NCBI GenBank assembly: GCA_900617105.1
Contig: UYFQ01000010.1
Span: forward strand, 124,001-188,000
Length of the DNA: 64,000 bases
DNA from: Hydrurus foetidus
Taxonomy: Eukaryota
Reading direction: 5' to 3'
Shown here: piece after piece, positions 1-64,000 of the stretch
Numbering within the stretch: the first letter of the stretch is position 1
Layout: every line of letters begins with the position of its first letter
Notes under the pieces: generated by a model
The model's input: the letters and a program-made list of their open reading frames with translations, nothing else
Databases searched by the model: none
Told to the model about the DNA's origin: nothing
Position numbers and translations under genes: made by a program

Positions 1-133
1 GAAGAAATTCGGGGTCGGCGAACGCCAGACGGTAGGCGTCGGCCTCCAGAACATTCCCCAGATCGGCATGGGCTTGCAGGTCAGACCAGGCATTGGCCAG
101 GCGAGCTTCGTTGAGGTTTTGGGTGTTTTCCAT
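1..133 (-). CDS. LOG/TIGR00730-like Rossmann-fold protein, N-terminal part (runs off the window)
   Basis: Manual translation from ATG at 133 gives MENTQNLNEARLANAWSDLQAHADLGNVLEADAYRLAFADPEF. The AYRLAFADPEF motif is typical of this family. Confidence 0.6.
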   Translation of the reverse strand, partial: MENTQNLNEARLANAWSDLQAHADLGNVLEADAYRLAFADPEFL

Positions 134-163
134 GCAACCATTGTGCGGCAAATGCAAGACAGC

Positions 164-189
164 AAAAAGGCTCCCGAAGGAGCCTTTTT
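164..189 (-). terminator. Rho-independent terminator after efp (bidirectional shape)
   Basis: AAAAAGGCTCC-CGAA-GGAGCCTTTTT hairpin with A/T tails. Confidence 0.85.
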
Positions 190-208
190 GATAAGCACGA
201 AACGCGGT

Positions 209-763
209 TTAGACGCGCTTGCGGTATTCGCCGGTACGGGTGTCGATTTCGACCTTGTCGCCTTGGGCCACAAAAATTGGCACGCCGATTTCGAAACCGG
301 TGGCGATCTTGGCAGGCTTCAGAACCTTGCCGGAAGTGTCGCCCTTGACGGCGGGCTCAGTCCAGGTGATCTCGCGTTCGACGCTGGTAGGCAGTTCCAC
401 GGAGATGGCCTTGCCTTCGTAGAACACCACTTCGGCGGTCATGCCGTCTTCCAGGTAGTTCAGCGAGTCGCCCATGTTGTCGGATTCGACTTCGTACTGG
501 TTGTAGTCAGCGTCCATCCAAACATACAGGGGGTCGGCAAAGTAGGAGTAGGTGCAATCCTTTTTGTCCAGAATGACCTGGTCGATCTTGTCATCGGCCT
601 TGAACACGACTTCGGTACCGAAGTTGGCAATCAGGCTCTTGAGCTTCATGCGCACGGTGGCCGAGTTGCGGCCGCCGCGGCTGTATTCGGTTTTCAGGAC
701 GACCATGGGGTCTTTGCCGTGCATGATCACATTGCCAGCGCGGATTTCTTGAGCGATTTTCAT
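209..763 (-). CDS. efp: Elongation factor P (Arg32 type, EarP substrate)
   Basis: [13 protein letters not shown]...[10 protein letters not shown]...PAVKGDT...IDTRTGEY; start trimmed to ATG at 763; adjacent to earP. Confidence 0.97.
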
Positions 764-869
764 AGGGTTGCAGGAACGATTGTCACTTGGTGCGACTGTA
801 GGCCGCAGTCTGCGGCGGGGCATGACTTGCCCCAAAACTCAGGCGGCAAATTCAGCTAAGCCTCGGATT

Positions 870-2009
870 TTATCTTTTTTTCTTCACGAAATTGGTGAGC
901 TGGCTGGCGAGGTCATCCATTTGCAGCAGAGTCTGGCGCCATTGTTGTGCGGCCAGTGACCATTCCGCCAGCGGCAAGTCGCCCCAACGGATGGCGTTGG
1001 GGGCGGATGCCGACGCAGCTGCAGTGCCATTCCAGGCATGGTGCGCAGCGCGCAAGGAAGCTGGCGCCTGCATCTGGTCCAGCAGCGCGCCCAGTTTGTC
1101 GGCGTGGGCGCCATCGTCCTGCGGGTAGATGTGCCACAGCCAGGGTTTGCCGGCCCAGATCGCGCGCACCAGCGAGTCCTCGCCCCTTACCAGGTTCAGG
1201 TCGCAGGTCCACAGCAGTTCGTCAAATTCGGGTTGGGTTAATGGCTCCAGCCAGTGCAGTGCCAGAGCGTCAGCGCCGGTGGTTGGCAGATCCATCTGCG
1301 CCAACGCAGATTGCACTGTGCGCTGGGCCCGGCCCGGCGTGACCAGCAGCAGCGTGGGCGTGGCGCCTTCCACCAGGCCTTGCAGCAGGTTGGTGAGCGC
1401 GGGTGGTTCGTAGCAAAACAGCGAGACCAGGCGTTGACCTTGCCAGATAACGCCTTTCTGCGCCAGCCAGGCCCGGCGTGCAGCGTCATCAAACGCGGCT
1501 TGACGTGCCAAGTAGTCCGACTCACGCAACAGGCCGCCAGTGCGTGGTGTGAAGCCGGGGTAAGAGAAATGCTTGGTCCAGCCCTGCCCCGGGCCCTGCA
1601 TGACGGGCGAGGGCAGGGCGTGGCAGCGCTCCACATAGGCCTCGGCCGACAGGTACTCCAGGTTGATCCACACCGGTGGTTTATGCTTATTTTGGCCTCT
1701 AGCCCCCGTATTCATTACGCGAGCAGCTATGAATTCAGGAGCAATCTCGCAGCCAAAGCCTTCTACCCACACGTCGGCCTGAGGCAGTTCTTCCAGTACC
1801 TCTGGCGTTTGCGCATCCGCCCAATCGCGCACCTGCACGCCGGGCCAGCTGCCCCCAACTGCGCCGGGGGCCATCCAGGCCAGGGCGCTCTTGTCGTCTA
1901 CCCACAGGCGCACCGTGTGGCCGCGGCGGGCCAGGTCAGCGCACAGGCGCCAACAAACGCCGATGTCGCCAAAGTTGTCGATGACCTTGCAGAAAATATC
2001 CCATTGCAT
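870..2009 (-). CDS. earP: EF-P arginine rhamnosyltransferase
   Basis: MQWDIFCKVIDNFGDIGVCWRL, WINLEYLSAE and NLVRGEDS motifs; upstream of efp. Confidence 0.95.
   Translation of the reverse strand: MQWDIFCKVIDNFGDIGVCWRLCADLARRGHTVRLWVDDKSALAWMAPGAVGGSWPGVQVRDWADAQTPEVLEELPQADVWVEGFGCEIAPEFIAARVMNTGARGQNKHKPPVWINLEYLSAEAYVERCHALPSPVMQGPGQGWTKHFSYPGFTPRTGGLLRESDYLARQAAFDDAARRAWLAQKGVIWQGQRLVSLFCYEPPALTNLLQGLVEGATPTLLLVTPGRAQRTVQSALAQMDLPTTGADALALHWLEPLTQPEFDELLWTCDLNLVRGEDSLVRAIWAGKPWLWHIYPQDDGAHADKLGALLDQMQAPASLRAAHHAWNGTAAASASAPNAIRWGDLPLAEWSLAAQQWRQTLLQMDDLASQLTNFVKKKR
1699..1743 (+). repeat. Dispersed 45-bp motif, copy 1 (inside earP, antisense)
   Basis: CTAGCCCCCGTATTCATTACGCGAGCAGCTATGAATTCAGGAGCA. 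Confidence 0.9.
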
Positions 2010-2066
2010 GGTGGCTATTGTCCATGCGGTGCCAGCGTCCCCAATGAGCAAGCACAATAGCGTCCC

Positions 2067-4052
2067 ATGTCTGAAGCACCCTCCGCAGAAACCCATTCCG
2101 ACGCGCTGCTGCGCGAAGTAGCGGCCCTGCCGTCCCTGCCCGGGGTATACCGCTACTTTGATGCGGACAACCAACTGCTGTACGTGGGCAAGGCCATCAG
2201 CCTGAAGAAGCGTGTCAGCAGTTATTTTCAGAAAAACCATGGCGGTACGCGCATCGGCCACATGGTCAGCAAGATTGTGCGCATGGAGACCACGGTGGTG
2301 CGCTCCGAGGCGGAAGCGCTGCTGCTGGAAAACAACCTCATCAAGACGCAGAACCCAAAATACAACATCCTGTTTCGGGACGACAAGAGCTACCCCTATC
2401 TGAAGATGACCGGTACGCCGCCGGTGCCCAAGCACCTGGCGCCCGCCGAGGTGTCGGGCAAGCCCCGTCCACCACAGCCGGTGGAGTTCGCCCGCGTGTC
2501 CTACTACCGAGGTGGTGTGGAAAAAAAGCACCGTTACTTCGGCCCCTACCCGAGTGCCTGGGCGGTGAAAGAGGCGATCCTGCTGATGCAAAAGGTGTTT
2601 CGCCTGCGCACCTGCGAAGACCCGGTATTCAGCAACCGCACCCGGCCCTGTTTGCTATACCAGATCAAACGATGCTCCGCCCCCTGCGTGGGCCACATCA
2701 GCCCGTTGGACTACGCCCAGGACGTGGCCAATGCCGAGCGCTTTTTGCGTGGCGAGGCGCAGGACGTGATGCGTGGCCTGGAGGCCCGCATGATGGCGCA
2801 CTCCGACAAGCTGGAGTTTGAACAGGCCGCCGAGCTGCGCAACCAGGTGGCGGCACTGTCGAATGTGCTGCACCAGCAGTCGGTGGACAACGTGTCGGAC
2901 CGCGATGTGGACATCCTGGCCGTCAAGGTGCAGGGCGGCAAGGCGTGCGTGAACCTGGCCATGGTGCGTGGTGGCCGCCATCTGGGCGACCGGCCCTATT
3001 TCCCCGTCCATGTGGAAGACGCCACGGTGATGGGCGAGGCCGATGACAGCGAAGCCAAGCGCTCGGTCGAGGCCCAGGTGCTGGAGGCCTTCCTGGCGCA
3101 GCACTATATAGATGTGCCCATGCCCGGGGCCCTGGTGGTGAGCGAGCCTGTGAGCAAGCTGCTGTTGCAGGCGCTGTCCGAGCAAACCGGCATCAAGGTC
3201 ACCGCGGTGCACCAGCCGCGTGAACAGCGCCGCGCCTGGCTGGACATGGCGCAGACCAACGCCGCGCTGCAGCTGGCGCGCCTGTTGGCCGAAGAAGGCT
3301 CGCAGCAGGCGCGCACCCGCGCGCTGGCCGACGCGCTGGACCTGGCGCTGGATGACCTGGATGCACTGCGCATCGAGTGCTTTGACATTTCGCACACGGC
3401 GGGCGAGGCTACGCAGGCCTCGTGCGTCGTGTTCCAGCACCACAAGATGCAGAACAGCGAGTACCGCCGCTTCAATATCGAAGGCATCACCGGTGGTGAC
3501 GATTACGCCGCCATGCGCCAGGTGCTGACGCGGCGTTACAGCAAGCTGGCGGAGGCGCTGCGCGAAGCCAAGCACCAGGGCACCACGCCCTCCGGCACCG
3601 CACGGTTCCCGGACCTGGTGCTGGTGGACGGCGGCAAGGGCCAGGTGGCCATGGCGCGCGAGGTGTTTGAGAGCCTGGGGCTGGACCTGTCACTCATCGT
3701 CGGGGTGGAGAAGGGCGAGGGCCGCAAGGTGGGGCTGGAGGAGCTGGTGTTTGCCGATGGCCGCGACAAGGTGTACCTGGGGGCAGACTCGGCGGCGCTC
3801 ATGCTGGTCGCGCAGATCCGCGACGAAGCCCACCGCTTTGCCATCACTGGCATGCGCGCTGCGCGCGCCAAGGTGCGTACCGGCGGCGGCAAGCTCGAAG
3901 AGATTCCGGGCATAGGCCCCAAGCGCCGCGCCAAACTGCTGCAGCGTTTTGGCGGGGTGCGTGGCGTGGCGCTGGCTAGCGCGCAGGACATTGCCACCGT
4001 GGACGGAATATCGCGTGAACTGGCCGATGAAATCTACCGAGCCCTGCATTAG
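2067..4052 (+). CDS. uvrC: Excinuclease ABC subunit C
   Basis: GIY-YIG N-terminus (PGVYRY...LLYVGKA), [22 protein letters not shown]-terminal HhH. Confidence 0.97.
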
Positions 4053-4070
4053 CCGTGCCACAATCCCGCC

Positions 4071-4646
4071 ATGTTTATGACCATCCCCACCTTCATGACC
4101 TGGACGCGAATCTTCGCAATTCCCCTCATCGTGGGCGTCTTTTATTTGCCAGACTCCATGGCATCGGTGTACGAACGAAATCTGGTGGCCACCATCATGT
4201 TCGTCGTATTCGCGGCGACGGACTGGCTGGACGGTTACCTGGCGCGCAAGCTCAACCAAACTTCGTCGTTTGGCGCTTTCCTGGACCCGGTGGCAGATAA
4301 ATTTTTGGTGTGCGCCTGTGTGTTGGTGCTGGTGCACCTGCAGCGCGCCGATGCGTTTGTGGCTCTCATCATCATCGGCCGCGAGATCGCGATCTCTGCC
4401 TTGCGCGAGTGGATGGCACAGATTGGGGCATCGCGAAGCGTCGCCGTACACATGATCGGCAAGGTCAAAACCGTGGTGCAAATGGTGGCCATTCCCTTCC
4501 TGCTGTTTGACAGTTTGTTGTTCGGAATCATCGACACCCACCTCTGGGGTGTGTGGTTGATCTGGGCCGCTGCGGTGCTGACCGTGTGGTCCATGGTGTA
4601 TTACCTGCAAAAGGCCTTGCCGGAGATTCGGGCCCGCACCAAGTAG
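4071..4646 (+). CDS. pgsA: CDP-diacylglycerol--glycerol-3-phosphate 3-phosphatidyltransferase
   Basis: DWLDGYLARKLNQTSSFGAFLDPVADK motif; follows uvrC. Confidence 0.95.
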   Translation: MFMTIPTFMTWTRIFAIPLIVGVFYLPDSMASVYERNLVATIMFVVFAATDWLDGYLARKLNQTSSFGAFLDPVADKFLVCACVLVLVHLQRADAFVALIIIGREIAISALREWMAQIGASRSVAVHMIGKVKTVVQMVAIPFLLFDSLLFGIIDTHLWGVWLIWAAAVLTVWSMVYYLQKALPEIRARTK

Positions 4647-4812
4647 CCTTACACAGACCTTGCGCCCTGAAGCGGTGCGCAGTCATTGGGCACGCATACT
4701 GTTGCATTTGCGACAGGGCGGGCCTGCAGAAAAAACTTCTGCTTGCCGGGCAGTTTCCCAAAAAATTCCGTCTAGAATTCGCCTCCGCGTTGTTGCAATG
4801 TTGCACGGCATA

Positions 4813-4841
4813 TTGACACGGTATTAGCCCGTGGCTTTAAT
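4813..4841 (+). promoter_or_regulatory. Putative sigma70 promoter for hupB
   Basis: TTGACA-17 bp-TTTAAT. Confidence 0.6.
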
Positions 4842-4984
4842 GCAATGCAGCAGTCACCGCTACTGCTGAAGAAAGCCGTGTTGTTTTTTGCGCCGTGTGC
4901 CGTTGCACACCGCGGCAAGCGCAAGGCGGTACAAAATATTTTGAAGAGACAATCGATTAACGCGCTTCCGTACAAGGGGTCTTT

Positions 4985-5257
4985 GTGAATAAAACTGAAC
5001 TGATTGAGCACATTGCAAAACACGCCGACATTTCCAAGGCTGCGGCAACGCGCGCACTGGAGTCCACCATTGGTGCAGTGAAGACCACCTTGAAAAAAGG
5101 TGGCACTGTTTCTCTGGTTGGATTTGGTACTTTTGCAGTGGGTAAACGTGCTGCCCGCACCGGTCGCAATCCACGTACCGGCGATGCGATTAAAATCAAG
5201 GCTGCCAAAGTTCCAAAGTTCCGTCCAGGCAAAGCATTGAAAGATGCCCTGAACTAA
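4985..5257 (+). CDS. hupB: DNA-binding protein HU
   Basis: [11 protein letters not shown]...GFGTF...RTGRNPRTG...[17 protein letters not shown] start. Confidence 0.95.
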
Positions 5258-5273
5258 GATTAGGTTTATGTTT

Positions 5274-5349
5274 GGGTGATTAGCTCAGTTGGTAGAGCGT
5301 CTGCCTTACACGCAGAATGTCGGCGGTTCGAGCCCGTCATCACCCACCA
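5274..5349 (+). tRNA. tRNA-Val (TAC)
   Basis: 76-nt cloverleaf; anticodon arm TCTGC-CTTACAC-GCAGA; GTTCGAG T-loop; encoded CCA. Confidence 0.97.
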
Positions 5350-5360
5350 CCACACCCAGT

Positions 5361-5389
5361 AAAGGCGAACACACATGTTCGCCTTTTTT
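5361..5389 (+). terminator. Rho-independent terminator
   Basis: AAAGGCGAACA-CACA-TGTTCGCCTTTTTT. Confidence 0.85.
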
Positions 5390-5413
5390 GTTGTTTTCAT
5401 GGAGAGTTAGCGC

Positions 5414-7342
5414 ATGTTCGATTTTGTCCGCAAGTACACCAAGGTGATTGCCATACCTTTGTTCTTGCTCATCATCTTGGCGTTTGTCATGGTGGGTGTG
5501 GATGGTTACAAGGGCATGAGCCGGGGTGCCACCGTCGCCACCATCGGCAGTGCCAAGGTGACCCAGGAGGAGTGGGACTACGCCCACAAGAATGAAGTCG
5601 ATCGCCTGCGTGCGTCGATGCCCAATGTGGACCCCAAGCTGCTGGACTCTCCACAGGCCCGTTATGCCACGCTGGAGCGCCTGGTGCGCGAGCGCGTGAT
5701 GGCTGCTGCCGTGAAGGACGCACACTTCACCACCTCGGACGCGCGACTGGCCCGAGAACTCCAACAAAACCCCACCATTGCCGGCCTGCGCAAACCCGAC
5801 GGCAGCATGGACATTGAACGCTACCGCCAGTTGGCTGCCAGCCAGGGCCTGACGCCTGAAGGCCTGGAAGCCCGTGTGCGCAGCGACCTGACCCTCATGC
5901 AGGTGGAGTCCGGCATCTCTTCTACGGCCTTCTCCGCCAACGCCGTGGCCGACATCGCGCTCAATGCGTTTTTTGAACGCCGTGAAGTGCAGATCGCGCG
6001 CTTTGCCCCTGCAGACTTTGCCGGCAAGGTCAACCCGTCCGATGCAGACATCGACGCGTTCTATCAGGCCAATGCGCCGCTGTTCCAGTCCACCGAGTCG
6101 GCCAACATCGAGTACGTGGTGCTGGATGTGGATGCCATCAAAAAGACAGTGACCGTTAACGAAGCGGACCTGAAGTCCTACTACGAACAAAACGCCACCC
6201 GCCTGAGCAGCAAGGAAGAGCGCCGCGCCAGCCACATCCTGATCAACGCGTCCAAGACCATGCCCGAGGCTGAACGTCAAAAGGCCAAGGAAAAGGCCTT
6301 GGCTTTGTTGGAGCAGGCACGCAAGGCCCCCGCTTCTTTTGCCGACCTGGCCAAGAAGAACTCGCAAGACACCGGATCTGCCCCTGGCGGTGGCGATCTG
6401 AATTTCTTTGCACGTGGCTCCATGGTCAAACCCTTTGAAGAAGCCGTGTTTGCCATGAAGAAGGGTGATATCAGTGATCTGGTGGAGTCTGACTTTGGTT
6501 TCCACATCATCAAACTCACGGACGTGAAAGCGCCCAAGCAGCCCAGCTTTGAGGAGCTTCGCGCCGGTCTGGAGAGCGAGCTGCGCGTGCAACAAGCCCA
6601 GCGCAAGTTTGCCGAAGTGGCAGAGTCGTTCACCAACGGTGTGTACGAACAATCGGACAGCTTGAAACCCATTGCCGACCGCCTGAAGTTGGAGGTGAAG
6701 ACCGCCGCCAACGTGCAGCGCACGCCTGCTGCCGGTGTTACCGGCGTGCTGGCCAACGCCAAATTGCTGGCTGCCATCTTCAACCCCGACTCTGTGGACA
6801 AGAAACGCAATACCGAAGCTATGGAAACCGGCTCCAGCCAACTGACGGCGGCCCACGTCGTGAGTTACAACCCCGCACGCACCTTGCCTTTGGCCGAGGT
6901 GCGCGGCCAGGTGCGTGAACGCCTGGTGGCCAGCCGCTCGCAGGAACTGGCGAAGAAAGAAGGCGCGGACAAGCTGGCTGCGTGGCAAGCCGCACCTGCC
7001 AGCGCCAGCTTCCCCGCTGCGGTGACGGTATCGCGCGAGCCCGGCCAGCCGGTGCAGGGCCCCGTGCTTGACGCAGCCTTGCGTGCCGATCCCGCCAAAC
7101 TGCCCGCCTTTGTGGGCGTGGACTTGGGCGCCCAGGGGTATGCCGTGGTCAAGGTGAGCAAAGTGCTGCCGCGCAACCCGGTGACCGACGCCGTGGCCAA
7201 ACAAGAGCGCAACCAGTACGCCCAGTGGATGGCCAACGCCGAAAGCCAAGCCTACTACCTGACCCTGAAAGACCGCTTCAAGGTACAGATCAAGGTGCCT
7301 ACGCCAGCTGGCGTGGGATCTGCCCCCGCCGTTGCAGAATAG
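5414..7342 (+). CDS. ppiD: Periplasmic chaperone / peptidyl-prolyl isomerase PpiD (SurA N-terminal + rotamase domains)
   Basis: N-terminal TM helix, [37 protein letters not shown]; follows hupB. Confidence 0.9.
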
Positions 7343-7374
7343 CTCTTTTTATCGGGTTATAATCGTGCGCTTAC

Positions 7375-7451
7375 GGTGGCTGTAGCTCAGTTGGTAGAGT
7401 CCAGGATTGTGATTCCTGTTGTCGTGGGTTCGAGCCCCATCAGCCACCCCA
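7375..7451 (+). tRNA. tRNA-His (GTG)
   Basis: Cloverleaf with G-1, anticodon GTG and CCA end; TATAAT at 7358-7363. Confidence 0.97.
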
Positions 7452-7462
7452 AGTGATATATG

Positions 7463-7497
7463 AAAAGCCTGCTATTCAAAAGATAGCAGGCTTTTTT
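7463..7497 (+). terminator. Rho-independent terminator after tRNA-His
   Basis: AAAAGCCTGCTAT-TCAAAAG-ATAGCAGGCTTTTTT. Confidence 0.85.
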
Positions 7498-8262
7498 CAT
7501 TTGTGTTGCTTGTAGGCAATCAGTAGGCAAATTGCCGAAATTGCCATAGGGGGATGCGTCCAATAACTTGGACTACTTGGAGGTAGTTCATGTATTCATA
7601 CGAAGAGCGCATTCAGGCAGGGCAGCTCGCGCATCTGCATTAACCAAGCCACCATGTCTGCCAGCCGAACCAAACGACCGTCGGCGGTGCCGTCACAGCG
7701 TTGCAAGCCATGGGGTGACTGTGCGGCCCATGATTCAGGCTGCACTATGGGGCGTGTATCTCCATCCGCGCCCAGCGCAGCGCACGATATGTTCAGATGG
7801 TGTCTCCGGTTGTGCGGCAAGCCAGGCGGCGAAGTCTGACGCGGCAATGAAGTAGGTCGTCACGTCATAGGGCTGGGGAGTCCTTTGCGTGGGCCTGGCG
7901 GAAATGAACCCGTCGCGCATAAGCCATTCACTCGATGTGAACCTGGTTTGTCGCTGCACTTGCAGCGGCTTGGGTGTCACCGTCACCGTTGTGGCTGTAT
8001 GGGCGAGCAGCCACTTTTACACGCATCCGCAATGCCGTTGGCCCTTGCCCGTGTAAGTCGAATTTTTGCGGTTTCGCCCTTGATCTGCGGGTATTGCAGC
8101 GCGGCCAGTTACCAATGCTTTAGCGTTTTAGGCCACCTGGCTGCGTGCTCTTCCTTGGTGAAGTTCTGCCCCATCTTGGCCATCGCCACGCGCCATGCAG
8201 CGCTAATCTTCCCCACAATTTCCCGGCAAGCGGTTCATCAATACTTGCTTCACGCTGTGCGT

Positions 8263-8550
8263 TCATGCGTGCGCCCTCAGAACGACATTGGTCCGGGCTT
8301 GCCTGTCATCGCCGTAAGCTTTGAATTTATCTATGACGTCCACGTCAAGCCACAGAGTGACCTCGGTGATTGGTTTGCCGCTGTCGGCAAATTTATTGGC
8401 GATAGCTTCCGCTTTCATTCTCGATTCAGAGAGTGCCCGCATCTTTGCGGCCTCTTCTGGTGTGTCCTCAATCGCATCCCACGCTGGCGAATCTTTTGCG
8501 ATCACTGTCATTGGGTTTTTGCATGGTGCGGCTTTCGGTGGTGCGTTCAC
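8263..8550 (-). CDS. BrnA-like antitoxin C-terminus with an XRE/HTH_37-like N-terminal segment (chimera)
   Basis: VTLWLDVDVIDKFKAYGDDRQARTNVVLR resembles the BrnA RHH domain; start overlaps the higA stop (ATGA). Confidence 0.55.
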   Translation of the reverse strand: MNAPPKAAPCKNPMTVIAKDSPAWDAIEDTPEEAAKMRALSESRMKAEAIANKFADSGKPITEVTLWLDVDVIDKFKAYGDDRQARTNVVLRAHA

Positions 8551-8861
8551 GCCACCATCGCTGGAGCTGGTTGAACGCGCATCGGTTTGGCTTTAAATCG
8601 AAGCTGTGCTTGCCACACGTCATAGGCGCTTTGTTCTGCCAGCCACACGCGGGCATCACCGCCACGCTCCACGCCTAGCCATGCCTCTATGCGCAGGGCC
8701 ATATCAGGCGAAATAGCAGCGCGGCCATTGAGCATGCGGGACAACGCGACACGCGACACACCTAGCTGTTCGGCTGCCAGGGTCACACTCAGTCCAAGGG
8801 AGGGCAGAACATCGTCGCGCAGTGTCAGGCCGGGGTGTGGTGGGTTAAACATACGGGCCAT
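8547..8861 (-). CDS. higA: HigA family antitoxin
   Basis: MFNPPHPG...LGVSRVALSRMLNGRAAISPDMALR; AGGAG RBS. Confidence 0.92.
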   Translation of the reverse strand: MARMFNPPHPGLTLRDDVLPSLGLSVTLAAEQLGVSRVALSRMLNGRAAISPDMALRIEAWLGVERGGDARVWLAEQSAYDVWQAQLRFKAKPMRVQPAPAMVA

Positions 8862-8871
8862 TGCGTCACTC

Positions 8872-9150
8872 CTAGTGGTAATCCATGTAATCAACCAGCA
8901 CAGCGTCTGTGCCATCAAAGGTAAAAGTCATGCGCCAGTTGCCGTTAACCGACACGGCCCAATGGCCTTTCAAGTCATCGTTTAACGGATGCCAGCCCCA
9001 ACCTGGGACGTTCATATCTGGCGCACTCGTGGCCACATCAAGGCGTGCAAGTAAGCGAGCCAGCTTTGAACCATGGTCTGGTCGGATGCCAGCTTTTGTG
9101 CCTCGCTCAAAGAACGCTTGCAGTCCCCTATGTCCGAATGACTTAATCAT
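8872..9150 (-). CDS. higB: HigB (RelE/ParE superfamily) toxin
   Basis: MIKSFGHRGL...HWAVSVNGNWRMTFTF...DYMDYH; toxin gene precedes antitoxin gene. Confidence 0.92.
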   Translation of the reverse strand: MIKSFGHRGLQAFFERGTKAGIRPDHGSKLARLLARLDVATSAPDMNVPGWGWHPLNDDLKGHWAVSVNGNWRMTFTFDGTDAVLVDYMDYH

Positions 9151-9155
9151 GGTCA

Positions 9156-9184
9156 ATTGTATCTTGTAGCGTTACACGTTGCAA
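9156..9184 (-). promoter_or_regulatory. higBA promoter with operator palindrome
   Basis: TTGCAA-17 bp-TACAAT on the minus strand; TGTAGCGTTACA near-palindrome (9165-9176) in the spacer. Confidence 0.65.
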
Positions 9185-9308
9185 ATTTGCTGTAGTGGTC
9201 AAGTAATTTCGGACAGTCATCCGGGGTGGTCTCTGCCCCGCGCGCTGGTCTGCTCCCGTCCGCCCCCACGTGGGGGCTCCCCCAGCTCGCGCGATTGTTT
9301 GGTCGGTT

Positions 9309-9353
9309 TGCTACAAAATTAGTAGCGTTCCCCGCTTGTAATACGGGGGCTAC
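9309..9353 (-). repeat. Dispersed 45-bp motif, copy 2 (intergenic)
   Basis: Reverse complement: GTAGCCCCCGTATTACAAGCGGGGAACGCTACTAATTTTGTAGCA. Confidence 0.85.
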
Positions 9354-9651
9354 AGGCCGAAATGGTCTGTAAGCCAGTGTCGCCACTGGCTTGCTTTTCA
9401 GGTGCAAACGCAATATCGGCCCTGCGGTTTTGGGTGCTGCTTAGACAAGCCGTACGGTACGTGGTGGACAGAACCTGCAAGCGAGTTTTCTCCTTTGTCT
9501 CCTTTGTCTCCATCGCCTCCATGTATCAGCCCCTCGAAGTCTCCGTGTGGAGTCGCCGTTTTGGTGAGCACATTGCCGCATGTATGCCAAAGTCCAAAAA
9601 TCGAACAAAACACCAATTACAATAAAATCACCAGAAAAAGTCAGCTCCGGC

Positions 9652-9966
9652 GTGACCACTGCAGACCCCCGCCCCTACCTGCCCGCCAAAGATGTGGCTC
9701 GGCAATTGAAGGTTTCCACCAACACCATCAGGCTGTGGACCGACAAAGGCTTACTCCCCTGCGAAACCGCGCTGGGAGGCCATCAGCGCTTTTTGCGCAC
9801 CGAGGTCGAGAAAATCATGAAAACCCAAAGCGCTGATGAAGCGAAAAAATCGCCGTCGATTTTGATCTGTGAAGACGATGTCGATCTGGCCCAGACCATT
9901 GCCGAGGGCGCTGAAGGCTGCCTGCTTCAACCCCTTCGTATCAAGGACGCCCCATGCCCACATTGA
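9652..9966 (+). CDS. Excisionase/MerR-like HTH protein with an internally deleted receiver domain (paralog of 10519-11100; possibly a pseudogene)
   Basis: YLPAKDVARQLKVSTNTIRLWTDKGLLPC...GGHQRF; the REC domain lacks 79 codons; start uncertain (GTG 9652). Confidence 0.7.
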   Translation: MTTADPRPYLPAKDVARQLKVSTNTIRLWTDKGLLPCETALGGHQRFLRTEVEKIMKTQSADEAKKSPSILICEDDVDLAQTIAEGAEGCLLQPLRIKDAPCPH

Positions 9967-10436
9967 CTGGCAGCACAGCAAGTATCCCGCAGGCGCTTCC
10001 AAATGGACTGTGGGCGATTGCCTACATCAGCACATCTAGCTCACCGCTTTCCGAATCTGAAATCGAAGCCTTGCTAATTCGTGCAAGGGCTTTCAATTCC
10101 GAAGTCGGTGTCACTGGTGCACTCCTTGTGCACGAGCGCACCTTCTTTCAGTATTTTGAAGGACCCGCGCCAAGCGTTGCGTTGGTATACCAACGTGTCC
10201 AAGCCTCCCTTTTACACAAAAACATCATTGAGTTGTTGAATCAATCAGTCGACAAGCGGGTGTTTTCAAACTGGTCAATGGGCTTTGCCGAGGCATCACG
10301 TTCAATTGCGCTGCAACTCGAGCAAGCGCAGTGGCGCACCGCTGTGGGCGCTGTGAGCGGCGGGGCGCCTGGTAGCAGATCGGTGGGCCTGAACCTGTTG
10401 CTTGATTTCTGTGGCAATGTCCGCGGTGGCCTGTAA
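9954..10436 (+). CDS. Stand-alone BLUF blue-light sensor protein
   Basis: AYIS (Tyr), AFN (Asn), VTGALL, FFQYFEG (Gln), RVFSNWSMGF (Trp/Met). Confidence 0.88.
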   Translation: MPTLTGSTASIPQALPNGLWAIAYISTSSSPLSESEIEALLIRARAFNSEVGVTGALLVHERTFFQYFEGPAPSVALVYQRVQASLLHKNIIELLNQSVDKRVFSNWSMGFAEASRSIALQLEQAQWRTAVGAVSGGAPGSRSVGLNLLLDFCGNVRGGL

Positions 10437-10518
10437 GGGCACGACAAGCGCACTGCCCAGAGTAGTTCGCTCATCAAATAAAGCACAAATTTCAATAAAT
10501 GCAAATATCAAGGGATGC

Positions 10519-11100
10519 ATGCGCGTGGCCAGACCAAACCTCAGTTCCTACCTAACCGCCAAAGACGTTGCCCGTGAATGGATGGTTTCCACCAACACGA
10601 TCAGGCTATGGACCGACAAAGGCTTGCTCCCCTGCGAAACCACGCTGGGTGGCCATCGGCGCTTTTTGCGCAGCGAGGTCGAGAAAATCATCAAAACCCA
10701 AAGCGCTGTTGAAGCGAAGAAATCGCCGTCGATTTTGATCATTGAAGACGAGGTCGATCTGGCCCAAACCATTGCCGATGGTTTGCAAGAGGCTGTGCCC
10801 GGCATGGAGGTACTGGTGGCCAATGACGGTTTTTCGGGCGGCTTGAAGGCCAGCCTGCACACGCCAGACTTTGTGTTGCTCGATTTGATGATGCCGGGCC
10901 TCAATGGCATTGAGGTGTGCCGCATGCTCAAGCAAGAGGCGCACACCCAGCATGCGCGGGTCATTGCCTACACCGGCCAGGCCACTGAAGCGCAAATGCA
11001 AGCGGTGATTGCCGAGGGTGCAGAAATCTGCCTGCTCAAACCCCTTCGTATTTCGCGACTCCTGCAAGCCATAGGCCTTGGCAAAGGCATCAGCAACTAG
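10519..11100 (+). CDS. Response regulator with N-terminal excisionase/MerR-like HTH
   Basis: HTH followed by REC: ILIIEDE, LLDLMMPG, LLKP. Confidence 0.88.
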   Translation: MRVARPNLSSYLTAKDVAREWMVSTNTIRLWTDKGLLPCETTLGGHRRFLRSEVEKIIKTQSAVEAKKSPSILIIEDEVDLAQTIADGLQEAVPGMEVLVANDGFSGGLKASLHTPDFVLLDLMMPGLNGIEVCRMLKQEAHTQHARVIAYTGQATEAQMQAVIAEGAEICLLKPLRISRLLQAIGLGKGISN

Positions 11101-11400
11101 GTTTTTTGACTGTCTGTGTGATCAGAATGCGTCCCCCCGCCCCCCGCAAGCCATGAAATTCCTGGCCCAACTGAAGGCCCTGGGCGCAATGAGCTGGGCC
11201 GCGATGGCCCCTGGCAACACCTGTCGACCGTTGTTCCGCAGACCAACTTGTGGTCGAGTTTGGTAGGCAAGTTGGGCCATTTTTTTGGCATCAGCCCAGC
11301 GGTGTTTGTGCCGGGAGTACCATACCTGTCGTTCCGGTAGCACTTTGCTATGGCGATCAGACACCGCAAGTGATTGCATCGAAAGGCGAAGCAGAACTCC

Positions 11401-12633
11401 ATGCGATCAAAGATTGCCGACATCGAGGCCCTGAGGGTCCACCGCACCCAGTCGGCCGACGACCCCAGCAGCCTGTTGCACCCATTGCAGGTGCATCAGG
11501 TTGAGGTGGAGGTCCAGAATGAGGAACTGCGCCGTGTCCAGGCAGAGTTGCAACTGGCCCACGATCTTTTCTTCGATCTCTACGAGCTTGCCCCGGTTGG
11601 CTATTGCACGCTGAACAAAGAGGGAAAAATAGAGCGCATCAACCTGACCGCTTGTCAGTTGCTGGGCATGAACCGCAGTGCGCTCTTGGGGACCTACATC
11701 TTCCGCCGCCTCTTCGACGAAGATCAGCAATACTTCCATCAGTTACTGCAAAAGCAAGAAGTTGGAGTACCGAAAAATTCGCTGCTGAGAATGCGAATGG
11801 CCGATGGGTTACCGCTTTGGCTACATTGGGTTAGCCGCACCGAGTTGGATGTAAATGGCGAGTGGGTTTGGAAACTGGTTCTGACCGATGCCACTGAACT
11901 TCATCAGGCGCAAGAAGCGCAGCGCCGGTTGACAAGCGAGCTCAATACCCAGGTTCAAAACCTGAAGCTGTTGACGAAAGAGCTCACCCAATCCGAGCAA
12001 CTCGAACGCCACGCCTTGGCGGAAGACCTGCACGACAACTTTGCCCAATGGCTGGCTGCCATCAAAATTAATCTGGCTACCGTGGTCAATCTGGAAGGGA
12101 CTGCGTTGGTTGAGTCCGTCGGCAAGATGGACACTTTGCTGGGCCAGGCGGATGACGCACTGCGATCCTTGATCTACGAACTCAGCCCGCCCTCGCTCAC
12201 AGAGCTGGGTTTGGGGGCGGCCTGGGGGCATCTGATCAAGCTGCTGAGAAATTCGTATGGCCTGGTGGTTGTGCTCAACGACCAGGCTGCGCCCAAACTA
12301 TTGGACGAAGTGCGCAGCATCGTCGTTTACCGCTGCGTGCGTGAACTGCTGGTGAACGTAGCCAAACATTCGGGTGTCAAGCGGGCAGAACTCAGCTGCG
12401 TATTGACGAACGGCCAAATGGTGGTTGCGGTGAGCGACGATGGCTGCGGTTTCGATCCACTGCGCGTCAGTCAGTCGCGTCAAGCTACGGGGCGCTTCGG
12501 GTTGCAAGGCCTGCAGCGACGACTGTCGGCCATTCAAGGCAGCGTGGAAATTGACAGTGCGATGGACAAAGGCTGCCTGGTTGTACTTTCTGTGCCCATC
12601 CGCAGCGGCGCCCCTCAGAAGGTTTTTCCATGA
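11401..12633 (+). CDS. PAS-domain sensor histidine kinase (HisKA_3, NarX-like)
   Basis: PAS (YELAPVGYCTL), LAEDLHDN, ELLVNVAKHS, DDGCGF, FGLQGL. Confidence 0.9.
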   Translation: MRSKIADIEALRVHRTQSADDPSSLLHPLQVHQVEVEVQNEELRRVQAELQLAHDLFFDLYELAPVGYCTLNKEGKIERINLTACQLLGMNRSALLGTYIFRRLFDEDQQYFHQLLQKQEVGVPKNSLLRMRMADGLPLWLHWVSRTELDVNGEWVWKLVLTDATELHQAQEAQRRLTSELNTQVQNLKLLTKELTQSEQLERHALAEDLHDNFAQWLAAIKINLATVVNLEGTALVESVGKMDTLLGQADDALRSLIYELSPPSLTELGLGAAWGHLIKLLRNSYGLVVVLNDQAAPKLLDEVRSIVVYRCVRELLVNVAKHSGVKRAELSCVLTNGQMVVAVSDDGCGFDPLRVSQSRQATGRFGLQGLQRRLSAIQGSVEIDSAMDKGCLVVLSVPIRSGAPQKVFP

Positions 12634-13280
12634 TTCGAATTGTGCTCGTGGATGACCACACGGTGGTGCGCGAAGCCCTGCGTATTTTGCTGGAGCAAGA
12701 CGCTGAGTTGAGTGTGGTGGGTGAGGCCGGGGACGGCAAATCTGCGCTCCAAATGACCGCAGAGCTTCAGCCTGATCTGGTCGTGATGGACATCAGCCTG
12801 CCCGGCATGGATGGTATCGAGACCACGTCGGTTCTGCGCAAGTCACAGCCGCAGGTGCGCGTGCTGGCCCTGTCAACCAGTTGCCATGCAAGTGCGATCA
12901 AGCAGATGTTTCAGGCGGGAGCCACCGGTTTCATTGTCAAGTCCGCTGCGGCAGTGGCGCTCAAGCACGGCATACGCGCTGTGATGCAGGGTGGCAACTA
13001 CCTGTGTCCCCAGGCAGCGCAGGCCATTGCGGATGATCTGTCAGACCTACCGAGCACCTCCACAGAAACTCTCGCACAGCAACTGTCGCGGCGCGAACTC
13101 GAGGTAGCCATTGCCTTGGCCCAGGGCGGTAGCGCCAGCGTGGTGGCCGGCCAATTGCACATCGCAGAGAGCACCGTCGAGGTGCACCGGCGCAACATAC
13201 TGCGCAAGCTTGGTCTGCATAAATCTGTCGACCTCACGCGCGTCCTGATGCAGGCTGGCCTACTCTTACCAAAAAATTAG
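12630..13280 (+). CDS. NarL/FixJ (LuxR-type) response regulator
   Basis: LVDDH, VMDISLP, LSRRELEV...STVEVHRRNILRKLG; overlaps the kinase stop codon. Confidence 0.92.
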   Translation: MIRIVLVDDHTVVREALRILLEQDAELSVVGEAGDGKSALQMTAELQPDLVVMDISLPGMDGIETTSVLRKSQPQVRVLALSTSCHASAIKQMFQAGATGFIVKSAAAVALKHGIRAVMQGGNYLCPQAAQAIADDLSDLPSTSTETLAQQLSRRELEVAIALAQGGSASVVAGQLHIAESTVEVHRRNILRKLGLHKSVDLTRVLMQAGLLLPKN

Positions 13281-13494
13281 ACCTATTGTGGTAGTCGCTG
13301 TGCAGGTGCCGATACCTTTTTGAGGGTAGGGGAAATACTGCTTTCAGTGGATTCCATGCCCCACTGCTTCACGCTACGCTGAATAAAGAACGCCAGCGGC
13401 TGCCCACCCTGGCCGTGACGCGATCCACAGAGGCCGAGGCCTGTCTTTACTTGGTCGACTCACCAGGCGGGCAAAGCACTCGCTATGCCCAGTT

Positions 13495-13518
13495 ACCAAC
13501 TCACCAACTCACCAACTC
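13495..13518 (+). repeat. Tandem repeat (ACCAACTC)x3
   Basis: Three perfect 8-mers ending 3 bp before ATG 13522. Confidence 0.85.
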
Positions 13519-13521
13519 AAC

Positions 13522-16500
13522 ATGGACAATACCGCCCCCAACGCAGCCAACAAGGCAATGCCTTTGGGGCGCAAGCGCTTCGAGTGGGCACTTTGGGCCT
13601 TGCTGGTGGGTCTGGTGGGCGTCTTCCTCGCTTTCATCCACTGGGCCGAGGTGGACGCAGTCAATGCGGTAGAGCAAGACCGGCTGGGAACCCTCAGCAA
13701 GGTGATCGCGCGCAGAATCGGGGATAACCTGGCTGCCACCAATCGCACGCTGGCGGGCGTGATTGCAGACGATTTGGCGGCGCGCCGCCCCAATGGCATC
13801 CCCTTCAACGTCTCACTGCGACTAAGCGCCCTGATGGCGGCGACCAATGGCATCGACAGCATGGCGATGCTCGATGCCAAGGGAATCGTCGTTGCTTCAA
13901 CCATCCCCACGGCCATGGGTCTAGACTTGAGTGAGCGCCCTTATTTCAAGAACGCGCGCGACTCATCCGACAAAGAACGACTTCAGGTGTCTGCGCCGCT
14001 GCAATCACTTAGACCGGAGCGGGATCAAATCATGACCGTGTCGCGCATGGTGCCTGGCCCCAAGGGTGAGTTCGCCGGCTTGGTAGTGGTAGCGCTGACA
14101 CCGGCGTATTTCACAAAGGTCATTGCGCTCACCATGTACAGCCCAGACATGTGGGCCTATGTGGTGCATGGGGACGGCATTCAATTTGCTGACTTACCCG
14201 AACTCCCCGGTGCTGATGGAACGGATCTCAATGTGGCAGGCAGTCTCTACAGCCGCCACCGCGCCACCGGCCAAACTGACAGCATTCAAACCGGCACCGC
14301 CATCGCCTCGGGCGAACAACGGGTCATGGCGCTTCATACCTTGCAGGCAGATAGCTTGCACATGGATAAGCCTCTCGTGATTGGTATCAGCCGCAATCTC
14401 GTTGCCATCGACGGGCCACTGCAGAAGCAGGCGGTCACCTACGGCGTGTTTTATGCCATTGTGGTTATTTTTAGCAGCAGCGTACTGATCTGGATGCAAA
14501 AACGCCGTGCCCAGGCACTGGGGCTGTTTGCGGAACGCGCGCAAGATCACGTATTGGCCGATGAACGTCTCAAAATGGCGCTGCGGGGTGCCAACTTGTC
14601 ACTTTGGCACATGGATGTTGCCACCCGCATGATGACGTTTGACGATCACTGCTTCACCACCTTGGGCGTGGCCCCTCAAGACAAGCAAGACGACCCGCAA
14701 TACTTTTTGTCACGCGTCTTGCCCGAAGATTTGCCTGCGTATGAAGCGGCTCGTGAGGCCTGCATCGTGGGCACCACGCCCTTTTTCGAATACACCTTTC
14801 GCATCCAGCACACAGCGGGACATTGGTTGTGGTTTATTGCCCGCGGGCAAGCCGTTGAACGCGACCCGCAGGGGCAAGCTATTTCCCTCATGGGCACCCA
14901 TCTGAACTTCACCGAACTCAAAGAAGCAGAGCAAGAGGTGCGGCAGGGGCGCAATGAGTTGCTGGCCGTTTTTGACAACCTGTCTGAAGCGATTTTTGTA
15001 TTTGACAAGCACGAAAAAATTCTGCGCACCAACAGTATTGGCAAGAGCATGCACGGGCTGTTTGACACTGCCACGCCGTTGGCAGAGGTGATGCCCATGA
15101 TTGACATACTGGACGCCCACGGTGCGTTGCTGTCGCCAGACCAGTGGCCAAGTCGCCGGGCTATGCGAGGTGATTTCATCAAAGACCTTGAACTTCAAAT
15201 TCGACGCAAAGACACTGGCACGTTTGTCTACCAGGAAAACAGCACGTCGCCGATATTCGATGAGGCTGGTGAACTGCTCATGTTTGTCGTTACCGCCAGA
15301 AACATCACGGAGCGCAAGCTGCAAGAGAATTTGTTACGTGAGAGCGAGTCAAAACTGCGCCAAAGCTATGCCGAATTGGAGCAACGCGTGGTCGAGCGCA
15401 CCAATGAGCTGGTTCGACAGCAGGAGTTCACAAAAACAGTGACTGACGCTGTGCCCAACATGATTGGTTACTGGGACCGCGACCTGCACTGCAAATTTGC
15501 CAACAAAAGCTATGAGAAGTGGTTTAACGTGGACGCGTCATCCATTGTTGGCATGCATATCCGAGATGTACTTGGTGAGCGCCTTTTCCAGCTGAACCTA
15601 CCACTGATGCTGGCTGCACTAGAAGGTGAGAAACAGACGTTTCAACGCTCAACTCAGCGAGTGGACGGGACATCAGGTTATATGGCAGCCAGTTACCTTC
15701 CAGACTTTTCTGAGGGTACGGTAACGGGCTTTTTTGTCTTGGTCGAGGATATAACCGAAATCAAGACCGCTGAAAATAAACTGTTGTCCCTCAATGAGGC
15801 GCTGGGCATACAAGTAACAGTCTCAACTCGGGCCAGTCTTGCCAAGACCGATTTCCTAGCTAACATGAGCCATGAAATTCGTTCGCCGCTCAATGCGATC
15901 CTGGGCCTCGCCTATCTGTTGGAGCAGTCCAGCCTGAACGAGGATGCCTACCGCATGGTGCGCAAAATCAGGGCCTCAGGGCGCATGCTGCTGAGTTTGA
16001 TCAGCGATATTCTGGACATGTCCAAAATCGAAGCCGGGCAGATGATCGTTGAGCAAGCACCCTTCAGGCTGGCCGATGTGATGGACAACGTGGCCGTGGC
16101 GTTGGCGGTTGCCGTGGGCGAGAAAGACATTGAAATCGTCATGTCGCCTTTGCCTGCTGGACTGCTCACCATCTTGGGCGACGCTCTGCGGGTGGAGCAG
16201 GTACTGATCAACCTGATGAGCAATGCGGTGAAGTTCACGCAGGTGGGCAGTATTCAGGTGCGCACCGAGTTGCTCGGCAGCGTCAATTCAACCGCCATGC
16301 TGCGCTTTTCAGTGATAGACACGGGCATTGGCATCGCCCCAGAGCTGCAAGCAGGCGTTTTCTCCGCTTTTGCGCAAGCCGACACTTCAACGACCCGCCG
16401 TTTTGGCGGCACCGGTCTGGGCCTGACGATTTGCCGCCAACTGGTGAGCTTGATGGGTGGTGAAGTTGGCGTGATCAGCGCGCCGGGCGAGGGCAGTGAA

Positions 16501-18057
16501 TTCTGGTTTACCTTGCCGCTGCTGCAGGTGGACGACCCCAGGTACTCCTCGCCCAGTATGGCCGCCGTCAGCGCGCTGATAGCCGATGACAGCATCATTG
16601 CGCTGAAAGCCATTGCCGATACAGCGATGGCCTTGGGTTGGCAAGTGAGTACCGTGGACAGCGGTGCCGAAGCGCTGGCCCAGGTGCTGGAGCGCAAGAA
16701 CGGTCGGCTCCCCGATGTGGTGGTGCTCGACTGGCAAATGCCGGGTATGGACGGATTGGCAGCAGCGCGTTTGATTCGCGAGGGGGTGGCGCAGAACGAA
16801 TGCCCCATCGTGATCATGGCCACCTCCTATTCATTGACCAACTTGGCCGCCCAACCCGGGGCCGATTTGGTGGATGCGATTCTGCACAAGCCGGTGACCT
16901 CGTCAGGCTTGTACAACGCGGTCATGGAGGCGAAAAACAGACGGGCCGCCACAGCGGGTGTGATGCCCGCGCTGATGCAGGCGGCCAATGATGGTCTGGC
17001 CGGAATACGTCTTTTGGTGGTGGACGACAGCGACATCAACCGCGAGGTGGCACAGCGCATCTTGGTGGGTCAAGGCGCATCGGTCACCCTGGCCGAAGAC
17101 GGGCAGCAAGCCATAGACTGGTTGCTGGCGCACCCAGGCGAGGTGGACTTGGTGCTGATGGATGTGCAAATGCCGGTATTGGACGGCATAGAAGCGACCC
17201 GCCGACTGCGCCGCATGCCCCAGTTCGACAGTCTACCCATCGTTGCCCTGACTGCTGGTGCCTTCAAATCTCAACATGACGCTGCGATGGTTGCCGGCAT
17301 GACGCATTTTGTCAGCAAGCCGTTTGATGTTCCGTCCACCGTGGCACTCATTTCACGGATATGCAGGCCGCTATTGCCTTCGTCGCTGCAAGCACCGCTG
17401 CCGCCCGACACAAACGCTCAGAGGGTCAAGGCCGATTCACCCCCCACTGCGCGGGTCATGGACGTGTCACAGGGGCTGACTCTGTGGGCAGACACAAAAA
17501 CCTACCAGTCTTATCTGCAGCGCTTTGTCAACGACTACAGCGATGTGGACGTGGTGATGCAGACACATCTTGCTCGGGGTGAGCGGCAAAGTGCCGCAGC
17601 CCTTGCGCACAAACTGTCTGGTGTCGCGGCCAACCTTGCGCTCCCCAACATGCGGCAAGCATCGCAGGCACTTGAGCAGGTTTTGGAAACCCAAGATGAC
17701 TGCGCCCAGGCACTGGCCCAGTTAGGCGACGCACTAACAGCCGCGCTGGCAGAAATTCAACGGTACGCGCCCACGGCCTCCAACGCGCGCGATGCATCCG
17801 CCACCGCCACGATAGAAACGCTGGGGATATCCAGCGAGGCGCAACAAGCACTCAAACCACACCTGATCCAGTTGCTGGCAACTCTTGATTCAGACAACAC
17901 CACCCCGATTAAGGCAAGCTTGGCAACACTGGCGCAGCACCTGCCATCCGATGCGCTGTCCGCTATTTGGGCCTGTGTGTTGGGGTATGACTTTCGGGGG
18001 GCAGAAGCCCACACCAAACAATTGGCCATTCAATTAAAAATCGATTTATGGGAGTAA
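13522..18057 (+). CDS. Hybrid sensor histidine kinase (Cache-like, multiple PAS, HisKA, HATPase, 2 REC, HPt)
   Basis: Two TM helices, FLANMSHEIRSPLN, NLMSNAVKF, GGTGLGL, LDWQMP, MDVQMP, AHKLSG. Confidence 0.92.
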   Translation: MDNTAPNAANKAMPLGRKRFEWALWALLVGLVGVFLAFIHWAEVDAVNAVEQDRLGTLSKVIARRIGDNLAATNRTLAGVIADDLAARRPNGIPFNVSLRLSALMAATNGIDSMAMLDAKGIVVASTIPTAMGLDLSERPYFKNARDSSDKERLQVSAPLQSLRPERDQIMTVSRMVPGPKGEFAGLVVVALTPAYFTKVIALTMYSPDMWAYVVHGDGIQFADLPELPGADGTDLNVAGSLYSRHRATGQTDSIQTGTAIASGEQRVMALHTLQADSLHMDKPLVIGISRNLVAIDGPLQKQAVTYGVFYAIVVIFSSSVLIWMQKRRAQALGLFAERAQDHVLADERLKMALRGANLSLWHMDVATRMMTFDDHCFTTLGVAPQDKQDDPQYFLSRVLPEDLPAYEAAREACIVGTTPFFEYTFRIQHTAGHWLWFIARGQAVERDPQGQAISLMGTHLNFTELKEAEQEVRQGRNELLAVFDNLSEAIFVFDKHEKILRTNSIGKSMHGLFDTATPLAEVMPMIDILDAHGALLSPDQWPSRRAMRGDFIKDLELQIRRKDTGTFVYQENSTSPIFDEAGELLMFVVTARNITERKLQENLLRESESKLRQSYAELEQRVVERTNELVRQQEFTKTVTDAVPNMIGYWDRDLHCKFANKSYEKWFNVDASSIVGMHIRDVLGERLFQLNLPLMLAALEGEKQTFQRSTQRVDGTSGYMAASYLPDFSEGTVTGFFVLVEDITEIKTAENKLLSLNEALGIQVTVSTRASLAKTDFLANMSHEIRSPLNAILGLAYLLEQSSLNEDAYRMVRKIRASGRMLLSLISDILDMSKIEAGQMIVEQAPFRLADVMDNVAVALAVAVGEKDIEIVMSPLPAGLLTILGDALRVEQVLINLMSNAVKFTQVGSIQVRTELLGSVNSTAMLRFSVIDTGIGIAPELQAGVFSAFAQADTSTTRRFGGTGLGLTICRQLVSLMGGEVGVISAPGEGSEFWFTLPLLQVDDPRYSSPSMAAVSALIADDSIIALKAIADTAMALGWQVSTVDSGAEALAQVLERKNGRLPDVVVLDWQMPGMDGLAAARLIREGVAQNECPIVIMATSYSLTNLAAQPGADLVDAILHKPVTSSGLYNAVMEAKNRRAATAGVMPALMQAANDGLAGIRLLVVDDSDINREVAQRILVGQGASVTLAEDGQQAIDWLLAHPGEVDLVLMDVQMPVLDGIEATRRLRRMPQFDSLPIVALTAGAFKSQHDAAMVAGMTHFVSKPFDVPSTVALISRICRPLLPSSLQAPLPPDTNAQRVKADSPPTARVMDVSQGLTLWADTKTYQSYLQRFVNDYSDVDVVMQTHLARGERQSAAALAHKLSGVAANLALPNMRQASQALEQVLETQDDCAQALAQLGDALTAALAEIQRYAPTASNARDASATATIETLGISSEAQQALKPHLIQLLATLDSDNTTPIKASLATLAQHLPSDALSAIWACVLGYDFRGAEAHTKQLAIQLKIDLWE

Positions 18058-18060
18058 ATC

Positions 18061-19110
18061 ATGGGCATACAGACCATATTGATCGTGGACGACGAGCCCG
18101 TCAACCTGGCCATCATGGACGGCATTTTGGCCGCCACTTACCCCCTGGTATTTGCCCGCAGCGGGGCTGAAGCCTTGGCGGCGGTTATCAAACACCGCCC
18201 GGCTATGGTGCTGTTGGATGTGGGCTTGCCCGACACTGATGGCTATGCCTTGTGCCGGAAAATTCAGGAAGTCGACACCACGCACGGCGTGCAGGTCATC
18301 TTTGTCACCGGGTACAGCGATGCTGTTCACGAGGCCGCTGGCTTTGAAGCCGGTGGGGTGGACTACCTCGTCAAGCCCGTGTTGCCCCAGCTGGTACTGG
18401 CCCGGGTGAGCGCGCATTTGGCTCTTGTACAAGCCGCTGTGTTGGAGAGGAGCTACCGAGACGCCATTTTGATGCTGGGGCACGCTGGGCATTACAACGA
18501 CACCGACACCGGCGCGCATATCTGGCGCATGGCGGCCTACGCGCGCGCCCTGGCACGGGCCTGCGGTTGGGACGCAGACAGCAGCTCTCGCCTGGAACTG
18601 GCCGCCCCCATGCACGACACCGGAAAGCTGGGGGTACCACAGTCTATTTTGCGCAAGCCTGGCCCGCTGGATGCACAAGAGTGGGTCATCATGCGCACCC
18701 ATCCGAAGCTGGGTTTCGATATTTTGAGCAAGAGCCAGGCCCCCGTGTTTCAACTGGCTGCCGAGGTGTCCTTGCGCCACCATGAAAAATGGAATGGCAG
18801 CGGCTACCCCGATGGTTTGCAGGGCCAGGCCATCCCGCAATCGGCCCGCATTGTGGCGTTGGCCGACGTATTTGATGCGCTGAGCATGAAGCGGCCCTAC
18901 AAGGAGGCGTGGCCCATCGAAAAGATCACGGCCCACATTCGGGCCGATGGCGGGGTGCACTTTGACCCAGAGCTGGTGGCCGTGTTTAACAGCATCCTGC
19001 CGGAGATTCTTGAGATCCAGAGCCGGTGGGCGGATGCGGAAATCGAGCGAGAGGGCACGGCAGAACGCACGGCCCTACTGGCTCCGTATTCGAGGTGTTT
19101 ACCCGGTTGA
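18061..19110 (+). CDS. REC-HD-GYP cyclic-di-GMP phosphodiesterase (RpfG-like)
   Basis: REC domain, then MHDTGK and HHEKWNGSGYP motifs. Confidence 0.92.
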   Translation: MGIQTILIVDDEPVNLAIMDGILAATYPLVFARSGAEALAAVIKHRPAMVLLDVGLPDTDGYALCRKIQEVDTTHGVQVIFVTGYSDAVHEAAGFEAGGVDYLVKPVLPQLVLARVSAHLALVQAAVLERSYRDAILMLGHAGHYNDTDTGAHIWRMAAYARALARACGWDADSSSRLELAAPMHDTGKLGVPQSILRKPGPLDAQEWVIMRTHPKLGFDILSKSQAPVFQLAAEVSLRHHEKWNGSGYPDGLQGQAIPQSARIVALADVFDALSMKRPYKEAWPIEKITAHIRADGGVHFDPELVAVFNSILPEILEIQSRWADAEIEREGTAERTALLAPYSRCLPG

Positions 19111-19209
19111 TAGAACTTTGGCGCTGGCCTAAAGTCCCTATGCTGAACCTGGGCTGGTAGCGTGCATCCGCGCACTGGTCTGAAACAGGTCGTTGGACGG
19201 AGCATAAAA

Positions 19210-19458
19210 ATGGTTGAAGACAGCATTTATTTCAAGACGGTTGATGCCGCCTTTCCGAACCTCGGAAAGAAGATCAAGCTGTTCTGGGGCAACCCGGAAT
19301 TTGTGACGTTGATGCACGAGCTGCAGCACGACACCAGCGAGCGGCCGCGTGCCGGGTTTCCGGCGGACGTGTTGATGGCCATTCACGAACTGTCGATTGA
19401 CCATGACGCGATTTACCCGCAGCTGGCGCGCAGAGACGCCAATCTGTGGAATCTCTGA
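19210..19458 (+). CDS. Small hypothetical protein
   Basis: Coherent 82-aa ORF with IKLFWG...RAGFP..VL. Confidence 0.65.
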   Translation: MVEDSIYFKTVDAAFPNLGKKIKLFWGNPEFVTLMHELQHDTSERPRAGFPADVLMAIHELSIDHDAIYPQLARRDANLWNL

Positions 19459-19468
19459 GGCGTTTGGC

Positions 19469-20443
19469 CTAGTTCACCATCACCAGCTTGCCCATCACCC
19501 CGCGTGAGCCCATGTGGGCATAGGCGGCCTTGAGCTCGGCCATGGGCATGGTGCGGTCGATCACCGGTTTGATCCTGCCCTGCCCATACCATTGGGCCAG
19601 CTCGCCCATCATGGCGGCGTTGGCCTTGGGTTCCTTCTTGGCGAAGTCACCCCAGAACACACCGACGATGCTGGCGCCCTTGAGCAGCGCCAGGTTGAAC
19701 GGCAATGCGGGAATGGGGCCGGACGCAAAGCCCACCACCAAATAGCGGCCGCGCCAGGCAATGGAGCGGAAGGCGGGCTCGGCAAAGTCGCCGCCCACGG
19801 GGTCGTAAATCACGTCCGGGCCTTTGCCGTCGGTCAGGGCCTTGATGGCCTCGCGCAAATTCTCGGTGCTGTAGTTGATCGTGGCGTCAGCGCCAATGGA
19901 TGTGCACAGGTCGCATTTTTCTTGCGTGGAGGCCGCAGCAATCACGCGTGCGCCCACGGCCTTGGCGATCTGGATGGCCGAGGTACCCACGCCGCCGGCG
20001 GCGCCCAGCACCAGCACGGTCTCACCGACCTTGAGCTGGGCACGGTCTACCAGCGCATGGTACGAGGTTGCGTAAATCATGATGAAGGCTGCGGCATCCA
20101 CCATCGGGAAGCCGGGCGGCAGTGGCATGCACAACGCGGCAGGCGCAATGGTGTGCGTGCCAAAGCCGCCGGTGCCGCTCAGGCAGGCCACGGGTTGGCC
20201 GACTTTGAGGTGCGTGACGCCTTCGCCCACCGCCTGCACGATGCCCGCGTACTCCGAGCCCGGCACAAAGGGCAGGGCGGGTTTCATTTGGTACTTGTTT
20301 TGCACGATCAGGATGTCGGGAAAGTTCAGGCTGGCGGCTTTGATCTCCAGCAGCACCTCGCCCGCTTTGGGCTGCGGGGTGGGCAGCTCTTTCCAGGTCA
20401 GGGCGTCGATGCCGGTGGGGGTTTCACAAAGCCAGGCGTGCAT
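19469..20443 (-). CDS. NADPH:quinone oxidoreductase family protein (MDR)
   Basis: ASLNFPD, PFVPGSE, GAAGGVG, YDPVGG. Confidence 0.92.
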   Translation of the reverse strand: MHAWLCETPTGIDALTWKELPTPQPKAGEVLLEIKAASLNFPDILIVQNKYQMKPALPFVPGSEYAGIVQAVGEGVTHLKVGQPVACLSGTGGFGTHTIAPAALCMPLPPGFPMVDAAAFIMIYATSYHALVDRAQLKVGETVLVLGAAGGVGTSAIQIAKAVGARVIAAASTQEKCDLCTSIGADATINYSTENLREAIKALTDGKGPDVIYDPVGGDFAEPAFRSIAWRGRYLVVGFASGPIPALPFNLALLKGASIVGVFWGDFAKKEPKANAAMMGELAQWYGQGRIKPVIDRTMPMAELKAAYAHMGSRGVMGKLVMVN

Positions 20444-20555
20444 GGGAGTCTCCAAAAAAGTTGGCAAATCATAGGTCTATGCCGTTACGCAAAATGTCTC
20501 ACGGGTGACCAGGGCAGCACCCCCCACCTACAATGGCCGCACACTCGCATTCCAT

Positions 20556-21335
20556 ATGAAAATCCTGATTTCCAACGACGACGGCTACCAAGCCCCCGGC
20601 ATCGTGGCGCTCTATGAGGCGCTCAAAGACATTGCCGAGGTGGAGGTGATTGCCCCAGAGCAAAACAACAGCGCCAAATCGAACGCACTGACCCTGCATT
20701 CGCCGCTGTCGGTGCACCGGGCGGCGAACGGCTTTCGCTACGTGAATGGCACACCCGCGGACTGTGTGCACATTGCGCTCAGCGGTCTGCTGGACTACCG
20801 GCCTGATCTGGTGGTGTCCGGCATCAACAACGGCGCCAACATGGGCGACGACACGATTTACTCAGGCACCGTGGGCGCGGCCATGGAGGGTTTTTTGTTT
20901 GGTATTCCGGCCATTGCCTTCTCGCAGGTCGATAAAGACTGGGTGCACCTGGCCTCTGCGGCGCAAAAGGCGCGTGAGCTGGTGCTGTCCATGCAACAGC
21001 AGCAGTTGATCACCCCCACGCCCTGGCTGTTGAATGTGAATATTCCCAACCTGCCCTTTGACCAGATTGGCAGTGCGAAGCTGTGCCGCCTGGGCAAGCG
21101 CCATGCGGCAGAAAAAGTGATCCAGCAGCAGAGTCCGCGTGGTGACACCATGTACTGGATTGGCGCCGCTGGCCCGGTGAAAGACGATGCCGAGGGCACG
21201 GACTTCCACGCCACAGCGCAGGGCCATGTGGCCATCACACCGCTCAAGGTGGACCTGACGGACCACGACAACCTGGGCTACTGGGCGCAAACCGCGTCCC
21301 GGCTGGCGCCAAACTCCCCGCCGGTTGGTGCATGA
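20556..21335 (+). CDS. surE: 5'/3'-nucleotidase SurE
   Basis: [30 protein letters not shown]. Confidence 0.96.
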
Positions 21336-22117
21336 AAGAGCGCCCCTCGTTTCCCGCCCGGCTGGACGCCACGCTGGCCAAGACGCGGCCCAATCCGCAT
21401 GGTGCGGTGGCTGCTAGTTCGACGACCGCGGGCAAACCGGTGCAGCCGGTGTCGCGGGGCCATGGCATGGACTCGCAGGCCGTGCGCCAGCACATGGTGC
21501 AAAAGCTGGCCGGCCAGGGCGTGACCGACCCGATGGTGCTGAGCGCCATGGGGGCGATTGAGCGCCACCGCTTTGTAGACAGTGCGCTGGTGAACCAGGC
21601 CTACGAAGACACCAGCCTGCCGATCGGGCTGGGGCAAACGATTTCCAAGCCCGGCGTGGTGTCGCGCATGATTGAGTTGATGCGCGACGGCGCCACGGGC
21701 CGGCTGGGCCGGGTGCTGGAGATTGGCACGGGCTGTGGTTACCAGGCCGCCGTGCTGAGCCTGGTGGCGGACGAGGTGTACAGCATAGAGCGCCTGCGCG
21801 GCCTGCACGACAAGGCGCGCGAGAACCTGCGCCACCTGCGCCTGGCCAATGTGCATTTGCTGTTTGGCGATGGCATGGCGGGTTATGCCAAGGGCGCGCC
21901 GTATGCTGCCATCATTGCTGCCGCGGGCGGCGAGGCCGTGCCCCAGGCCTGGGTGGACCAACTGGCTGTGGGCGGGCGCCTGGTGGCCCCAGTGGTGACC
22001 TCAGGGCCCGGCGGGGGTGGTCAGGTGTTGTTGGTGCTGGACAAGACCCCGCAGGGGGTGCGCCAGACCCTGCTGGAAGCAGTGCATTTTGTCCCTCTAA
22101 AATCAGGCGTTGCCTAA
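21332..22117 (+). CDS. pcm: Protein-L-isoaspartate O-methyltransferase
   Basis: [23 protein letters not shown]; synteny with surE. Confidence 0.94.
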
Positions 22118-22131
22118 AGGGAAATCAAATT

Positions 22132-23037
22132 ATGTACGGTATGCGTCAATGGGGTGGTTCTGCGGTGTGTGTGGCTGTGCTGGTCCTGTCCGGCTGCGGC
22201 TCCAGCCCGATCAACCACGCGCCCGTGGAAGACCGCAACGCCGCGGGCAGCAAGCCCGGTGTGGTGATGGATGCCCGCACCCAGGCGGTCAAGCAGCCGC
22301 CCGGTTTTGAGAACGCGGGCAAGGCCGGCTACTACACCATCAAGCCCGGTGACACGCTGATTCGCATTGCGCTGGAAACCGGCCAAAGCCAAAAAGACAT
22401 TGCGCGCTGGAACGCACTTGAGAATCCCAACAAGATTGAGGTAGGCCAGGTGATTCGCGTGGTGGCGCCTGTGGCGGGTGAGACCGCAGTGGCTACGGCC
22501 AAGCCTGTGGCGGCCTCTGCGGCCACTACCACGGCCCTGCCGGCCTCTAGCGCAGCTGCCGCTCCTGCATCCGCCTCGTCGTCGTCCGCAGCACCGGCTC
22601 CTGCAGCCTCTGCGGCCGCAGCAACCAAGCCCGTAGCACCTGCGCCCGCGCCAACATCGGGTGGCGATGACGACGTGGCCTGGATCTGGCCCGGCAGCGG
22701 TGCTGTGCTGGCCGGCTTTGACGAGGTGAAGAACAAGGGCCTGGACATTGGTGGCGCTGCGGGCGACCCCGTGCTGGCCGCTGGCGAGGGCAAGGTGGTG
22801 TACGCCGGTGCGGGCCTGCGTGGCTACGGCAACCTGATCATCCTCAAGCACAACAACACCTACCTCACGGCCTATGCCCACAACCAGACGCTGCTGGTCA
22901 AGGAAGACCAGGTCGTGAAGAAGGGCCAGAAGATTGCCGAGATGGGCAACAGCGACGCCGACCGCGTGAAGCTGCACTTTGAGGTGCGCCGGCAAGGCAA
23001 GCCGGTGGACCCGGCCAAGTACCTGCCCGCCAGATAG
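22132..23037 (+). CDS. nlpD: LysM / M23 peptidase lipoprotein NlpD
   Basis: Lipobox LSGC, LysM domain, NKGLDI, YAHN, LHFEVR. Confidence 0.92.
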
Positions 23038-23047
23038 CAGGCCCCGT

Positions 23048-24073
23048 ATGAAAAAGCCCCCCAGCGCTCACCCACTCGACAGCCCAGTCGGTCAGCGTAG
23101 CGCGGGGCTGGGTTTGGAGTCAAATATGCCTCTAGCCCCCATGGAGTCTGCGCCAGCAGCTCCTGAAATCATAGCGGCCGTCGAGCTGAATCGCCTTGCC
23201 CGCGAGGTGCAGCCCGGCGATGAATCGGCCGATGCGCTGTCCATCTACCTGCGTGGCGTGCGCCGCACCACGCTGTTCACTCCCGAAGAAGAGTTTGCCG
23301 CCGCCACCCGCGCCCGGGCCGGTGACTTTGAGGCACGGCAAAGCATGATCGAGCACAACCTGCGCTTGGTGGTCAGCATTGCGAAGGGCTACACCGGGCG
23401 GGGCGTGCCCATGTCCGACCTGATCGAAGAGGGCAACCTGGGGCTGATGCACGCCATCGACAAGTTCGAGCCCGAGCGCGGCTTTCGCTTTTCTACCTAC
23501 GCGACCTGGTGGATACGCCAATCGGTGGACCGCGCGCTGATGTACCAAGGCCGCGCAGTGCGACTGCCGGTGAACGTGGTGCGCGAGGTGCAGCAGGTGC
23601 TGCGCGCACGCCGGGCGCTGGAAAACGACGCTGCGCTGGTGGCCAGACGCCCTGAGGGCATCCGCGCGGAAGACATTGCGCACCTGTTGGGGCGTGAGTC
23701 GTCCGACATTGTGGATTTGCTCGCCATGGCCGAGACACCCCGCTCGCTGGACGCTTCGCTGGACCCGTCGGGCGACGAGCATTCACTGGGCGACAGCCTG
23801 GTGGACGAGCTGGCGCTGGACCCCGAGGACTCGGCCCAGGCCCACGAGGTAGACACGCTGCTGGAAAGCTGGATTGCCACACTCTCGCCGCGCGAACGCG
23901 AGGTGCTGGAGGGCCGCTTTGGCCTGCATGACCGCGAGCCCGAGACGCTGGACGTGATCAGCAGCCGCTTGGGTCTGACGCGCGAGCGCGTGCGACAGGT
24001 GCAAAACGAGGCGCTGTTCAAGCTCAAACGCCACCTGGCCCGTCGCGGCATCAAGCGCGAATTTCTGATGTAG
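23048..24073 (+). CDS. rpoS: RNA polymerase sigma factor RpoS-like
   Basis: [39 protein letters not shown]; downstream of nlpD; start approximate. Confidence 0.88.
23132..23176 (+). repeat. Dispersed 45-bp motif, copy 3 (in the rpoS N-terminus)
   Basis: CTAGCCCCCATGGAGTCTGCGCCAGCAGCTCCTGAAATCATAGCG. Confidence 0.88.
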
Positions 24074-24120
24074 CTCGCAGGCCCCCGCGGGCCTTGCTGC
24101 GTACCTGAGACAATTCAGCC

Positions 24121-25641
24121 ATGAGCGACGCAATTTCCCCCGACACCCTTTCCCCTATTTCCCCCGAAACCCCGACCGAACCCGCACTGCCCGAAGGCTG
24201 GCTGCGCGTCAAATCGCTGGACCTGGAGGCCCAGGGCGTGGCCCATCGGCCGGATGGCAAGGTGGTGTTCATTGACGGCGCGTTGCCGTTTGAGGTGGTG
24301 AGCGCCCAGATTCACCGCAGCAAAAGTAGCTTTGAGAAAGGCACGCTGACCGAGATCCACCGCGAATCCTCCCAGCGCGTGCGCCCGGCCTGCCCACACT
24401 TTGGCCTGCATGAAGGCGCGTGTGGAGGTTGCAAGATGCAGCACTTGCACGTGAGCGCTCAGGTGGCGGTGAAGCAGCGCGTGCTGGAGGACAACCTCTG
24501 GCATATCGGCAAGGTCAAGCCCGACAACATCCTGCGCCCCATCGAGGGCCCGGCCTGGGGCTACCGCTACCGCGCACGCCTGTCGGTGCGCCATGTACGC
24601 AAAAAGGGCCAGGTACTGATTGGCTTCCATGAGCGCAAGAGCCGCTACGTGGCCGACATGAAGGAATGCCATGTGCTGGCGCCCCATGTGAGCGCCATGC
24701 TGGTGCCACTGCGCCGCCTGATCGAGTCCATGGACGCGATCGAAACGCTGCCGCAGATCGAGCTGGCCATGGGCGATATGGCCCCCACGGCGGGGGCCAA
24801 CGGCGGTGCGGGGGAGGTGATCGCCATGGTGCTGCGCCACCTGGAGCCGCTGTCCGACGGCGACCTGGAACGTTTGCGCCAGTTCGCGGCGATCAACCCT
24901 GGCCTGCAGTGGTGGCTGCAGCCCAAGGGGCTGGACACCGTGCACCGCCTGGACGAGCTGCCCGGCCACAGCACAGGCCAGCTGGCCTACCAGCTGCCCG
25001 ACTTTGGCATCACCATGCCGTTTCGCCCCACCGACTTCACCCAGGTGAACCCCCACATCAACCGCGTGCTGGTGTCGCACGCGCTGGGCCTGCTAGCGGT
25101 GCAAAAGACCGAACGTGTGATCGACTGGTTCTGCGGCCTGGGCAACTTCACGCTGCCGCTGGCCACGCAGGCGCGTGAAGTGCTGGGCGTGGAGGGCGCC
25201 GAGGCGCTGGTGGTGCGTTCGCGCGAGAACCTGGCGCTGAATGTGGCGGCTGGTTTAGAGTCAAATAACCCTCTAGCCCCCGTCAATCCTGCGCTAGCAG
25301 CTACAAAATTCGTAGCGCGCAACCTGTTTGAGATGACGCCTGAGTTGCTGATTGGCGATGGCACAGCCGACAAGTGGCTGGTCGACCCACCCCGCGAAGG
25401 CGCGTTCTCCCTGGTGCAGGCCTTGGCCGCCCTGCACCAGCAGCCAGAGCTGCGCAAAGGCTGGACGCCACCCCAGCGCATTGTCTACGTGAGCTGCAAC
25501 CCGGCCACGCTGGCGCGCGATGCGGGTGTGCTGGTACAAGAGGCGGGCTACCGCTGTACCAAAGGGGGCGTGGTGAACATGTTCCCCCATACGGCGCACG
25601 TGGAGAGCATTGCGGTGTTCGAGCTGGCTGAAGCGGCCTAA
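24121..25641 (+). CDS. rlmD: 23S rRNA m5U1939 methyltransferase
   Basis: TRAM domain, CPHFG..CGGC Fe-S motif, [25 protein letters not shown]. Confidence 0.94.
25273..25317 (+). repeat. Dispersed 45-bp motif, copy 4 (inside rlmD)
   Basis: CTAGCCCCCGTCAATCCTGCGCTAGCAGCTACAAAATTCGTAGCG. Confidence 0.9.
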
Positions 25642-25645
25642 TGAC

Positions 25646-26029
25646 TTAGTGCGCGGCGGCCTTGTCGGTGGCTTTGACTGCGGACTTGGCCTTGGCCTTG
25701 CTGACTTCGGCGGGCTTGTCGTCCTTGGGCTCGGTGGTGACATCTTCCTCGGTCCCCGCCGGTTTGAGGCCCTTGGGTGCAACGCCCTCGATCTTGTTGT
25801 CCCGCATGTACTGGTCCATGTCCTTCCAGCCCGCAAAGACTGCCGCCTTGGCGGCTTTCTCGTTCAGGGCGTAGCAGTCTTCCAGGCTGCGCAGGCCGTG
25901 GCGGCAGGCGCCACCAATGGCCTTGGCGTCTGCCTCACGCTGGGCCACACGCGGGTCTGCCAGCAGGGCTTGCAAATCGCAACCTGCCAGGAAGAGGGTC
26001 AATGCCAGAAGAAGGGGGCGTAAGGTCAT
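25646..26029 (-). CDS. Hypothetical lipoprotein
   Basis: LAGC lipobox; AKAIGGACRH...CY..N motif. Confidence 0.75.
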   Translation of the reverse strand: MTLRPLLLALTLFLAGCDLQALLADPRVAQREADAKAIGGACRHGLRSLEDCYALNEKAAKAAVFAGWKDMDQYMRDNKIEGVAPKGLKPAGTEEDVTTEPKDDKPAEVSKAKAKSAVKATDKAAAH

Positions 26030-26105
26030 GAAGGCTATTAGTGGTCTACGTCTTTTATCGGCAGATTTTGGCGGGCATTGAGTTTTGCAGGCTGTACGCC
26101 CAAAG

Positions 26106-26126
26106 AAAAAGGCCCCGAAGGGCCTT
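26106..26126 (-). terminator. Terminator after the yccA-like gene
   Basis: Reverse complement: AAGGCCC-TTCG-GGGCCTTTTT. Confidence 0.75.
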
Positions 26127-26161
26127 GTACACGGGCGCGCGGGGCGCCCAATTCGGGGGGG

Positions 26162-26857
26162 TTAGTCGCGCTCGCCACCAAAGATGCCCAGCAAGGCCAG
26201 CAGGTTGCTGAAGATGTTGTACAGGCTGATGTAGACGCCCAGTGTGGCGCTGATGTAGTTGGTTTCTTCGCCGTTCTGTACGCGCTTGAGGTCGTACAAA
26301 ATGAAGGCCGATGAGATACCAATGACCAGCACCGACAGCGTAATCATCAGGGCGCTGCTTTGCAGGAAGATGTTGGCCACCGCTGCAATCAGCACCATGA
26401 CCATGCCGATGAACAGGAACTTGCCCATGGACGACAGATCGCGCTTGATCACGGTTGACAAGGTCGCCATGCCGAAAAACACGCCACCGGTGCCGGCAAA
26501 GGCTAGCATGATCAAGCTGGCACCGTTGCTCAGGCCCAGTACAGAGCCAATCAGCCGGGACAGCATCAGGCCCATGAAGAACGTGAAGCCCAGCAGCAAA
26601 GGAACGCCAGCGGCTGAGTTCTTGAACTTTTCGACAGCGAACATCAGGCCGAAGGCTCCCACCAAGAACACCATCATGCTGATGCCAGGTGTCAACGCGG
26701 CGGTGATGCCGGTGGCCACGCCAATCCATGCACCCAGGATGGTGGGAATCATGGACAGGGATAGCAGCCAGTAGGTATTGCGCAGCACTTTATTGCGCTC
26801 TGCGTTGGATGCGCCATAGCCCAAGCTTTGGTCCATGGTGGTTGTGCGGTCGGTCAT
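26162..26857 (-). CDS. yccA: Bax inhibitor-1/YccA family membrane protein
   Basis: NKVLRNTYWLL, about 7 TM helices, GEETNYISAT. Confidence 0.88.
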   Translation of the reverse strand: MTDRTTTMDQSLGYGASNAERNKVLRNTYWLLSLSMIPTILGAWIGVATGITAALTPGISMMVFLVGAFGLMFAVEKFKNSAAGVPLLLGFTFFMGLMLSRLIGSVLGLSNGASLIMLAFAGTGGVFFGMATLSTVIKRDLSSMGKFLFIGMVMVLIAAVANIFLQSSALMITLSVLVIGISSAFILYDLKRVQNGEETNYISATLGVYISLYNIFSNLLALLGIFGGERD

Positions 26858-27042
26858 AGTGATCCTCCAGAAGAACTGCAATGTGCAGATGCAGTCATTC
26901 TAGGGTTTAACAAGGGCAGGGCCATACGTTTGCCTAGTATTGGCCGGGTTTTATGCAGGGCTGTTGTGCGCAGCAGGCGTTTAAAACGCCCTGCGCAAAC
27001 GGTATGCTCAGGGTTTTTACCCATCTGCAGAGAGTGCACACC

Positions 27043-27450
27043 ATGAAAACCAAGCCTGTACTGGAATTTGCCGACATCAAAGCCATTGCCGCCGCGGCCG
27101 AAGCCGAAGCGCTGAAAAACAACTGGGCCGTGAGCATTGCCATCGTGGACGACGGTGGCCATTTACTGTCCTACCAGCGTCTGGACGGTGCTGCGCCCAT
27201 CTCGGCCCACATTGCCCCCGCCAAGGCCCGCACGGCCGCCCTGGGCCGCCGCGAGAGCAAGGTGTATGAGGACATGATCAATGGTGGCCGTGTGTCCTTC
27301 CTGAGCGCGCCCGACATGGACGGCATGCTAGAAGGCGGTGTGCCCATCCTGAAAGACGGCCAGTGCCTGGGTGCCGTGGGCGTGAGTGGTGTGAAGTCCA
27401 GCGAAGATGCGCAAATTGCCGAGGCCGGAATTGCCGCTATCGGCCTGTAA
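27043..27450 (+). CDS. GlcG/HbpS family heme-binding protein
   Basis: IAIVDDGG, AKARTA, GGVPI...GAVGVSG. Confidence 0.9.
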   Translation: MKTKPVLEFADIKAIAAAAEAEALKNNWAVSIAIVDDGGHLLSYQRLDGAAPISAHIAPAKARTAALGRRESKVYEDMINGGRVSFLSAPDMDGMLEGGVPILKDGQCLGAVGVSGVKSSEDAQIAEAGIAAIGL

Positions 27451-27466
27451 TCCGCTATTTTTACGC

Positions 27467-27661
27467 CTATTTGGTAAGGATGAGCTTGCCCGACTTGGTT
27501 CTTTGTAGGCGGTAGCGCTGGCCGTTGTGTTCGATCTCGATGGCCTGGCGCGCGCCAAACAACTCGCTGGACTGCAGCACGCCTTGGGCCGGCTGCGTGG
27601 CAGTCTCAGTCGGGTTGGCCTGCGGGGCGGGCAACGGCTGGGTAATGTGCACGAGCAACAT
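27467..27661 (-). CDS. hemP: Hemin uptake protein HemP
   Basis: SSELF...IEHNGQRYRLQRTKSGKLILTK. Confidence 0.9.
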   Translation of the reverse strand: MLLVHITQPLPAPQANPTETATQPAQGVLQSSELFGARQAIEIEHNGQRYRLQRTKSGKLILTK

Positions 27662-27673
27662 GGCGCGCAAGCC

Positions 27674-28099
27674 TTACGGTTGCTTGGGTTCGGTAATAAA
27701 GCCGATCTTGCGCAGGCCGGCCTGTTGCGCAGCGCCCATGGCCTGGGCCACAAACTCATAACGCACGCTCTTGTCACCGCGGATGTGCAGCTCGGGCTGC
27801 GGGTCCTTGGCGGCCTCGGCCTGCAACACTGCAGGCAGCGCATCAGCGGCGACCGGGCTCTGGTTCAGGAAGTAAGTGCCCTGGGCATCCACGCTGAGCT
27901 GGATGGTCTCGGGCTTGGTGGTTTGGGGCTGGGCGGTGGCCGTGGGCAGTTCCACGTTCACCGCCTGTTTCATCACCGGCACGGTGATGATGAAGATGAT
28001 GAGCAGCACCAGCATCACGTCCACCAATGGCGTCATGTTGATTTCGTTCATCACCTCGGAGTCACCGTCCGAGGTGGCGTCTTGCATTCCGAAGGCCAT
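27674..28099 (-). CDS. exbD: Biopolymer transport protein ExbD
   Basis: EINMTPLVDVMLVLLIIF. Confidence 0.93.
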   Translation of the reverse strand: MAFGMQDATSDGDSEVMNEINMTPLVDVMLVLLIIFIITVPVMKQAVNVELPTATAQPQTTKPETIQLSVDAQGTYFLNQSPVAADALPAVLQAEAAKDPQPELHIRGDKSVRYEFVAQAMGAAQQAGLRKIGFITEPKQP

Positions 28100-28108
28100 A
28101 GGTGTTCC

Positions 28109-28825
28109 TTAGGCCTTCTTCATGGCAACAACCTTGCCATCGACATGGCTGTTGCCCACACGGGCGCCCGTCACAAAGTAGGCGTGCAGGTCGTGCGCAA
28201 AGCGGTTCAACTTGGTCAGGATGGACTTGTTGCCGCGCACCAGGGCGTTGTAGCCCAACACGGCGGGGATGGCCACGGCCAAGCCCAGTGCCGTCATGAT
28301 CAGTGCTTCGCCGATGGGACCGGCCACCTTGTCGATGGTGGCGGAACCTGCAGCACCAATGCCCATGAGCGCGTGGTAAATGCCCCAGACCGTGCCAAAC
28401 AAACCCACAAATGGCGCGGTAGAGCCGACCGACGCCAGGATCGCCAGGCCGCTTTGGAAGCGGGCCGTGCTGTCGTCGATGCTGTTGCGCAGTGAGCGGC
28501 TGATCCAGTCGCTGATGTCCAGCGCGTCGTGCAACTGGGTTTGGGTGTTGCGGTGGTGGGCCGTCGCTTCTTTACCGGCTTGTGCCAGTTCCACAAAGGG
28601 GTTGCTCTCTTGCTGGCCCAGGGCCTTCATGCCGGTGTTGAAGTCCTCGCTGTGCCAGAAGGTTTCGGTGCGCTGGCCCAGCGATTTGTATTTGAAGATG
28701 TCCAGCGCCTTGATCAGGATCACGATCCAAGAAGACAGTGACATAACCAGCAAGAGCAGGGCGACCGATTTGGTCACCCAGTCGCCTTGGGTCCAGAGGG
28801 TGATAAGTCCGAGTTGCGATTCCAT
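28109..28825 (-). CDS. exbB: MotA/TolQ/ExbB proton channel protein
   Basis: STAPFVGLFGTVWGI, EALIMTALGLAVAIPA. Confidence 0.93.
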   Translation of the reverse strand: MESQLGLITLWTQGDWVTKSVALLLLVMSLSSWIVILIKALDIFKYKSLGQRTETFWHSEDFNTGMKALGQQESNPFVELAQAGKEATAHHRNTQTQLHDALDISDWISRSLRNSIDDSTARFQSGLAILASVGSTAPFVGLFGTVWGIYHALMGIGAAGSATIDKVAGPIGEALIMTALGLAVAIPAVLGYNALVRGNKSILTKLNRFAHDLHAYFVTGARVGNSHVDGKVVAMKKA

Positions 28826-28853
28826 GTAACTACTCCAAAAAATTCAAGAAAAA

Positions 28854-29573
28854 TCAGTTCAGTACCCAGTTCACGGGCACGTCAAACCACATGGCCTCGG
28901 CCACGCCACCGCGCTTGCCCGGGACATAGCGCCATTTCATGACGGTGCTCAAAGCCGCTTGGTCCAAGCGTTCAAAGCCGCTAGACGTTTTGATGGTGGG
29001 TTGCGAGGCCTGGCCGTCGGTGCCAATCAGCACGCGAATGACCACCTTGCCTGTTTCGTGCACGCGCTTGCTGATTGCCGGGTAGGCAGGTTTGGGGTTG
29101 TTGAGGTAGTCCGCATCGCTGGACGGCAACTCGACCTTGGGTTGAGCGGGAGGCGAGGGCTGCGCATTGGCGGTGTTGCCGGGTTGAGCGCTGGCCGGGG
29201 CAGCGGCTACTGCTGTTGGGGCCGCTTCCGATGGCGCGGGGGCATTGGCCGATGGCGCCATGGCAAAAGGTGTGGGCGCGGTTTGTTGTGCTGCTGCCGG
29301 GGTGGGGGTAGGCAATGTCGGCTTGGGTGTGGGCGCTTTGACCTGAACGTTGGGTTGCGGCAGTGGCTGGGGTTTTTGCTCCGGGGCCGGCGGCGCCATC
29401 ATCTCCACCAGAATTTCGGCGGGCACGATGACCTCGACCACACGGCGCAGCAGGCCGGTTTGCACGGCCCACAGCACGGCAATGTGGAACAGGACCACGC
29501 TGATGACGATGGTCGTGTTGCGGCTCACGGCGGGTAGCGTGTTGGGGTGGCGTAGGGTAGAGCTAGACATCAT
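28854..29573 (-). CDS. tonB: Energy transducer TonB
   Basis: N-terminal TM with His, Pro-rich linker, PAYP...SSGFERLDQAA. Confidence 0.92.
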   Translation of the reverse strand: MMSSSTLRHPNTLPAVSRNTTIVISVVLFHIAVLWAVQTGLLRRVVEVIVPAEILVEMMAPPAPEQKPQPLPQPNVQVKAPTPKPTLPTPTPAAAQQTAPTPFAMAPSANAPAPSEAAPTAVAAAPASAQPGNTANAQPSPPAQPKVELPSSDADYLNNPKPAYPAISKRVHETGKVVIRVLIGTDGQASQPTIKTSSGFERLDQAALSTVMKWRYVPGKRGGVAEAMWFDVPVNWVLN

Positions 29574-29611
29574 TTTTCAAGAGACTTCAAAACAGCAATC
29601 GGACGGCGGAG

Positions 29612-30295
29612 TCAGGTATCAGCCCACATGCGCAACAGGTTGTGGTACACGCCGGTCAGAGCCGTGGTTTCGCCCGACTCTCCCAAGCGCTGGCGCAGGC
29701 CCAGCAGGTTCATGTCCAGCTCGTGAAGGGTGCGCCGTTGTTCGTCGCTGCGCACCATGCTCTCAATCCAGAAAAAACAGGCGATGCGGTGACCTCGCGT
29801 GACCGGCTTCACCTGGTGCAGGCTGGTGCCGGGGTACAGCACCATGTGGCCGGCGGGCAATTTCACCGCCTGTTGGCCATACGTGTCGGCAATGCACAGC
29901 TCACCACCGTCGTAGTCTTCCGGATTCGACAGGAATACGGTGCACGACACGTCGGTGCGCACACGTTCTCCGGTGCCAGGCGTGTAGCGCACTGCCCCAT
30001 CAATGTGGTTGCCATAGAAGTTGCTGTCACCGCCGTAGCGGTTCAGGCGCGGAGGAAAGACTTTCTTGGGCAGCGTCGCAGAGAAGAAGGTGGGACTGCG
30101 GTCTAGCGCGCGCAGCACCATCGCACGAATGGTGCGCGCCGCTTCGCTGTCATGGTCCAGCTGCAAGTTGTTCTTGACTTGCTTCGCCTGCTCCCCCGCC
30201 CCCGCTTTCCCATCCACCCACGGGGCGGTAGCCAGCAGGGTTTGGGCTAGTGCAACTTCTTCAGGATTGAGGATGTCGGGCAGGTGCAGGAGCAT
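29612..30295 (-). CDS. piuC: PKHD-type Fe(II)/2OG dioxygenase (PiuC/YbiX)
   Basis: HIDG, RTDVSCT, YDGGEL, SLHQV.PVTRG.R. Confidence 0.9.
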
Positions 30296-30328
30296 GGCGG
30301 CGGCTAGCTTTGGTGGGTGGAAAAGGCT

Positions 30329-32539
30329 TTAGAACTTGATGTTCATGGTGGCCTGGACGTTGCGGCCAGGGCCGGGAACATAGAAAGCGGTGTACAGCGC
30401 GTCGGCATACAGCTTGTCCAGTGCGTTGGTCACGTTGACCTTGAGCACGTAGCGTTCGCTGAATTTGTATTCGCCCATCAAGTCCAGCGTCGCAAAGCCA
30501 GGGGCCATAAAACCAGGATTGCGGTTGGGCGCTTGTTCGCTGCGGAAGTTGATGCCCGCGCCGGCGCGGAATTCAGGGGTGAACTGGTAGGTGCTCCACA
30601 CGGTACCGCTGTGGAATGGCGTCAACGCGGCACGTTCTCCTTCGCGGTCGCCTGCACCGGCGGTAGGTGCAGCAACGTCAATCTGTGCGTCAGGCATCCA
30701 CATGTAGGAGCCGTAGACCTCCCACTTGGGGGTCAGCATGCCGGAGACATCCAGCTCAAGGCCTGTGGTGTGGCGTTTGCCGGATAGCAGGAAGGCCGTA
30801 GCTGCCGAATCAGGATCGGTGTTGCGCTCGTTGAACTTGGTGGATTGGAAGATGGCAAAGCGCGTGGTGTAGCGCTTGTCGGCCGAGTCCAGCTTGGCAC
30901 CAATTTCAACGTTGCGGCTTTGTTCTGGCGGCGTGTTGGCGCTATTGGCGCTGTAAGAATAGGTGTCTGCCGACGTGTTGAACGATGTGCCCCAAGAGAA
31001 GTGGAATGAGCTCAACTCGTTGGGCTGGTACAGCACACCTACGCGCTGGCTCCAGTCGCCAATGGTCTGCTCGTATTTGTTCGTCATTCGACCGGCTGTG
31101 TTGTAGGTCGCGTAGTTGCCCCGCATGCGGTCAAAACGCAGTCCACCCAAGACTTTCCAGTACTCCGCAACTTGCACCAGATCCATGCCGTACATGCCCA
31201 AGTTGTCGGCCTGGAATGCACTCGATCTTGTGACGGTACGTGCACCTTCATCGATCCACGCCCCGTCATTGGGATTACCCACCAAGGTGGACGGGCGCGC
31301 AGGGCCACCGGATGCGGCGAATACATCCTTGTTTTCTTGCCCTAAATCTACGCCGGCGAACAGTTCATGTTTGAAACCCAAAGCTGCAAACTTTTTGGTG
31401 TAGTCCGTTTGTGCGTACACGCTATCCAAATTCTGGATTTTGTTTTGCGCCCCGCGCGTCAGCACACTGGCATTCGAAAAAGTGTTCAGTGCGGTTGCGC
31501 CATTGGTCAGCGTTGCGCGCTGATCACGGGTGTAGAGGCCACGGCGGACCGAGGTTTTCAATTGACTGTCGTCTTCGAACCTGTGCGTATGGCTTGCAGT
31601 TAGATAGTCTGCCGAGCCTTTGTTGTAGTCACTGGCCATGCCGTAATAGGTGTTGGGCGAGATGGCTTCATTGATAGTGCTGCTGGAGGCTGCCGCCGCG
31701 GCAGTTGGCTTGATCCAGCGGATACCGTAGTTGATGCCGTTGTCGTTTCGCAGTGAGTACAGACCCAAGGAAAACTCGTCTGAAGTGCCGATTCCAAAAC
31801 GGTAATTGGCAGCAAGGCCCTTCTTGTCGATCTTGGTGCCCGCGCCATTGCTATCCGCTTTGGTGGCCATGGCATTGATGCGCAGGCCTTGGTCTTCACC
31901 CGTCTTGATATTGAAATCACCGGTAACGCGACGGTAGTTGTAGCTACCTAGCGTGGTGCTGACTTCATTGTCATTAATGGCGCGTGCCTGCTTGCTGGAC
32001 TGGTTGACTGCACCACCGGTAGAGCCCCGGCCGAACAGCATGGACGCGGAACCGCGCAGGACTTCGATGCGGTCGCTGTTGAAGGTGTCGCGCTCATAGA
32101 AAGCTGGGTCACGCATGCCGTCTACAAAGATGTCCCCCGTGGTTGCCAGGGAGAAGCCGCGCAAACGGATGTCCTCCTCGCCACCTTCAGCGGCTTGAAA
32201 AGTCACGCCTGCGGTGTTGTGCAGCACGTCTTTCAGTGTGTCCAGATTGCGGTCATCGATCAGCTTTTCGGTGACGACGGTGATGGACTGGGGAATGTCG
32301 CGCAGATCCTGCTTGCCCTTACCAATGCTCGTAGTCGTGGCGCGCACAGAGTCTTTGCCCTGGGCTTCTTCTGCTTTTTCGACGATGGTGACGGGCTTGA
32401 GGGTTTTAACCTCGGCATCGTTAGCTTGTTGGGCCATTGCGCTCATGGAGCCGGCCAAGAGCATGGCGCCCAGAGGCAGCAGGGGTACAGAATTCGCGGG
32501 ATTAGGGCGTTGGGGGGTGGTAGGAGCAAGTTGTGGCAT
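30329..32539 (-). CDS. TonB-dependent siderophore receptor (Fiu/PiuA-like)
   Basis: Signal peptide, DIPQSITVV plug, RIEVLRGSAS, terminal Phe; followed by piuC. Confidence 0.9.
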   Translation of the reverse strand: MPQLAPTTPQRPNPANSVPLLPLGAMLLAGSMSAMAQQANDAEVKTLKPVTIVEKAEEAQGKDSVRATTTSIGKGKQDLRDIPQSITVVTEKLIDDRNLDTLKDVLHNTAGVTFQAAEGGEEDIRLRGFSLATTGDIFVDGMRDPAFYERDTFNSDRIEVLRGSASMLFGRGSTGGAVNQSSKQARAINDNEVSTTLGSYNYRRVTGDFNIKTGEDQGLRINAMATKADSNGAGTKIDKKGLAANYRFGIGTSDEFSLGLYSLRNDNGINYGIRWIKPTAAAAASSSTINEAISPNTYYGMASDYNKGSADYLTASHTHRFEDDSQLKTSVRRGLYTRDQRATLTNGATALNTFSNASVLTRGAQNKIQNLDSVYAQTDYTKKFAALGFKHELFAGVDLGQENKDVFAASGGPARPSTLVGNPNDGAWIDEGARTVTRSSAFQADNLGMYGMDLVQVAEYWKVLGGLRFDRMRGNYATYNTAGRMTNKYEQTIGDWSQRVGVLYQPNELSSFHFSWGTSFNTSADTYSYSANSANTPPEQSRNVEIGAKLDSADKRYTTRFAIFQSTKFNERNTDPDSAATAFLLSGKRHTTGLELDVSGMLTPKWEVYGSYMWMPDAQIDVAAPTAGAGDREGERAALTPFHSGTVWSTYQFTPEFRAGAGINFRSEQAPNRNPGFMAPGFATLDLMGEYKFSERYVLKVNVTNALDKLYADALYTAFYVPGPGRNVQATMNIKF

Positions 32540-32675
32540 AGCGCTAAGTCGTCTGGGTGGAGGGCTGGCTGGCTATGTCAGAACTGCCCAAACGGACCGC
32601 CTGATGTGGCTTGCTATAAAACTAACGGGATCTAAACAAGAAGCGTTCTTGTTTGTGGTCAAAAAAAGCAACCGA

Positions 32676-32891
32676 TTACCGATGCATGGACAGCGCGATG
32701 GGCATCCAGGTTTGTGTCGTCAAGTTGCCTCGGGCGTGGCACTTGTCGATGACTTCGCGGGCGCAGTCTTCGCACCGCCCGCACTGGGAGGCAACCCCCA
32801 GTTCAAACTGGATGTCATCGAACCCTTTGCCCTCGCTTGCGTGCAGAGCAATCTCTTTTTCGGTCACGCGGCGGCAAACACAAACAATCAT
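32676..32891 (-). CDS. bfd: Bacterioferritin-associated ferredoxin
   Basis: MIVCVC...CGRC [2Fe-2S] pattern. Confidence 0.92.
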   Translation of the reverse strand: MIVCVCRRVTEKEIALHASEGKGFDDIQFELGVASQCGRCEDCAREVIDKCHARGNLTTQTWMPIALSMHR

Positions 32892-32931
32892 GGTCGTTCA
32901 CTCAGTTGCTGAATTTTGATGTTCATATTCT

Positions 32932-32952
32932 AAATGAGAATCCATCGCATTT
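32932..32952. promoter_or_regulatory. Putative Fur box upstream of bfd
   Basis: AAATGAGAATCCATCGCATTT. Confidence 0.7.
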
Positions 32953-33074
32953 GTATTCAGTGCGAAGAATATGTCACTTTTTCCTCCATATATGTGAAAT
33001 CGCGCACGGCGCAATGGGGCTGTTTGTTGAAGGGCTGGGGGATACTGCGGGCAGTCGTTGTAAATGGAGTCACC

Positions 33075-33896
33075 ATGAAACCGCCCGCTAAAAGGGGGAC
33101 GTGGGGCGGAGCCGGGCGTTGGCTATGGGCCACGCTGGCTGGATCGTTCCTGCTGATAGCCGCGTTCGCGGCACACGCTGATGTGCCGTCCACGCTGGTG
33201 CTGGGCACGTCGCGCCCCGATAACACCTATGCGGGCCGCCTGCTACGCCGCACTTACCAAGAGCTCTTCAGCCGCCTGGGCATTCCGTTGGAGATTCGCA
33301 CCACCCCCGCCGCACGCCTGAGTCTGGAGCTGGCGTCAGATCGCATTGATGGCGACGTGGCGCGGCCGCTGGCGTTTGCCGAAAGCCAACCCGGCTTGGT
33401 CCGCATCGATGAGCCGATTCTTTCCATCGGCTTTGCGCTGTGGGCCGTTAACCCCAAATACACGCTGCAGCGGCTGGACCAGCTAGCGGACTCAGGTTGG
33501 TCGGTGAACTTCACGCGCGGAGTGGTGGAGTGCGAACGGCTATTGCAAAGCCTGCTGCCCGCCAGCCGCATTGTGGACGTGACGACCACCATCAACGCCC
33601 TGAACCTGTTGCACCACGGGCGTAACGACCTGCATTGCGGCATTGATGTGGCGGTCTGGTCCGACGCTGGCAGCCCGGAGTTGGTCGGCATGCCGCCGCC
33701 GATCAAGGTACTCGGCATTGGTGACCCTCTTCCGCTGTATTTTTACCTGCAACGCAAGCACGCCGCTTTGCTGCCGCAGATAGAAACCACGCTGAGAAAA
33801 ATGAAGGCGGAGGGGTTGCTGGAGCAGTACCGCAAAGAGGCGATGGTGGAGTTCAAGCTGCTGCCAGCTCCCAAGCCAGCGGCGGCAGGCCGTTAA
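33075..33896 (+). CDS. Periplasmic substrate-binding protein (family 3-like)
   Basis: GGAG RBS, signal peptide, RIDGDVAR, YFYLQRKH...LRKMKAEG. Confidence 0.75.
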   Translation: MKPPAKRGTWGGAGRWLWATLAGSFLLIAAFAAHADVPSTLVLGTSRPDNTYAGRLLRRTYQELFSRLGIPLEIRTTPAARLSLELASDRIDGDVARPLAFAESQPGLVRIDEPILSIGFALWAVNPKYTLQRLDQLADSGWSVNFTRGVVECERLLQSLLPASRIVDVTTTINALNLLHHGRNDLHCGIDVAVWSDAGSPELVGMPPPIKVLGIGDPLPLYFYLQRKHAALLPQIETTLRKMKAEGLLEQYRKEAMVEFKLLPAPKPAAAGR

Positions 33897-33911
33897 GAAT
33901 GAAATAGGGCT

Positions 33912-33956
33912 CTAGCCCTTGTTTTCATTGCGCGAGCAGCTACGAAAACGATAGCA
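33912..33956 (+). repeat. Dispersed 45-bp motif, copy 5 (overlaps the DUF1513 stop)
   Basis: CTAGCCCTTGTTTTCATTGCGCGAGCAGCTACGAAAACGATAGCA. Confidence 0.9.
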
Positions 33957-35064
33957 ATGTGGCGTGGTTGTCCCACGGTATGGCCACAGCGTAGCGCTGC
34001 GGCTGTGGTGCGCCGTCCCGGTACTGCAGTGCGGCAGCATCGCCCCCCACCATCCAGCCCGTACCACCCGCGGCCAGTGCACCGGCTCCCGGTAGCACCT
34101 GGCATTGCAGGTTGTGGCCCTGGTGCGTCCACGACGTCAACCAGCCCGCATGCGGGGCGCTGATCCAAAAGCGGTCGGCGGTGCAGCAGACGTCGCCCGC
34201 ATAGCCATCCCACGACGGAGGTGCACCGGCCGCCGCATCCCAGGGGACGGCACGCAGTTGCTCACCCTCCAGCAGCGCCAGGGCGGGGACCTGGGTGCGC
34301 AGTACGGGGTCGGCGTGCTCCGCCTGCAAGGCAATCGCTACAGTGCCATTGGGGGCGATGGCCAGATGGCGCAGGCTGAGAAAGGAATCTGTGAGCCGGT
34401 ACTGCGCCAGCACCGCGCCCGTGGCTGCATCGAGCCGCGTGAGGTTGGACTCCATGCGGCCCACATTGCGCTTGCGCCGCCCGGTCTCGGGCAGGTTCAG
34501 AATGCCGCCGTTGGCGACCAGCAGGGTGCCAGCAGGCTCCAGCAGCAAGGCGTGGGGGCCAATGCCGCCGCTAGGAAACTCGCGCAGCTTTTCCAAGCTT
34601 TGCAGATCACGCTCGGCAATGAGGCCCTGGCCGCTTTCGCCATCGGTCTCGGTGGTGAAAAACGTCTTGCCGCTGGCAGACAGCGCGGCGTGGCCGCCCA
34701 GGTAGCGGTCGTCTTCCATGGTGTGCCACTGCAGGGCCCTGCCGCGCTGCACATCCATGCGCATCAGGTATTCGCCAGGACGGCGCGCCAGCACCAGGGC
34801 CTGCTGTGCGGGGCCACGGCTGGCGGGCACTAGCAGCAACTGGTGAGCCCGCGCGGGCAGGGCGATGCCGCGTGGCGTCTGGCTGGGCGTCCACACCCCG
34901 CACCAGGATTGCTCGCCGCGCATCCAGGCGGTGAGCACACGGGGCTGGGCGAGGTTGGGAGCAGGGGCAGCCTGGCTGTCCCAAGCGCTGGCGCCCAGGC
35001 CCAACAGGGCCGCCTGGGCCAGCAGGCTGCGACGCGTGGGATGGCGCAAGGCTTCAGTCACCAT
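33940..35064 (-). CDS. DUF1513 family protein (Tat-type signal)
   Basis: TRRSLL, ARRPG, GGHA, GIGPH, ANGGI, SLRHLA, WDNH. Confidence 0.85.
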   Translation of the reverse strand: MVTEALRHPTRRSLLAQAALLGLGASAWDSQAAPAPNLAQPRVLTAWMRGEQSWCGVWTPSQTPRGIALPARAHQLLLVPASRGPAQQALVLARRPGEYLMRMDVQRGRALQWHTMEDDRYLGGHAALSASGKTFFTTETDGESGQGLIAERDLQSLEKLREFPSGGIGPHALLLEPAGTLLVANGGILNLPETGRRKRNVGRMESNLTRLDAATGAVLAQYRLTDSFLSLRHLAIAPNGTVAIALQAEHADPVLRTQVPALALLEGEQLRAVPWDAAAGAPPSWDGYAGDVCCTADRFWISAPHAGWLTSWTHQGHNLQCQVLPGAGALAAGGTGWMVGGDAAALQYRDGAPQPQRYAVAIPWDNHATLLSFS

Positions 35065-36130
35065 CGGCGTCGGTAAAGCCCATGCTGATGTGCAGCACGG
35101 TGTCGGCCAGGCTGCCGAGGAACTGTGAGAGCTGGGCCAGCGCGTGTTGCGCCGTGCGCAGTGACGCGGCGTTGTCGGGCCGCGCATGCGCACCGCTGCG
35201 CAGGGCCGCCAGGGTGAGGCGTTGCAGCTGGCGGCTGGGTTGGGGCGTGTCGTTGCCCAGCAGCAGGCCTTGCAAGCTGCCGGCCACCGGCCAGTCGGGC
35301 CGTGCGGCCTGTGCGGCAGCTGACCCGACCAGAAAGGCTTGTACGCCCTGGAGCTGGGCCTGCCAGGCGGCAGTGGTTTGCCCGCTGACGCCGCGCACCC
35401 AGAGTGAGACTTCCTTGCCACGCGTATCGGGCACCATCTTCTTGATGCGCAGCTGGTCCAGCCCGCCCACGGCCTGGCCATACCACTCGCCATAGAGTGC
35501 GGCGGCCTCGTCTTCGCTGCGTGCCGCCGCGGCAATGGCGCGGTAGCCGTCCAGCAAGACGGTGCATTCGTTCAGGATGTGCTGCGCCAATAGCTGGGCG
35601 TAATGTTGGCTGGATGGGTTGGCGGGCAGGCGCCAGAACATCCACTCCAGCGCTGGCAAGCCCCGGGCTGCGCTGCCCACCGATTCGATCTGCTCCGGCG
35701 TCAGGGGGCTGGCTGCGTTGGCATCCAGCTGGCGCTGAATTTGCGCGGGTCGCGTGGGCCAAAAATCGATAGACCGTGCGGCGCGGCGCTCCAGCAACGG
35801 CCCGACGGCCACGGCAGCCAAGCGCTCCCAGTGCAACATGGTTTGCACCCACAGAGGTTGCTGGGCTTGCCAGTGCGTGGCGGGTTGGGCCAGCGACTGG
35901 TAAAGGGCCGTCGCGCTTTGCTGCAGGGCTTCGGCCACCGGAATGTAGTGGCCCTGCAAGAGCGCCAGCACGCGCTGGCGTGCGGACAGGAAGGGACCGG
36001 TGGAGGCGGAGGTACCAGCGAAGCTGTCAAACGAGACTGGATTTGCTACGTTTTTAGGAGCTGCTCGCGCAATATCCATAAGGGCTAGCGTGCCAAAAGG
36101 CATGCAAGCGAGAAGCGTGCGTCGTTTCAC
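35054..36130 (-). CDS. Imelysin-like protein
   Basis: IDFWP, RGLPALEW, GFTDADGD C-terminus. Confidence 0.85.
   Translation of the reverse strand: MKRRTLLACMPFGTLALMDIARAAPKNVANPVSFDSFAGTSASTGPFLSARQRVLALLQGHYIPVAEALQQSATALYQSLAQPATHWQAQQPLWVQTMLHWERLAAVAVGPLLERRAARSIDFWPTRPAQIQRQLDANAASPLTPEQIESVGSAARGLPALEWMFWRLPANPSSQHYAQLLAQHILNECTVLLDGYRAIAAAARSEDEAAALYGEWYGQAVGGLDQLRIKKMVPDTRGKEVSLWVRGVSGQTTAAWQAQLQGVQAFLVGSAAAQAARPDWPVAGSLQGLLLGNDTPQPSRQLQRLTLAALRSGAHARPDNAASLRTAQHALAQLSQFLGSLADTVLHISMGFTDADGD
36044..36088 (-). repeat. Dispersed 45-bp motif, copy 6 (in the imelysin signal peptide)
   Basis: Reverse complement: CTAGCCCTTATGGATATTGCGCGAGCAGCTCCTAAAAACGTAGCA. Confidence 0.9.
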
Positions 36131-37563
36131 AGGGACTCCACAAAGGCGACCAGCGCCTGCCGATCGCGGGCGTTGAGCTGCAGCACATGGTGCTTGGCTG
36201 TCTGCGCTTCACCGCCGTGCCAGAGGATGGCTTCCAGCACGCCGTTGGCCCGGCCGTCGTGCAACAGTCTGCGGTGGCCGTTCACGTCATGCACCAGGCC
36301 CACGCCCCACAGCGGCGGTGTTTTCCATTGCCGGCCATTGGCCGCAAAGTCGGGGCGGCCGTCGGCCAGGTCCGGGCCCATGTCGTGCAGCAGCAGGTCG
36401 GTGTAGGGCCAGATCTGCAGGCCTTCTACTTTGGGGCTGGACAGGCGAGGGAAGGGCGGCTCACCGGTGGTGTAAGTGGGCCGGTGGCAGGCACTGCACT
36501 GGGCCTGCGCAAACAAAGCCTGGCCGCGCAGCACATGCACATCGTTCACATTGCGCCGCGCGGCGGGGGCTAGCGTGGACTCGTAAAAGATCACGTCGGA
36601 CAGCGTGCGATCGTCGATCTCGGGGGCTTTGCCCAAGGCGCCACGCGGTGCGGCCAGGCAGTCTTTCTGCGTGGGGGTGCAGGCCTCATCCGGGTGCTGG
36701 GTGGAGGTGATGCCCATGTCGCCCAGGAAGGCGCCCGCCGTCTGGCTGGCGATGCTGGCCTGGTTGGCCTTCCAGCCAAAGCGGCCTACGCGCAGGGTCT
36801 GGGCAAAGTCATCCCATACGCGGTTGGGCTGGCCTTTGACCGGGCCAGGCGCGATGGCTTGGGCTGCGGCATTGGCCAGAATGTCTTGCTCGGCAATCGC
36901 CTCCAACAGTCCCACACCCGCCATTTGCGGCGCAATGCGCGGGCTGAGCATGACACCTGGCGCCAGCGGACCATAGGCCAGATTCGTCAGGCTGTAGAGC
37001 GGTTTGCGCAGGGTGTATGCCGTGCCGTCGGCAAACTTGCCTTGCAGGTTTTGGTAGCGAATGCGCACCTGGCCTTCGGGCTGCACGCCTTGGATGGCCG
37101 CGTTGTTGAGCTGGTCTCCATAGACCGGGTCGGGAACGACGCCGCCGTGTTCGCCCACGCCGGGAATGGACAGGCGTATCAGCAACGCCACGGGTGGCTC
37201 GCTCAGTCCTTTGCGGAAATCTGGCGGGGCACCGCGGCCGTCCTGCACATGGCAGCCACCGCAGGAGCGGGCGATGAAGTGCGGGCCCAAGCCATCGCGC
37301 GCGGCGGTGGAGGCGGGAGCTTCCACCCAGTTGCGGCGGAAGAAGGAATTGCCGACTTCAAACCGGGCATTTTCACTGTCGTTCAGCGTCGCCAGCGGCA
37401 TGGAAAAGGCATTGCGCCCGGTGGCAAAGGCGGTGGCTGCGCCGGCAGTGAGTTCGCCCTGCACCATCTCGGTCAGGTCCGCGTTGCCGTGACTCCACAG
37501 GGGCCACAGCAGCGTGGCTGCCGTGCTGGCTGCCGTCAGTGCAAAACCGATTTTTTGGCGCAT
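36127..37563 (-). CDS. Di-heme oxidoreductase family protein (DHOR)
   Basis: Two CxxCH motifs (CGGCH, CSACH), GRFGWKA, LLHDMG, LHDGRA. Confidence 0.9.
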   Translation of the reverse strand: MRQKIGFALTAASTAATLLWPLWSHGNADLTEMVQGELTAGAATAFATGRNAFSMPLATLNDSENARFEVGNSFFRRNWVEAPASTAARDGLGPHFIARSCGGCHVQDGRGAPPDFRKGLSEPPVALLIRLSIPGVGEHGGVVPDPVYGDQLNNAAIQGVQPEGQVRIRYQNLQGKFADGTAYTLRKPLYSLTNLAYGPLAPGVMLSPRIAPQMAGVGLLEAIAEQDILANAAAQAIAPGPVKGQPNRVWDDFAQTLRVGRFGWKANQASIASQTAGAFLGDMGITSTQHPDEACTPTQKDCLAAPRGALGKAPEIDDRTLSDVIFYESTLAPAARRNVNDVHVLRGQALFAQAQCSACHRPTYTTGEPPFPRLSSPKVEGLQIWPYTDLLLHDMGPDLADGRPDFAANGRQWKTPPLWGVGLVHDVNGHRRLLHDGRANGVLEAILWHGGEAQTAKHHVLQLNARDRQALVAFVESL

Positions 37564-38720
37564 TATTTGGCTTGGGCTAGCTTGGTAATGCCCAGGGCCG
37601 CTGCTGCATCTGTGATGTCTTTGGACTGCTGCACCAGGCTGTCGATGGTCTTTCGCACGCGGATACGGCCCGGTTCATCATCGCCCCCCCCAATTTCCCG
37701 GTCAAACGGCGCCTGAATGGCGCTGGCGTTCGTCACGCTTTGGGCAATTTGCAGACTCACCTTGTCGGCCAGTGCCGTGTTTTTGGTTGCGACCAGGTCT
37801 TTGAGCGACGCGCCTTGTACGGTGCTGCCATCGGCGCGTTTGTAGCTGCCCAGCCAGACGTTGGCTATGCCTTGGGCGTTATTGACAATATCGCGGTGGG
37901 TATTGTCGGAAAAACAAGAGTGCTCATCTTCCTGGTCCTGGGTGCTCATGGCCACTTCCATGCGCTGTCCGGCCAGCTCACCGCGCGACAGCGTGCCCAT
38001 GCCCACCATCATTTTGCGCACGGATTCAATGCCCCCTTGCTCAAACTTGGCGCGGTAGTTTTTGGCAGATGGTTGCCAGGCCTTGACAAGGTAGCCCAGG
38101 TCGTCGATCAGCAGTTCGGTGACGGTGGTGAGGTAGGCACGGCGGCGGTCCGCATTGGGGGCCTTGCCGTTCACATAGTCTTCAAACGAGCGGTCACCGG
38201 GGCCGGTTTCGCTCAGGTCTTGGCCCCACAGGAGGAATTCGACGGCGTGCCAGCCAGCCGCAATGTTTTCTTCGCCGCCGCGCTCGTTCAGCTTGGCCAG
38301 TGTGGCCTTGTTGATCTTGACCTTGGGGTTGTTGACGATGCCCGATGCGGGCTTGCCCACCACGCGGTCAATGTAGGACTCGTCCAGCGGCCACGAGTTC
38401 AGGCGTCCTTCTGGGCCTTTTTCATCGTCGATGGGGCCGCTGTAGAAACGGAATGCCTCGGTCTGGCCATAAAACTCGCGCGCGGCCAGCCAGGCCTTGC
38501 GGGCATCGGCCAAGCCTTGTTCGGAAGGGGCGGCAGTGAAGGCGTGGATGGCCTTTTGCAGGGCTTGGGCACTGGTCAGTACGTCACTGTAGTTGGCGTA
38601 CACCAGGGTCGCGTATTGCTGCACCACGGCTTTGGGCTCGGTGGTCTGGGCGTGGGCGGATACGCCCAACAACATGGCTGCGCTGAGCAGGCTGGCCTGG
38701 ATGAACTGACGCTTGTGCAT
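37563..38720 (-). CDS. Imelysin / iron-regulated protein A-like
   Basis: LNSWPLDE, GWHAVEFLLWGQD, EDEHSCFSDNT. Confidence 0.9.
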   Translation of the reverse strand: MHKRQFIQASLLSAAMLLGVSAHAQTTEPKAVVQQYATLVYANYSDVLTSAQALQKAIHAFTAAPSEQGLADARKAWLAAREFYGQTEAFRFYSGPIDDEKGPEGRLNSWPLDESYIDRVVGKPASGIVNNPKVKINKATLAKLNERGGEENIAAGWHAVEFLLWGQDLSETGPGDRSFEDYVNGKAPNADRRRAYLTTVTELLIDDLGYLVKAWQPSAKNYRAKFEQGGIESVRKMMVGMGTLSRGELAGQRMEVAMSTQDQEDEHSCFSDNTHRDIVNNAQGIANVWLGSYKRADGSTVQGASLKDLVATKNTALADKVSLQIAQSVTNASAIQAPFDREIGGGDDEPGRIRVRKTIDSLVQQSKDITDAAAALGITKLAQAK

Positions 38721-38760
38721 GAAAGCCTTTCAATAATTCAAAGTGATCTTGGGCCACATA

Positions 38761-38783
38761 ATAATGCAAATCGTTCTCATTTG
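38761..38783. promoter_or_regulatory. Putative Fur box upstream of the imelysin operon
   Basis: ATAATGCAAATCGTTCTCATTTG. Confidence 0.75.
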
Positions 38784-38789
38784 TTATGC

Positions 38790-38813
38790 AAAAAAAGCCA
38801 GCGAATGCTGGCT
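38790..38813 (-). terminator. Terminator after bfr
   Basis: Reverse complement: AGCCAGC-ATTC-GCTGGCTTTTTTT. Confidence 0.8.
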
Positions 38814-38837
38814 ATGCGTTGAAAGAGCGGGAACCGC

Positions 38838-39314
38838 TTACGACAGCTCGCCCATCTGGCTTTGCAGGTAGTTGGGCAAGCCCACTTTGCCGATCAGATC
38901 AATCTGGGTTTCCAGAAAGTCGATGTGCTCTTCCGTGTCGTCCAAGATCTTCTGCAGCAGGTCGCGTGACACATAGTCGCGCACCGATTCGCAGTGGGCG
39001 ATGCCGTCCTTGATGGTGGCTTGTGCACCCACTTCAGCTTTCAGGTCGCAGGCCAGGCATTCGGGCACGTCTTCACCCACCAGAATTTTGGCCATGTCTT
39101 GCACGTTGGGCAGACCATCCAGCGTAAAGATGCGGTCCATAAGCCGGTCGGCGTGCTTCATTTCGCCAATGGATTCGGCGTATTCCTTCTTGGCCAGCTT
39201 GTCCAGACCCCAATGCTTGTACATGCGGTAGTGCAGGAAGTACTGGTTGATGGCGGTGAGTTCGTTCTTCAGTTGGGCCTGCAAATGGCCAATGACTTGT
39301 GCGTCGCCTTTCAT
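38838..39314 (-). CDS. bfr: Bacterioferritin
   Basis: MKGD, ELTAINQYFLH, EMKHAD, EEHIDFLETQ. Confidence 0.96.
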   Translation of the reverse strand: MKGDAQVIGHLQAQLKNELTAINQYFLHYRMYKHWGLDKLAKKEYAESIGEMKHADRLMDRIFTLDGLPNVQDMAKILVGEDVPECLACDLKAEVGAQATIKDGIAHCESVRDYVSRDLLQKILDDTEEHIDFLETQIDLIGKVGLPNYLQSQMGELS

Positions 39315-39420
39315 GGGGAACTCCTTTGAATCAAACCGCCATTATGGCCAGCGCAGCGGGCTGTCCAGGCGATTTGCGCTTTCACACTACACAAATACTG
39401 CAAGATCTAAATGATTTTGC

Positions 39421-39441
39421 AAATGAGAATGATTCGCATAT
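39421..39441. promoter_or_regulatory. Putative Fur box between bfr and the divergent operon
   Basis: AAATGAGAATGATTCGCATAT. Confidence 0.75.
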
Positions 39442-39497
39442 ACTGAAATTGATGCGAAGTCCATCGCAGGCCCACCAAAGGACCCCCAGGAGACGCC

Positions 39498-39815
39498 ATG
39501 CAAACCACCACTGTCACACCCCATACGAACGAGGAATACACCATGCCCTGTGCCGAAGCCTTGTTGGCTGGAACGCTGGCGCTGATGACCGGCCATGTGC
39601 AGGCCTGCTGCGGTGCGCACCGTGAAGCCATGGCGGGAAAGATCGTTTCGAATCTGACGGTACTGACAGAAGATCCCATGCTGTCACCGGGTTTCAAAAC
39701 CCTGTTGTGGGCGCTGCGCAGTCGTTGGGTCGATCAGGGGCAAGGCAGCGCGGTTGCGCAGTTGCCCAGCGCAGAACGGGGCCTGTGGCACAACAGCCCG
39801 GAGGCCGTGCAATGA
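39498..39815 (+). CDS. Hypothetical protein, probably iron-regulated
   Basis: AGGAG RBS; EALLAGTLALMTG..C motif; lies behind a Fur box. Confidence 0.7.
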   Translation: MQTTTVTPHTNEEYTMPCAEALLAGTLALMTGHVQACCGAHREAMAGKIVSNLTVLTEDPMLSPGFKTLLWALRSRWVDQGQGSAVAQLPSAERGLWHNSPEAVQ

Positions 39816-39955
39816 GCACCGCGACTGCCCAGGAGCACACCCAGCTGAGTTTGCGCCCTCGCAGCAAGCCCTCCAGCCCCGTGCTGGCCTGGCGCACGCC
39901 CCTTGCGGTGCAATTCGAAACGATCAATGCACACGACTCTACTTTGGTATAAAAA

Positions 39956-41236
39956 ATGCCCATAGCCCCTGTCAACAATGCGCAAGCAGCTATCGAAAAG
40001 ATAGCATTTGGAGGTCCGTCCATGCCGGTTAATGAACACAGCCACAGTGGTTTTTGCCACCATGAGACTGCTGCGGCCCCAGCGCAGGGCTCTCGGCGCA
40101 AACGCCTCTGGGATTTGGGCCACCAGTGCCATTGCCCGCTGGTGGGGGTGAGCCTGCCCATGGATGTGTTGCACCGACTGGTCAACAAAGCGCTAGGTGG
40201 CAGTGCCGTTGCCAATGACTACGAGGTGCACGCCGGTGCTGTGTCTGAATGTGCGCGACGCTCCAAGCTGTCGGAGCTGATGCAGGCCGAACTGGATACG
40301 CGGTATACGCGCGAGATTCAATGGTTCAAGACGGCCAGGAGCACCCTGGCGGTGGCCGATAGCTGGATCAAGTCGCTGAAGGCGGGGGATGTGGCGGGTG
40401 CCTTCTGGGCGGCCCTGACGCACCCGCGTTGCGACGCGTCGTTGCAAGAGGCCATGTGCAGAGACCTGCACATGTTCCAGCACCAAGCGGGCGCGGGCCT
40501 GCGCCTGGAGATGACGCGCTTCAATGCGTTGGCAGAAGAAAACGCCGTGCTGACCCGTGAGCTGGGCAAGGTGCAGGAGCGCATCACGCGCGTCATCGGC
40601 CAGAAGACAGCGGACATTGAGCGCCTGAACGCGCTGCTGCTGCAGGCACGGGCGGATGCCATTGCCAAGGACAGCCGCATCAGCTTCATGGCCCAGGATC
40701 TGGAGGCCTTGCAGGCGTTCATTCCCCAGCTCGAAGACAAGCAGCGCCTGCAAAAGAAGGTAGACCAAATGGCCCAGCGCCAGTTGGAGCTGGAAGGGCA
40801 GAACGCAGAGTTGCGGCGCAAATTGGCGGTGGCCGAGAAGGCCTCCGTGGGCACAGTGCCGCGTGAGTCGGCGCCCAGCTTGGAAGGGAATGCGCTGGTC
40901 GGCGTGCAGGCCATGGTGATCCAGCTGCACCAAAAGATGGTGCTGTGCGTGGGCGGGCGCAGCGGCAACATTGCCAACTACCGTGACGTGGTCGAACGCG
41001 TCGGCGGACGCTTTGCACACCACGATGGCGGGGTGGAAGACAACGCCTCGGTGCTGGACGCCAACCTGGCTGCCGCGGATTTGGTGATCTGCCAGACCGG
41101 CTGCATTAGCCACAACGCGTATTGGCGCGTCAAAGACTTTTGCAAGCGCACCGGCAAGCGTTGTGTGTTCGTGGAGAACCCCAGCGCATCGTCTTTGGAG
41201 CGTGGGTTGGCGTTGTCAGAGGGCGTCGTTCCGTAG
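39956..41236 (+). CDS. DUF2325 domain protein (original start possibly 39812)
   Basis: Coiled coil, then VLCVGG...HHDGG.E...ADLVICQTGCISHNAYWRVKDFCKRTGK. Confidence 0.85.
   Translation: MPIAPVNNAQAAIEKIAFGGPSMPVNEHSHSGFCHHETAAAPAQGSRRKRLWDLGHQCHCPLVGVSLPMDVLHRLVNKALGGSAVANDYEVHAGAVSECARRSKLSELMQAELDTRYTREIQWFKTARSTLAVADSWIKSLKAGDVAGAFWAALTHPRCDASLQEAMCRDLHMFQHQAGAGLRLEMTRFNALAEENAVLTRELGKVQERITRVIGQKTADIERLNALLLQARADAIAKDSRISFMAQDLEALQAFIPQLEDKQRLQKKVDQMAQRQLELEGQNAELRRKLAVAEKASVGTVPRESAPSLEGNALVGVQAMVIQLHQKMVLCVGGRSGNIANYRDVVERVGGRFAHHDGGVEDNASVLDANLAAADLVICQTGCISHNAYWRVKDFCKRTGKRCVFVENPSASSLERGLALSEGVVP
39962..40006 (+). repeat. Dispersed 45-bp motif, copy 7 (DUF2325 N-terminus)
   Basis: ATAGCCCCTGTCAACAATGCGCAAGCAGCTATCGAAAAGATAGCA. 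Confidence 0.88.
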
Positions 41237-41608
41237 TTGGCGCTGCCACCAAACAAAGAGTGGCGCCCCCACGATCTCCAGCGCGGTGAAGCCCACGAAC
41301 GGCAGCATCGGCAGGCCCACCGCCAGCAACGAGACCAGTCGGCCCACGCCGCCCAGAAAAATCATCAGCCACACTGCGCGGAACAGCGCGGTCTCGGTGG
41401 CGATGCGCGGCACCAGCCACCACACGCTCAAACCCAGGCCCAGCCACACGCCACCGAAGAAGCGCATATTGCTGTCCAGCGTGGCGTCGTGCGGCAGGTT
41501 CAGCGCGGCGTACAGCGGGTCGCTCACACCCAGCATGCTGATCAGGCCGGTGAGCACGGGCACTGCGCCCAGGATGGCGGTGGCGATTTGCAGTTGGCGC
41601 AGGCTCAT
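41216..41608 (-). CDS. DUF4345-like membrane protein
   Basis: LDSNMRFFGG, GGVGRLVS; four hydrophobic segments. Confidence 0.75.
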   Translation of the reverse strand: MSLRQLQIATAILGAVPVLTGLISMLGVSDPLYAALNLPHDATLDSNMRFFGGVWLGLGLSVWWLVPRIATETALFRAVWLMIFLGGVGRLVSLLAVGLPMLPFVGFTALEIVGAPLFVWWQRQLRNDAL

Positions 41609-41943
41609 GGCTGCACCTGTGCCCACTTAGCCAGCAGAGAACCCATGCCCAGGGCCTGTAAAAACACCGACTGCTGCAACAACCCCGTGTACTGCGTGGC
41701 CAAGTAGCCAAACACCAGCCCAAACTGCATGGCGCCCAGGCTGTGGCTGGCGTTAAAGCCCTTGACCGCCCGCCACACCGTGGTCTCACGCGTCAGCACC
41801 GGGTGGCTGGCCTGCATGGCGGCGGTCGTAGCCGCGTCGCGCGGGTGCAGCTTGTTGCCATGGAAGGTGTAGAGCAGGTGGATGCTCCCTAGGAGCCCCA
41901 CCACAGCGGCGCTAGAGGAGAAGAGCAGGGCGGCAAGGTTCAT
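41605..41943 (-). CDS. Small membrane protein (HLLYTF...GFNASHSLG family), possibly C-terminally shortened
   Basis: Hydrophobic ORF divergent from the TetR gene. Confidence 0.65.
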   Translation of the reverse strand: MNLAALLFSSSAAVVGLLGSIHLLYTFHGNKLHPRDAATTAAMQASHPVLTRETTVWRAVKGFNASHSLGAMQFGLVFGYLATQYTGLLQQSVFLQALGMGSLLAKWAQVQP

Positions 41944-42040
41944 GGAATCTCCTTTGAAAACACCGGCAAATACACAATCTTTACGAGAGAAAGATTGGCG
42001 CGATGTTGCACGCATATCTTTCGCATGTCAAGATTGCGCC

Positions 42041-42658
42041 ATGCCTCCTGCCAAGCGAACCCCCAAACCACCCCCCAAGCCCTACCACCACGGCAACCTG
42101 CGTGAAACCCTGCTGGCTGCGGCCGACACCGTGCTTGCCGAGCGCGGCGCCCAAGGTCTCACGCTGCGCGATGTGGCCAAGGCCGCGGGCGTGTCGCACG
42201 CCGCGCCGTACCACCACTTTGCCAGTCTCAACGATCTGCTGGCCGCCGTGGCCGAGCGCGCGTTTGGCGTGCTGGCCCAGGCGCTGGAACAGGCCGCTGC
42301 CGAGCCCGATACCGCCGAGCGCATGCTAAAAATCAACGACGCTTACGTGGCCTGCGCGCTGGCCCGCCCGGCCCAGTTCCGCCTGATGCTTGGCCCGCTG
42401 CTGGCGCGCAAGCAGGACTATCCCGAGTTCAAAGTTGCGGCCGAACGTGCCTTTGGCGTGGTGCTGGCCGCCGCCTGCGCCCACGACCCAAAGCGCGGCC
42501 CCGAGCTGGCGCTGACCGGCTGGAGCCTGGCCCACGGCCTGAGCAACCTGCTGATCGATGGCGCGCTGGAAGGGTTGCCAATTACTGTGGGGCCGGTCGA
42601 AGGATTGGCGCGGCAGCTGGCGTTGCGTGGCCTGGGGCTTGCAGGGGCGGTTGCATGA
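42041..42658 (+). CDS. TetR/AcrR family regulator (WHG type)
   Basis: YHHGNLR, LTLRDVAKAAGVSHAAPYHHF, WSLAHG. Confidence 0.92.
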   Translation: MPPAKRTPKPPPKPYHHGNLRETLLAAADTVLAERGAQGLTLRDVAKAAGVSHAAPYHHFASLNDLLAAVAERAFGVLAQALEQAAAEPDTAERMLKINDAYVACALARPAQFRLMLGPLLARKQDYPEFKVAAERAFGVVLAAACAHDPKRGPELALTGWSLAHGLSNLLIDGALEGLPITVGPVEGLARQLALRGLGLAGAVA

Positions 42659-42692
42659 TCCAGCACTACCTGCAAGCCGCCTTCCGCTGGCA

Positions 42693-42787
42693 GCGTGGCC
42701 GCCAGGGCACAGCGTGACCCGCGTGGTGGGCGGCAGCCGCTATGCGCTGCCGCTGGGTTGGGTGCTGCGGGCGCAGGCCCGATAATC
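42693..42787 (+). repeat. 95-bp direct repeat, left copy
   Basis: 87/95 identical to 46704-46798 by manual alignment. Confidence 0.9.
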
Positions 42788-42807
42788 CACCCTGCGCAAG
42801 CCGCCGT

Positions 42808-42928
42808 GGTCGACAAGGCCGCATGTGAACTGGTTTTCAAGGGTCTGGAGCAGCCCAGTGGCTACACCGAGCCGTTGCAGGACGTTTGGCGTTTGAAGGT
42901 GCAGGCTGCGCAAGGAAACTTCGGATAA
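42808..42928 (+). pseudogene. glcB: Malate synthase G C-terminal fragment
   Basis: [20 protein letters not shown]...WRLK matches the recalled GlcB C-terminus. Confidence 0.7.
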
Positions 42929-42941
42929 TGACTGCACAAGT

Positions 42942-42986
42942 AGCTACATAATTGATAGCTGCTCGCGCAAATTTCACGAGGGCTAC
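42942..42986 (-). repeat. Dispersed 45-bp motif, copy 8 (intergenic)
   Basis: Reverse complement: GTAGCCCTCGTGAAATTTGCGCGAGCAGCTATCAATTATGTAGCT. Confidence 0.9.
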
Positions 42987-42994
42987 AGGCCATT

Positions 42995-43366
42995 TCAGTG
43001 CTGATCAAACGCAGCATCGGCAACATCCAAGCGATCGAACACGGCCAACCCCTTGTGCACATCCCCGGTGGCGGCCATGGAACGGAAATGGTTCTCGGTA
43101 TCCCACGTAGCCAGCGCGCGGGCGCTGAGCTGCTCCACCAGCTTGTTCATGGACGGGCTCAGCTTTACGCCAGCGATTTGGGCCGCTGCGCCGTGTCGTT
43201 GGGTAATCGTATTGTCAAAGTGCTCATAACCATTCTGGCCTGGAGCTGTTGCTGCGCTACTGCGCCCGCCACAGTTTTCAAACGTCCAGGCGTGGATGAA
43301 TGCTCCGTATGCCGCATCCCAGCGAACTAATGAACAAATCGCCGGATAGGAGCCTTCAACAATCAT
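42995..43366 (-). CDS. Hypothetical protein (may be a fragment)
   Basis: 123-aa ORF downstream of mazF; no recognised motif. Confidence 0.35.
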   Translation of the reverse strand: MIVEGSYPAICSLVRWDAAYGAFIHAWTFENCGGRSSAATAPGQNGYEHFDNTITQRHGAAAQIAGVKLSPSMNKLVEQLSARALATWDTENHFRSMAATGDVHKGLAVFDRLDVADAAFDQH

Positions 43367-43408
43367 GTCTTCACATGGTTACCGGGCGCATGTGCTTTCC
43401 TTGTATGT

Positions 43409-43777
43409 TCAGACGCAGATCGAAATGATCCCGTTCAACTCTTCGCATGCCGATTCAAATACCGCTGGAAGCACTTGTTTCCAAGCGTGCGGTCGAGCGC
43501 CACGATCGCGCCAAGCGAATGACTTCGGTTGATGTGCCAGCACGTAGCAGACCTCGCCCTTTGGTGATGTGAACTTGACGGCAAAAGGGTTGGTTTCGTT
43601 GCTGGGTGCATGGGTCATCGGTAGGCCAATAACGAGATTTGTACGCTCGTTAAACGCCTTGGAAGACAACACCAACATAGGGTGCTCATCCTTCATTTCC
43701 GCACCAACCTGCGGATTGAAATTTATCCAGATCATGTCGCGCCGATCCGGCACCCAAAGCTTGCTCGGAGTCGCCAT
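43409..43777 (-). CDS. mazF: PemK/MazF family toxin
   Basis: WVPDRRDMIWINFNPQVGAEM..HPMLVLS...FN. Confidence 0.9.
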   Translation of the reverse strand: MATPSKLWVPDRRDMIWINFNPQVGAEMKDEHPMLVLSSKAFNERTNLVIGLPMTHAPSNETNPFAVKFTSPKGEVCYVLAHQPKSFAWRDRGARPHAWKQVLPAVFESACEELNGIISICV

Positions 43778-44037
43778 CAGAACACTTCAGCGCCGACGCG
43801 GCCAGTCGCCATGACTTCGCCACCGTGAATGACTGGATCAAACGCCTTGAGCTTTTGGGCAAGCGTCAGCTTGGGCTTGCCTGCGGTGCGCAAGAACACA
43901 CCACCATCAACTACCTCTACATGGATCGGCAGGCCACGGGTAAAACGCGCAGCCTTGGCCACGGGGGCAGTGATACGCACCGCAAGGCCGTTGCCCCACT
44001 CCTGGACTGTCTGTTCAACTGAAACTGCTGCTGTCAT
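43777..44037 (-). CDS. mazE: AbrB/MazE family antitoxin
   Basis: VQEWGNGLAVRI; stop overlaps the mazF start. Confidence 0.88.
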   Translation of the reverse strand: MTAAVSVEQTVQEWGNGLAVRITAPVAKAARFTRGLPIHVEVVDGGVFLRTAGKPKLTLAQKLKAFDPVIHGGEVMATGRVGAEVF

Positions 44038-44065
44038 TTGGACACCTTTTTGAAATGTTGATACG

Positions 44066-44094
44066 AGTTTATACGTGCTGCCGATGTGTGTCAA
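44066..44094 (-). promoter_or_regulatory. mazEF promoter inside an inverted repeat
   Basis: TTGACA-17 bp-TAAACT; TGTTGATAC...GTGTCAACA arms at 44056-44096. Confidence 0.6.
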
Positions 44095-44100
44095 CACGTA

Positions 44101-44240
44101 TCAACGCAAATTTGGAAGCATTAGATTGGCCCTGGCCACGATGGCAGCCATACGCACCGCAGCTTGTGTCATCAGGAGTTTCCTGGTGCTGATGCTTTTG
44201 TGGCCAAGAAGCTTGGCGATATGCACAAGGTCATAGCAGG
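44101..44240 (-). pseudogene. Tyrosine recombinase C-terminal remnant
   Basis: YDLVHIAKLLGHKSIST resembles the integrase box II LLGH motif. Confidence 0.55.
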
Positions 44241-44367
44241 TGGACGAACTGTAGCTCACGCCGCCGGAGCTGATCGACCGCATTGCCGCACTGGTGCCGC
44301 AACCGCGTACCCAGCGGCAATTGAGGTGCGCCGCGGGTACGGGTTGCGCCTGTCACTGCCCAAAACC

Positions 44368-44536
44368 GACCCCGGCACCGCCAGAGCCGCCTACGGTGCG
44401 GGCGTTTTGGCGGGAGACTTCATCAAGGTGCATGCGACGCTGGGCGAAGCGGTCGGCTTGATCCACGACCTGCCCGAAGCAGCCACGGTGATCCGGCGCA
44501 CGACCGCTGAGACCCAAAATGTCCTTCGGGCGCTCA
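44368..44536 (+). pseudogene. Nitronate monooxygenase-like C-terminal fragment
   Basis: AGDF...GEAVGLIHDLPEAATVIRR. Confidence 0.55.
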
Positions 44537-44601
44537 AACCCATGGTCAAATCGACCTTAAGTCCTTGTCAAACCCTGATAGTTTGCTATCAAATTCATAA
44601 C

Positions 44602-46138
44602 ATGCCTATTTCATATCGCTCGCTGAAAACACTCACCGTGAGCGCCCTGGCCGTGGTGGGCCTGTGCTTGTCCGCCCAAGCGCAAGCCCCGCTGGACGTG
44701 CGTATCGCGCTGGTGATTGGCAACTCGGCCTACGCCGGTGCGCCGCTGGTCAACCCGGCCAACGATGCACGCGCCATGAGCGAGACTTTGCGCGGTTTGG
44801 GCTTCACGGTGGTTGAGCTGCGCGACGCGCAAAAGATGCAAATGGCGGATGCGATTGCCAAAGTGCGTGACTCGCTCAAGGGCAAACAAGGCGTGGGTAT
44901 GCTGTATTACGCTGGCCATGGTTTGCAATTGGACTGGCACAACTACATGGTGCCGGTGGATGCCAGAATGAGCAAAGCCGCCGACGTGGCCGAGCAGGCC
45001 GTAGACATCAACACGGTGATCGATGCTTTCAAGGACGCGGGTAACCGCATGAACATCTTAGTGCTGGATGCCTGCCGCGACAACCCGTTTGCAGGCACCA
45101 CCACCGGCAAAGGCCTGGCGCAGCTGGACGCGCCTCCAGGCACGTTTCTGGCCTATGCCACCGCGCCAGGCAATGTGGTGGAGGATGGGGATGTCAAGAG
45201 TGGCAAAGGGCTGTACACCCAGTTTTTGCTCGAGGAGCTGAAGAAGCCTGTTTCCTAAATTGAAGACGTGTTCAAGGGGGTGCGTTTGCAGGTCAGGCAA
45301 AAAAGCCAGGGGCGGCAAATTCCCTGGGATTCCACCAGCTTGGAGGATGACTTTTTCTTCAATACTGGCAAGGTGATGGCTGTGGCCAAGCCCGACGAGA
45401 AATTGCGGGAAGTCGCCTTCAATACCGAGAAGAGCGATTGGGACAAGGTCAAGGACAGTAAAAACGCGACTGATTTGTACGCGTTCCTGCGGAAATATCC
45501 CAACGGCAATATCAGTGAGCTCGCGCAGGCACAACTGGAGCGGCTTGATCGCGCCAAAACCATCGCGCTGCCTGATCGCAACGGCGAAATACAGAGCGCT
45601 GTTGCTTTGCGCTTCAGGCTGGGCGACACCTACGAATTCGCCATCAAAGATGGCTTGACGGGCGTCACAAGGACCCTTTCTACGGCAGTCGTCACAGCCG
45701 TTACAGATGGGCGCGTCGACCTCACCGGTAGTTTTGGTCCCAACTCTCGGGGCGCTGCCACGGTGGCCGGAGTAATCATTAGTCCCGGTGGGGATACTTA
45801 TGACCCGCCGTTCACACAGATACCGAGGGGCGAATATCAGGTTGGCAAGAAGTGGAGCGGCCGTTCAAACCGAACCTCCGAAAGCGGAAAAACGGGATGG
45901 ATGGAATACCAGGGGCACATCCAGGCCTACGAAAAGGTACAAGTTGCGGCTGGAACTTTTGACGCTTACAAAATCCAGATGGATTTTCAGTTCGACAACG
46001 GCTTGCGACGTAAAACCACGCTGGGCACAGCCTGACTGGGGTCTGCCCATGAAGATGGTCATTGAATCGCGGCCAAGATCTGAGTCATTGGATGTTCTTG
46101 TTCGCGAGATGCTCTCACGTCGGCGAACTAACAGCTGA
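44602..46138 (+). pseudogene. Secreted caspase-like (peptidase C14) protein, disrupted
   Basis: Signal peptide, RIALVIGNSAY, YYAGHG, LDACR; in-frame TAA at 45256-45258; frameshift near 46020. Confidence 0.8.
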
Positions 46139-46148
46139 TTCAGATGGC

Positions 46149-46620
46149 TACTCAATAGCCATCAGCACACGGGATGGTGGCACATCGTTCAAACACCGCA
46201 GATGCCCTTTGCCCTCCGGCAGCGGACAAACGCGAGAAAGATACGGCGCGCAGTCCCATGGCGGCTAGTACGCCTTGTCGTTCTTGAGCCATATCACGGT
46301 GGCTTCTAAGCTGAGCGGCGGCGTATGCAAGGGGCTGCTCGAACCAAAGATAGCGACTTGCAGCACGCCAAAAGCATCGGCCAAGTGCATCAGACCAGAA
46401 TCGTTGCTCACTATATTTTTAGTAGCAGATATCGCAATAAAAGCGAGGACTAGTGAGGTTTTCCCTGTCGAATTGGTGAGCCAGATCGGCATAGGGCGCA
46501 GTGGGCCAGCGCTTGAACGGCCCGTATTCGGCACCCGGCGCAAACACGTAATATCGACCGCGGTTCAGGCCCATTTGCGCCAGGGCGATGGTGGCGTCTG
46601 CTTCGTTAATGTGCAGGCGT
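46149..46620 (-). pseudogene. waaF: LPS heptosyltransferase II, 3' fragment
   Basis: FAPGAEYGPFKRWP, SNDSGLMH, FGSSSPLHTPPL, GHLRCL; contains a deletion, frameshifts and a stop. Confidence 0.8.
46409..46453 (-). repeat. Dispersed 45-bp motif, copy 9 (degenerate, in the waaF fragment)
   Basis: Reverse complement: CTAGTCCTCGCTTTTATTGCGATATCTGCTACTAAAAATATAGTG; same register as the other copies. Confidence 0.65.
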
Positions 46621-46703
46621 GGCTGGTCAGTGTCTGAACGCGCCTTTGGCGTGACGCCGAGCTGGAGGGGCTGCCGATTCCTGTGGGGCCTGGCGAAGGG
46701 CTG

Positions 46704-46798
46704 GCGTGGCCGCCAGGGCACAGCGTGACCCGCGTGGTGGGCGGCAGCCGCTATGTGTTGTCGCTGGGCTGGGTGTTGAAGGCGTAGGCCCGATAATC
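46704..46798 (+). repeat. 95-bp direct repeat, right copy (includes GATAAT just before rlmB)
   Basis: Matches 42693-42787; translates as [22 protein letters not shown], like a 2OG-Fe(II) oxygenase C-terminus. Confidence 0.9.
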
Positions 46799-46803
46799 GG
46801 GGC

Positions 46804-47586
46804 ATGTCATCTCCCAAAGTGCTATTCGGCTTTCACGCCGTGGGCGTGCGCCTGAAGACCGCCCCCAAATCCATCATCGAAATCTTCTACGAGCCCACGC
46901 GACGCGATGCGCGCATGCGCCAGTTTCTGGAGAAAGTCGCTGAAGCCGGTATTCGCGTGGTCGAAGCTGACGGCATGCGCCTGGCCAAGATTGCCGGCAG
47001 CCATGGCCACCAGGGCGTGGCCGCCCGCGTGCAAGAGATCAAGCAAGTCCATTCGCTGGACGAACTGCTGGAAAACCTGGAAGCCGCCAACGCCGAGCTA
47101 CCCGCAGACCAGCGCACCAACCCGCTGATCCTGGTGCTGGACGGCGTGACCGACCCGCACAACCTGGGCGCCTGCCTGCGTGTCGCCGATGGCGCGGGCG
47201 CGCACTGTGTGATCGCCCCCAAGGACCACGCCGCTGGCATCAACGCTACCGTGGCCAAGGTGGCCAGCGGCGCGGCTGAGACTGTGCCGTACTTCATGGT
47301 GACCAACCTGGCGCGCACGCTCAACGAGCTGAAAGAACGCAACATCTGGATCATCGGCACCAGCGACCAGGCAACTGGCACGTTGTACCAGGCTGACTTG
47401 AAAGGCCCCGTGGCCCTGGTGCTGGGCGCCGAAGGCGACGGCATGCGCCAGCTCACCGCCAAGACCTGCGACCAGCTCGTCAGCATCCCCATGCAAGGCG
47501 CGGTGGAAAGCTTGAACGTGTCGGTGGCTAGCGGTGTGTGTCTGTACGAGGCGCTGCGCCAACGGTCCACGTCAGCGGCCAAGTAA
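46804..47586 (+). CDS. rlmB: 23S rRNA Gm2251 methyltransferase
   Basis: [35 protein letters not shown]. Confidence 0.95.
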
Positions 47587-47610
47587 TTGGGAACCTGGGG
47601 TAATGATGTT

Positions 47611-47655
47611 TGCTACGAAATCAGGAGCTGCTCGCGCATATTCGACGGGGGCTAT
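47611..47655 (-). repeat. Dispersed 45-bp motif, copy 10 (intergenic)
   Basis: Reverse complement: ATAGCCCCCGTCGAATATGCGCGAGCAGCTCCTGATTTCGTAGCA. Confidence 0.9.
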
Positions 47656-48098
47656 AGCCGCTTTTCGCTTCTTGGTCAGCACCCGGGCGTAGCAAAACAA
47701 GATCAGCCTCGCCATCCAGAACCGGACCAGCACGAACGGCGTGCTGAACGACAACCTGAACATGCAAGCCGATCCGGACGAGAAGAAGGTGCACTTCGAG
47801 ATCAGCGACTGCGGCGCTAACTACAACTTTTTCGAGAACCCACGCTGAGTGCTTGGTGGTGGTCGCCAGTACCACAGCCAAGAATCACTGCAGTATCTGC
47901 TGCCACCCCGCAAGGCATAGCCGCCTTTTCCGCGGTTGGAGTGGTGACTCGATCGCTGCGCTAGCGTTTGCTGGCGTTTGGGATTTGACGGGTTGAACAA
48001 AACGAGTGCCTAGAACGGGCTCTTCAACAGACTGGTTCTGCCTCGGCGCCAAGACGCCCGCAGACGGGATGCAGACCTTCGCTGTGCTCAAAAGCAGC

Positions 48099-48185
48099 CG
48101 TTAACGTCGGCGCTTTACGGCGCACAGCCCACGCCGCGAAGCGGCAACCTTTGGCTGCGTATCCGCGACGAGCAACTTGTTAAAT
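48099..48185 (-). other. Integron attC-like recombination site (solitary)
   Basis: Minus strand reads ATTTAAC...GCCGAC-GTTAACG, 87 bp, an imperfect palindrome with a central GCCGC-TTC-GCGGC hairpin; begins 4 bp after an ORF stop. Confidence 0.6.
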
Positions 48186-48189
48186 ATGT

Positions 48190-48429
48190 CTAGTGAGGCT
48201 GGTGACATTCGTAACTTTCGTTGGGCCAATACTTTTTCAAATAGCGAGTGCAGTTCACTTGCCCGCCAATCGGAGTCGTCACACCCTTCACTCTAAAGAT
48301 AGGTCCCCCAGGGGGTTGGACCAAGGCAACACTTGCGCCATGCCCTGTCAATCGAAAGGCAGTGACGAGACCCTTAATGAACAATGGTGATCTTGTCCGA
48401 CCTTTCGCAGAGCTTGGCATACAGATCAA
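48190..48429 (-). CDS. Putative cassette ORF or ORF remnant, hypothetical
   Basis: AT-richer ORF whose stop abuts the attC inverse core site. Confidence 0.35.
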   Translation of the reverse strand: MICMPSSAKGRTRSPLFIKGLVTAFRLTGHGASVALVQPPGGPIFRVKGVTTPIGGQVNCTRYLKKYWPNESYECHQPH

Positions 48430-48490
48430 CTCAATGTACCCCGCAAAGCATTGCGGGAAAAAGTGGGAGTTTGGTCTGTCAAAAATGGCA

Positions 48491-48535
48491 TTTGCCTATA
48501 TCCAGCCTGCCCAAGCTGCTCTCATAAAAATAGCG
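48491..48535 (+). repeat. Dispersed 45-bp motif, copy 11 (degenerate)
   Basis: TTTGCCTATATCCAGCCTGCCCAAGCTGCTCTCATAAAAATAGCG; upstream TCAAAAATGGCA is also in register. Confidence 0.55.
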
Positions 48536-48653
48536 ACAAACCCTGCAGTTTGCCAAACCTGATTTTGACGATTCAGTTGGGTCCTGAATATCCCCCAGAC
48601 GGGTGAATTTTGAGCGTCCGTTTCCGCCTCTGAGTGCTGCAATTTCCTCGCCC

Positions 48654-49247
48654 CTAAATCCACCCTACCCACCCCGCAACCGCCCCTGCGCCCAACAGCC
48701 ACAGGATGTGGATGCGTGTCTTCCAGATCACCACGGTGGTGACGGCGGTGACGGCCCAGAGGGCCAGGTGGTGGTCTTCGGCCTTGTGGTTGGCGGCCAG
48801 CAGCCAGCCGGTGGCCACCAAGAGCGCAATGACGATAGGCGCCATGCCTTGCTTGAAGGCGCGCACGGCGCGCAACTCGCGGTTGCGGTGGCCCCAGCGC
48901 GATGCGGTGAAGGTGAGGATGGAGCTGGGCAACATGATGCCAAAGAGCGTGACAAACACGCCGGCCAGCGCGCAGGCCAAGCCAACCCAGCCAGCGGCCA
49001 GGCCGCCGGCAGCATTGAGTCCGATATTCCAGCCCAGTAGGGGCACAAACAGGATGTTGGGCCCCGGCGCGGCCTGGGCCAGCGCGATGCTGGAGGTGAA
49101 CTGCTCGTCGCTGAGCCAGCCATGCTCCACCACCAGGTAGCGCTGCATGTCCGGCGCGGTGGTGATGGCGCCACCCACCGCCAGAATGGACAGCGAGGCA
49201 AAGTGCAAAAACAAATTGACCCAGTCCGCGGCATGCAGGGTGATCAT
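48654..49247 (-). CDS. chrA: Short-chain chromate transporter subunit
   Basis: LSILAVGG, AQAAPGPN. Confidence 0.88.
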   Translation of the reverse strand: MITLHAADWVNLFLHFASLSILAVGGAITTAPDMQRYLVVEHGWLSDEQFTSSIALAQAAPGPNILFVPLLGWNIGLNAAGGLAAGWVGLACALAGVFVTLFGIMLPSSILTFTASRWGHRNRELRAVRAFKQGMAPIVIALLVATGWLLAANHKAEDHHLALWAVTAVTTVVIWKTRIHILWLLGAGAVAGWVGWI

Positions 49248-49855
49248 GGCGCGTCCTTCTTGGCGGCCAGTGCGGCGGCCTTGCCCAGGCACACATAGGC
49301 CCAGACACAGCCCACGCCGCCAATACCCAGCAGCACCCAGGCCAGCGGCACGCGCAGGAATGCAATGGCCACGAAAGTGGCCGCCAGCATGGCCACGCAA
49401 GCAGCCATGCCCATGACATTGGTTTTGAGTGCTGTCGCCAGGCGCAGGCCGGCCGCGCCAATCAGGCCCGCGGCCACTGCGCCCATGCCGCGCAACGCGC
49501 CCTGGGCCTGCGGGTTGTCGGCCACACCGGCAAACGCGGCGGCCACCAGCAGCACCAGAAGCAGCGGAAAGCACAGCATGCCCGCCACGCCGACCAGCGC
49601 GCCGCGCAGACCAAAGTAGCGGTCACCCAGCATCAGCGAGAGGTTCACCACATTGGGGCCAGGCAGGATCTGGGCGACGGCCCAATCCTCCACAAACTCG
49701 GCGGGGGTGAGCCACTTTTTCTTGTCCACCAGCTCCCGCTGCACCACGGCAAGCACGCCGCCAAAGCCCTGCAGGGCGAGCAGCGAGAAGGCAACAAACA
49801 ATTCGGTCTTGGAACGGGGGCCGGGGCGGGTGTGGGGCGTTGTGCTGGGTGGCAT
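49244..49855 (-). CDS. chrA: Short-chain chromate transporter subunit
   Basis: QGFGG, AQILPGPN. Confidence 0.88.
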   Translation of the reverse strand: MPPSTTPHTRPGPRSKTELFVAFSLLALQGFGGVLAVVQRELVDKKKWLTPAEFVEDWAVAQILPGPNVVNLSLMLGDRYFGLRGALVGVAGMLCFPLLLVLLVAAAFAGVADNPQAQGALRGMGAVAAGLIGAAGLRLATALKTNVMGMAACVAMLAATFVAIAFLRVPLAWVLLGIGGVGCVWAYVCLGKAAALAAKKDAP

Positions 49856-49867
49856 GCAGGGCGGGGA

Positions 49868-50692
49868 TTAGGCGGGTTGCCCCACCACGGTGAATTGCTC
49901 CCTATTGTCGCGCAGCCACTGCTGGGAGCGCGTGGTGTCCTGCTGGCGCGGGTGAAAATCTTCACGCAGGTAGGCGCGCCACAACGCCCGGTTGCTGCGG
50001 ATGATGCCCTCTTTGCCAAACAGGAAATGGCCCGCGCTGCGCCAGGTACTCCAGCGGAACAGCGCGCCGTCGTGCCACAGGTTGAGGAGGGTCTGGCGTG
50101 TTACGTCGCCGAAGAACGTCATGGTGATGTAGCGGAACAGGCGCAGGCGCCACTCGTGGTTGCCGCCGATGGCCTGGTACACGTCAAACGCGGTGCTGCA
50201 GTGTTCCGACTCTTCGGCGCTGTGCCACAACCACAGGATTTTCAAGCGGTCCTCGCTCCCTTCCAGTGCCTCGGGATGGGCCAGCATCCAGTCTGCAAAG
50301 ATGGCGGTCAGGTGCTCGGTGGCGGCGGTGGCGCCCACGTGCATGCGCACGTCGCGGTGCGCATTGGCCTGCAGGCGCTTGGCAGCTCGGCGTTCCAGCG
50401 CGTTGTCGAAGCCTTGCTTTTCCAACTGGTCGTTGAACAGGGTGTGGATGCGGCGGTGGGTGGCCTCTTGCCCTACAAAGCCCTGCACCTCGGCGGCAAA
50501 GTGCGCACGCTGGTGTTCGGGCAGGGTCTTGAGCCCGGCGCGCACCGAATCCATAAAGTACTGCTCGCCGATGGGGAAGCTCATGGACAGGGCGTTGAAA
50601 AACGCCGAGCGAAATGCGTCGCCGCCATTCCAGCGGGTGGCAAAGGGCGTGTTCAGGTCAATCAACAGTTTGCGAACGACGAGGTCGGTCAT
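49868..50692 (-). CDS. Predicted metal-dependent hydrolase
   Basis: SFPIGEQYF, QEATH, EH, WHSAEESEH. Confidence 0.85.
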   Translation of the reverse strand: MTDLVVRKLLIDLNTPFATRWNGGDAFRSAFFNALSMSFPIGEQYFMDSVRAGLKTLPEHQRAHFAAEVQGFVGQEATHRRIHTLFNDQLEKQGFDNALERRAAKRLQANAHRDVRMHVGATAATEHLTAIFADWMLAHPEALEGSEDRLKILWLWHSAEESEHCSTAFDVYQAIGGNHEWRLRLFRYITMTFFGDVTRQTLLNLWHDGALFRWSTWRSAGHFLFGKEGIIRSNRALWRAYLREDFHPRQQDTTRSQQWLRDNREQFTVVGQPA

Positions 50693-51600
50693 GGGGAGGC
50701 TCCGGGTGAAGAAGGGTGCAGTCCGTGCAGCTGGGTCAGCAGCCATTGGATCACGGTGGCGTCGGTGCACAGCTGCACGTGGCCCACGCCGTCAAACACT
50801 GTGGGCGTGATGCCCGCCAGGGTTTGGGCGCGCTGGGGATAGACGATGTTGTCTTGCGGGGTAAGGGCGATGCGCAGCAGGCCGCGCAGATCTGCAGATT
50901 CGGAGGCGGCCAGCGCCTGCAGCCAGGCACTGTTCCAGCCCATTTGCCGGCCATTGGGGGTGCGCGGGTGTGGGTCGATCTGCGTGCCCGCATGCGGTGT
51001 GCCCAGCGTGATGGCGCGCGCCACCTGGGCGGTGCCGTGTGCGCGCATCCAGGCTCGGATGGCCAGGCCACCCATGCTGTGGCCGACCAGTAGCACCTGG
51101 GCCGTGCCCGCATGCTGGCGCAGCGCCTTCACTGCGGCGTCCACGATGGGGGCGTAGTTGTCGATGGAGGAGAAGACCGGCTCCAGGTTCACCGCCAGCA
51201 CCGCGTGGCCCTGGGCACGCAGCTGCGTGGCCACAGGGTCCCACAGCCGGTGGTTGCACAGGTAGCCATGCACCAGCACCACGGGCAGCTGCGGTGTGCC
51301 GCCGGTGGCGGGTAGCACAGCGGGGGCTTGCACGGTCCAGGGCTGGCGCAGCACAAAGGTCTGGAGCTCGGCCACCGTCTCACCCACCCACGCGCGCCAC
51401 CAGTGCGCCGCAGGCTCGCCCGCCGTGCGGGATTTGAGGGCCGACACCAGGTTCACTGTTACCAGCGTGGCGCAGGGCAGGGCTACGGCCCCCATCAGCA
51501 ACCACAGGGCTCCTCCGTACCATTGCGATACCGCCCAGCCCAGTAGGGCGCCCAGCGCCATTTGGGTGAACAGGATGCGGCGTAGCAGGCGGGCAAGCAT
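50689..51600 (-). CDS. Membrane-anchored alpha/beta hydrolase (esterase/lipase)
   Basis: LVHGY, GHSMGG, LGTPHAG. Confidence 0.88.
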   Translation of the reverse strand: MLARLLRRILFTQMALGALLGWAVSQWYGGALWLLMGAVALPCATLVTVNLVSALKSRTAGEPAAHWWRAWVGETVAELQTFVLRQPWTVQAPAVLPATGGTPQLPVVLVHGYLCNHRLWDPVATQLRAQGHAVLAVNLEPVFSSIDNYAPIVDAAVKALRQHAGTAQVLLVGHSMGGLAIRAWMRAHGTAQVARAITLGTPHAGTQIDPHPRTPNGRQMGWNSAWLQALAASESADLRGLLRIALTPQDNIVYPQRAQTLAGITPTVFDGVGHVQLCTDATVIQWLLTQLHGLHPSSPGASP

Positions 51601-51610
51601 GGGAGTTGGG

Positions 51611-53848
51611 TCAGTACTGGGGTTGGTGTTTGCGGATGGCGGCTTTCACATCATCGCTGAGTGCAAAACCCGGGCCAAACTGCACGGCCAGCGCGGCAGC
51701 ACGCGCCTCAAACACGTCGATGCCCATGCCGTAGATGAACTGCATGGCACCTCCGGTCCAGGCCGGAAAACCAATGCCGAAGATGGAGCCAATGTTGGCG
51801 TCGTGCACGCTGGTCAGCACGCCCTCGGCCAGGCAGCGGGCGGTCTCGACGGCCTGGCGGTAGAGCAGGCGGTCCTTCAGGTCGGTGATGTTCCAGGGCG
51901 CATCGGCCTTCTCAAACAGCGGTTTGAGCTGGGGCCAGAGGAATTTCTTGGCGCCTTTCTTAGCCTGTTCTTGGGTGGGGTAATCGTAAAAGCCGGCACC
52001 GCCCGCGCGGCCGGGGCGCTCATGCTCGCGCACCATTTGTTCCACCACCAACTCGCCCGGTGTGGCGGTGTAGGTTTTGCCTTCCGCGTCAAAGTCTTTC
52101 CGGGTCTGCTCCATGACATGCAGGCTCAGCGTGAGCGCCGTTTCGTCCAGCACGGCCAGCGGACCCACGGGCATGCCGCACTGCACGCCAGCGTTCTCAA
52201 TGGCGGCGGCGGGAATGCCCTCCATCAGCATGGCCGCACCCTCCATCACAAAGGTGCCAAACACGCGGCTGGTGAAGAAGCCGCGCGAGTCGTTCACCAC
52301 GATGGGGAGCTTGCCCAGTGCCTGCACATAGTCAAAAGCGCGTGCCACGGTTTCATCGTCGGTCTGCTTACCCTTGATGATTTCCACCAGCTTCATCTTG
52401 TCTACGGGGCTGAAGAAGTGGATGCCGATGAACTTCTTGGCATCGCGGCTGGCAGTCGCCAGGCCGGTGATGGGCAGGGTAGAGGTGTTGGAGGCAAAGA
52501 AGCCGCCGGGCGCGAGTAGCGGCTCGGCCTCCTGCGTCACGCGGGCCTTAAGTTCGCGGTTTTCGAACACGGCTTCGATGATCAGGTCGCAGCCCTGCAG
52601 GTCAGCAGCGTCTGCCGTCGGTTTGATCAGGTCCAGAATGCTTTGCTGGACCTCAGGCTTCATGCGCCCCTTGTCCACGCGGCCTTGGGTGATCTTGGCG
52701 GCATAGCCCTTGCCGGTGTCGGCCTTGTCCTGGCTCACGTCCTTCAGCACGGTGGCAATGCCCTTGCTGGCTTGGCTGTAGGCAATGCCCGCGCCCATCA
52801 TGCCGGCGCCCAGAATGCCGACTTTCTGCGGCCTAAAGCGATCTACCGTTCGGGCTGAGCTTGTCGAAGCCTTGAGCCCTTCGACAGGCTCAGGGCGAAC
52901 GGTATTGGGGCGGCTCTGGCCGCTTTTGATGGCGTTCAGGTTGAAGAAAAAGGTGTTGATCATGGCCTTGGCCTGCGGGCCAGACATGAGCTTGGCGAGA
53001 TACCGGCTCTCGATACGCAGCGCCGTTTCAATATCGACCTGCAGGCCTTCGACCATGCAGGCCATGATGGCCTCGGGCGCTGGGTACAGGCCACGCGTTT
53101 GCTTCTTGATCATGGCGGGTGCCACCGGCAGCATGCCCGCCACGGCGGGCGAAGAGGGCAGACCGCCGGGCACCTTGTAGCCCTTGGCTTCCCACGCGTG
53201 CTGGGCGGTGGGGTTGGCGGCTATCCAGGCCAATGCCTTCGTCTTCATCTCCGCGGCCGCATCGGGGCCGGGCGCCACTAGGTCGTGCACCAGGCCCAGG
53301 CCCTTGGCCTCTGCAGGAGAAAACAGTTTGCCTTCGACCAGGTAGGGCTGCGCGCCCATCAGACCGAGGTGGCGCGTCATCTTGGTCACGCCGCTGGCGC
53401 CTGGCAGCAGGCCCAGCGTCACCTCGGGCAGGCCGAACTGGGTCTTGCGGTCGTCAATGGCAATGCGGTGGTGGCCCACCAGCGCCACTTCCCAGCCGCC
53501 GCCCAGGGCCGTGCCGTTCAGCAGGCTGACCACGGGCTTGCCCAGGGTCTCGATAGCGCGGAAGTTCTTTTTGACACGCTCGATCTCTTCAAAGATGCGC
53601 GGCGCGTCGGCCGGTGTCAGGCGCATGGCAGCCTTGAGGTCGGCGCCCGCAAAGAACGTGCTCTTGGCCGACGCCAGCAGAATGCCGGTGATGCTGTCCT
53701 TGTCCTGTAGCACGCGGGCAGCCACGGCGTCCATATCTTCCTGCCACTGCAGGCACATGGTGTTGACGGCGGAGTCCGGCTCGTCAAAGGTGATGGTGGC
53801 AATGCCCTTGCCGTCGATGTTGGACAGGGAGTATTGGATGGTTTTCAT
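51611..53848 (-). CDS. 3-hydroxyacyl-CoA dehydrogenase / enoyl-CoA hydratase multifunctional enzyme (FadB/FadJ-like)
   Basis: AGADL, GGGWE, GLPEVTLG, GAGMMGAGIA, SNTS, HFFSP. Confidence 0.93.
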   Translation of the reverse strand: MKTIQYSLSNIDGKGIATITFDEPDSAVNTMCLQWQEDMDAVAARVLQDKDSITGILLASAKSTFFAGADLKAAMRLTPADAPRIFEEIERVKKNFRAIETLGKPVVSLLNGTALGGGWEVALVGHHRIAIDDRKTQFGLPEVTLGLLPGASGVTKMTRHLGLMGAQPYLVEGKLFSPAEAKGLGLVHDLVAPGPDAAAEMKTKALAWIAANPTAQHAWEAKGYKVPGGLPSSPAVAGMLPVAPAMIKKQTRGLYPAPEAIMACMVEGLQVDIETALRIESRYLAKLMSGPQAKAMINTFFFNLNAIKSGQSRPNTVRPEPVEGLKASTSSARTVDRFRPQKVGILGAGMMGAGIAYSQASKGIATVLKDVSQDKADTGKGYAAKITQGRVDKGRMKPEVQQSILDLIKPTADAADLQGCDLIIEAVFENRELKARVTQEAEPLLAPGGFFASNTSTLPITGLATASRDAKKFIGIHFFSPVDKMKLVEIIKGKQTDDETVARAFDYVQALGKLPIVVNDSRGFFTSRVFGTFVMEGAAMLMEGIPAAAIENAGVQCGMPVGPLAVLDETALTLSLHVMEQTRKDFDAEGKTYTATPGELVVEQMVREHERPGRAGGAGFYDYPTQEQAKKGAKKFLWPQLKPLFEKADAPWNITDLKDRLLYRQAVETARCLAEGVLTSVHDANIGSIFGIGFPAWTGGAMQFIYGMGIDVFEARAAALAVQFGPGFALSDDVKAAIRKHQPQY
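52844..52904. repeat. 61-bp REP-like palindrome, in frame within the FadB/FadJ-like gene
   Basis: TACCGTTCGGGCTGAGCTTGTCGAAG-CCTTGAGCC-CTTCGACAGGCTCAGGGCGAACGGTA. Confidence 0.88.
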
Positions 53849-53858
53849 GGAAGATGCC

Positions 53859-53903
53859 TGCTATGAAATAAGGAGCTTCTTGCGCAATGGATACGGGGGC
53901 TAG
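53859..53903 (-). repeat. Dispersed 45-bp motif, copy 12 (fills most of the thiolase-fadB spacer)
   Basis: Reverse complement: CTAGCCCCCGTATCCATTGCGCAAGAAGCTCCTTATTTCATAGCA. Confidence 0.9.
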
Positions 53904-53917
53904 AGGCCTAAAACGTC

Positions 53918-54047
53918 TCAAAGTCTCTCGACAATGGTGGCAATGCCCATGCCGCCGCCCACGCACAGTGTGGCCAAGCCGTAGCGCAGTTTGCGTCGGT
54001 GCAGCTCGTCAATCAGCGTGCCCAGAATCATGGCGCCCGTGGCGCCT

Positions 54048-54079
<32 letters not shown>

Positions 54080-55123
54080 CACGTTTACCTTCTCAAACGG
54101 CACTTTCATTTCCTTCATGAAGCGCATCACCACTGCGGCAAAGGCCTCGTTCACTTCAAACAGGTCGATATCGTCCACTGTCAGGCCCGCCTTGGCCAGC
54201 GCTTTGCGCGTGGCCGGCATGGGGCCGGTGAGCATGATGGTGGGGTCGGCACCGCTGAGGGCCGTGGCCACAATGCGGGCGCGCGGGGTCAGCTTGTGTT
54301 CCTTGGCCGCAGCTTCGTTGCCAATCAACACGGCGGCTGCGCCGTCCACTATGCCCGACGAATTGCCCGCGTGGTGCACATGGTGGATGCGCTCGACTTG
54401 CGGGTAGCGGGTGAGGGCGACCGCATCGAACCCCATGCCACCCATTTGCTCAAACGCGGGTTTGAGCCCGGCCAGGCCTTCCAGCGTAGTGCCGGGTTTG
54501 ATGAATTCGTCGCGTGCCAGAATGGTCTGGCCCAGTGCGTCTTTCACAGGCCGCACCGAGTGGTCAAAGTAACCCGCAGCCTGCGCCTTGGTGGCGCGGC
54601 GCTGCGATTCCAGCGCGTAGGCATCCACATCGGCACGCGTGAAGCCTTCTAGCGTGGCGATCAAATCGGCGCCAATGCCTTGCGGCACAAACAGGGTCTG
54701 CGAATTCGTTTCGGGGTCCATGGCCCAGGCGCCGCCGTCCGAGCCAATCGGCACGCGGCTCATGCTCTCCACGCCACCAGCCACCACCAGGTCTTCCCAG
54801 CCCGAACGCACCTTTTGCGCCGCCATGTTCACGGCCTCCAGGCCGGAGGCGCAGAAGCGGTTGATCTGCACGCCCGACGCCTGAAAATCCCAACCCGCCT
54901 TGAGCGCGGCCACTTTGGGGATGACCGACCCCTGGTCGCCCACTGGGGAGACGACGCCCATCACCACGTCGTCCACACGCGCTGTGTCGAATTGGTGGCG
55001 CTGTTGCAGGTCGGTGAGCAGGCCGGCCAGCAGGGTGACGGGTTTGACCTCGTGCAGGCTGCCGTCTTTCTTGCCCTTGCCGCGCGGGGTACGGATGGCG
55101 TCGAACACAAATGCTTCAGTCAT
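53918..55123 (-). CDS. Acetyl-CoA C-acyltransferase (thiolase)
   Basis: [28 protein letters not shown]. Confidence 0.95.
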
Positions 55124-55246
55124 GGGGGCTCCGATTGAGAGAGGGGCGCGGGAGGCGCGCAGGGAAATGACGTGCGGTCATTCGCTAAATGCAGTATATT
55201 CTTTTTACCAAGCAAACGCTTTGTATAAATAACCCGAGGTAACGCC

Positions 55247-56425
55247 ATGATTGAAAGAATCCTGTTCTCCGCCGACCACGAGGCGTTTCGCGATAGCTTT
55301 CGGCGCTTTATGGAGAAGGAAATTGCGCCATTCCACGCCGACTGGGAAGAGCAGGGCTATGTGGCACGAGAGGTGTGGAACAAGGCCGGCGAGAACGGCT
55401 TCCTGTGCATGACCATGCCCGAGGCGTACGGTGGCTCGGAGGCCGACAAGCTGTACTCGGTGATCCAGATGGAAGAGCTTGCGCGCGGCGGCTTTACCGG
55501 CATTGGCTTTGGGCTGCACAGCGAAATCGTGGCGCCCTACATCCTGCATTACGGCACGCCCGGGCAAAAGGCGCGCTACCTGCCCCGGCTTACCAGTGGC
55601 GAAATGATTGGGGCCATTGCCATGAGCGAGCCCGCAGCAGGCTCGGACCTGCAAGGCATCAAGGCCACGGCCATCCAGCAGGCGGATGGCAGCTATTTGC
55701 TTAACGGCAGCAAGACCTTCATCACCAACGGCTGGCACGCAGACCTGGTCATCGTGGTCGCCAAGACCAACCCGGCCGCGGGAGGCAAGGGCACCAGCCT
55801 GCTGCTGGTGGAGCGGGGCATGCCCGGCTTCAGCGTGGGCAAGCGCCTGAAAAAGATGGGTCTGAAGGCGCAGGACACCTCCGAGCTGTTCTTCGGCAAC
55901 GTGCGCGTGCCGGCCGACAACCTGCTGGGTGGTGCGGCGCAAGAGAACCGTGGCTTCATTTGCCTGATGGAGCAGCTGCCCTGGGAGCGCCTGCAAATTG
56001 CCATCACCGCCGTGGCCGCCGCGCAGGCTGCCATTGACTGGACGGTGGACTATGTGAAAGAGCGCACGGTGTTTGGCCAGCCCGTGGCCAGTTTTCAGAA
56101 CACCCGCTTCACCCTGGCGGAACTGCAAACTGAGGTGCAGGTGGCGCGCGTGTTTGTAGACAAATGCTGCGAGCTGGTCAACGTTGACAAGCTCGATACC
56201 GCCACTGCCAGCATGGCAAAGTACTGGACCACTGACCTGCAGTGCAAGGTGATGGACGAGTGCGTGCAGCTGTTTGGCGGCTACGGCTACATGTGGGAAT
56301 ACCCTATCACCCGCGCCTACGCCGACGCGCGCGTGCAGCGCATTTACGGCGGCACCAACGAGATCATGAAAGAGGTGATCACGCGGTCCATGGGGCTGGG
56401 GGGCGCTACAGCAGGAAAACGCTGA
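55247..56425 (+). CDS. Acyl-CoA dehydrogenase
   Basis: AMSEPAAGSD, NGSKTFITNG, QLFGGYG, IYGGTNEI. Confidence 0.95.
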   Translation: MIERILFSADHEAFRDSFRRFMEKEIAPFHADWEEQGYVAREVWNKAGENGFLCMTMPEAYGGSEADKLYSVIQMEELARGGFTGIGFGLHSEIVAPYILHYGTPGQKARYLPRLTSGEMIGAIAMSEPAAGSDLQGIKATAIQQADGSYLLNGSKTFITNGWHADLVIVVAKTNPAAGGKGTSLLLVERGMPGFSVGKRLKKMGLKAQDTSELFFGNVRVPADNLLGGAAQENRGFICLMEQLPWERLQIAITAVAAAQAAIDWTVDYVKERTVFGQPVASFQNTRFTLAELQTEVQVARVFVDKCCELVNVDKLDTATASMAKYWTTDLQCKVMDECVQLFGGYGYMWEYPITRAYADARVQRIYGGTNEIMKEVITRSMGLGGATAGKR

Positions 56426-56525
56426 ATTGCGCGGGCAGCGCAAGAAGCTGGTAGCTCTGTTGATCCGCACACGCGGCTGATGGACGGCGCCCATCGGGGC
56501 GTTTCGAATTCGGAGACTGCAGCCT

Positions 56526-56801
56526 TCACCGGTCCTTGTTCGTAATGATGCGATCGTTCTTGCGCGGCCTGCCAGCGCGCCCGGCCTTGGACCAGTCGTA
56601 GTCCTGTCCATCGGGGGTCTTGCCATCGGCAATGGTGTCTACGCCTTGCTTGCCCGCGCTCTGCGGGTTTTCGCTGGCCATGGTGACAAAGGCGTGGCCG
56701 GCATCGCGCTTCTCTTTGGTGATCTGCAGGGCGTGCACGATGGTGGTTGCCTCCTGGCCATGCGACCGGTTGTTTTCGTCGGTCCAGTAAATCTTGAACA
56801 T
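56526..56801 (-). CDS. Hypothetical protein
   Basis: FVTMASENP.S.GK.GVD...GKTPDG..YDW; GGAAG upstream. Confidence 0.7.
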   Translation of the reverse strand: MFKIYWTDENNRSHGQEATTIVHALQITKEKRDAGHAFVTMASENPQSAGKQGVDTIADGKTPDGQDYDWSKAGRAGRPRKNDRIITNKDR

Positions 56802-56983
56802 ACGCTTCCTTCTGACTTCAATTCCGGTATCCCTCACCGCAACATTGGTGTTGGCACGGTGGTTGGAGAATCCGGCGGAAATGCACACAATGGCGGCAAG
56901 CGCGATTCATGTGTTGGGTTCAATTGCGCATCCCGTCGGCTGCGGCTTGCGTTGAAGTGTATGGCTTTACATCGGAGGTACCT

Positions 56984-57436
56984 ATGGCCAATCTCTCTGG
57001 CGGTCTTCTCAAGCGGTTACTACAAGGTTTGCTGGTCGCTTTGCTGGGCTTGGGCGCTTTGGCCGCCAGTGCCGAAGGGCTGAACCCCAAGGACGAGAAG
57101 CAGGTGCTCAGCGTGGTGCGCAGCCAGCTCGACGCCTTTGCACAGGACGATGCGGACAAGGCGTTTTCCTATGCGGCACCCAATATTCGGCGCCTGATGG
57201 GCAACGCGGCGCATTTCATGGAGATGGTGCGCAACCAGTATGAGGTGGTGTACCGGCCGGCCTCCACCATCTTTTTAAAACCCGTTGGCGATGCCAGCGA
57301 GGCGGTGCTGAAAGTGCAGTTGACCGAAGAGGATGGCACGCCCTGGATTGCCATTTACACGCTGCAAAAACAGAAAAACAAGTCATGGCGCATTACCGGT
57401 TGTGCGGTCAATCCAGCCACTGGCACCATGGTTTGA
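56984..57436 (+). CDS. DUF4864-like secreted protein
   Basis: GGAGG RBS, signal peptide, QLDAF..DD..AFSYAAP, WRITGC. Confidence 0.8.
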   Translation: MANLSGGLLKRLLQGLLVALLGLGALAASAEGLNPKDEKQVLSVVRSQLDAFAQDDADKAFSYAAPNIRRLMGNAAHFMEMVRNQYEVVYRPASTIFLKPVGDASEAVLKVQLTEEDGTPWIAIYTLQKQKNKSWRITGCAVNPATGTMV

Positions 57437-57498
57437 TGTTTTCGCTACCTGCCGCCCCGGCGACCGCAGCCTGCTGGTGACCGGCGCCAGCGTGTCGC

Positions 57499-58266
57499 TC
57501 AGGCAGTTTGCGGATGGGTTTTGCGCAGCAAATAGGTGTCCATGATCCAGCCGTGCGCGGCGCGCGCAGCTTGGCGTTGTTCCAGGATGTGCCCGCAGAC
57601 ATCGGCCAATGGCCCGCTGATGCAAATTTGGTTCGGCATGCCAAGGTAAGCGCCCCACCAGATGTGGAGGCCCTCGGTGGGCAACTGCTGAAAAGCGCAT
57701 TGACCATCCAGCATCACGGCCACCGTGCTCGCATCCGCAGGCCAACCATGGTCACGCAAACGGCGCCCAGTGGTGATGGTCACCGGGGCATTGATTTCAT
57801 TCAATGCGATGGCGTGGGCCGCCGTGAGTGCCTGCAGCGCCGTGATGCCGGGCACCACGGACACCTGGACGGGCAACTGCAATGCCAGGCGGTCGGCAAT
57901 CCGCAGCGTGCTGTCGTAGAGCGACGGATCACCCCACACCAGCAGCGCCAAGCGCCCGCCCTGCGGCAGATGGGCTTGAATGTGCGTCAGCCACACGTGG
58001 GCAATAGCATCGTGCCAACGGTTCACGCCGCTCTGGTAATCGGGGTCTGCACTGTCGCGCACCGGCATGTCAAAGCTGACCAGGCGCGTGGCGGGGTTGG
58101 TGATCAGTTGCGCGCACAGGCTGCTGCGCAAGTCAGCCAGATCCGCCTTGTCTGCGCCTTTGTGGGGCAGCAAGATCAAGTCCGCCGCATTCAGCGCTGC
58201 AACGCCCTGGCGGGTGATGTGGTCCGGGTTGCCCGTACCCATGCCCACCAGGCTGAGTTCGATCAT
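57499..58266 (-). CDS. cobF: Precorrin-6A synthase (deacetylating)
   Basis: [37 protein letters not shown]. Confidence 0.92.
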
Positions 58267-59051
58267 GGGGTGCTGCCTTCTGGAAAGCGTGGCTGGGTGC
58301 CCACCGGCCGATAGCGCCGGTCGTAGTCGCCGGCGTAGAGGCGGCTGGTGGCAAAGTCCTGCGCGCCCAGCGTGCGCCCAACCAAAATGATCGCGGTACG
58401 CTCCATGCCGTTGCCCACCGCAGACTCCACCGTGGCCAAGGTGGCCCGCACCACGCGCTCGTCGGGCCAGCTGGCACGCCACACCACCGCCACCGGGCAG
58501 TCCGCGCCGTAGTGGGGGGTCAGCTCTTGCACCACGCGGGCCAGCACATGGATGGACAGGTGAATCGCCAGCACCGCCCCGGTCTGGGCGAAGTTGTGCA
58601 GGGACTCGGCCTCCGGCATCGCCGACGCACGCCCCGAGGTGCGTGTTAGCACCACCGACTGACTCAATCCTGGCAGGGTCAGCTCGGCCTCCAGCGTGGC
58701 CGCGGCCGCAGCAAACGAGGGCACCCCCGGCGTAACGGTGTAGGGAATGCCTTCCTCACGCAGGCAGCGCAGCTGTTCGCCCATGGCAGACCAGACGGAC
58801 AGGTCGCCCGAATGCAGTCGGGCCACATCTTGCCCCGCGGTATGCGCTGACCGAATCTCGTCGACGATCTGCTCCAGCGACAGTGGTGCGGTATTGACGA
58901 TGCGCGCACCGGCCGGGCAATGTGCCAGCACGCCCTCGGGCACCAGAGAGCCCGCGTACAAACACACGGGGCTTGCGGCAATCAAGTCGCGGCCGCGCAG
59001 GGTCAACAGGTCTGGGGCGCCGGGGCCGGCGCCAATAAAGTGAACAGTCAT
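58263..59051 (-). CDS. cobM: Precorrin-4 C11-methyltransferase
   Basis: [28 protein letters not shown]. Confidence 0.95.
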
Positions 59052-59437
59052 GGGGATGTATTTTCAGGGAAAGTGATGGCGACCGCGGCGGTGGCCATGC
59101 GATCCAGGGACACGCTGCGTGGCCCCAGTAGTTGGGCTCCGGGGCCAGCTGCCGCCAGTGCAGAAGATTCGGCCAGGCTACGCTGACCATAACGTGTAGG
59201 AACATGGGCACTGGTGTGGGCCTGCTGGTTGTGCAAAGCATTTGCGGGGATTGCGATGACTGGCAAACCCCAGTCGGCAGCAAAGCGCACGAACGCTGGC
59301 GCGGTCGCCTTGTCCCAGGCGGTGGCCAGTGCGGTCAGGGAGATGGGCGTGCCGGATTGTGCCAAGGCGGCCTCCAGAGCGCGCTTCAACGACTCCGTAG
59401 TTGCCGCAGCCCGAAACCCGAACCCCGCCACGCTCAT
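59048..59437 (-). CDS. cobE: Cobalamin biosynthesis protein CobE / CbiG C-terminal domain
   Basis: [25 protein letters not shown]. Confidence 0.8.
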
Positions 59438-59447
59438 ACGCGGCCCT

Positions 59448-60629
59448 TCACAGCCGGGTGCTCCACTGCACCACAGGGCGGCTAGGCTGCCAGCCCCGCA
59501 TGCGCCCCAGCGGTGCTGCGTGCGCGAGCTCGATGCGCAGCAGCTCGCCGCCGTGCACCGTATGCAGTTGCAGCAGGGCTGATTCGGTTTCCAGCGTCAC
59601 GGCATTGACCACCAGGCGAATGCCTCTGGGCGCGACCGCGCGCAGTGCTTCGAACAGAACCAGGTCAAACCCGCCGCCTACAAACACGGCAGCGGGTGTG
59701 GGCAAATTCTGCAGGGCCTGCATGGCGGGCCCGTGCACCACCGTTAGCGCCGCCTCTACGCCAAAGCGCCGGGCATTGGACTGGATGTTGGCCACCCGTT
59801 CGGCCTGTTGCTCCACAGCGCTGGCCGTGCCACCCGCTAAGCACCACTCCACGGCAATAGAGCCCGAGCCCGCACCCAAGTCCCACAGATGTTCGCCATG
59901 GCGCGGTGCCAGTGCCGACAGCGTGATGGCGCGCACGGGCCACTTGGTGATCTGGCCATCGTGGGCAAAGCCGGCGTCTGGCCGCCCTGGCGTGCGGGCC
60001 AGGCCCAGCAGGCCGAGCACCTCCACGGCGATAGCTACGGGCGCGATGGCGTCTGCCAAGTCGCAAGACCGTGCCGTAGCCTCGCGTACGCGTTCCCTGG
60101 GGCCGCCTAGGGCTTCCAACACCCAGACGCGGGAGTCGCCCGCGCCTTGCTCAGTTAGCCAGCGCGCGTACTCGGCAACTGCTTGGCCATCGCGCAGCAG
60201 GCACACCAGACGCTCACCCTGGTGCAGCACCGGCAGCGTGTTTGCAAAGGGCGTGGCGTGCAGACCAAAGCAATGCGTGGTTTCCAGCGCCCAGCCCAAC
60301 CGGGCAGCCGCCCAGGCAAAGGTAGACGGTGCGGGAAAGGTCTGCCATTCCCCCGGGTGCAGGTGTTTTGCGAGGCTGCTCCCTGCGCCATACCAAAACG
60401 GATCACCAGAAGCCAACACGGCGACAGACTGGCCACGCAGTGCCAGCACTGGGGCAACATCAAAGGGAACGGGCCACGCAATGCCGCGGGGCCCGGCCTC
60501 TGCCAGCGCCAGGTGCCTGGGGCCTCCGACCACATACTGTGCATTCGCCAGGGCCGAGCGGCTACCATCCGACAGACCATGCAGTCCATCCTCACCCATG
60601 CCAATGATTGAAAGCCAGGGTTCAGCCAT
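59448..60629 (-). CDS. cobL: Precorrin-6B C5,15-methyltransferase
   Basis: WLSIIGMGEDG, ASGDPF, HDGQITK, WDLGAGSGS. Confidence 0.93.
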   Translation of the reverse strand: MAEPWLSIIGMGEDGLHGLSDGSRSALANAQYVVGGPRHLALAEAGPRGIAWPVPFDVAPVLALRGQSVAVLASGDPFWYGAGSSLAKHLHPGEWQTFPAPSTFAWAAARLGWALETTHCFGLHATPFANTLPVLHQGERLVCLLRDGQAVAEYARWLTEQGAGDSRVWVLEALGGPRERVREATARSCDLADAIAPVAIAVEVLGLLGLARTPGRPDAGFAHDGQITKWPVRAITLSALAPRHGEHLWDLGAGSGSIAVEWCLAGGTASAVEQQAERVANIQSNARRFGVEAALTVVHGPAMQALQNLPTPAAVFVGGGFDLVLFEALRAVAPRGIRLVVNAVTLETESALLQLHTVHGGELLRIELAHAAPLGRMRGWQPSRPVVQWSTRL

Positions 60630-61395
60630 AACGCGTGTTCTCGTATTGGGCGGTACCACCGAAGCCAGTCGCCTGGCACAGGCCTTGGCCGATGCGCAGG
60701 TGGACGCCATTTTTTCGTATGCCGGGCGTATCGAATCCCCGCTGCCACAGCCTCTGCCCGTGCGGGTAGGGGGGTTTGGCGGGGTGGATGGTTTGCGCGC
60801 CTGGTTGCTGCAGCACCAGATCACCCATGTGGTGGATGCGACCCATCCCTTCGCGGCCCAAATGAGCCGTAACGCGGTGGCAGCCTGTGCAGCTACCGAC
60901 ATTCCGCTGTTGGCGCTGGAGCGCCCGGCCTGGCAGGTCCAGGTGGGCGACCGTTGGCAACACGTGCCAGATATGGAGTCCGCTGCGCAGGCTTTGCCCA
61001 CTGTTGCGTCCCGCGTCTTCCTGGCGATTGGTCGGCTGCATGTAGAGCCGTTTTTGGTTCACGCGCAGCATTGGTTTTTGTTGCGTTTGGTGGATGCTTC
61101 GCTGGCGTTGCCAGCTGGGCTCGGCCACATCGTGCTGGCACGCGGCCCGTTTACCGAAGCCGCCGACACCGCATTGCTGCAACAGCACCGCATCACGCAC
61201 GTCGTGGCCAAAAACTCCGGAGGCGGCGGTGCTGAGGCCAAGCTCAGCGCCGCCCGTGCCCTGGGTTTGCCCGTCATCCTGATTGACCGCCCCGCTGTTG
61301 CGCGCCGGCCCACGGTGGCGCGCGTCGACGAGGTGCTGCAGTGGGTTGCGGATCATCATGGCAGCACCGGCGTGGCCACCGAACGCGGCGTGTAA
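60628..61395 (+). CDS. cobK: Precorrin-6A reductase (start uncertain: ATA 60628, or ATG 60604/60598)
   Basis: RVLVLGGTTEA, GGFGG, DATHPFA, RGPF, KNSGG. Confidence 0.9.
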   Translation: MTRVLVLGGTTEASRLAQALADAQVDAIFSYAGRIESPLPQPLPVRVGGFGGVDGLRAWLLQHQITHVVDATHPFAAQMSRNAVAACAATDIPLLALERPAWQVQVGDRWQHVPDMESAAQALPTVASRVFLAIGRLHVEPFLVHAQHWFLLRLVDASLALPAGLGHIVLARGPFTEAADTALLQQHRITHVVAKNSGGGGAEAKLSAARALGLPVILIDRPAVARRPTVARVDEVLQWVADHHGSTGVATERGV

Positions 61396-62105
61396 ACAAA
61401 CCGGCCAACTTGCCGGGTCGCACTATTGCCCACGATGACGACGGTGCGCATGTCTGCCATGTCGGCACGCGCCTGCGCTAGAGGCAAGGTGTGAATCCGT
61501 TCCTCGGCGGTACTGACAGCGCGGGCAAAAGTGATGAGCCGGTCCGGGCCACATATCTCCAGCAGTAGCGCAAGGATGCGCACAAAGGTGTCAGGGCGGC
61601 TGGCAGAGCGGGGGTTGTAGAAGGCCAAGGCAAAGTCCGCTCCGGCCGCAGCGCGCACGCGGTCTTCAATCAGTCTGGCGGGCTTCAGGTTGTCACTGAG
61701 GTTGATGGCGCAAAAGTCGTGGCCTAAAGGCGCACCGGATTTGGCTGCGGCGGCCAACATGGCGGTAATGCCGGGCAGCACGCGAATGTCCAACGCCTGC
61801 CACTGCGGCTGTCCTTCCAGTGCCTCGAATACGGCGGCGGCCATAGCAAACACACCGGGGTCGCCCGACGACACCACCACCACCTTGTGGCCTGCGGCCG
61901 CCATCAGCAGGGCCGCCCGTGCGCGGTCCATTTCCACCCGGTTGTCCGAGGCATGCAAGGTAAGCCCGGGCCGCGGCGCAATGCGTGCGACGTAGGGGAT
62001 GTAGCCCACGATGTCGGTGGCGTTGGCCAGCGCTTCGCTGACCTCTGGAGTGATCAGGCGTTCGTCACCCGGCCCCAAGCCGGCAATACAGAGCCAGCCG
62101 CTCAT
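61356..62105 (-). CDS. cobJ: Precorrin-3B C17-methyltransferase
   Basis: GLGPG, SSGDPGVF, GHDFCAINLSD, YTPR. Confidence 0.94.
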   Translation of the reverse strand: MSGWLCIAGLGPGDERLITPEVSEALANATDIVGYIPYVARIAPRPGLTLHASDNRVEMDRARAALLMAAAGHKVVVVSSGDPGVFAMAAAVFEALEGQPQWQALDIRVLPGITAMLAAAAKSGAPLGHDFCAINLSDNLKPARLIEDRVRAAAGADFALAFYNPRSASRPDTFVRILALLLEICGPDRLITFARAVSTAEERIHTLPLAQARADMADMRTVVIVGNSATRQVGRFVYTPRSVATPVLP

Positions 62106-62833
62106 TCCTGTACCTCCGGGCGCCGGCCCTGGCCGTGCACCAGCACGATAGCAAAGTAGGGGCAGTCGTTGCCGTCCACCTCGGCAAGCGGTATCACACG
62201 CTGGCCGGGCATGGTGCCGCGTTCCACCAGCCAGGCCTGTGCCAGCCGGCCGGTGGCTTGCAGCGCCCGGCGCACGCGGGGCAGGTTGCGCCCCGTCTTC
62301 ATGATGACCAGCGCGTCCGCCGATTGCATGTGCCGCTCCAGCTCCACATCGGGCAAGGTGCCCATGAGTACGGTCATCACGTCATCGCCCCAGGTGATGG
62401 GCGTTTGCGTGGCTGACCAGCAGCCCACCATGCCGGGAATGCCCGGGATGACGTCGACCTGTGCACGCCCTTGTAAGCGGGTGTACAGGTGCATGAAGGA
62501 GCCGTAGAAAAACGGATCACCCTCACACAGTACGAGCACGTCTTGGGTCTGTGCCAGAGCGGCCAGGCGGTTGGCCCAGTCGTCGTAAAAGGTGGCCAGG
62601 CAGTGGATGTACTCGGGGCTGTCAAAGGGCAGCTCGGTGGTGACGGGGTACTCCATGGGGTACTCCACGGCGTGCGGTGCCAGCATGCCCTCCACAATGC
62701 GCCGTGCCTGACCGGGGCGCCCTTTTTTGCGGAAATACGCGACATGGCCGGCACTGCGGATGGCGCGGTCGGAGCGAACACTCATCAGATCGGGGTCGCC
62801 AGGGCCCAGGCCTGCGCACACTATGCGGCCCAT
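62102..62833 (-). CDS. cobI: Precorrin-2 C20-methyltransferase
   Basis: GLGPGDPDL, CEGDPFFYGS, PYFA. Confidence 0.94.
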   Translation of the reverse strand: MGRIVCAGLGPGDPDLMSVRSDRAIRSAGHVAYFRKKGRPGQARRIVEGMLAPHAVEYPMEYPVTTELPFDSPEYIHCLATFYDDWANRLAALAQTQDVLVLCEGDPFFYGSFMHLYTRLQGRAQVDVIPGIPGMVGCWSATQTPITWGDDVMTVLMGTLPDVELERHMQSADALVIMKTGRNLPRVRRALQATGRLAQAWLVERGTMPGQRVIPLAEVDGNDCPYFAIVLVHGQGRRPEVQE

Positions 62834-63465
62834 CAAATCTCCCTCCGGCTGGCCAGCGCATTGATGGCCGCCACGGTAATGGCGGAACCTCCCAACCGGC
62901 CGCTCACCACCATGGATGGCACCGGCGGGGCAGCCATCAGCGCGGCCTTGGATTCGGCGGCACCGACAAAGCCCACGGGGCAGGCAATGATGGCAGCAGG
63001 CCGTGGGCAGGCCGGGTCTTGCAGCAGGTTCAGCAGGTGAAACAGCGCGGTCGGCGCATTGCCAATGGCCACCACGGCCCCCGCCAGATGCGTGCGCCAC
63101 AGCTCCACAGCGGCCGCGCTGCGGGTGGTGCCCAGCGTGCGGGCCAGTTCGCGTACCTCGGCGTCTTGCAGAGTGCAAATAACGGCGTTGTTGGCGGGCA
63201 ATCGGCTGCGGGTGATGCCTTCGCTCACCATGCGCACGTCGCACAGAATGGGCGCGCCGGCTTCCAGAGCCTCTCGGGTGGCCATAGCCATGCCGGGCGT
63301 GAAGTGGATCTGGGATTCCAGACCCACCATGCCCGAGGCGTGCACCATGCGTACTGCTGCCATTTCTTCCACGGCGTCAAAGCGGGCCAGGTCGGCCTCG
63401 GCGCGGATGATGGCAAACGACTGCCGGTAGATGGCCTCGCCATCGGTTTCATAAATGTGTCGCAT
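62833..63465 (-). CDS. cobH: Precorrin-8X methylmutase
   Basis: IYRQSFAII, IGNAPTALF, PVGFVGAAESK, GGSA. Confidence 0.95.
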   Translation of the reverse strand: MRHIYETDGEAIYRQSFAIIRAEADLARFDAVEEMAAVRMVHASGMVGLESQIHFTPGMAMATREALEAGAPILCDVRMVSEGITRSRLPANNAVICTLQDAEVRELARTLGTTRSAAAVELWRTHLAGAVVAIGNAPTALFHLLNLLQDPACPRPAAIIACPVGFVGAAESKAALMAAPPVPSMVVSGRLGGSAITVAAINALASRREI

Positions 63466-64000
63466 GCGGTAGTTGTTGTATCTGGGTGGCCAGTGCCGCC
63501 GGGGTCAACCCCACCCAGTCGGGTGGGGAGGCGGCATGTCCGTGTTGAATCAGGTCGTACCCGCGTGCGGTTGCGACGACGGTCAGCGCGGCAGCGGGGT
63601 GCGCACAGCCTTTGGTACAGCCGGAGACATGCAGGGTCCGGCCAGTTGGAAGGGATGCCGCCAGTGCGCGGGCCAGCGGCCGTGTGGCTCCCGCTGCCTG
63701 CCCACACCCGGGGGCGCCCGTGCAGGCGCTGATGCGCAAGCGTGTGTCGTCAGCGCTGGTAATAAGGTCTGGCCGTGCAGGTAGCGCTTGCACGCCTTCC
63801 AGCAGCAGGCTGCGCCAGGGTGTCAGGCGCAGGGGCGCCAACTCCGCCAATGTGGCCAGTGTGCTCACATGCAACTGTCCAAACGCTAGTGCGGCGAGAT
63901 AGCCCTGCGGTACGCGGCCCAACGCAGGACGTTGCTGTGTTGCCGTCGGTACCGGTGTGGTGGTGAAACGTTGCGGCAGCATGTGGCTGGCAACCAGGGA
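63449..64000 (-). CDS. cobG: Precorrin-3B synthase, C-terminal part (starts beyond the window)
   Basis: FGQL, RLTPWR, ACTGAPGC, HVSGCTKGCAH. Confidence 0.85.
   Translation of the reverse strand, partial: SLVASHMLPQRFTTTPVPTATQQRPALGRVPQGYLAALAFGQLHVSTLATLAELAPLRLTPWRSLLLEGVQALPARPDLITSADDTRLRISACTGAPGCGQAAGATRPLARALAASLPTGRTLHVSGCTKGCAHPAAALTVVATARGYDLIQHGHAASPPDWVGLTPAALATQIQQLPHATHL

Follow-up and report, generated by a model that had tools for sequence, protein, structure and literature searches.

The dispersed motif of the 64,000-nucleotide stretch of DNA analyzed here (the window) is a fixed-geometry double-stranded DNA site, which is held at hundreds of native-chromosome positions. The motif belongs to the Comamonadaceae: ~81 of 301 genomes of this family carry 20 to 712 pattern matches, and none of 300 other genomes of the class exceeds 12. 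This bore out the expectation of a preliminary description of the window that such genomes would hold hundreds of copies. Its proposal of a selected site of fixed geometry was likewise supported, as the motif score is kept across orthologues and the dyads do not covary.

Copies and geometry of the motif

The 12 copies initially described were all recovered with the same coordinates and strands, and they aligned without indels. With a leave-one-out PWM they scored 16 to 54 bits, the top score in 20 Markov-simulated windows being 12 bits. The length of 45 bp originally given for the unit was not upheld, however, since the conserved unit spans ~66 bp, from about position -20 to +46. Beyond the 45-bp core it includes TT at -18/-17, an A- or T-tract at -9 to -6 and GGCC-like bases at -4 to -1. 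The copies are listed below with their scores where available, together with a lone end dyad and a degenerate 13th copy that was absent from the earlier list.

1679..1744, + strand: full copy within earP on its antisense strand, covering a conserved helix and a loop (56.7 bits)
7470..7488, + strand: isolated end dyad that forms the terminator stem following the tRNA at 7376-7448
9308..9373, - strand: full copy, intergenic (55.5 bits)
23112..23177, + strand: in-frame full copy within rpoS, in its variable N-terminal region (62.5 bits)
25253..25318, + strand: in-frame full copy within rlmD, covering the conserved strand that precedes RNLF (69.2 bits)
33892..33957, + strand: full copy between the convergent genes 32934-33896 and a DUF1513 gene, overlapping both stop codons (70.8 bits)
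36043..36108, - strand: in-frame full copy covering the N-terminal stretch, signal-peptide-like, of the imelysin-like gene 35054-36130
39942..40007, + strand: full copy directly upstream of the likely start of a DUF2325 gene (66.0 bits)
42941..43006, - strand: full copy beginning at the 3' end of ORF 42995-43366 (63.4 bits)
44538..44603, + strand: 13th copy, degenerate, within the caspase-like ORF 44164-45258 (16.7 bits)
46408..46473, - strand: weaker copy where a heptosyltransferase-like fragment ends (38.2 bits)
47610..47675, - strand: full copy downstream of rlmB (51.1 bits)
48471..48536, + strand: weaker copy downstream of chromate transporter genes (43.1 bits)
53858..53923, - strand: full copy filling the thiolase-fadJ intergenic gap (59.7 bits)

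At least 4 of the 12 copies lie in frame within genes (earP, rpoS, rlmD and the imelysin-like gene), and further ones overlap start or stop codons. Several are common to loci of relatives, namely those in rpoS (L001, L006 and L050), in the imelysin-like gene (L081 to L085 and L088) and at the DUF2325 gene (L081 and L087), and the 33892..33957 copy is retained with 2 substitutions in read run X3. The 22-codon span of the earP copy is only ~8 residues longer than the corresponding part of Pseudomonas EarP. The lone end dyad has the same arrangement at the relative loci L024 and L245; among relatives' loci it builds tRNA terminators in 2 of 73 distinct tRNA 3' regions, in addition to that of the window. 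An Rfam search of the window returned two tRNAs and nothing else, with no match to the motif at gathering score.

The unit is composed of three subsites placed 20 to 23 bp apart, an A/T-tract box, a central dyad and an end dyad, and contains 52 to 57 bits of information. The central dyad (positions 1 to 25) is imperfect in the window and near-perfect in Acidovorax. The A-tract, AAAA or TTTT as a block, is a shape signal, and the AT content has its strongest period at 22 to 24 bp, with a weaker one near 10.5 to 11 bp. The spacer invariance initially reported was upheld in relatives: in 800 kb of Acidovorax DNA, the end dyad occurred with a 7-base spacer 127 times, and spacers of any other length from 3 to 11 had at most 11 occurrences each. 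The spacer sequence differs among copies, with spacer variants found in both orientations.

Distribution, conservation and codon overlay

Genome-wide statistics were taken from relatives of the window's DNA, mainly Acidovorax. The motif is strongly over-represented on both strands and spaced at ~7 kb (~0.14 per kb). The spacing is evener than random in two Acidovorax genomes (CV 0.68, p 0.001-0.02) and not in a third, low-copy genome (CV 1.12). The lack of strand polarity seen in the window extended to the chromosome, as no replichore bias was detected (Fisher p 0.64, 163 sites) with dnaA at base 1 of genome G004 and the terminus assumed at half length; a dif pattern had no match in 5 genomes. 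A polar motif of the KOPS/Chi type was rejected because strand skew did not switch at origin or terminus. Across 10 bins covering 0-4.9 Mb the density was uniform (chi-square p 0.56), with no macrodomain restriction or exclusion, which led us to reject a regional site of the matS/SBS/parS type as well. Presumed plasmids contained 0 copies in 278 kb vs ~38 expected. A 133-kb island with integrase and conjugation genes also had 0 copies, island regions having been chosen because strict-pattern matches were sparse there. A blastn search of PLSDB with one copy as query, an insensitive search, gave 4 partial matches, none covering 80%.

Two Acidovorax species have 65 of 69 comparable sites in common, and no clean empty site or target duplication was found among the 69. 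In 68 orthologous pairs, the copies accumulated 16.7 substitutions each with a score shift of -2.2 bits, vs -44 bits for random changes. The score of the rlmD site correlated with the genome-wide density of the motif (Spearman 0.85, 52 genomes, uncorrected for kinship). On the RlmD tree the motif label switches 12 times, and starred branches force at least 6 of these switches. Copies follow each genome's own dialect at this orthologous site: the rlmD copy resembles the copies of its own genome (0.575 vs 0.445 +/- 0.018; 30 loci, 0 of 5000 permutations). Copy subfamilies are marginal at best (nearest-neighbour identity 47.5 vs 47.0 +/- 0.3 of 66). No clear stepwise birth of sites was seen in the two-species Acidovorax comparison, and weak intermediate sites are scarce, with 5 at >=10 bits in 800 kb after masking, the null being 0.

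Approximately 70% of the copies are intergenic and 30% lie in genes. Among intergenic gaps, the motif occupied 29 of 81 between convergent genes, 47 of 235 between co-oriented genes and 4 of 72 between divergent ones, and its orientation in co-oriented gaps was unbiased (25 vs 22). Within genes, 20 of 24 sense copies share one reading frame. In the alignments, the in-gene copies for the most part overlay existing codons and are not inserted. The orthologous rlmD site is present in 41 of 79 RlmD rows. Most orthologues with the motif, and many without it, have an anchor distance of 33 residues. Compared with 40 motif-less homologues, the length difference was 0 in 18 and +2 in 12, and conserved residues underlie both ends of the copy. 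The rlmD site shows silent-site selection: of 22 high-copy genomes, 19 use GTA as its Val codon, whereas GTA has a share of 4% elsewhere in the gene and was found in 2 of 19 low-copy genomes.

In some loops the presence of the motif goes with an extension of 7 to 16 residues. Locus L082, which has the motif of the 33912 site, looks ~60 bases longer than L081, which lacks it (by eye, in a poor alignment), an insertion-like hint.

Candidate roles of the motif

Our best guess places drive through biased DNA uptake or recombination first, with an architectural binding site close behind. We tentatively favor that the motif may be a self-DNA mark, preferred by a putative protein during DNA uptake or the ensuing homologous recombination and spread by molecular drive as proposed for DUS and USS. 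This is suggested by the codon overlay, even spacing, non-polarity, dialects and absence from plasmids and the island, which are genomic hallmarks of DUS and HIP1. A sequence-specific factor would read the A/T-tract box, the central dyad and the end dyad together with their shape, and fragments with a good site would be taken up or recombined more often. Sites would accrue by substitution where a partial match is tolerated, such as stop codons, ribosome-binding sites, loops and leader peptides, and one site per transferred fragment would be enough, which could give the even spacing. When the factor changes, all sites would drift to a new dialect; once it is lost, they would decay. ComEC and PilE/ComP-like pilins, the latter identified by PF16732, were each found in 43 of 45 genomes of both classes, with no motif-specific pilin group seen among 30 loci. 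Genomes without the motif have ComEC and ComP-like pilins equally often, and the competence machinery is therefore not tied to the motif by these data. Verminephrobacter eiseniae is the one relative with reported sequence-specific uptake, by an indirect assay (PMC4212676), and only one motif pair, unrelated to the 66-bp unit, is given for it in the supplement of PMC5217627. As a counterpoint, 52 to 57 bits in dyads suits cytoplasmic dimers.

An architectural role, also the proposal of the preliminary description, is a credible possibility that we hold with less than even confidence. A lineage-specific cytoplasmic protein would bind the motif as a nucleoid organizer, a topological insulator or a topoisomerase loading site, and ordinary selection for chromosome structure would maintain the sites. 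The regularly placed subsites with their dyads and block-wise shape signal, the even spacing at uniform density round the chromosome and the preference for convergent over divergent gaps are all compatible with this, and HIP1 has been argued to have such a role in the accessible text of PMC5861425. However, many lineages have lost the motif and live without it (among them the L002-L004 clade, Limnohabitans, Comamonas, Variovorax and L056/L080), its information far exceeds the ~14 bits calculated as needed to find ~740 sites, and the convergent bias follows promoter number, with no function required. Six families were tested as partners and none tracks the motif: H-NS (26/28), RdgC (21/28), tyrosine recombinases (28/28), ComEC, ComP-like pilins and RAYT. 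All 45 genomes have the RAYT-like gene (PF01797), whether or not they are rich in the motif, and the 28 RAYT loci inspected have 0 to 2 copies without inverted flanking pairs. This also bears on a reading in which the motif descends from a mini-transposon or REP-like element that a transposase such as RAYT once spread and that is now domesticated or in decay. This reading is largely refuted and in our opinion improbable. A copy number of 0 to ~700 across the family, the predominance of intergenic copies, the scarcity of intermediate sites and the lengthened loops would agree with it, but copy subfamilies are at best marginal, neither dyad shows compensatory pairing, the ends of the rlmD copy overlie conserved residues and its dialect tracks that of the genome. 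The initial separation of the motif from MITE and REP elements holds, in the light of missing clean empty sites, target duplications, full-length in-frame inserts and hairpin covariation. An RNA hairpin was rejected: across 108 copies the bases pair just as often as independence predicts, with no compensatory change.

A transcription terminator, roadblock or regulatory operator is quite improbable. LysR-type boxes have a T-N11-A spacing, as does the end dyad. The motif is enriched at 3' ends and between convergent genes, also in PMC5217627, and the end dyad alone can serve in tRNA terminators. Against this stand the unbiased orientation in co-oriented gaps, the lack of covariation, the ~30% of copies in mid-gene and the depletion of the motif in divergent promoter regions. 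We regard as very unlikely a site-specific recombination site, which the preliminary description had also entertained. The two dyads with 7-base spacers recall lambda-type core sites, which have a 7-base spacer, and spacer variants in both orientations and the broken synteny between Acidovorax species would be expected of such a site. Yet only 3 possible spacer flips occurred in the 68 orthologous pairs, spacers differ among copies, and no joints at copies were present among the rows listed for a ~95% relative. An attachment site of the island was rejected, since the island begins at tmRNA, 5 kb from the nearest copy. Sites of IHF, OxyR/LysR, Lrp and type I restriction systems, resemblances judged by eye, do not explain the whole unit.

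Sequence-specific uptake motifs have been described in two bacterial families, with HIP1 as a further candidate, in the accessible text of PMC2397512, PMC2817400 and PMC13756078. If our favored reading of a self-DNA mark is true, it would add a new case, a much longer and information-richer uptake site in a large family of environmental bacteria. It is possible, though we lean against it, that the motif is a third, independently evolved form of self-DNA recognition in natural transformation, Comamonadaceae-wide, with a putative receptor reading the three-part site, codons rewritten in ~200 proteins per genome and dialects as possible barriers between genera. Repeated losses and dialects offer a natural experiment for deciding between drive and selection as the origin of such motifs. 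An architectural role would instead point to a sequence-specific organizer with ~700 evenly spaced sites, and under either reading a DNA-level constraint is reshaping protein sequence. As a compact marker the motif tells native DNA from foreign, and cultures of Acidovorax, Polaromonas or Rhodoferax would allow direct tests of it.

Comparison with known systems

REP/BIME/REPIN elements with RAYT and Rickettsia palindromic elements have hundreds of copies, mostly intergenic near 3' ends, with some in frame in genes. The motif differs from them in having no hairpin covariation, clusters, tandem pairs, RAYT linkage or full-length protein insertion. Like the Betaproteobacterial repeat element BRE, it is dispersed in Comamonadaceae with some copies in genes; BRE is set apart, by description and not by sequence, as 75 to 91 bp long, 69% GC, in tandem VNTR arrays and with at most 29 copies in the accessible text of PMC3110155.

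In 2017, Tong et al. listed fragments of the motif as "potential novel motifs" (Table 7 and supplement file 2 of PMC5217627). The central dyad is their GCTTAT(N)5AAGCG, which has 114 copies in Acidovorax ebreus. For Polaromonas naphthalenivorans they give ATAGCT(N)22CAAAAG and many pairs of GCTAT/TAGCA, all pieces of the motif, as are the rows visible in the accessible part among 140 Rhodoferax ferrireducens pairs. These pairs have a convergent bias like that of the motif (44 vs 4), but they are separate and genome-specific, not joined into one family-wide 66-bp unit, and come without analysis of function, overlay, dialect or spacing. In the literature covered, which did not extend to subscription journals, no paper was found that describes the full unit or assigns it a function, and the main text of a 2026 preprint on non-coding elements contained no match in its accessible part.

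The cyanobacterial palindrome HIP1 is reported to enhance transformation (PMC13756078, accessible text). HIP1 and the motif are both over-represented, conserved within and between genes and regularly spaced (PMC5861425, PMC13756078, as far as accessible), and nucleoid structure and transformation have been proposed as roles for HIP1, as here. In contrast to this 8-base, methylase-read palindrome, the motif is long, asymmetric and three-part, with variable spacers. DUS and USS have a density of 0.8-0.9 per kb and, in the accessible text of PMC2817400, a non-palindromic core of 9-10 bases; the motif has a density of ~0.14 per kb, 66 bp, dyads and a far higher information content. They also have an uptake preference and a receptor, both of which are putative for the motif. 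The trait list of the DUS of Neisseriaceae and the USS of Pasteurellaceae is nevertheless the same, according to the accessible parts of PMC2397512 and PMC2817400: not inserted, in both orientations, evener than random (here in 2 of 3 Acidovorax regions), with reading-frame bias, at permissive positions, under-represented in genes (~30% here vs 34.5-65%), missing from recently acquired DNA and with lineage variants.

Architecture and distribution of the motif

The preliminary description had listed 12 copies of a 45-bp motif in the window. All 12 were present at their positions, with leave-one-out position weight matrix (PWM) scores of 16-54 bits (null maximum, 12) and a density of one per 5.3 kb. 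The length of the unit had to be revised, since conservation spans about -20 to +46 (position 1 being the start of the 45-bp motif) once the window copies are pooled with 53 non-rlmD copies out of 80 related loci. The unit holds 52-57 bits of information.

Conserved elements of the unit in the pooled alignment
5' part of the conserved span: upstream TT
-9 to -6: A/T tract with GC on both sides
1 to 25: central dyad
27 to 45: end dyad

The motif is a DNA site, not an RNA. In 108 non-redundant copies, the covariation expected of an RNA structure was not seen: pairing over either dyad equalled the independence expectation, complementarity at the inner spacer positions was slightly below it, and the strongest covariation was the A-tract flipping en bloc between AAAA and TTTT. 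The fixed spacing held, with an end-dyad spacer of 7 in 127 cases and at most 11 for any other length. The Rfam search gave no family match for the motif and only two tRNAs in the window.

The end dyad alone was also seen as a tRNA terminator stem, at window 7449-7520 and after tRNA genes in the related loci L024 (from a motif-less genome) and L245, followed by short direct repeats resembling integrase arm sites. Of the 73 distinct tRNA 3' regions in the loci examined, 2 had such a terminator. In the Acidovorax genome G326 (contig C64, ~116960 and ~126980), the end dyad lies 3' of two copies of the tRNA-Thr 3' end, 10 kb apart, a pair resembling the two ends of an island.

The RlmD comparison placed the window's organism within Comamonadaceae, closest to Rhodoferax-like genomes. 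By a hand count, about 81 of the 301 family genomes had 20-712 matches to a loose pattern; 164 genomes had zero, and the reversed-pattern controls yielded single-figure counts. The end-dyad pattern matched at most 12 times in any of 300 other genomes of the class, versus 303 in Acidovorax G004; over 400 kb of G004, the full PWM detected 55 copies, a density of about one per 7.3 kb, versus zero in null sequence of equal size. Among 50 genomes tied to named loci, those of Rhodoferax, Polaromonas, Curvibacter, most Acidovorax, Simplicispira and Giesbergeria were rich in the motif. Counts were low for Variovorax and Comamonas, and only 0-2 for Hydrogenophaga, Limnohabitans, Ramlibacter, Macromonas and the L002-L004 clade, which adjoins the window's organism.

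Conservation in place and overlay on genes

We have compared 91 sites of G004 with a second Acidovorax genome, G328; 22 lacked synteny, and 65 of the 69 comparable sites were common to both. The remainder comprised one weak site, one truncated relic and two at gene-sized indels, and the reverse comparison gave 66/69. Over 68 orthologous pairs, identity was 89% in high-information columns and 57% in low ones, and 16.7 substitutions lowered the score by 2.2 bits instead of 44. Only motif-rich genomes carried the motif base at the silent positions of rlmD, with the GTA codon in 19 of 22 of them versus a 4% background. For 46 of 52 genomes, presence or absence of the rlmD site agreed with the class of the genome, and it changed 12 times on a quick tree (loop masked). 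Dialects exist in the central part of the motif, the rlmD copy matching that of its own genome, and the sites showed no evidence of having recently been copied from one another. By these comparisons, the motif is held in place by an active, sequence-specific force.

By sequence comparison, the motif overlays genes and is not inserted into them. In Acidovorax, 37 of 117 copies, about 30%, lay in genes (crude ORF caller) and 20 of 24 sense in-gene copies used a single frame, orthologues being counted more than once in both. The 158 in-ORF sites yielded 24 groups with motif-less homologues, some groups being shadow frames of one site. Most of these differed in length by no more than a few residues, with no fixed difference of 22; differences of 7-16 residues fell in disordered loops (nlpD-like, rpoS, tonB-like). 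EarP has ~8 residues more over the motif span than the solved Pseudomonas EarP. In rlmD, conserved residues lie under both motif ends, and most motif-bearing genomes, like many motif-less ones, have an anchor distance of 33 residues. Against the overlay reading, at the 33912 site, between convergent genes, locus L082 seems, by eye, ~60 bases longer than L081.

The window's rlmD allele has +8 residues, its loop exceeding those of relatives by that number. The rpoS (23112-23145) and rlmD (25253-25286) copies share most of the upstream 30 bases and encode an identical peptide start; local conversion between them is possible. In several Acidovorax copies, the end dyad has GGAG in its right arm (positions 39-45), directly 5' of a start codon, and the motif thereby serves as a ribosome-binding site as well.

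Chromosomal placement and mobile elements

Strict-pattern sites, 163 in number and at positions up to 4.9 Mb, showed no replichore polarity and uniform density. Spacing was evener than random in G004 and G328, and not in low-copy G326. Occupied intergenic gaps were 29/81 convergent, 47/235 co-oriented and 4/72 divergent, occupancy dropping as promoter number rises. The small low-GC contigs held no copies in G004 (presumed plasmids, 278 kb) and one in the related genome G282 (80 kb). A 133-kb island at tmRNA, which carries integrase and conjugation genes, had no copies, and 10-kb bins below 60% GC had 0.1 copies versus 1.3; these regions were selected for their low hit density. Strict matches were present in 51 viral stretches, which outside the anchor match held only ~0.03 copies per kb. 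Viral contigs with several copies (L330-L380) carry them mostly on one strand, often immediately 5' of a ribosome-binding site.

A near-identical GC-rich stretch of ~45 bases occurs at window ~42713-42760 and ~46724-46770, where contigs of read run X1 break; the region between, with MazF-like and caspase-like genes, is possibly a small island. The relative of run X3 lacks a 1476-base segment (41386-42861) that includes a TetR-type regulator. Many contigs stack up at a distinct short repeat within fadJ (~52846-52903), which has a 93-base replacement in X3.

Candidate partners, maintenance and known systems

Family profiles were compared between motif-rich and motif-less genomes (45 or 28). The RAYT-like family (REP-associated transposases; 45/45) did not separate them, nor did ComP-like pilin (43/45), ComEC (43/45), RdgC (21/28), H-NS (26/28) or the tyrosine recombinase family (28/28). 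A single-copy Y1/RAYT-like gene (~232 residues, no flanking repeats), apparently a domesticated HUH nuclease, lies immediately 5' of gltB in most inspected Comamonadaceae loci (L257-L281, e.g., L261:1462-2163). A dif pattern, with 2 mismatches allowed, had no match in five genomes (G004, G130, G005, G012, G282) although XerC/D-like recombinases are present; the dif of Comamonadaceae may be divergent.

A drive like that of the DNA uptake sequences (DUS/USS) would account for the far-above-need information at each of ~700 redundant sites, for the amino-acid and codon costs and for the even spacing, and we hold it, by analogy, to be plausible with slightly under even confidence. An architectural role is only a little less probable; it is favored by the dyads, by the scarcity of intermediate sites and by Verminephrobacter, apparently without the motif though sequence-specific uptake is suggested there in PMC4212676.

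The literature search found the whole unit nowhere described. For three genomes, PMC5217627 includes motif fragments among its "potential novel motifs"; it assigns them no function and gives them as 61-94% intergenic. The Betaproteobacterial repeat element (BRE) is set apart by its traits as described in PMC3110155. The traits shown for the motif match those in the accounts of DUS/USS (PMC2397512, PMC2817400) and of HIP1, the cyanobacterial palindrome. DUS/USS, however, have a short, non-palindromic core; since the motif lacks one and its uptake role is putative, we do not class it as a DUS/USS. In its genome statistics, the motif is uptake-sequence-like.

Follow-up and report, generated by a model that had tools for sequence, protein, structure and literature searches.

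A dispersed 66-bp DNA motif underlies a peptide shared by RpoS and RlmD and is a candidate protein-binding site in Comamonadaceae

Motif copies in the window

The window, the whole 64-kb stretch of DNA analysed here, contains the neighbouring genes rpoS (23048..24073, + strand) and rlmD (24121..25641, + strand), the latter encoding the 23S rRNA U1939 methyltransferase. RlmD scored above the cut-off of its NCBIfam model, and RpoS, whose start was inferred from orthologues, matched its best NCBIfam model (TIGR02394) with 363 bits, slightly below the cut-off of 378.7. An earlier note on this DNA had pointed out a peptide shared by the two proteins, which was indeed found in both open reading frames exactly as quoted. 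It coincides with two copies of a DNA motif, whose length, previously given as about 65 bp, was measured as 66 bp. The rpoS copy (23111..23176, + strand) is read in the sense frame as codons 22-43 of the N-terminal extension, and the rlmD copy (25252..25317, + strand) covers the loop and the next strand that follow the VLGVEG motif in the methyltransferase domain. Both copies are identical at 52 of 66 nt. Eight additional codons of rlmD (25243..25266, + strand) contain the left part of the tract that is common with the rpoS copy.

A weight matrix, seeded on four copies and iterated to convergence, found 12 strong copies and one weak copy in the window, and no match in ten Markov shuffles of it. 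Three intact genes carry a copy in the sense frame, namely rpoS, rlmD and a gene of the imelysin family (36044..36109, − strand, at the N-terminus). One copy is read in antisense, namely that in earP (1678..1743, + strand), a gene on the opposite strand, and it had been absent from the earlier list. That list comprised five sense-oriented coding copies, of which those in rpoS, rlmD and the imelysin-like gene stand, but the remaining two do not. The copy at the DUF2325 gene (39941..40006, + strand) lies before the likely gene start and is probably non-coding, with GGAGG being located 7 nt ahead of the second ATG (40022) and none ahead of the ATG at 39956. The other one (46409..46474, − strand) belongs to a waaF-like gene that is broken: it is situated in the C-terminal piece, and the upstream piece stops at a stop codon within the motif; in the former piece, 60 residues align with 60 positions of the NCBIfam profile. 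Avoidance of TAG stops, which had been proposed as the reason for the common frame, accounts for the choice only partly, since 57 of 133 copies have a further frame without stops, yet 4 copies use it.

The other copies are located outside of genes or at their ends. Two are intergenic (9309..9374 and 47611..47676, both − strand), one lies between thiolase and fatty-acid oxidation genes (53859..53924, − strand) and one between convergent genes, overlapping the ends of both (33891..33956, + strand). A further copy lies at a gene 3′ end (42942..43007, − strand) and a weaker one close to a gene 3′ end (48470..48535, + strand). The weak possible copy (44537..44602, + strand) reached 11.5 bits.

With regard to the start of rpoS, a same-frame motif was present in four of 15 orthologues, in each case after an ATG downstream of the preceding gene, which agrees with the motif being translated. 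In these four motif-bearing orthologues, the stretch from the motif to region 1.2 is free of Met, GTG or TTG starts being possible. In the imelysin-family gene, the copy corresponds to the middle and end of an apparent signal peptide (36044-36130, − strand), which we take by eye to be of the twin-arginine type from KRR near the start, a hydrophobic stretch and A-R-A; there the DNA motif would provide the cleavage region. Sequence of the waaF-like heptosyltransferase gene is present at 46263-46817 and 42421-42840 (both − strand); the gene is broken into two frames, and a portion of its 5′ region recurs roughly 4 kb off with 79-92% identity. Near these fragments, a PemK/MazF-family toxin gene (43409-43777, − strand) adjoins a TetR gene and a caspase-domain gene. 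In addition, the window has a 259-nt direct repeat (9650-9908 and 10523-10781, 87% identity) in a BLUF/response-regulator region.

Structure and genomic distribution of the motif

All genome-wide figures were taken from relatives of the window's genome. Most of the 80 best RlmD relatives carry the label Comamonadaceae, and Rhodoferax MAGs are the nearest named ones. One of these MAGs (G001, identical to L050) holds 132 copies in 800 kb, and its reversed sequence holds none. This corresponds to one copy per 6.0 kb, compared with one per 6.3 kb in an Acidovorax genome (G004), the regions of which were partly selected for containing matches, and one per 9.1 kb in a Polaromonas genome (G194). Among 151 genomes of the family, 28 contained at least 20 strict matches and 96 none, and controls contained 0-2. 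Variovorax sp. OK212 (L069) and other Variovorax and Comamonas genomes are motif-poor, yet exhibit 8-34 matches to the core and an RlmD copy in decay, both of which may be left over from an ancestral system. In a viral collection, 32 stretches had a single match (24 including the upstream part), these being raw counts not normalised to the host. A plasmid match to the rlmD copy was not found.

The motif has a fixed length of about 66 bp and consists of the core GCTAY-N7-RTAGC and two upstream blocks. In the 132 copies of the Rhodoferax MAG, information spans position -13 to about 53 at constant spacing. The motif content amounts to 52-67 bits. There are three AT-rich centres spaced by about 22 bp, and the main A/T period is 23-24 bp; a period of 10.5 bp as the main one was rejected. 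The core dyad has two invariant bases, T-N11-A, each present in 100% of the 132 copies, and T-N11-A is also the form of the LysR box. A second, weaker dyad lies two helical turns from the core dyad. Across Rhodoferax, Acidovorax and Polaromonas the right dyad, GCTAY-N7-RTAGC, is identical, whereas the middle dyad varies by genus, being a near-perfect inverted repeat in Acidovorax and imperfect in the two other genera. In all three, neither dyad exhibited complementary covariation beyond the column frequencies, and a search against Rfam yielded no match to the motif but only two tRNAs and two sub-threshold matches. A role as hairpin or structured RNA is therefore unsupported. These data also bear out the earlier statement that the motif is not a long palindrome, as there are only two short dyads and no covarying hairpin.

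Fragments of this motif have been described before. The available portion of Tong et al. (2017; PMC5217627) reports unexplained spaced motif pairs in Rhodoferax ferrireducens, Acidovorax ebreus and Polaromonas naphthalenivorans, with 20-60% of them within genes. In R. ferrireducens, CTAGC with GCTAT at 22 and TGCTA with TAGCA at 9 have the spacing of the motif, and the pair of A. ebreus also matches it; the P. naphthalenivorans pair (Table 7 there) could not be placed in the motif. In contrast to the motif, what that portion describes are separate five-letter pairs, with no single element, no link across genera and no effect on proteins. Beyond this work, no published description of the assembled 66-bp motif was found in a search that had most subscription journals and bioRxiv supplements outside its reach. 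We conclude that the motif is real, family-wide and partly glimpsed in print.

Within the Rhodoferax MAG, 54 of the 132 copies lie within called genes, 63 are intergenic and 15 run across gene ends, 13 of the latter at 3′ and 2 at 5′ ends. The in-gene copies are read in the sense frame (25), the antisense frame (19) or other frames (10). Orientation appears to be of no importance, with 24 copies in one and 22 in the other orientation in co-oriented spacers. Divergent spacers hold only 4 of the 63 intergenic copies, although they make up 95 of 375 spacers (p 1e-4), and convergent spacers hold 13 of the 63 (p 0.03). As genes were called with a simple caller which missed at least one gene (earP), one of the four copies in divergent spacers probably sits in this missed earP. 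Copies are distributed more evenly than expected at random (CV 0.80, p 0.004), the smallest spacing being 348 bp, and neither tandem arrays nor close inverted pairs were found in this genome. Copies are sparser in bins of low GC content (rho 0.51, 40 bins of 20 kb), low GC serving as a proxy for acquired DNA. Five genes of this genome, mutL, mutS, comEC, hpnE and cbiB, have two motif copies each (L106, L110, L100, L094 and L084).

Chromosome signals such as KOPS and the SlmA/Noc sites are replichore-polar or excluded from the terminus. A strand polarity or terminus exclusion of the motif, hinted at by 51 matches, disappeared with denser lists: among the matches listed, 90 are forward and 103 reverse in Acidovorax G004 and 58 and 81 in G011, and matches are also present opposite dnaA. 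A search for a dif-like pattern found nothing in five genomes, and the genes beside divergent or close copies included no candidate factor.

Persistence of the motif and its effect on host proteins

Motif positions are largely stable. In pairwise comparisons of three genomes with 87-88% identity (G004, G180, G089), 41 of 42, 33 of 40 and 41 of 50 syntenic sites were kept. Nine sites are missing between G180 and G089: the length is unchanged at five of them and reduced by 54 bp at one. In addition, the number of copies in one spacer is two, one or zero, depending on which of the three genomes is considered. Such gain or loss of whole copies in spacers fits insertion as well. Orthologous copies (114 pairs) have an identity of 0.81 at high-information positions and of 0.51 at low-information positions. 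In the motif-poor Acidovorax G199, compared over 120 kb, only two of 21 sites remain, and among the 19 lost sites five kept their length within 10 bp and five are shorter by 67-104 bp, the latter being likewise compatible with insertion. Copies within the Rhodoferax MAG are on average identical at 35 of 66 positions and at most at 55 of 66, so that there are no young, near-identical ones. Intermediates with the core only were found in 10 of 135 cases, compared with two in the null.

The RlmD site was compared with the genome-wide core pattern, which was counted in 50 of the 80 RlmD-relative genomes. The RlmD core score follows genome-wide density (rho 0.83, 50 genomes), although p-values overstate the support here as the genomes are related. 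With rich and poor genomes separated at 7 matches per Mb, a split chosen after the counts had been seen, the codon at the position of the motif's invariant GCT reads GCT in 23 of 24 rich genomes versus one of 26 poor ones, the background share of GCT among the other Ala codons being 10%. The residue at this site is Ala in all 24 rich genomes and Pro in 23 of 26 poor ones. Parsimony on a tree that was obtained by a quick search only, with the loop left out, gives nine switches between rich and poor, and starred branches make at least four of them necessary. Pro is the residue of those motif-poor groups that lie inside rich clades (L002-L004; L056 together with L080), with Ala in L064, L072 and L079 and Ser in L067 as exceptions. 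The RlmD copy fits the matrix of its own genus best in 17 of 24 genomes, but not in the other seven. From these sequence comparisons, it appears that selection acts on the DNA at the RlmD site. The view that the peptide common to RpoS and RlmD is dictated by the DNA motif and not by kinship of the proteins is upheld. RlmD orthologues that lack the motif but carry the same peptide, which the earlier note had named as evidence to the contrary, were found in part, as most of the C-terminal peptide (LAPTxFVARNLF) is retained in such orthologues.

The motif mostly overwrites existing codons rather than inserting new ones. The RlmD segment from the EG to the NLF anchor could be parsed in 75 of 80 orthologues. 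It has 33 aa in 49 of these, irrespective of a strong, decayed or absent motif, and in order-level orthologues it has 25-26 aa in 27 of 30. These lengths suggest a gain of about seven residues in the family, compared with 22 for insertion of a whole motif. At the copy, the RlmD of the window is longer by 16 residues than the solved structure from E. coli. Alignments with solved structures revealed no gap at the copy in MutL, one residue in DusA and eight additional residues each in EarP and YfiH. Spans relative to NCBIfam profiles in 49 host proteins exhibit approximately zero excess for many and +15 to +31 for few. The latter, CobS, CobU, YfiH, GluQRS and ComEC, extend 15-31 aa beyond their profiles, which speaks against a binding site; the excess could be located at the site only for YfiH (+8), the MutL excess lies elsewhere, and the GluQRS alignment omitted the motif site. 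Flanking repeats of 2-8 nt, looked for at 49 end offsets in 133 copies, provided no clear excess and thus no sign of target duplication. The earlier idea of a motif creating protein sequence is hence true to a modest extent (+7 or +8 in RlmD, EarP and YfiH, and the eight RlmD codons of the window), but not for MutL, DusA and WaaF with 0 to about 1 residue.

The eight extra codons of the window's rlmD belong to these gains. The RlmD loop of the window has 41 aa compared with a modal 33, and the difference lies exactly at the tract shared with rpoS, which begins exactly at the left edge of the element. At positions -13 to 16, the two copies are identical at 27 of 30 nt. None of 8,778 control pairs from the Rhodoferax MAG reached this value at these positions (mean 13.8), the best of 300 sense-frame control pairs reached 24, and the matrix gives an estimate of 2e-7 to 6e-7 per pair, ignoring frame constraints. 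If any 30-nt window is allowed, 34 of the 8,778 pairs reach 27. The right halves of the two copies are unremarkable (25 of 36 identical). Contigs of runs X3 (16 differences) and X12 (58 differences) span the site of the extra codons without a gap, and in the relative L001 ESN-x-PLAP is already encoded by the copy in rpoS. Contigs of run X1 match the window without any difference, so that this run may be its source. It is therefore likely, judging from the sequences, that the extra RlmD codons were copied from the rpoS copy, 2.1 kb apart, in one recombination event, which would explain the GLESN match highlighted in the earlier note. General local homogenisation was rejected, as the resemblance between copies at most 5 kb apart does not exceed that between distant ones (35.0 versus 34.7 of 66), and the rpoS-rlmD tract is thus regarded as a single event. 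The same RlmD loop is longer by 4-12 residues in four other lineages (L021, L045, L008 and L050), with upstream block scores in the lengthened loops being good for L008 and L021 and poor for L045 and L050.

Possible functions and alternative explanations

The constant geometry, the distance of two turns between the dyads, the use of either orientation, synonymous selection and concerted drift would together point to a double-stranded site for a multimeric protein, and the avoidance of promoters with the preference for gene ends suggests an architectural or supercoiling role. Our confidence is evenly divided on the following explanation, which we favour: the 66-bp motif would be the double-stranded binding site of a candidate multimeric DNA-binding protein that probably organises the chromosome or its supercoiling, and the shared peptide would be a consequence of it. 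New sites would be seeded by short recombination or gene conversion from existing copies, as presumably from rpoS to rlmD, and seeding would mostly replace codons rather than add them. Selection at the DNA level would then keep the sites, forcing rare codons and tolerated residue changes such as Pro/Ala in RlmD. With drifting specificity of the protein the sites would follow, and with the end of selection they would erode. The fixed register, orientation-blindness, stable positions and the decay in place or loss of sites in motif-losing genomes fit this explanation, whereas even spacing and depletion in low-GC DNA are equally compatible with an uptake signal. No such protein was found among the four families tried, as Y1 transposase, ComP, ComEC and ScpB are present in motif-rich and motif-poor genomes alike; among 55 Comamonadaceae genomes, RAYT-like genes were counted in 54, ComP-family pilins in 51, ComEC in 51 and ScpB in 55. 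In a wider formulation, held with slightly less than even confidence, the sequence data would reflect an undescribed genome-wide protein-DNA system, either a chromosome organiser or a long uptake signal, whose recombination-seeded 66-bp site would rewrite residues of MutL and RlmD, exist in genus dialects, be lost repeatedly and entail a reversible Ala/Pro switch in RlmD.

It is also conceivable, though unlikely, that the motif is a selfish non-autonomous repeat similar to REPs, MITEs or RPEs, pasted by a transposase or recombinase, with the peptide being a tolerated by-product. REPs are biased to gene 3′ ends and convergent spacers, and so are the motif copies. The presence or absence of whole copies in spacers and the start of the rpoS-rlmD tract at the left edge of the element would also fit, and a content of 52-67 bits is hard to attain via point mutation, with core-only intermediates being few. 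Yet the positions are mostly static, and covarying hairpins, target duplications, tandem arrays and young, near-identical copies were not found. Similarly, a single-copy RAYT-like gene in 54 of 55 genomes would supply a transposase, but it is also present in motif-poor genomes, and, unlike in REP/RAYT systems, it is not flanked by paired motif copies. Furthermore, synonymous codons in RlmD track genome density, which is not expected from a dead insertion.

Among such repeats, the Rickettsia palindromic elements (RPEs) had been brought forward as an analogy. Like the motif, they are dispersed repeats read in frame within unrelated housekeeping proteins on either strand, but they are palindromes of about 150 bp that are inserted as an extra peptide, according to the available text of PMC10969869, whereas the motif has 66 bp, lacks a conserved hairpin and in most cases substitutes residues, the gain being 0 to +8 aa in the proteins where it was resolved. 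At the DNA level, in-frame reading in unrelated genes is shared with RPEs and MITEs, as seen from the copies in called genes, but no long palindrome or terminal inverted repeat with conserved pairing, no full-length insertion in the proteins resolved and no target duplication was found for the motif. As a mechanism, the RPE analogy thus fails, with conserved cores in MutL, DusA and WaaF being overlaid with no or almost no indel. Betaproteobacterial repeat elements (BREs; Hot et al., 2011; PMC3110155), as far as their description was accessible, resemble the motif in being dispersed, near gene ends, sometimes within genes and in the same taxa; they differ in being about 90 bp long and tandem with four copies in R. 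ferrireducens, which would set them apart from the motif.

Rather improbable is a role of the motif in DNA uptake during natural transformation, with biased uptake driving it into the genome and its genes as for the USS of Pasteurellaceae and the DUS of Neisseriaceae. In the accessible parts of Findlay and Redfield (2009; PMC2817400) and Treangen (2008; PMC2397512), these sequences are dispersed in hundreds, often within genes, with preferred frames and changes in host proteins, and they are scarce in acquired DNA, form lineage dialects and are gained by recombination. The motif shares strong overrepresentation, occurrence on both strands and within genes and scarcity in low-GC DNA, along with its orientation-blindness, even spacing and genus dialects, and its effect on genes and proteins resembles theirs. 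Natural competence is known for Acidovorax temperans, A. facilis and Verminephrobacter eiseniae, with apparently sequence-selective uptake (PMC4212676, in part), intact ComEC frames exist, and the rlmD copy being without a plasmid match would also fit. However, the DUS core comprises 9-11 bp (PMC4212676, in part), whereas the motif is six times longer, tripartite with two dyads, and sparser with one copy per 6 kb; close inverted pairs are absent in the Rhodoferax MAG. Moreover, ComEC and ComP-family pilins (51 of 55 each) do not separate motif-rich from motif-poor genomes, and V. eiseniae, the species of the selectivity test, has only one, unrelated pair in the table of Tong et al. (PMC5217627) as available. 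The operator of a LysR-type or other ordinary transcription factor with a very large regulon is highly improbable: T-N11-A and the second, weaker dyad two turns off would suit it, but the copies avoid divergent spacers and favour 3′ ends and gene interiors, an objection also raised for two fragments in the accessible part of Tong et al. (PMC5217627).

DNA motifs known to alter the proteome of a bacterium are rare, apart from the uptake sequences in two families. The motif discussed here as a candidate binding site is far longer than uptake sequences and is present in essential genes. In genomes of this kind, part of the shared peptides and unusual codons would reflect selection at the DNA and not at the protein level. 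As motif-poor lineages are nested in rich clades, they represent natural controls, and a search for the reader appears feasible. Motif-poor genomes suited to this comparison are G199 and G188 within Acidovorax, G156-G158 next to the clade of the window, and Comamonas. If the motif were an uptake signal after all, it would account for the reported DNA selectivity of competent Acidovorax.

None of 21 RAYT-like loci was flanked by a motif pair, and in two of five loci scanned a different inverted repeat brackets the RAYT-like gene. These Y1 transposase genes (L191:3433-4200, L192 and L200; G001, G194 and G190), with a 16-41-nt inverted repeat at two loci, suggest a domesticated transposase with its own ends. 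Acidovorax G004 additionally contains other dispersed repeats of 100-170 bp (L156:10304-10470 and 12480-12651) with several matches in relatives.
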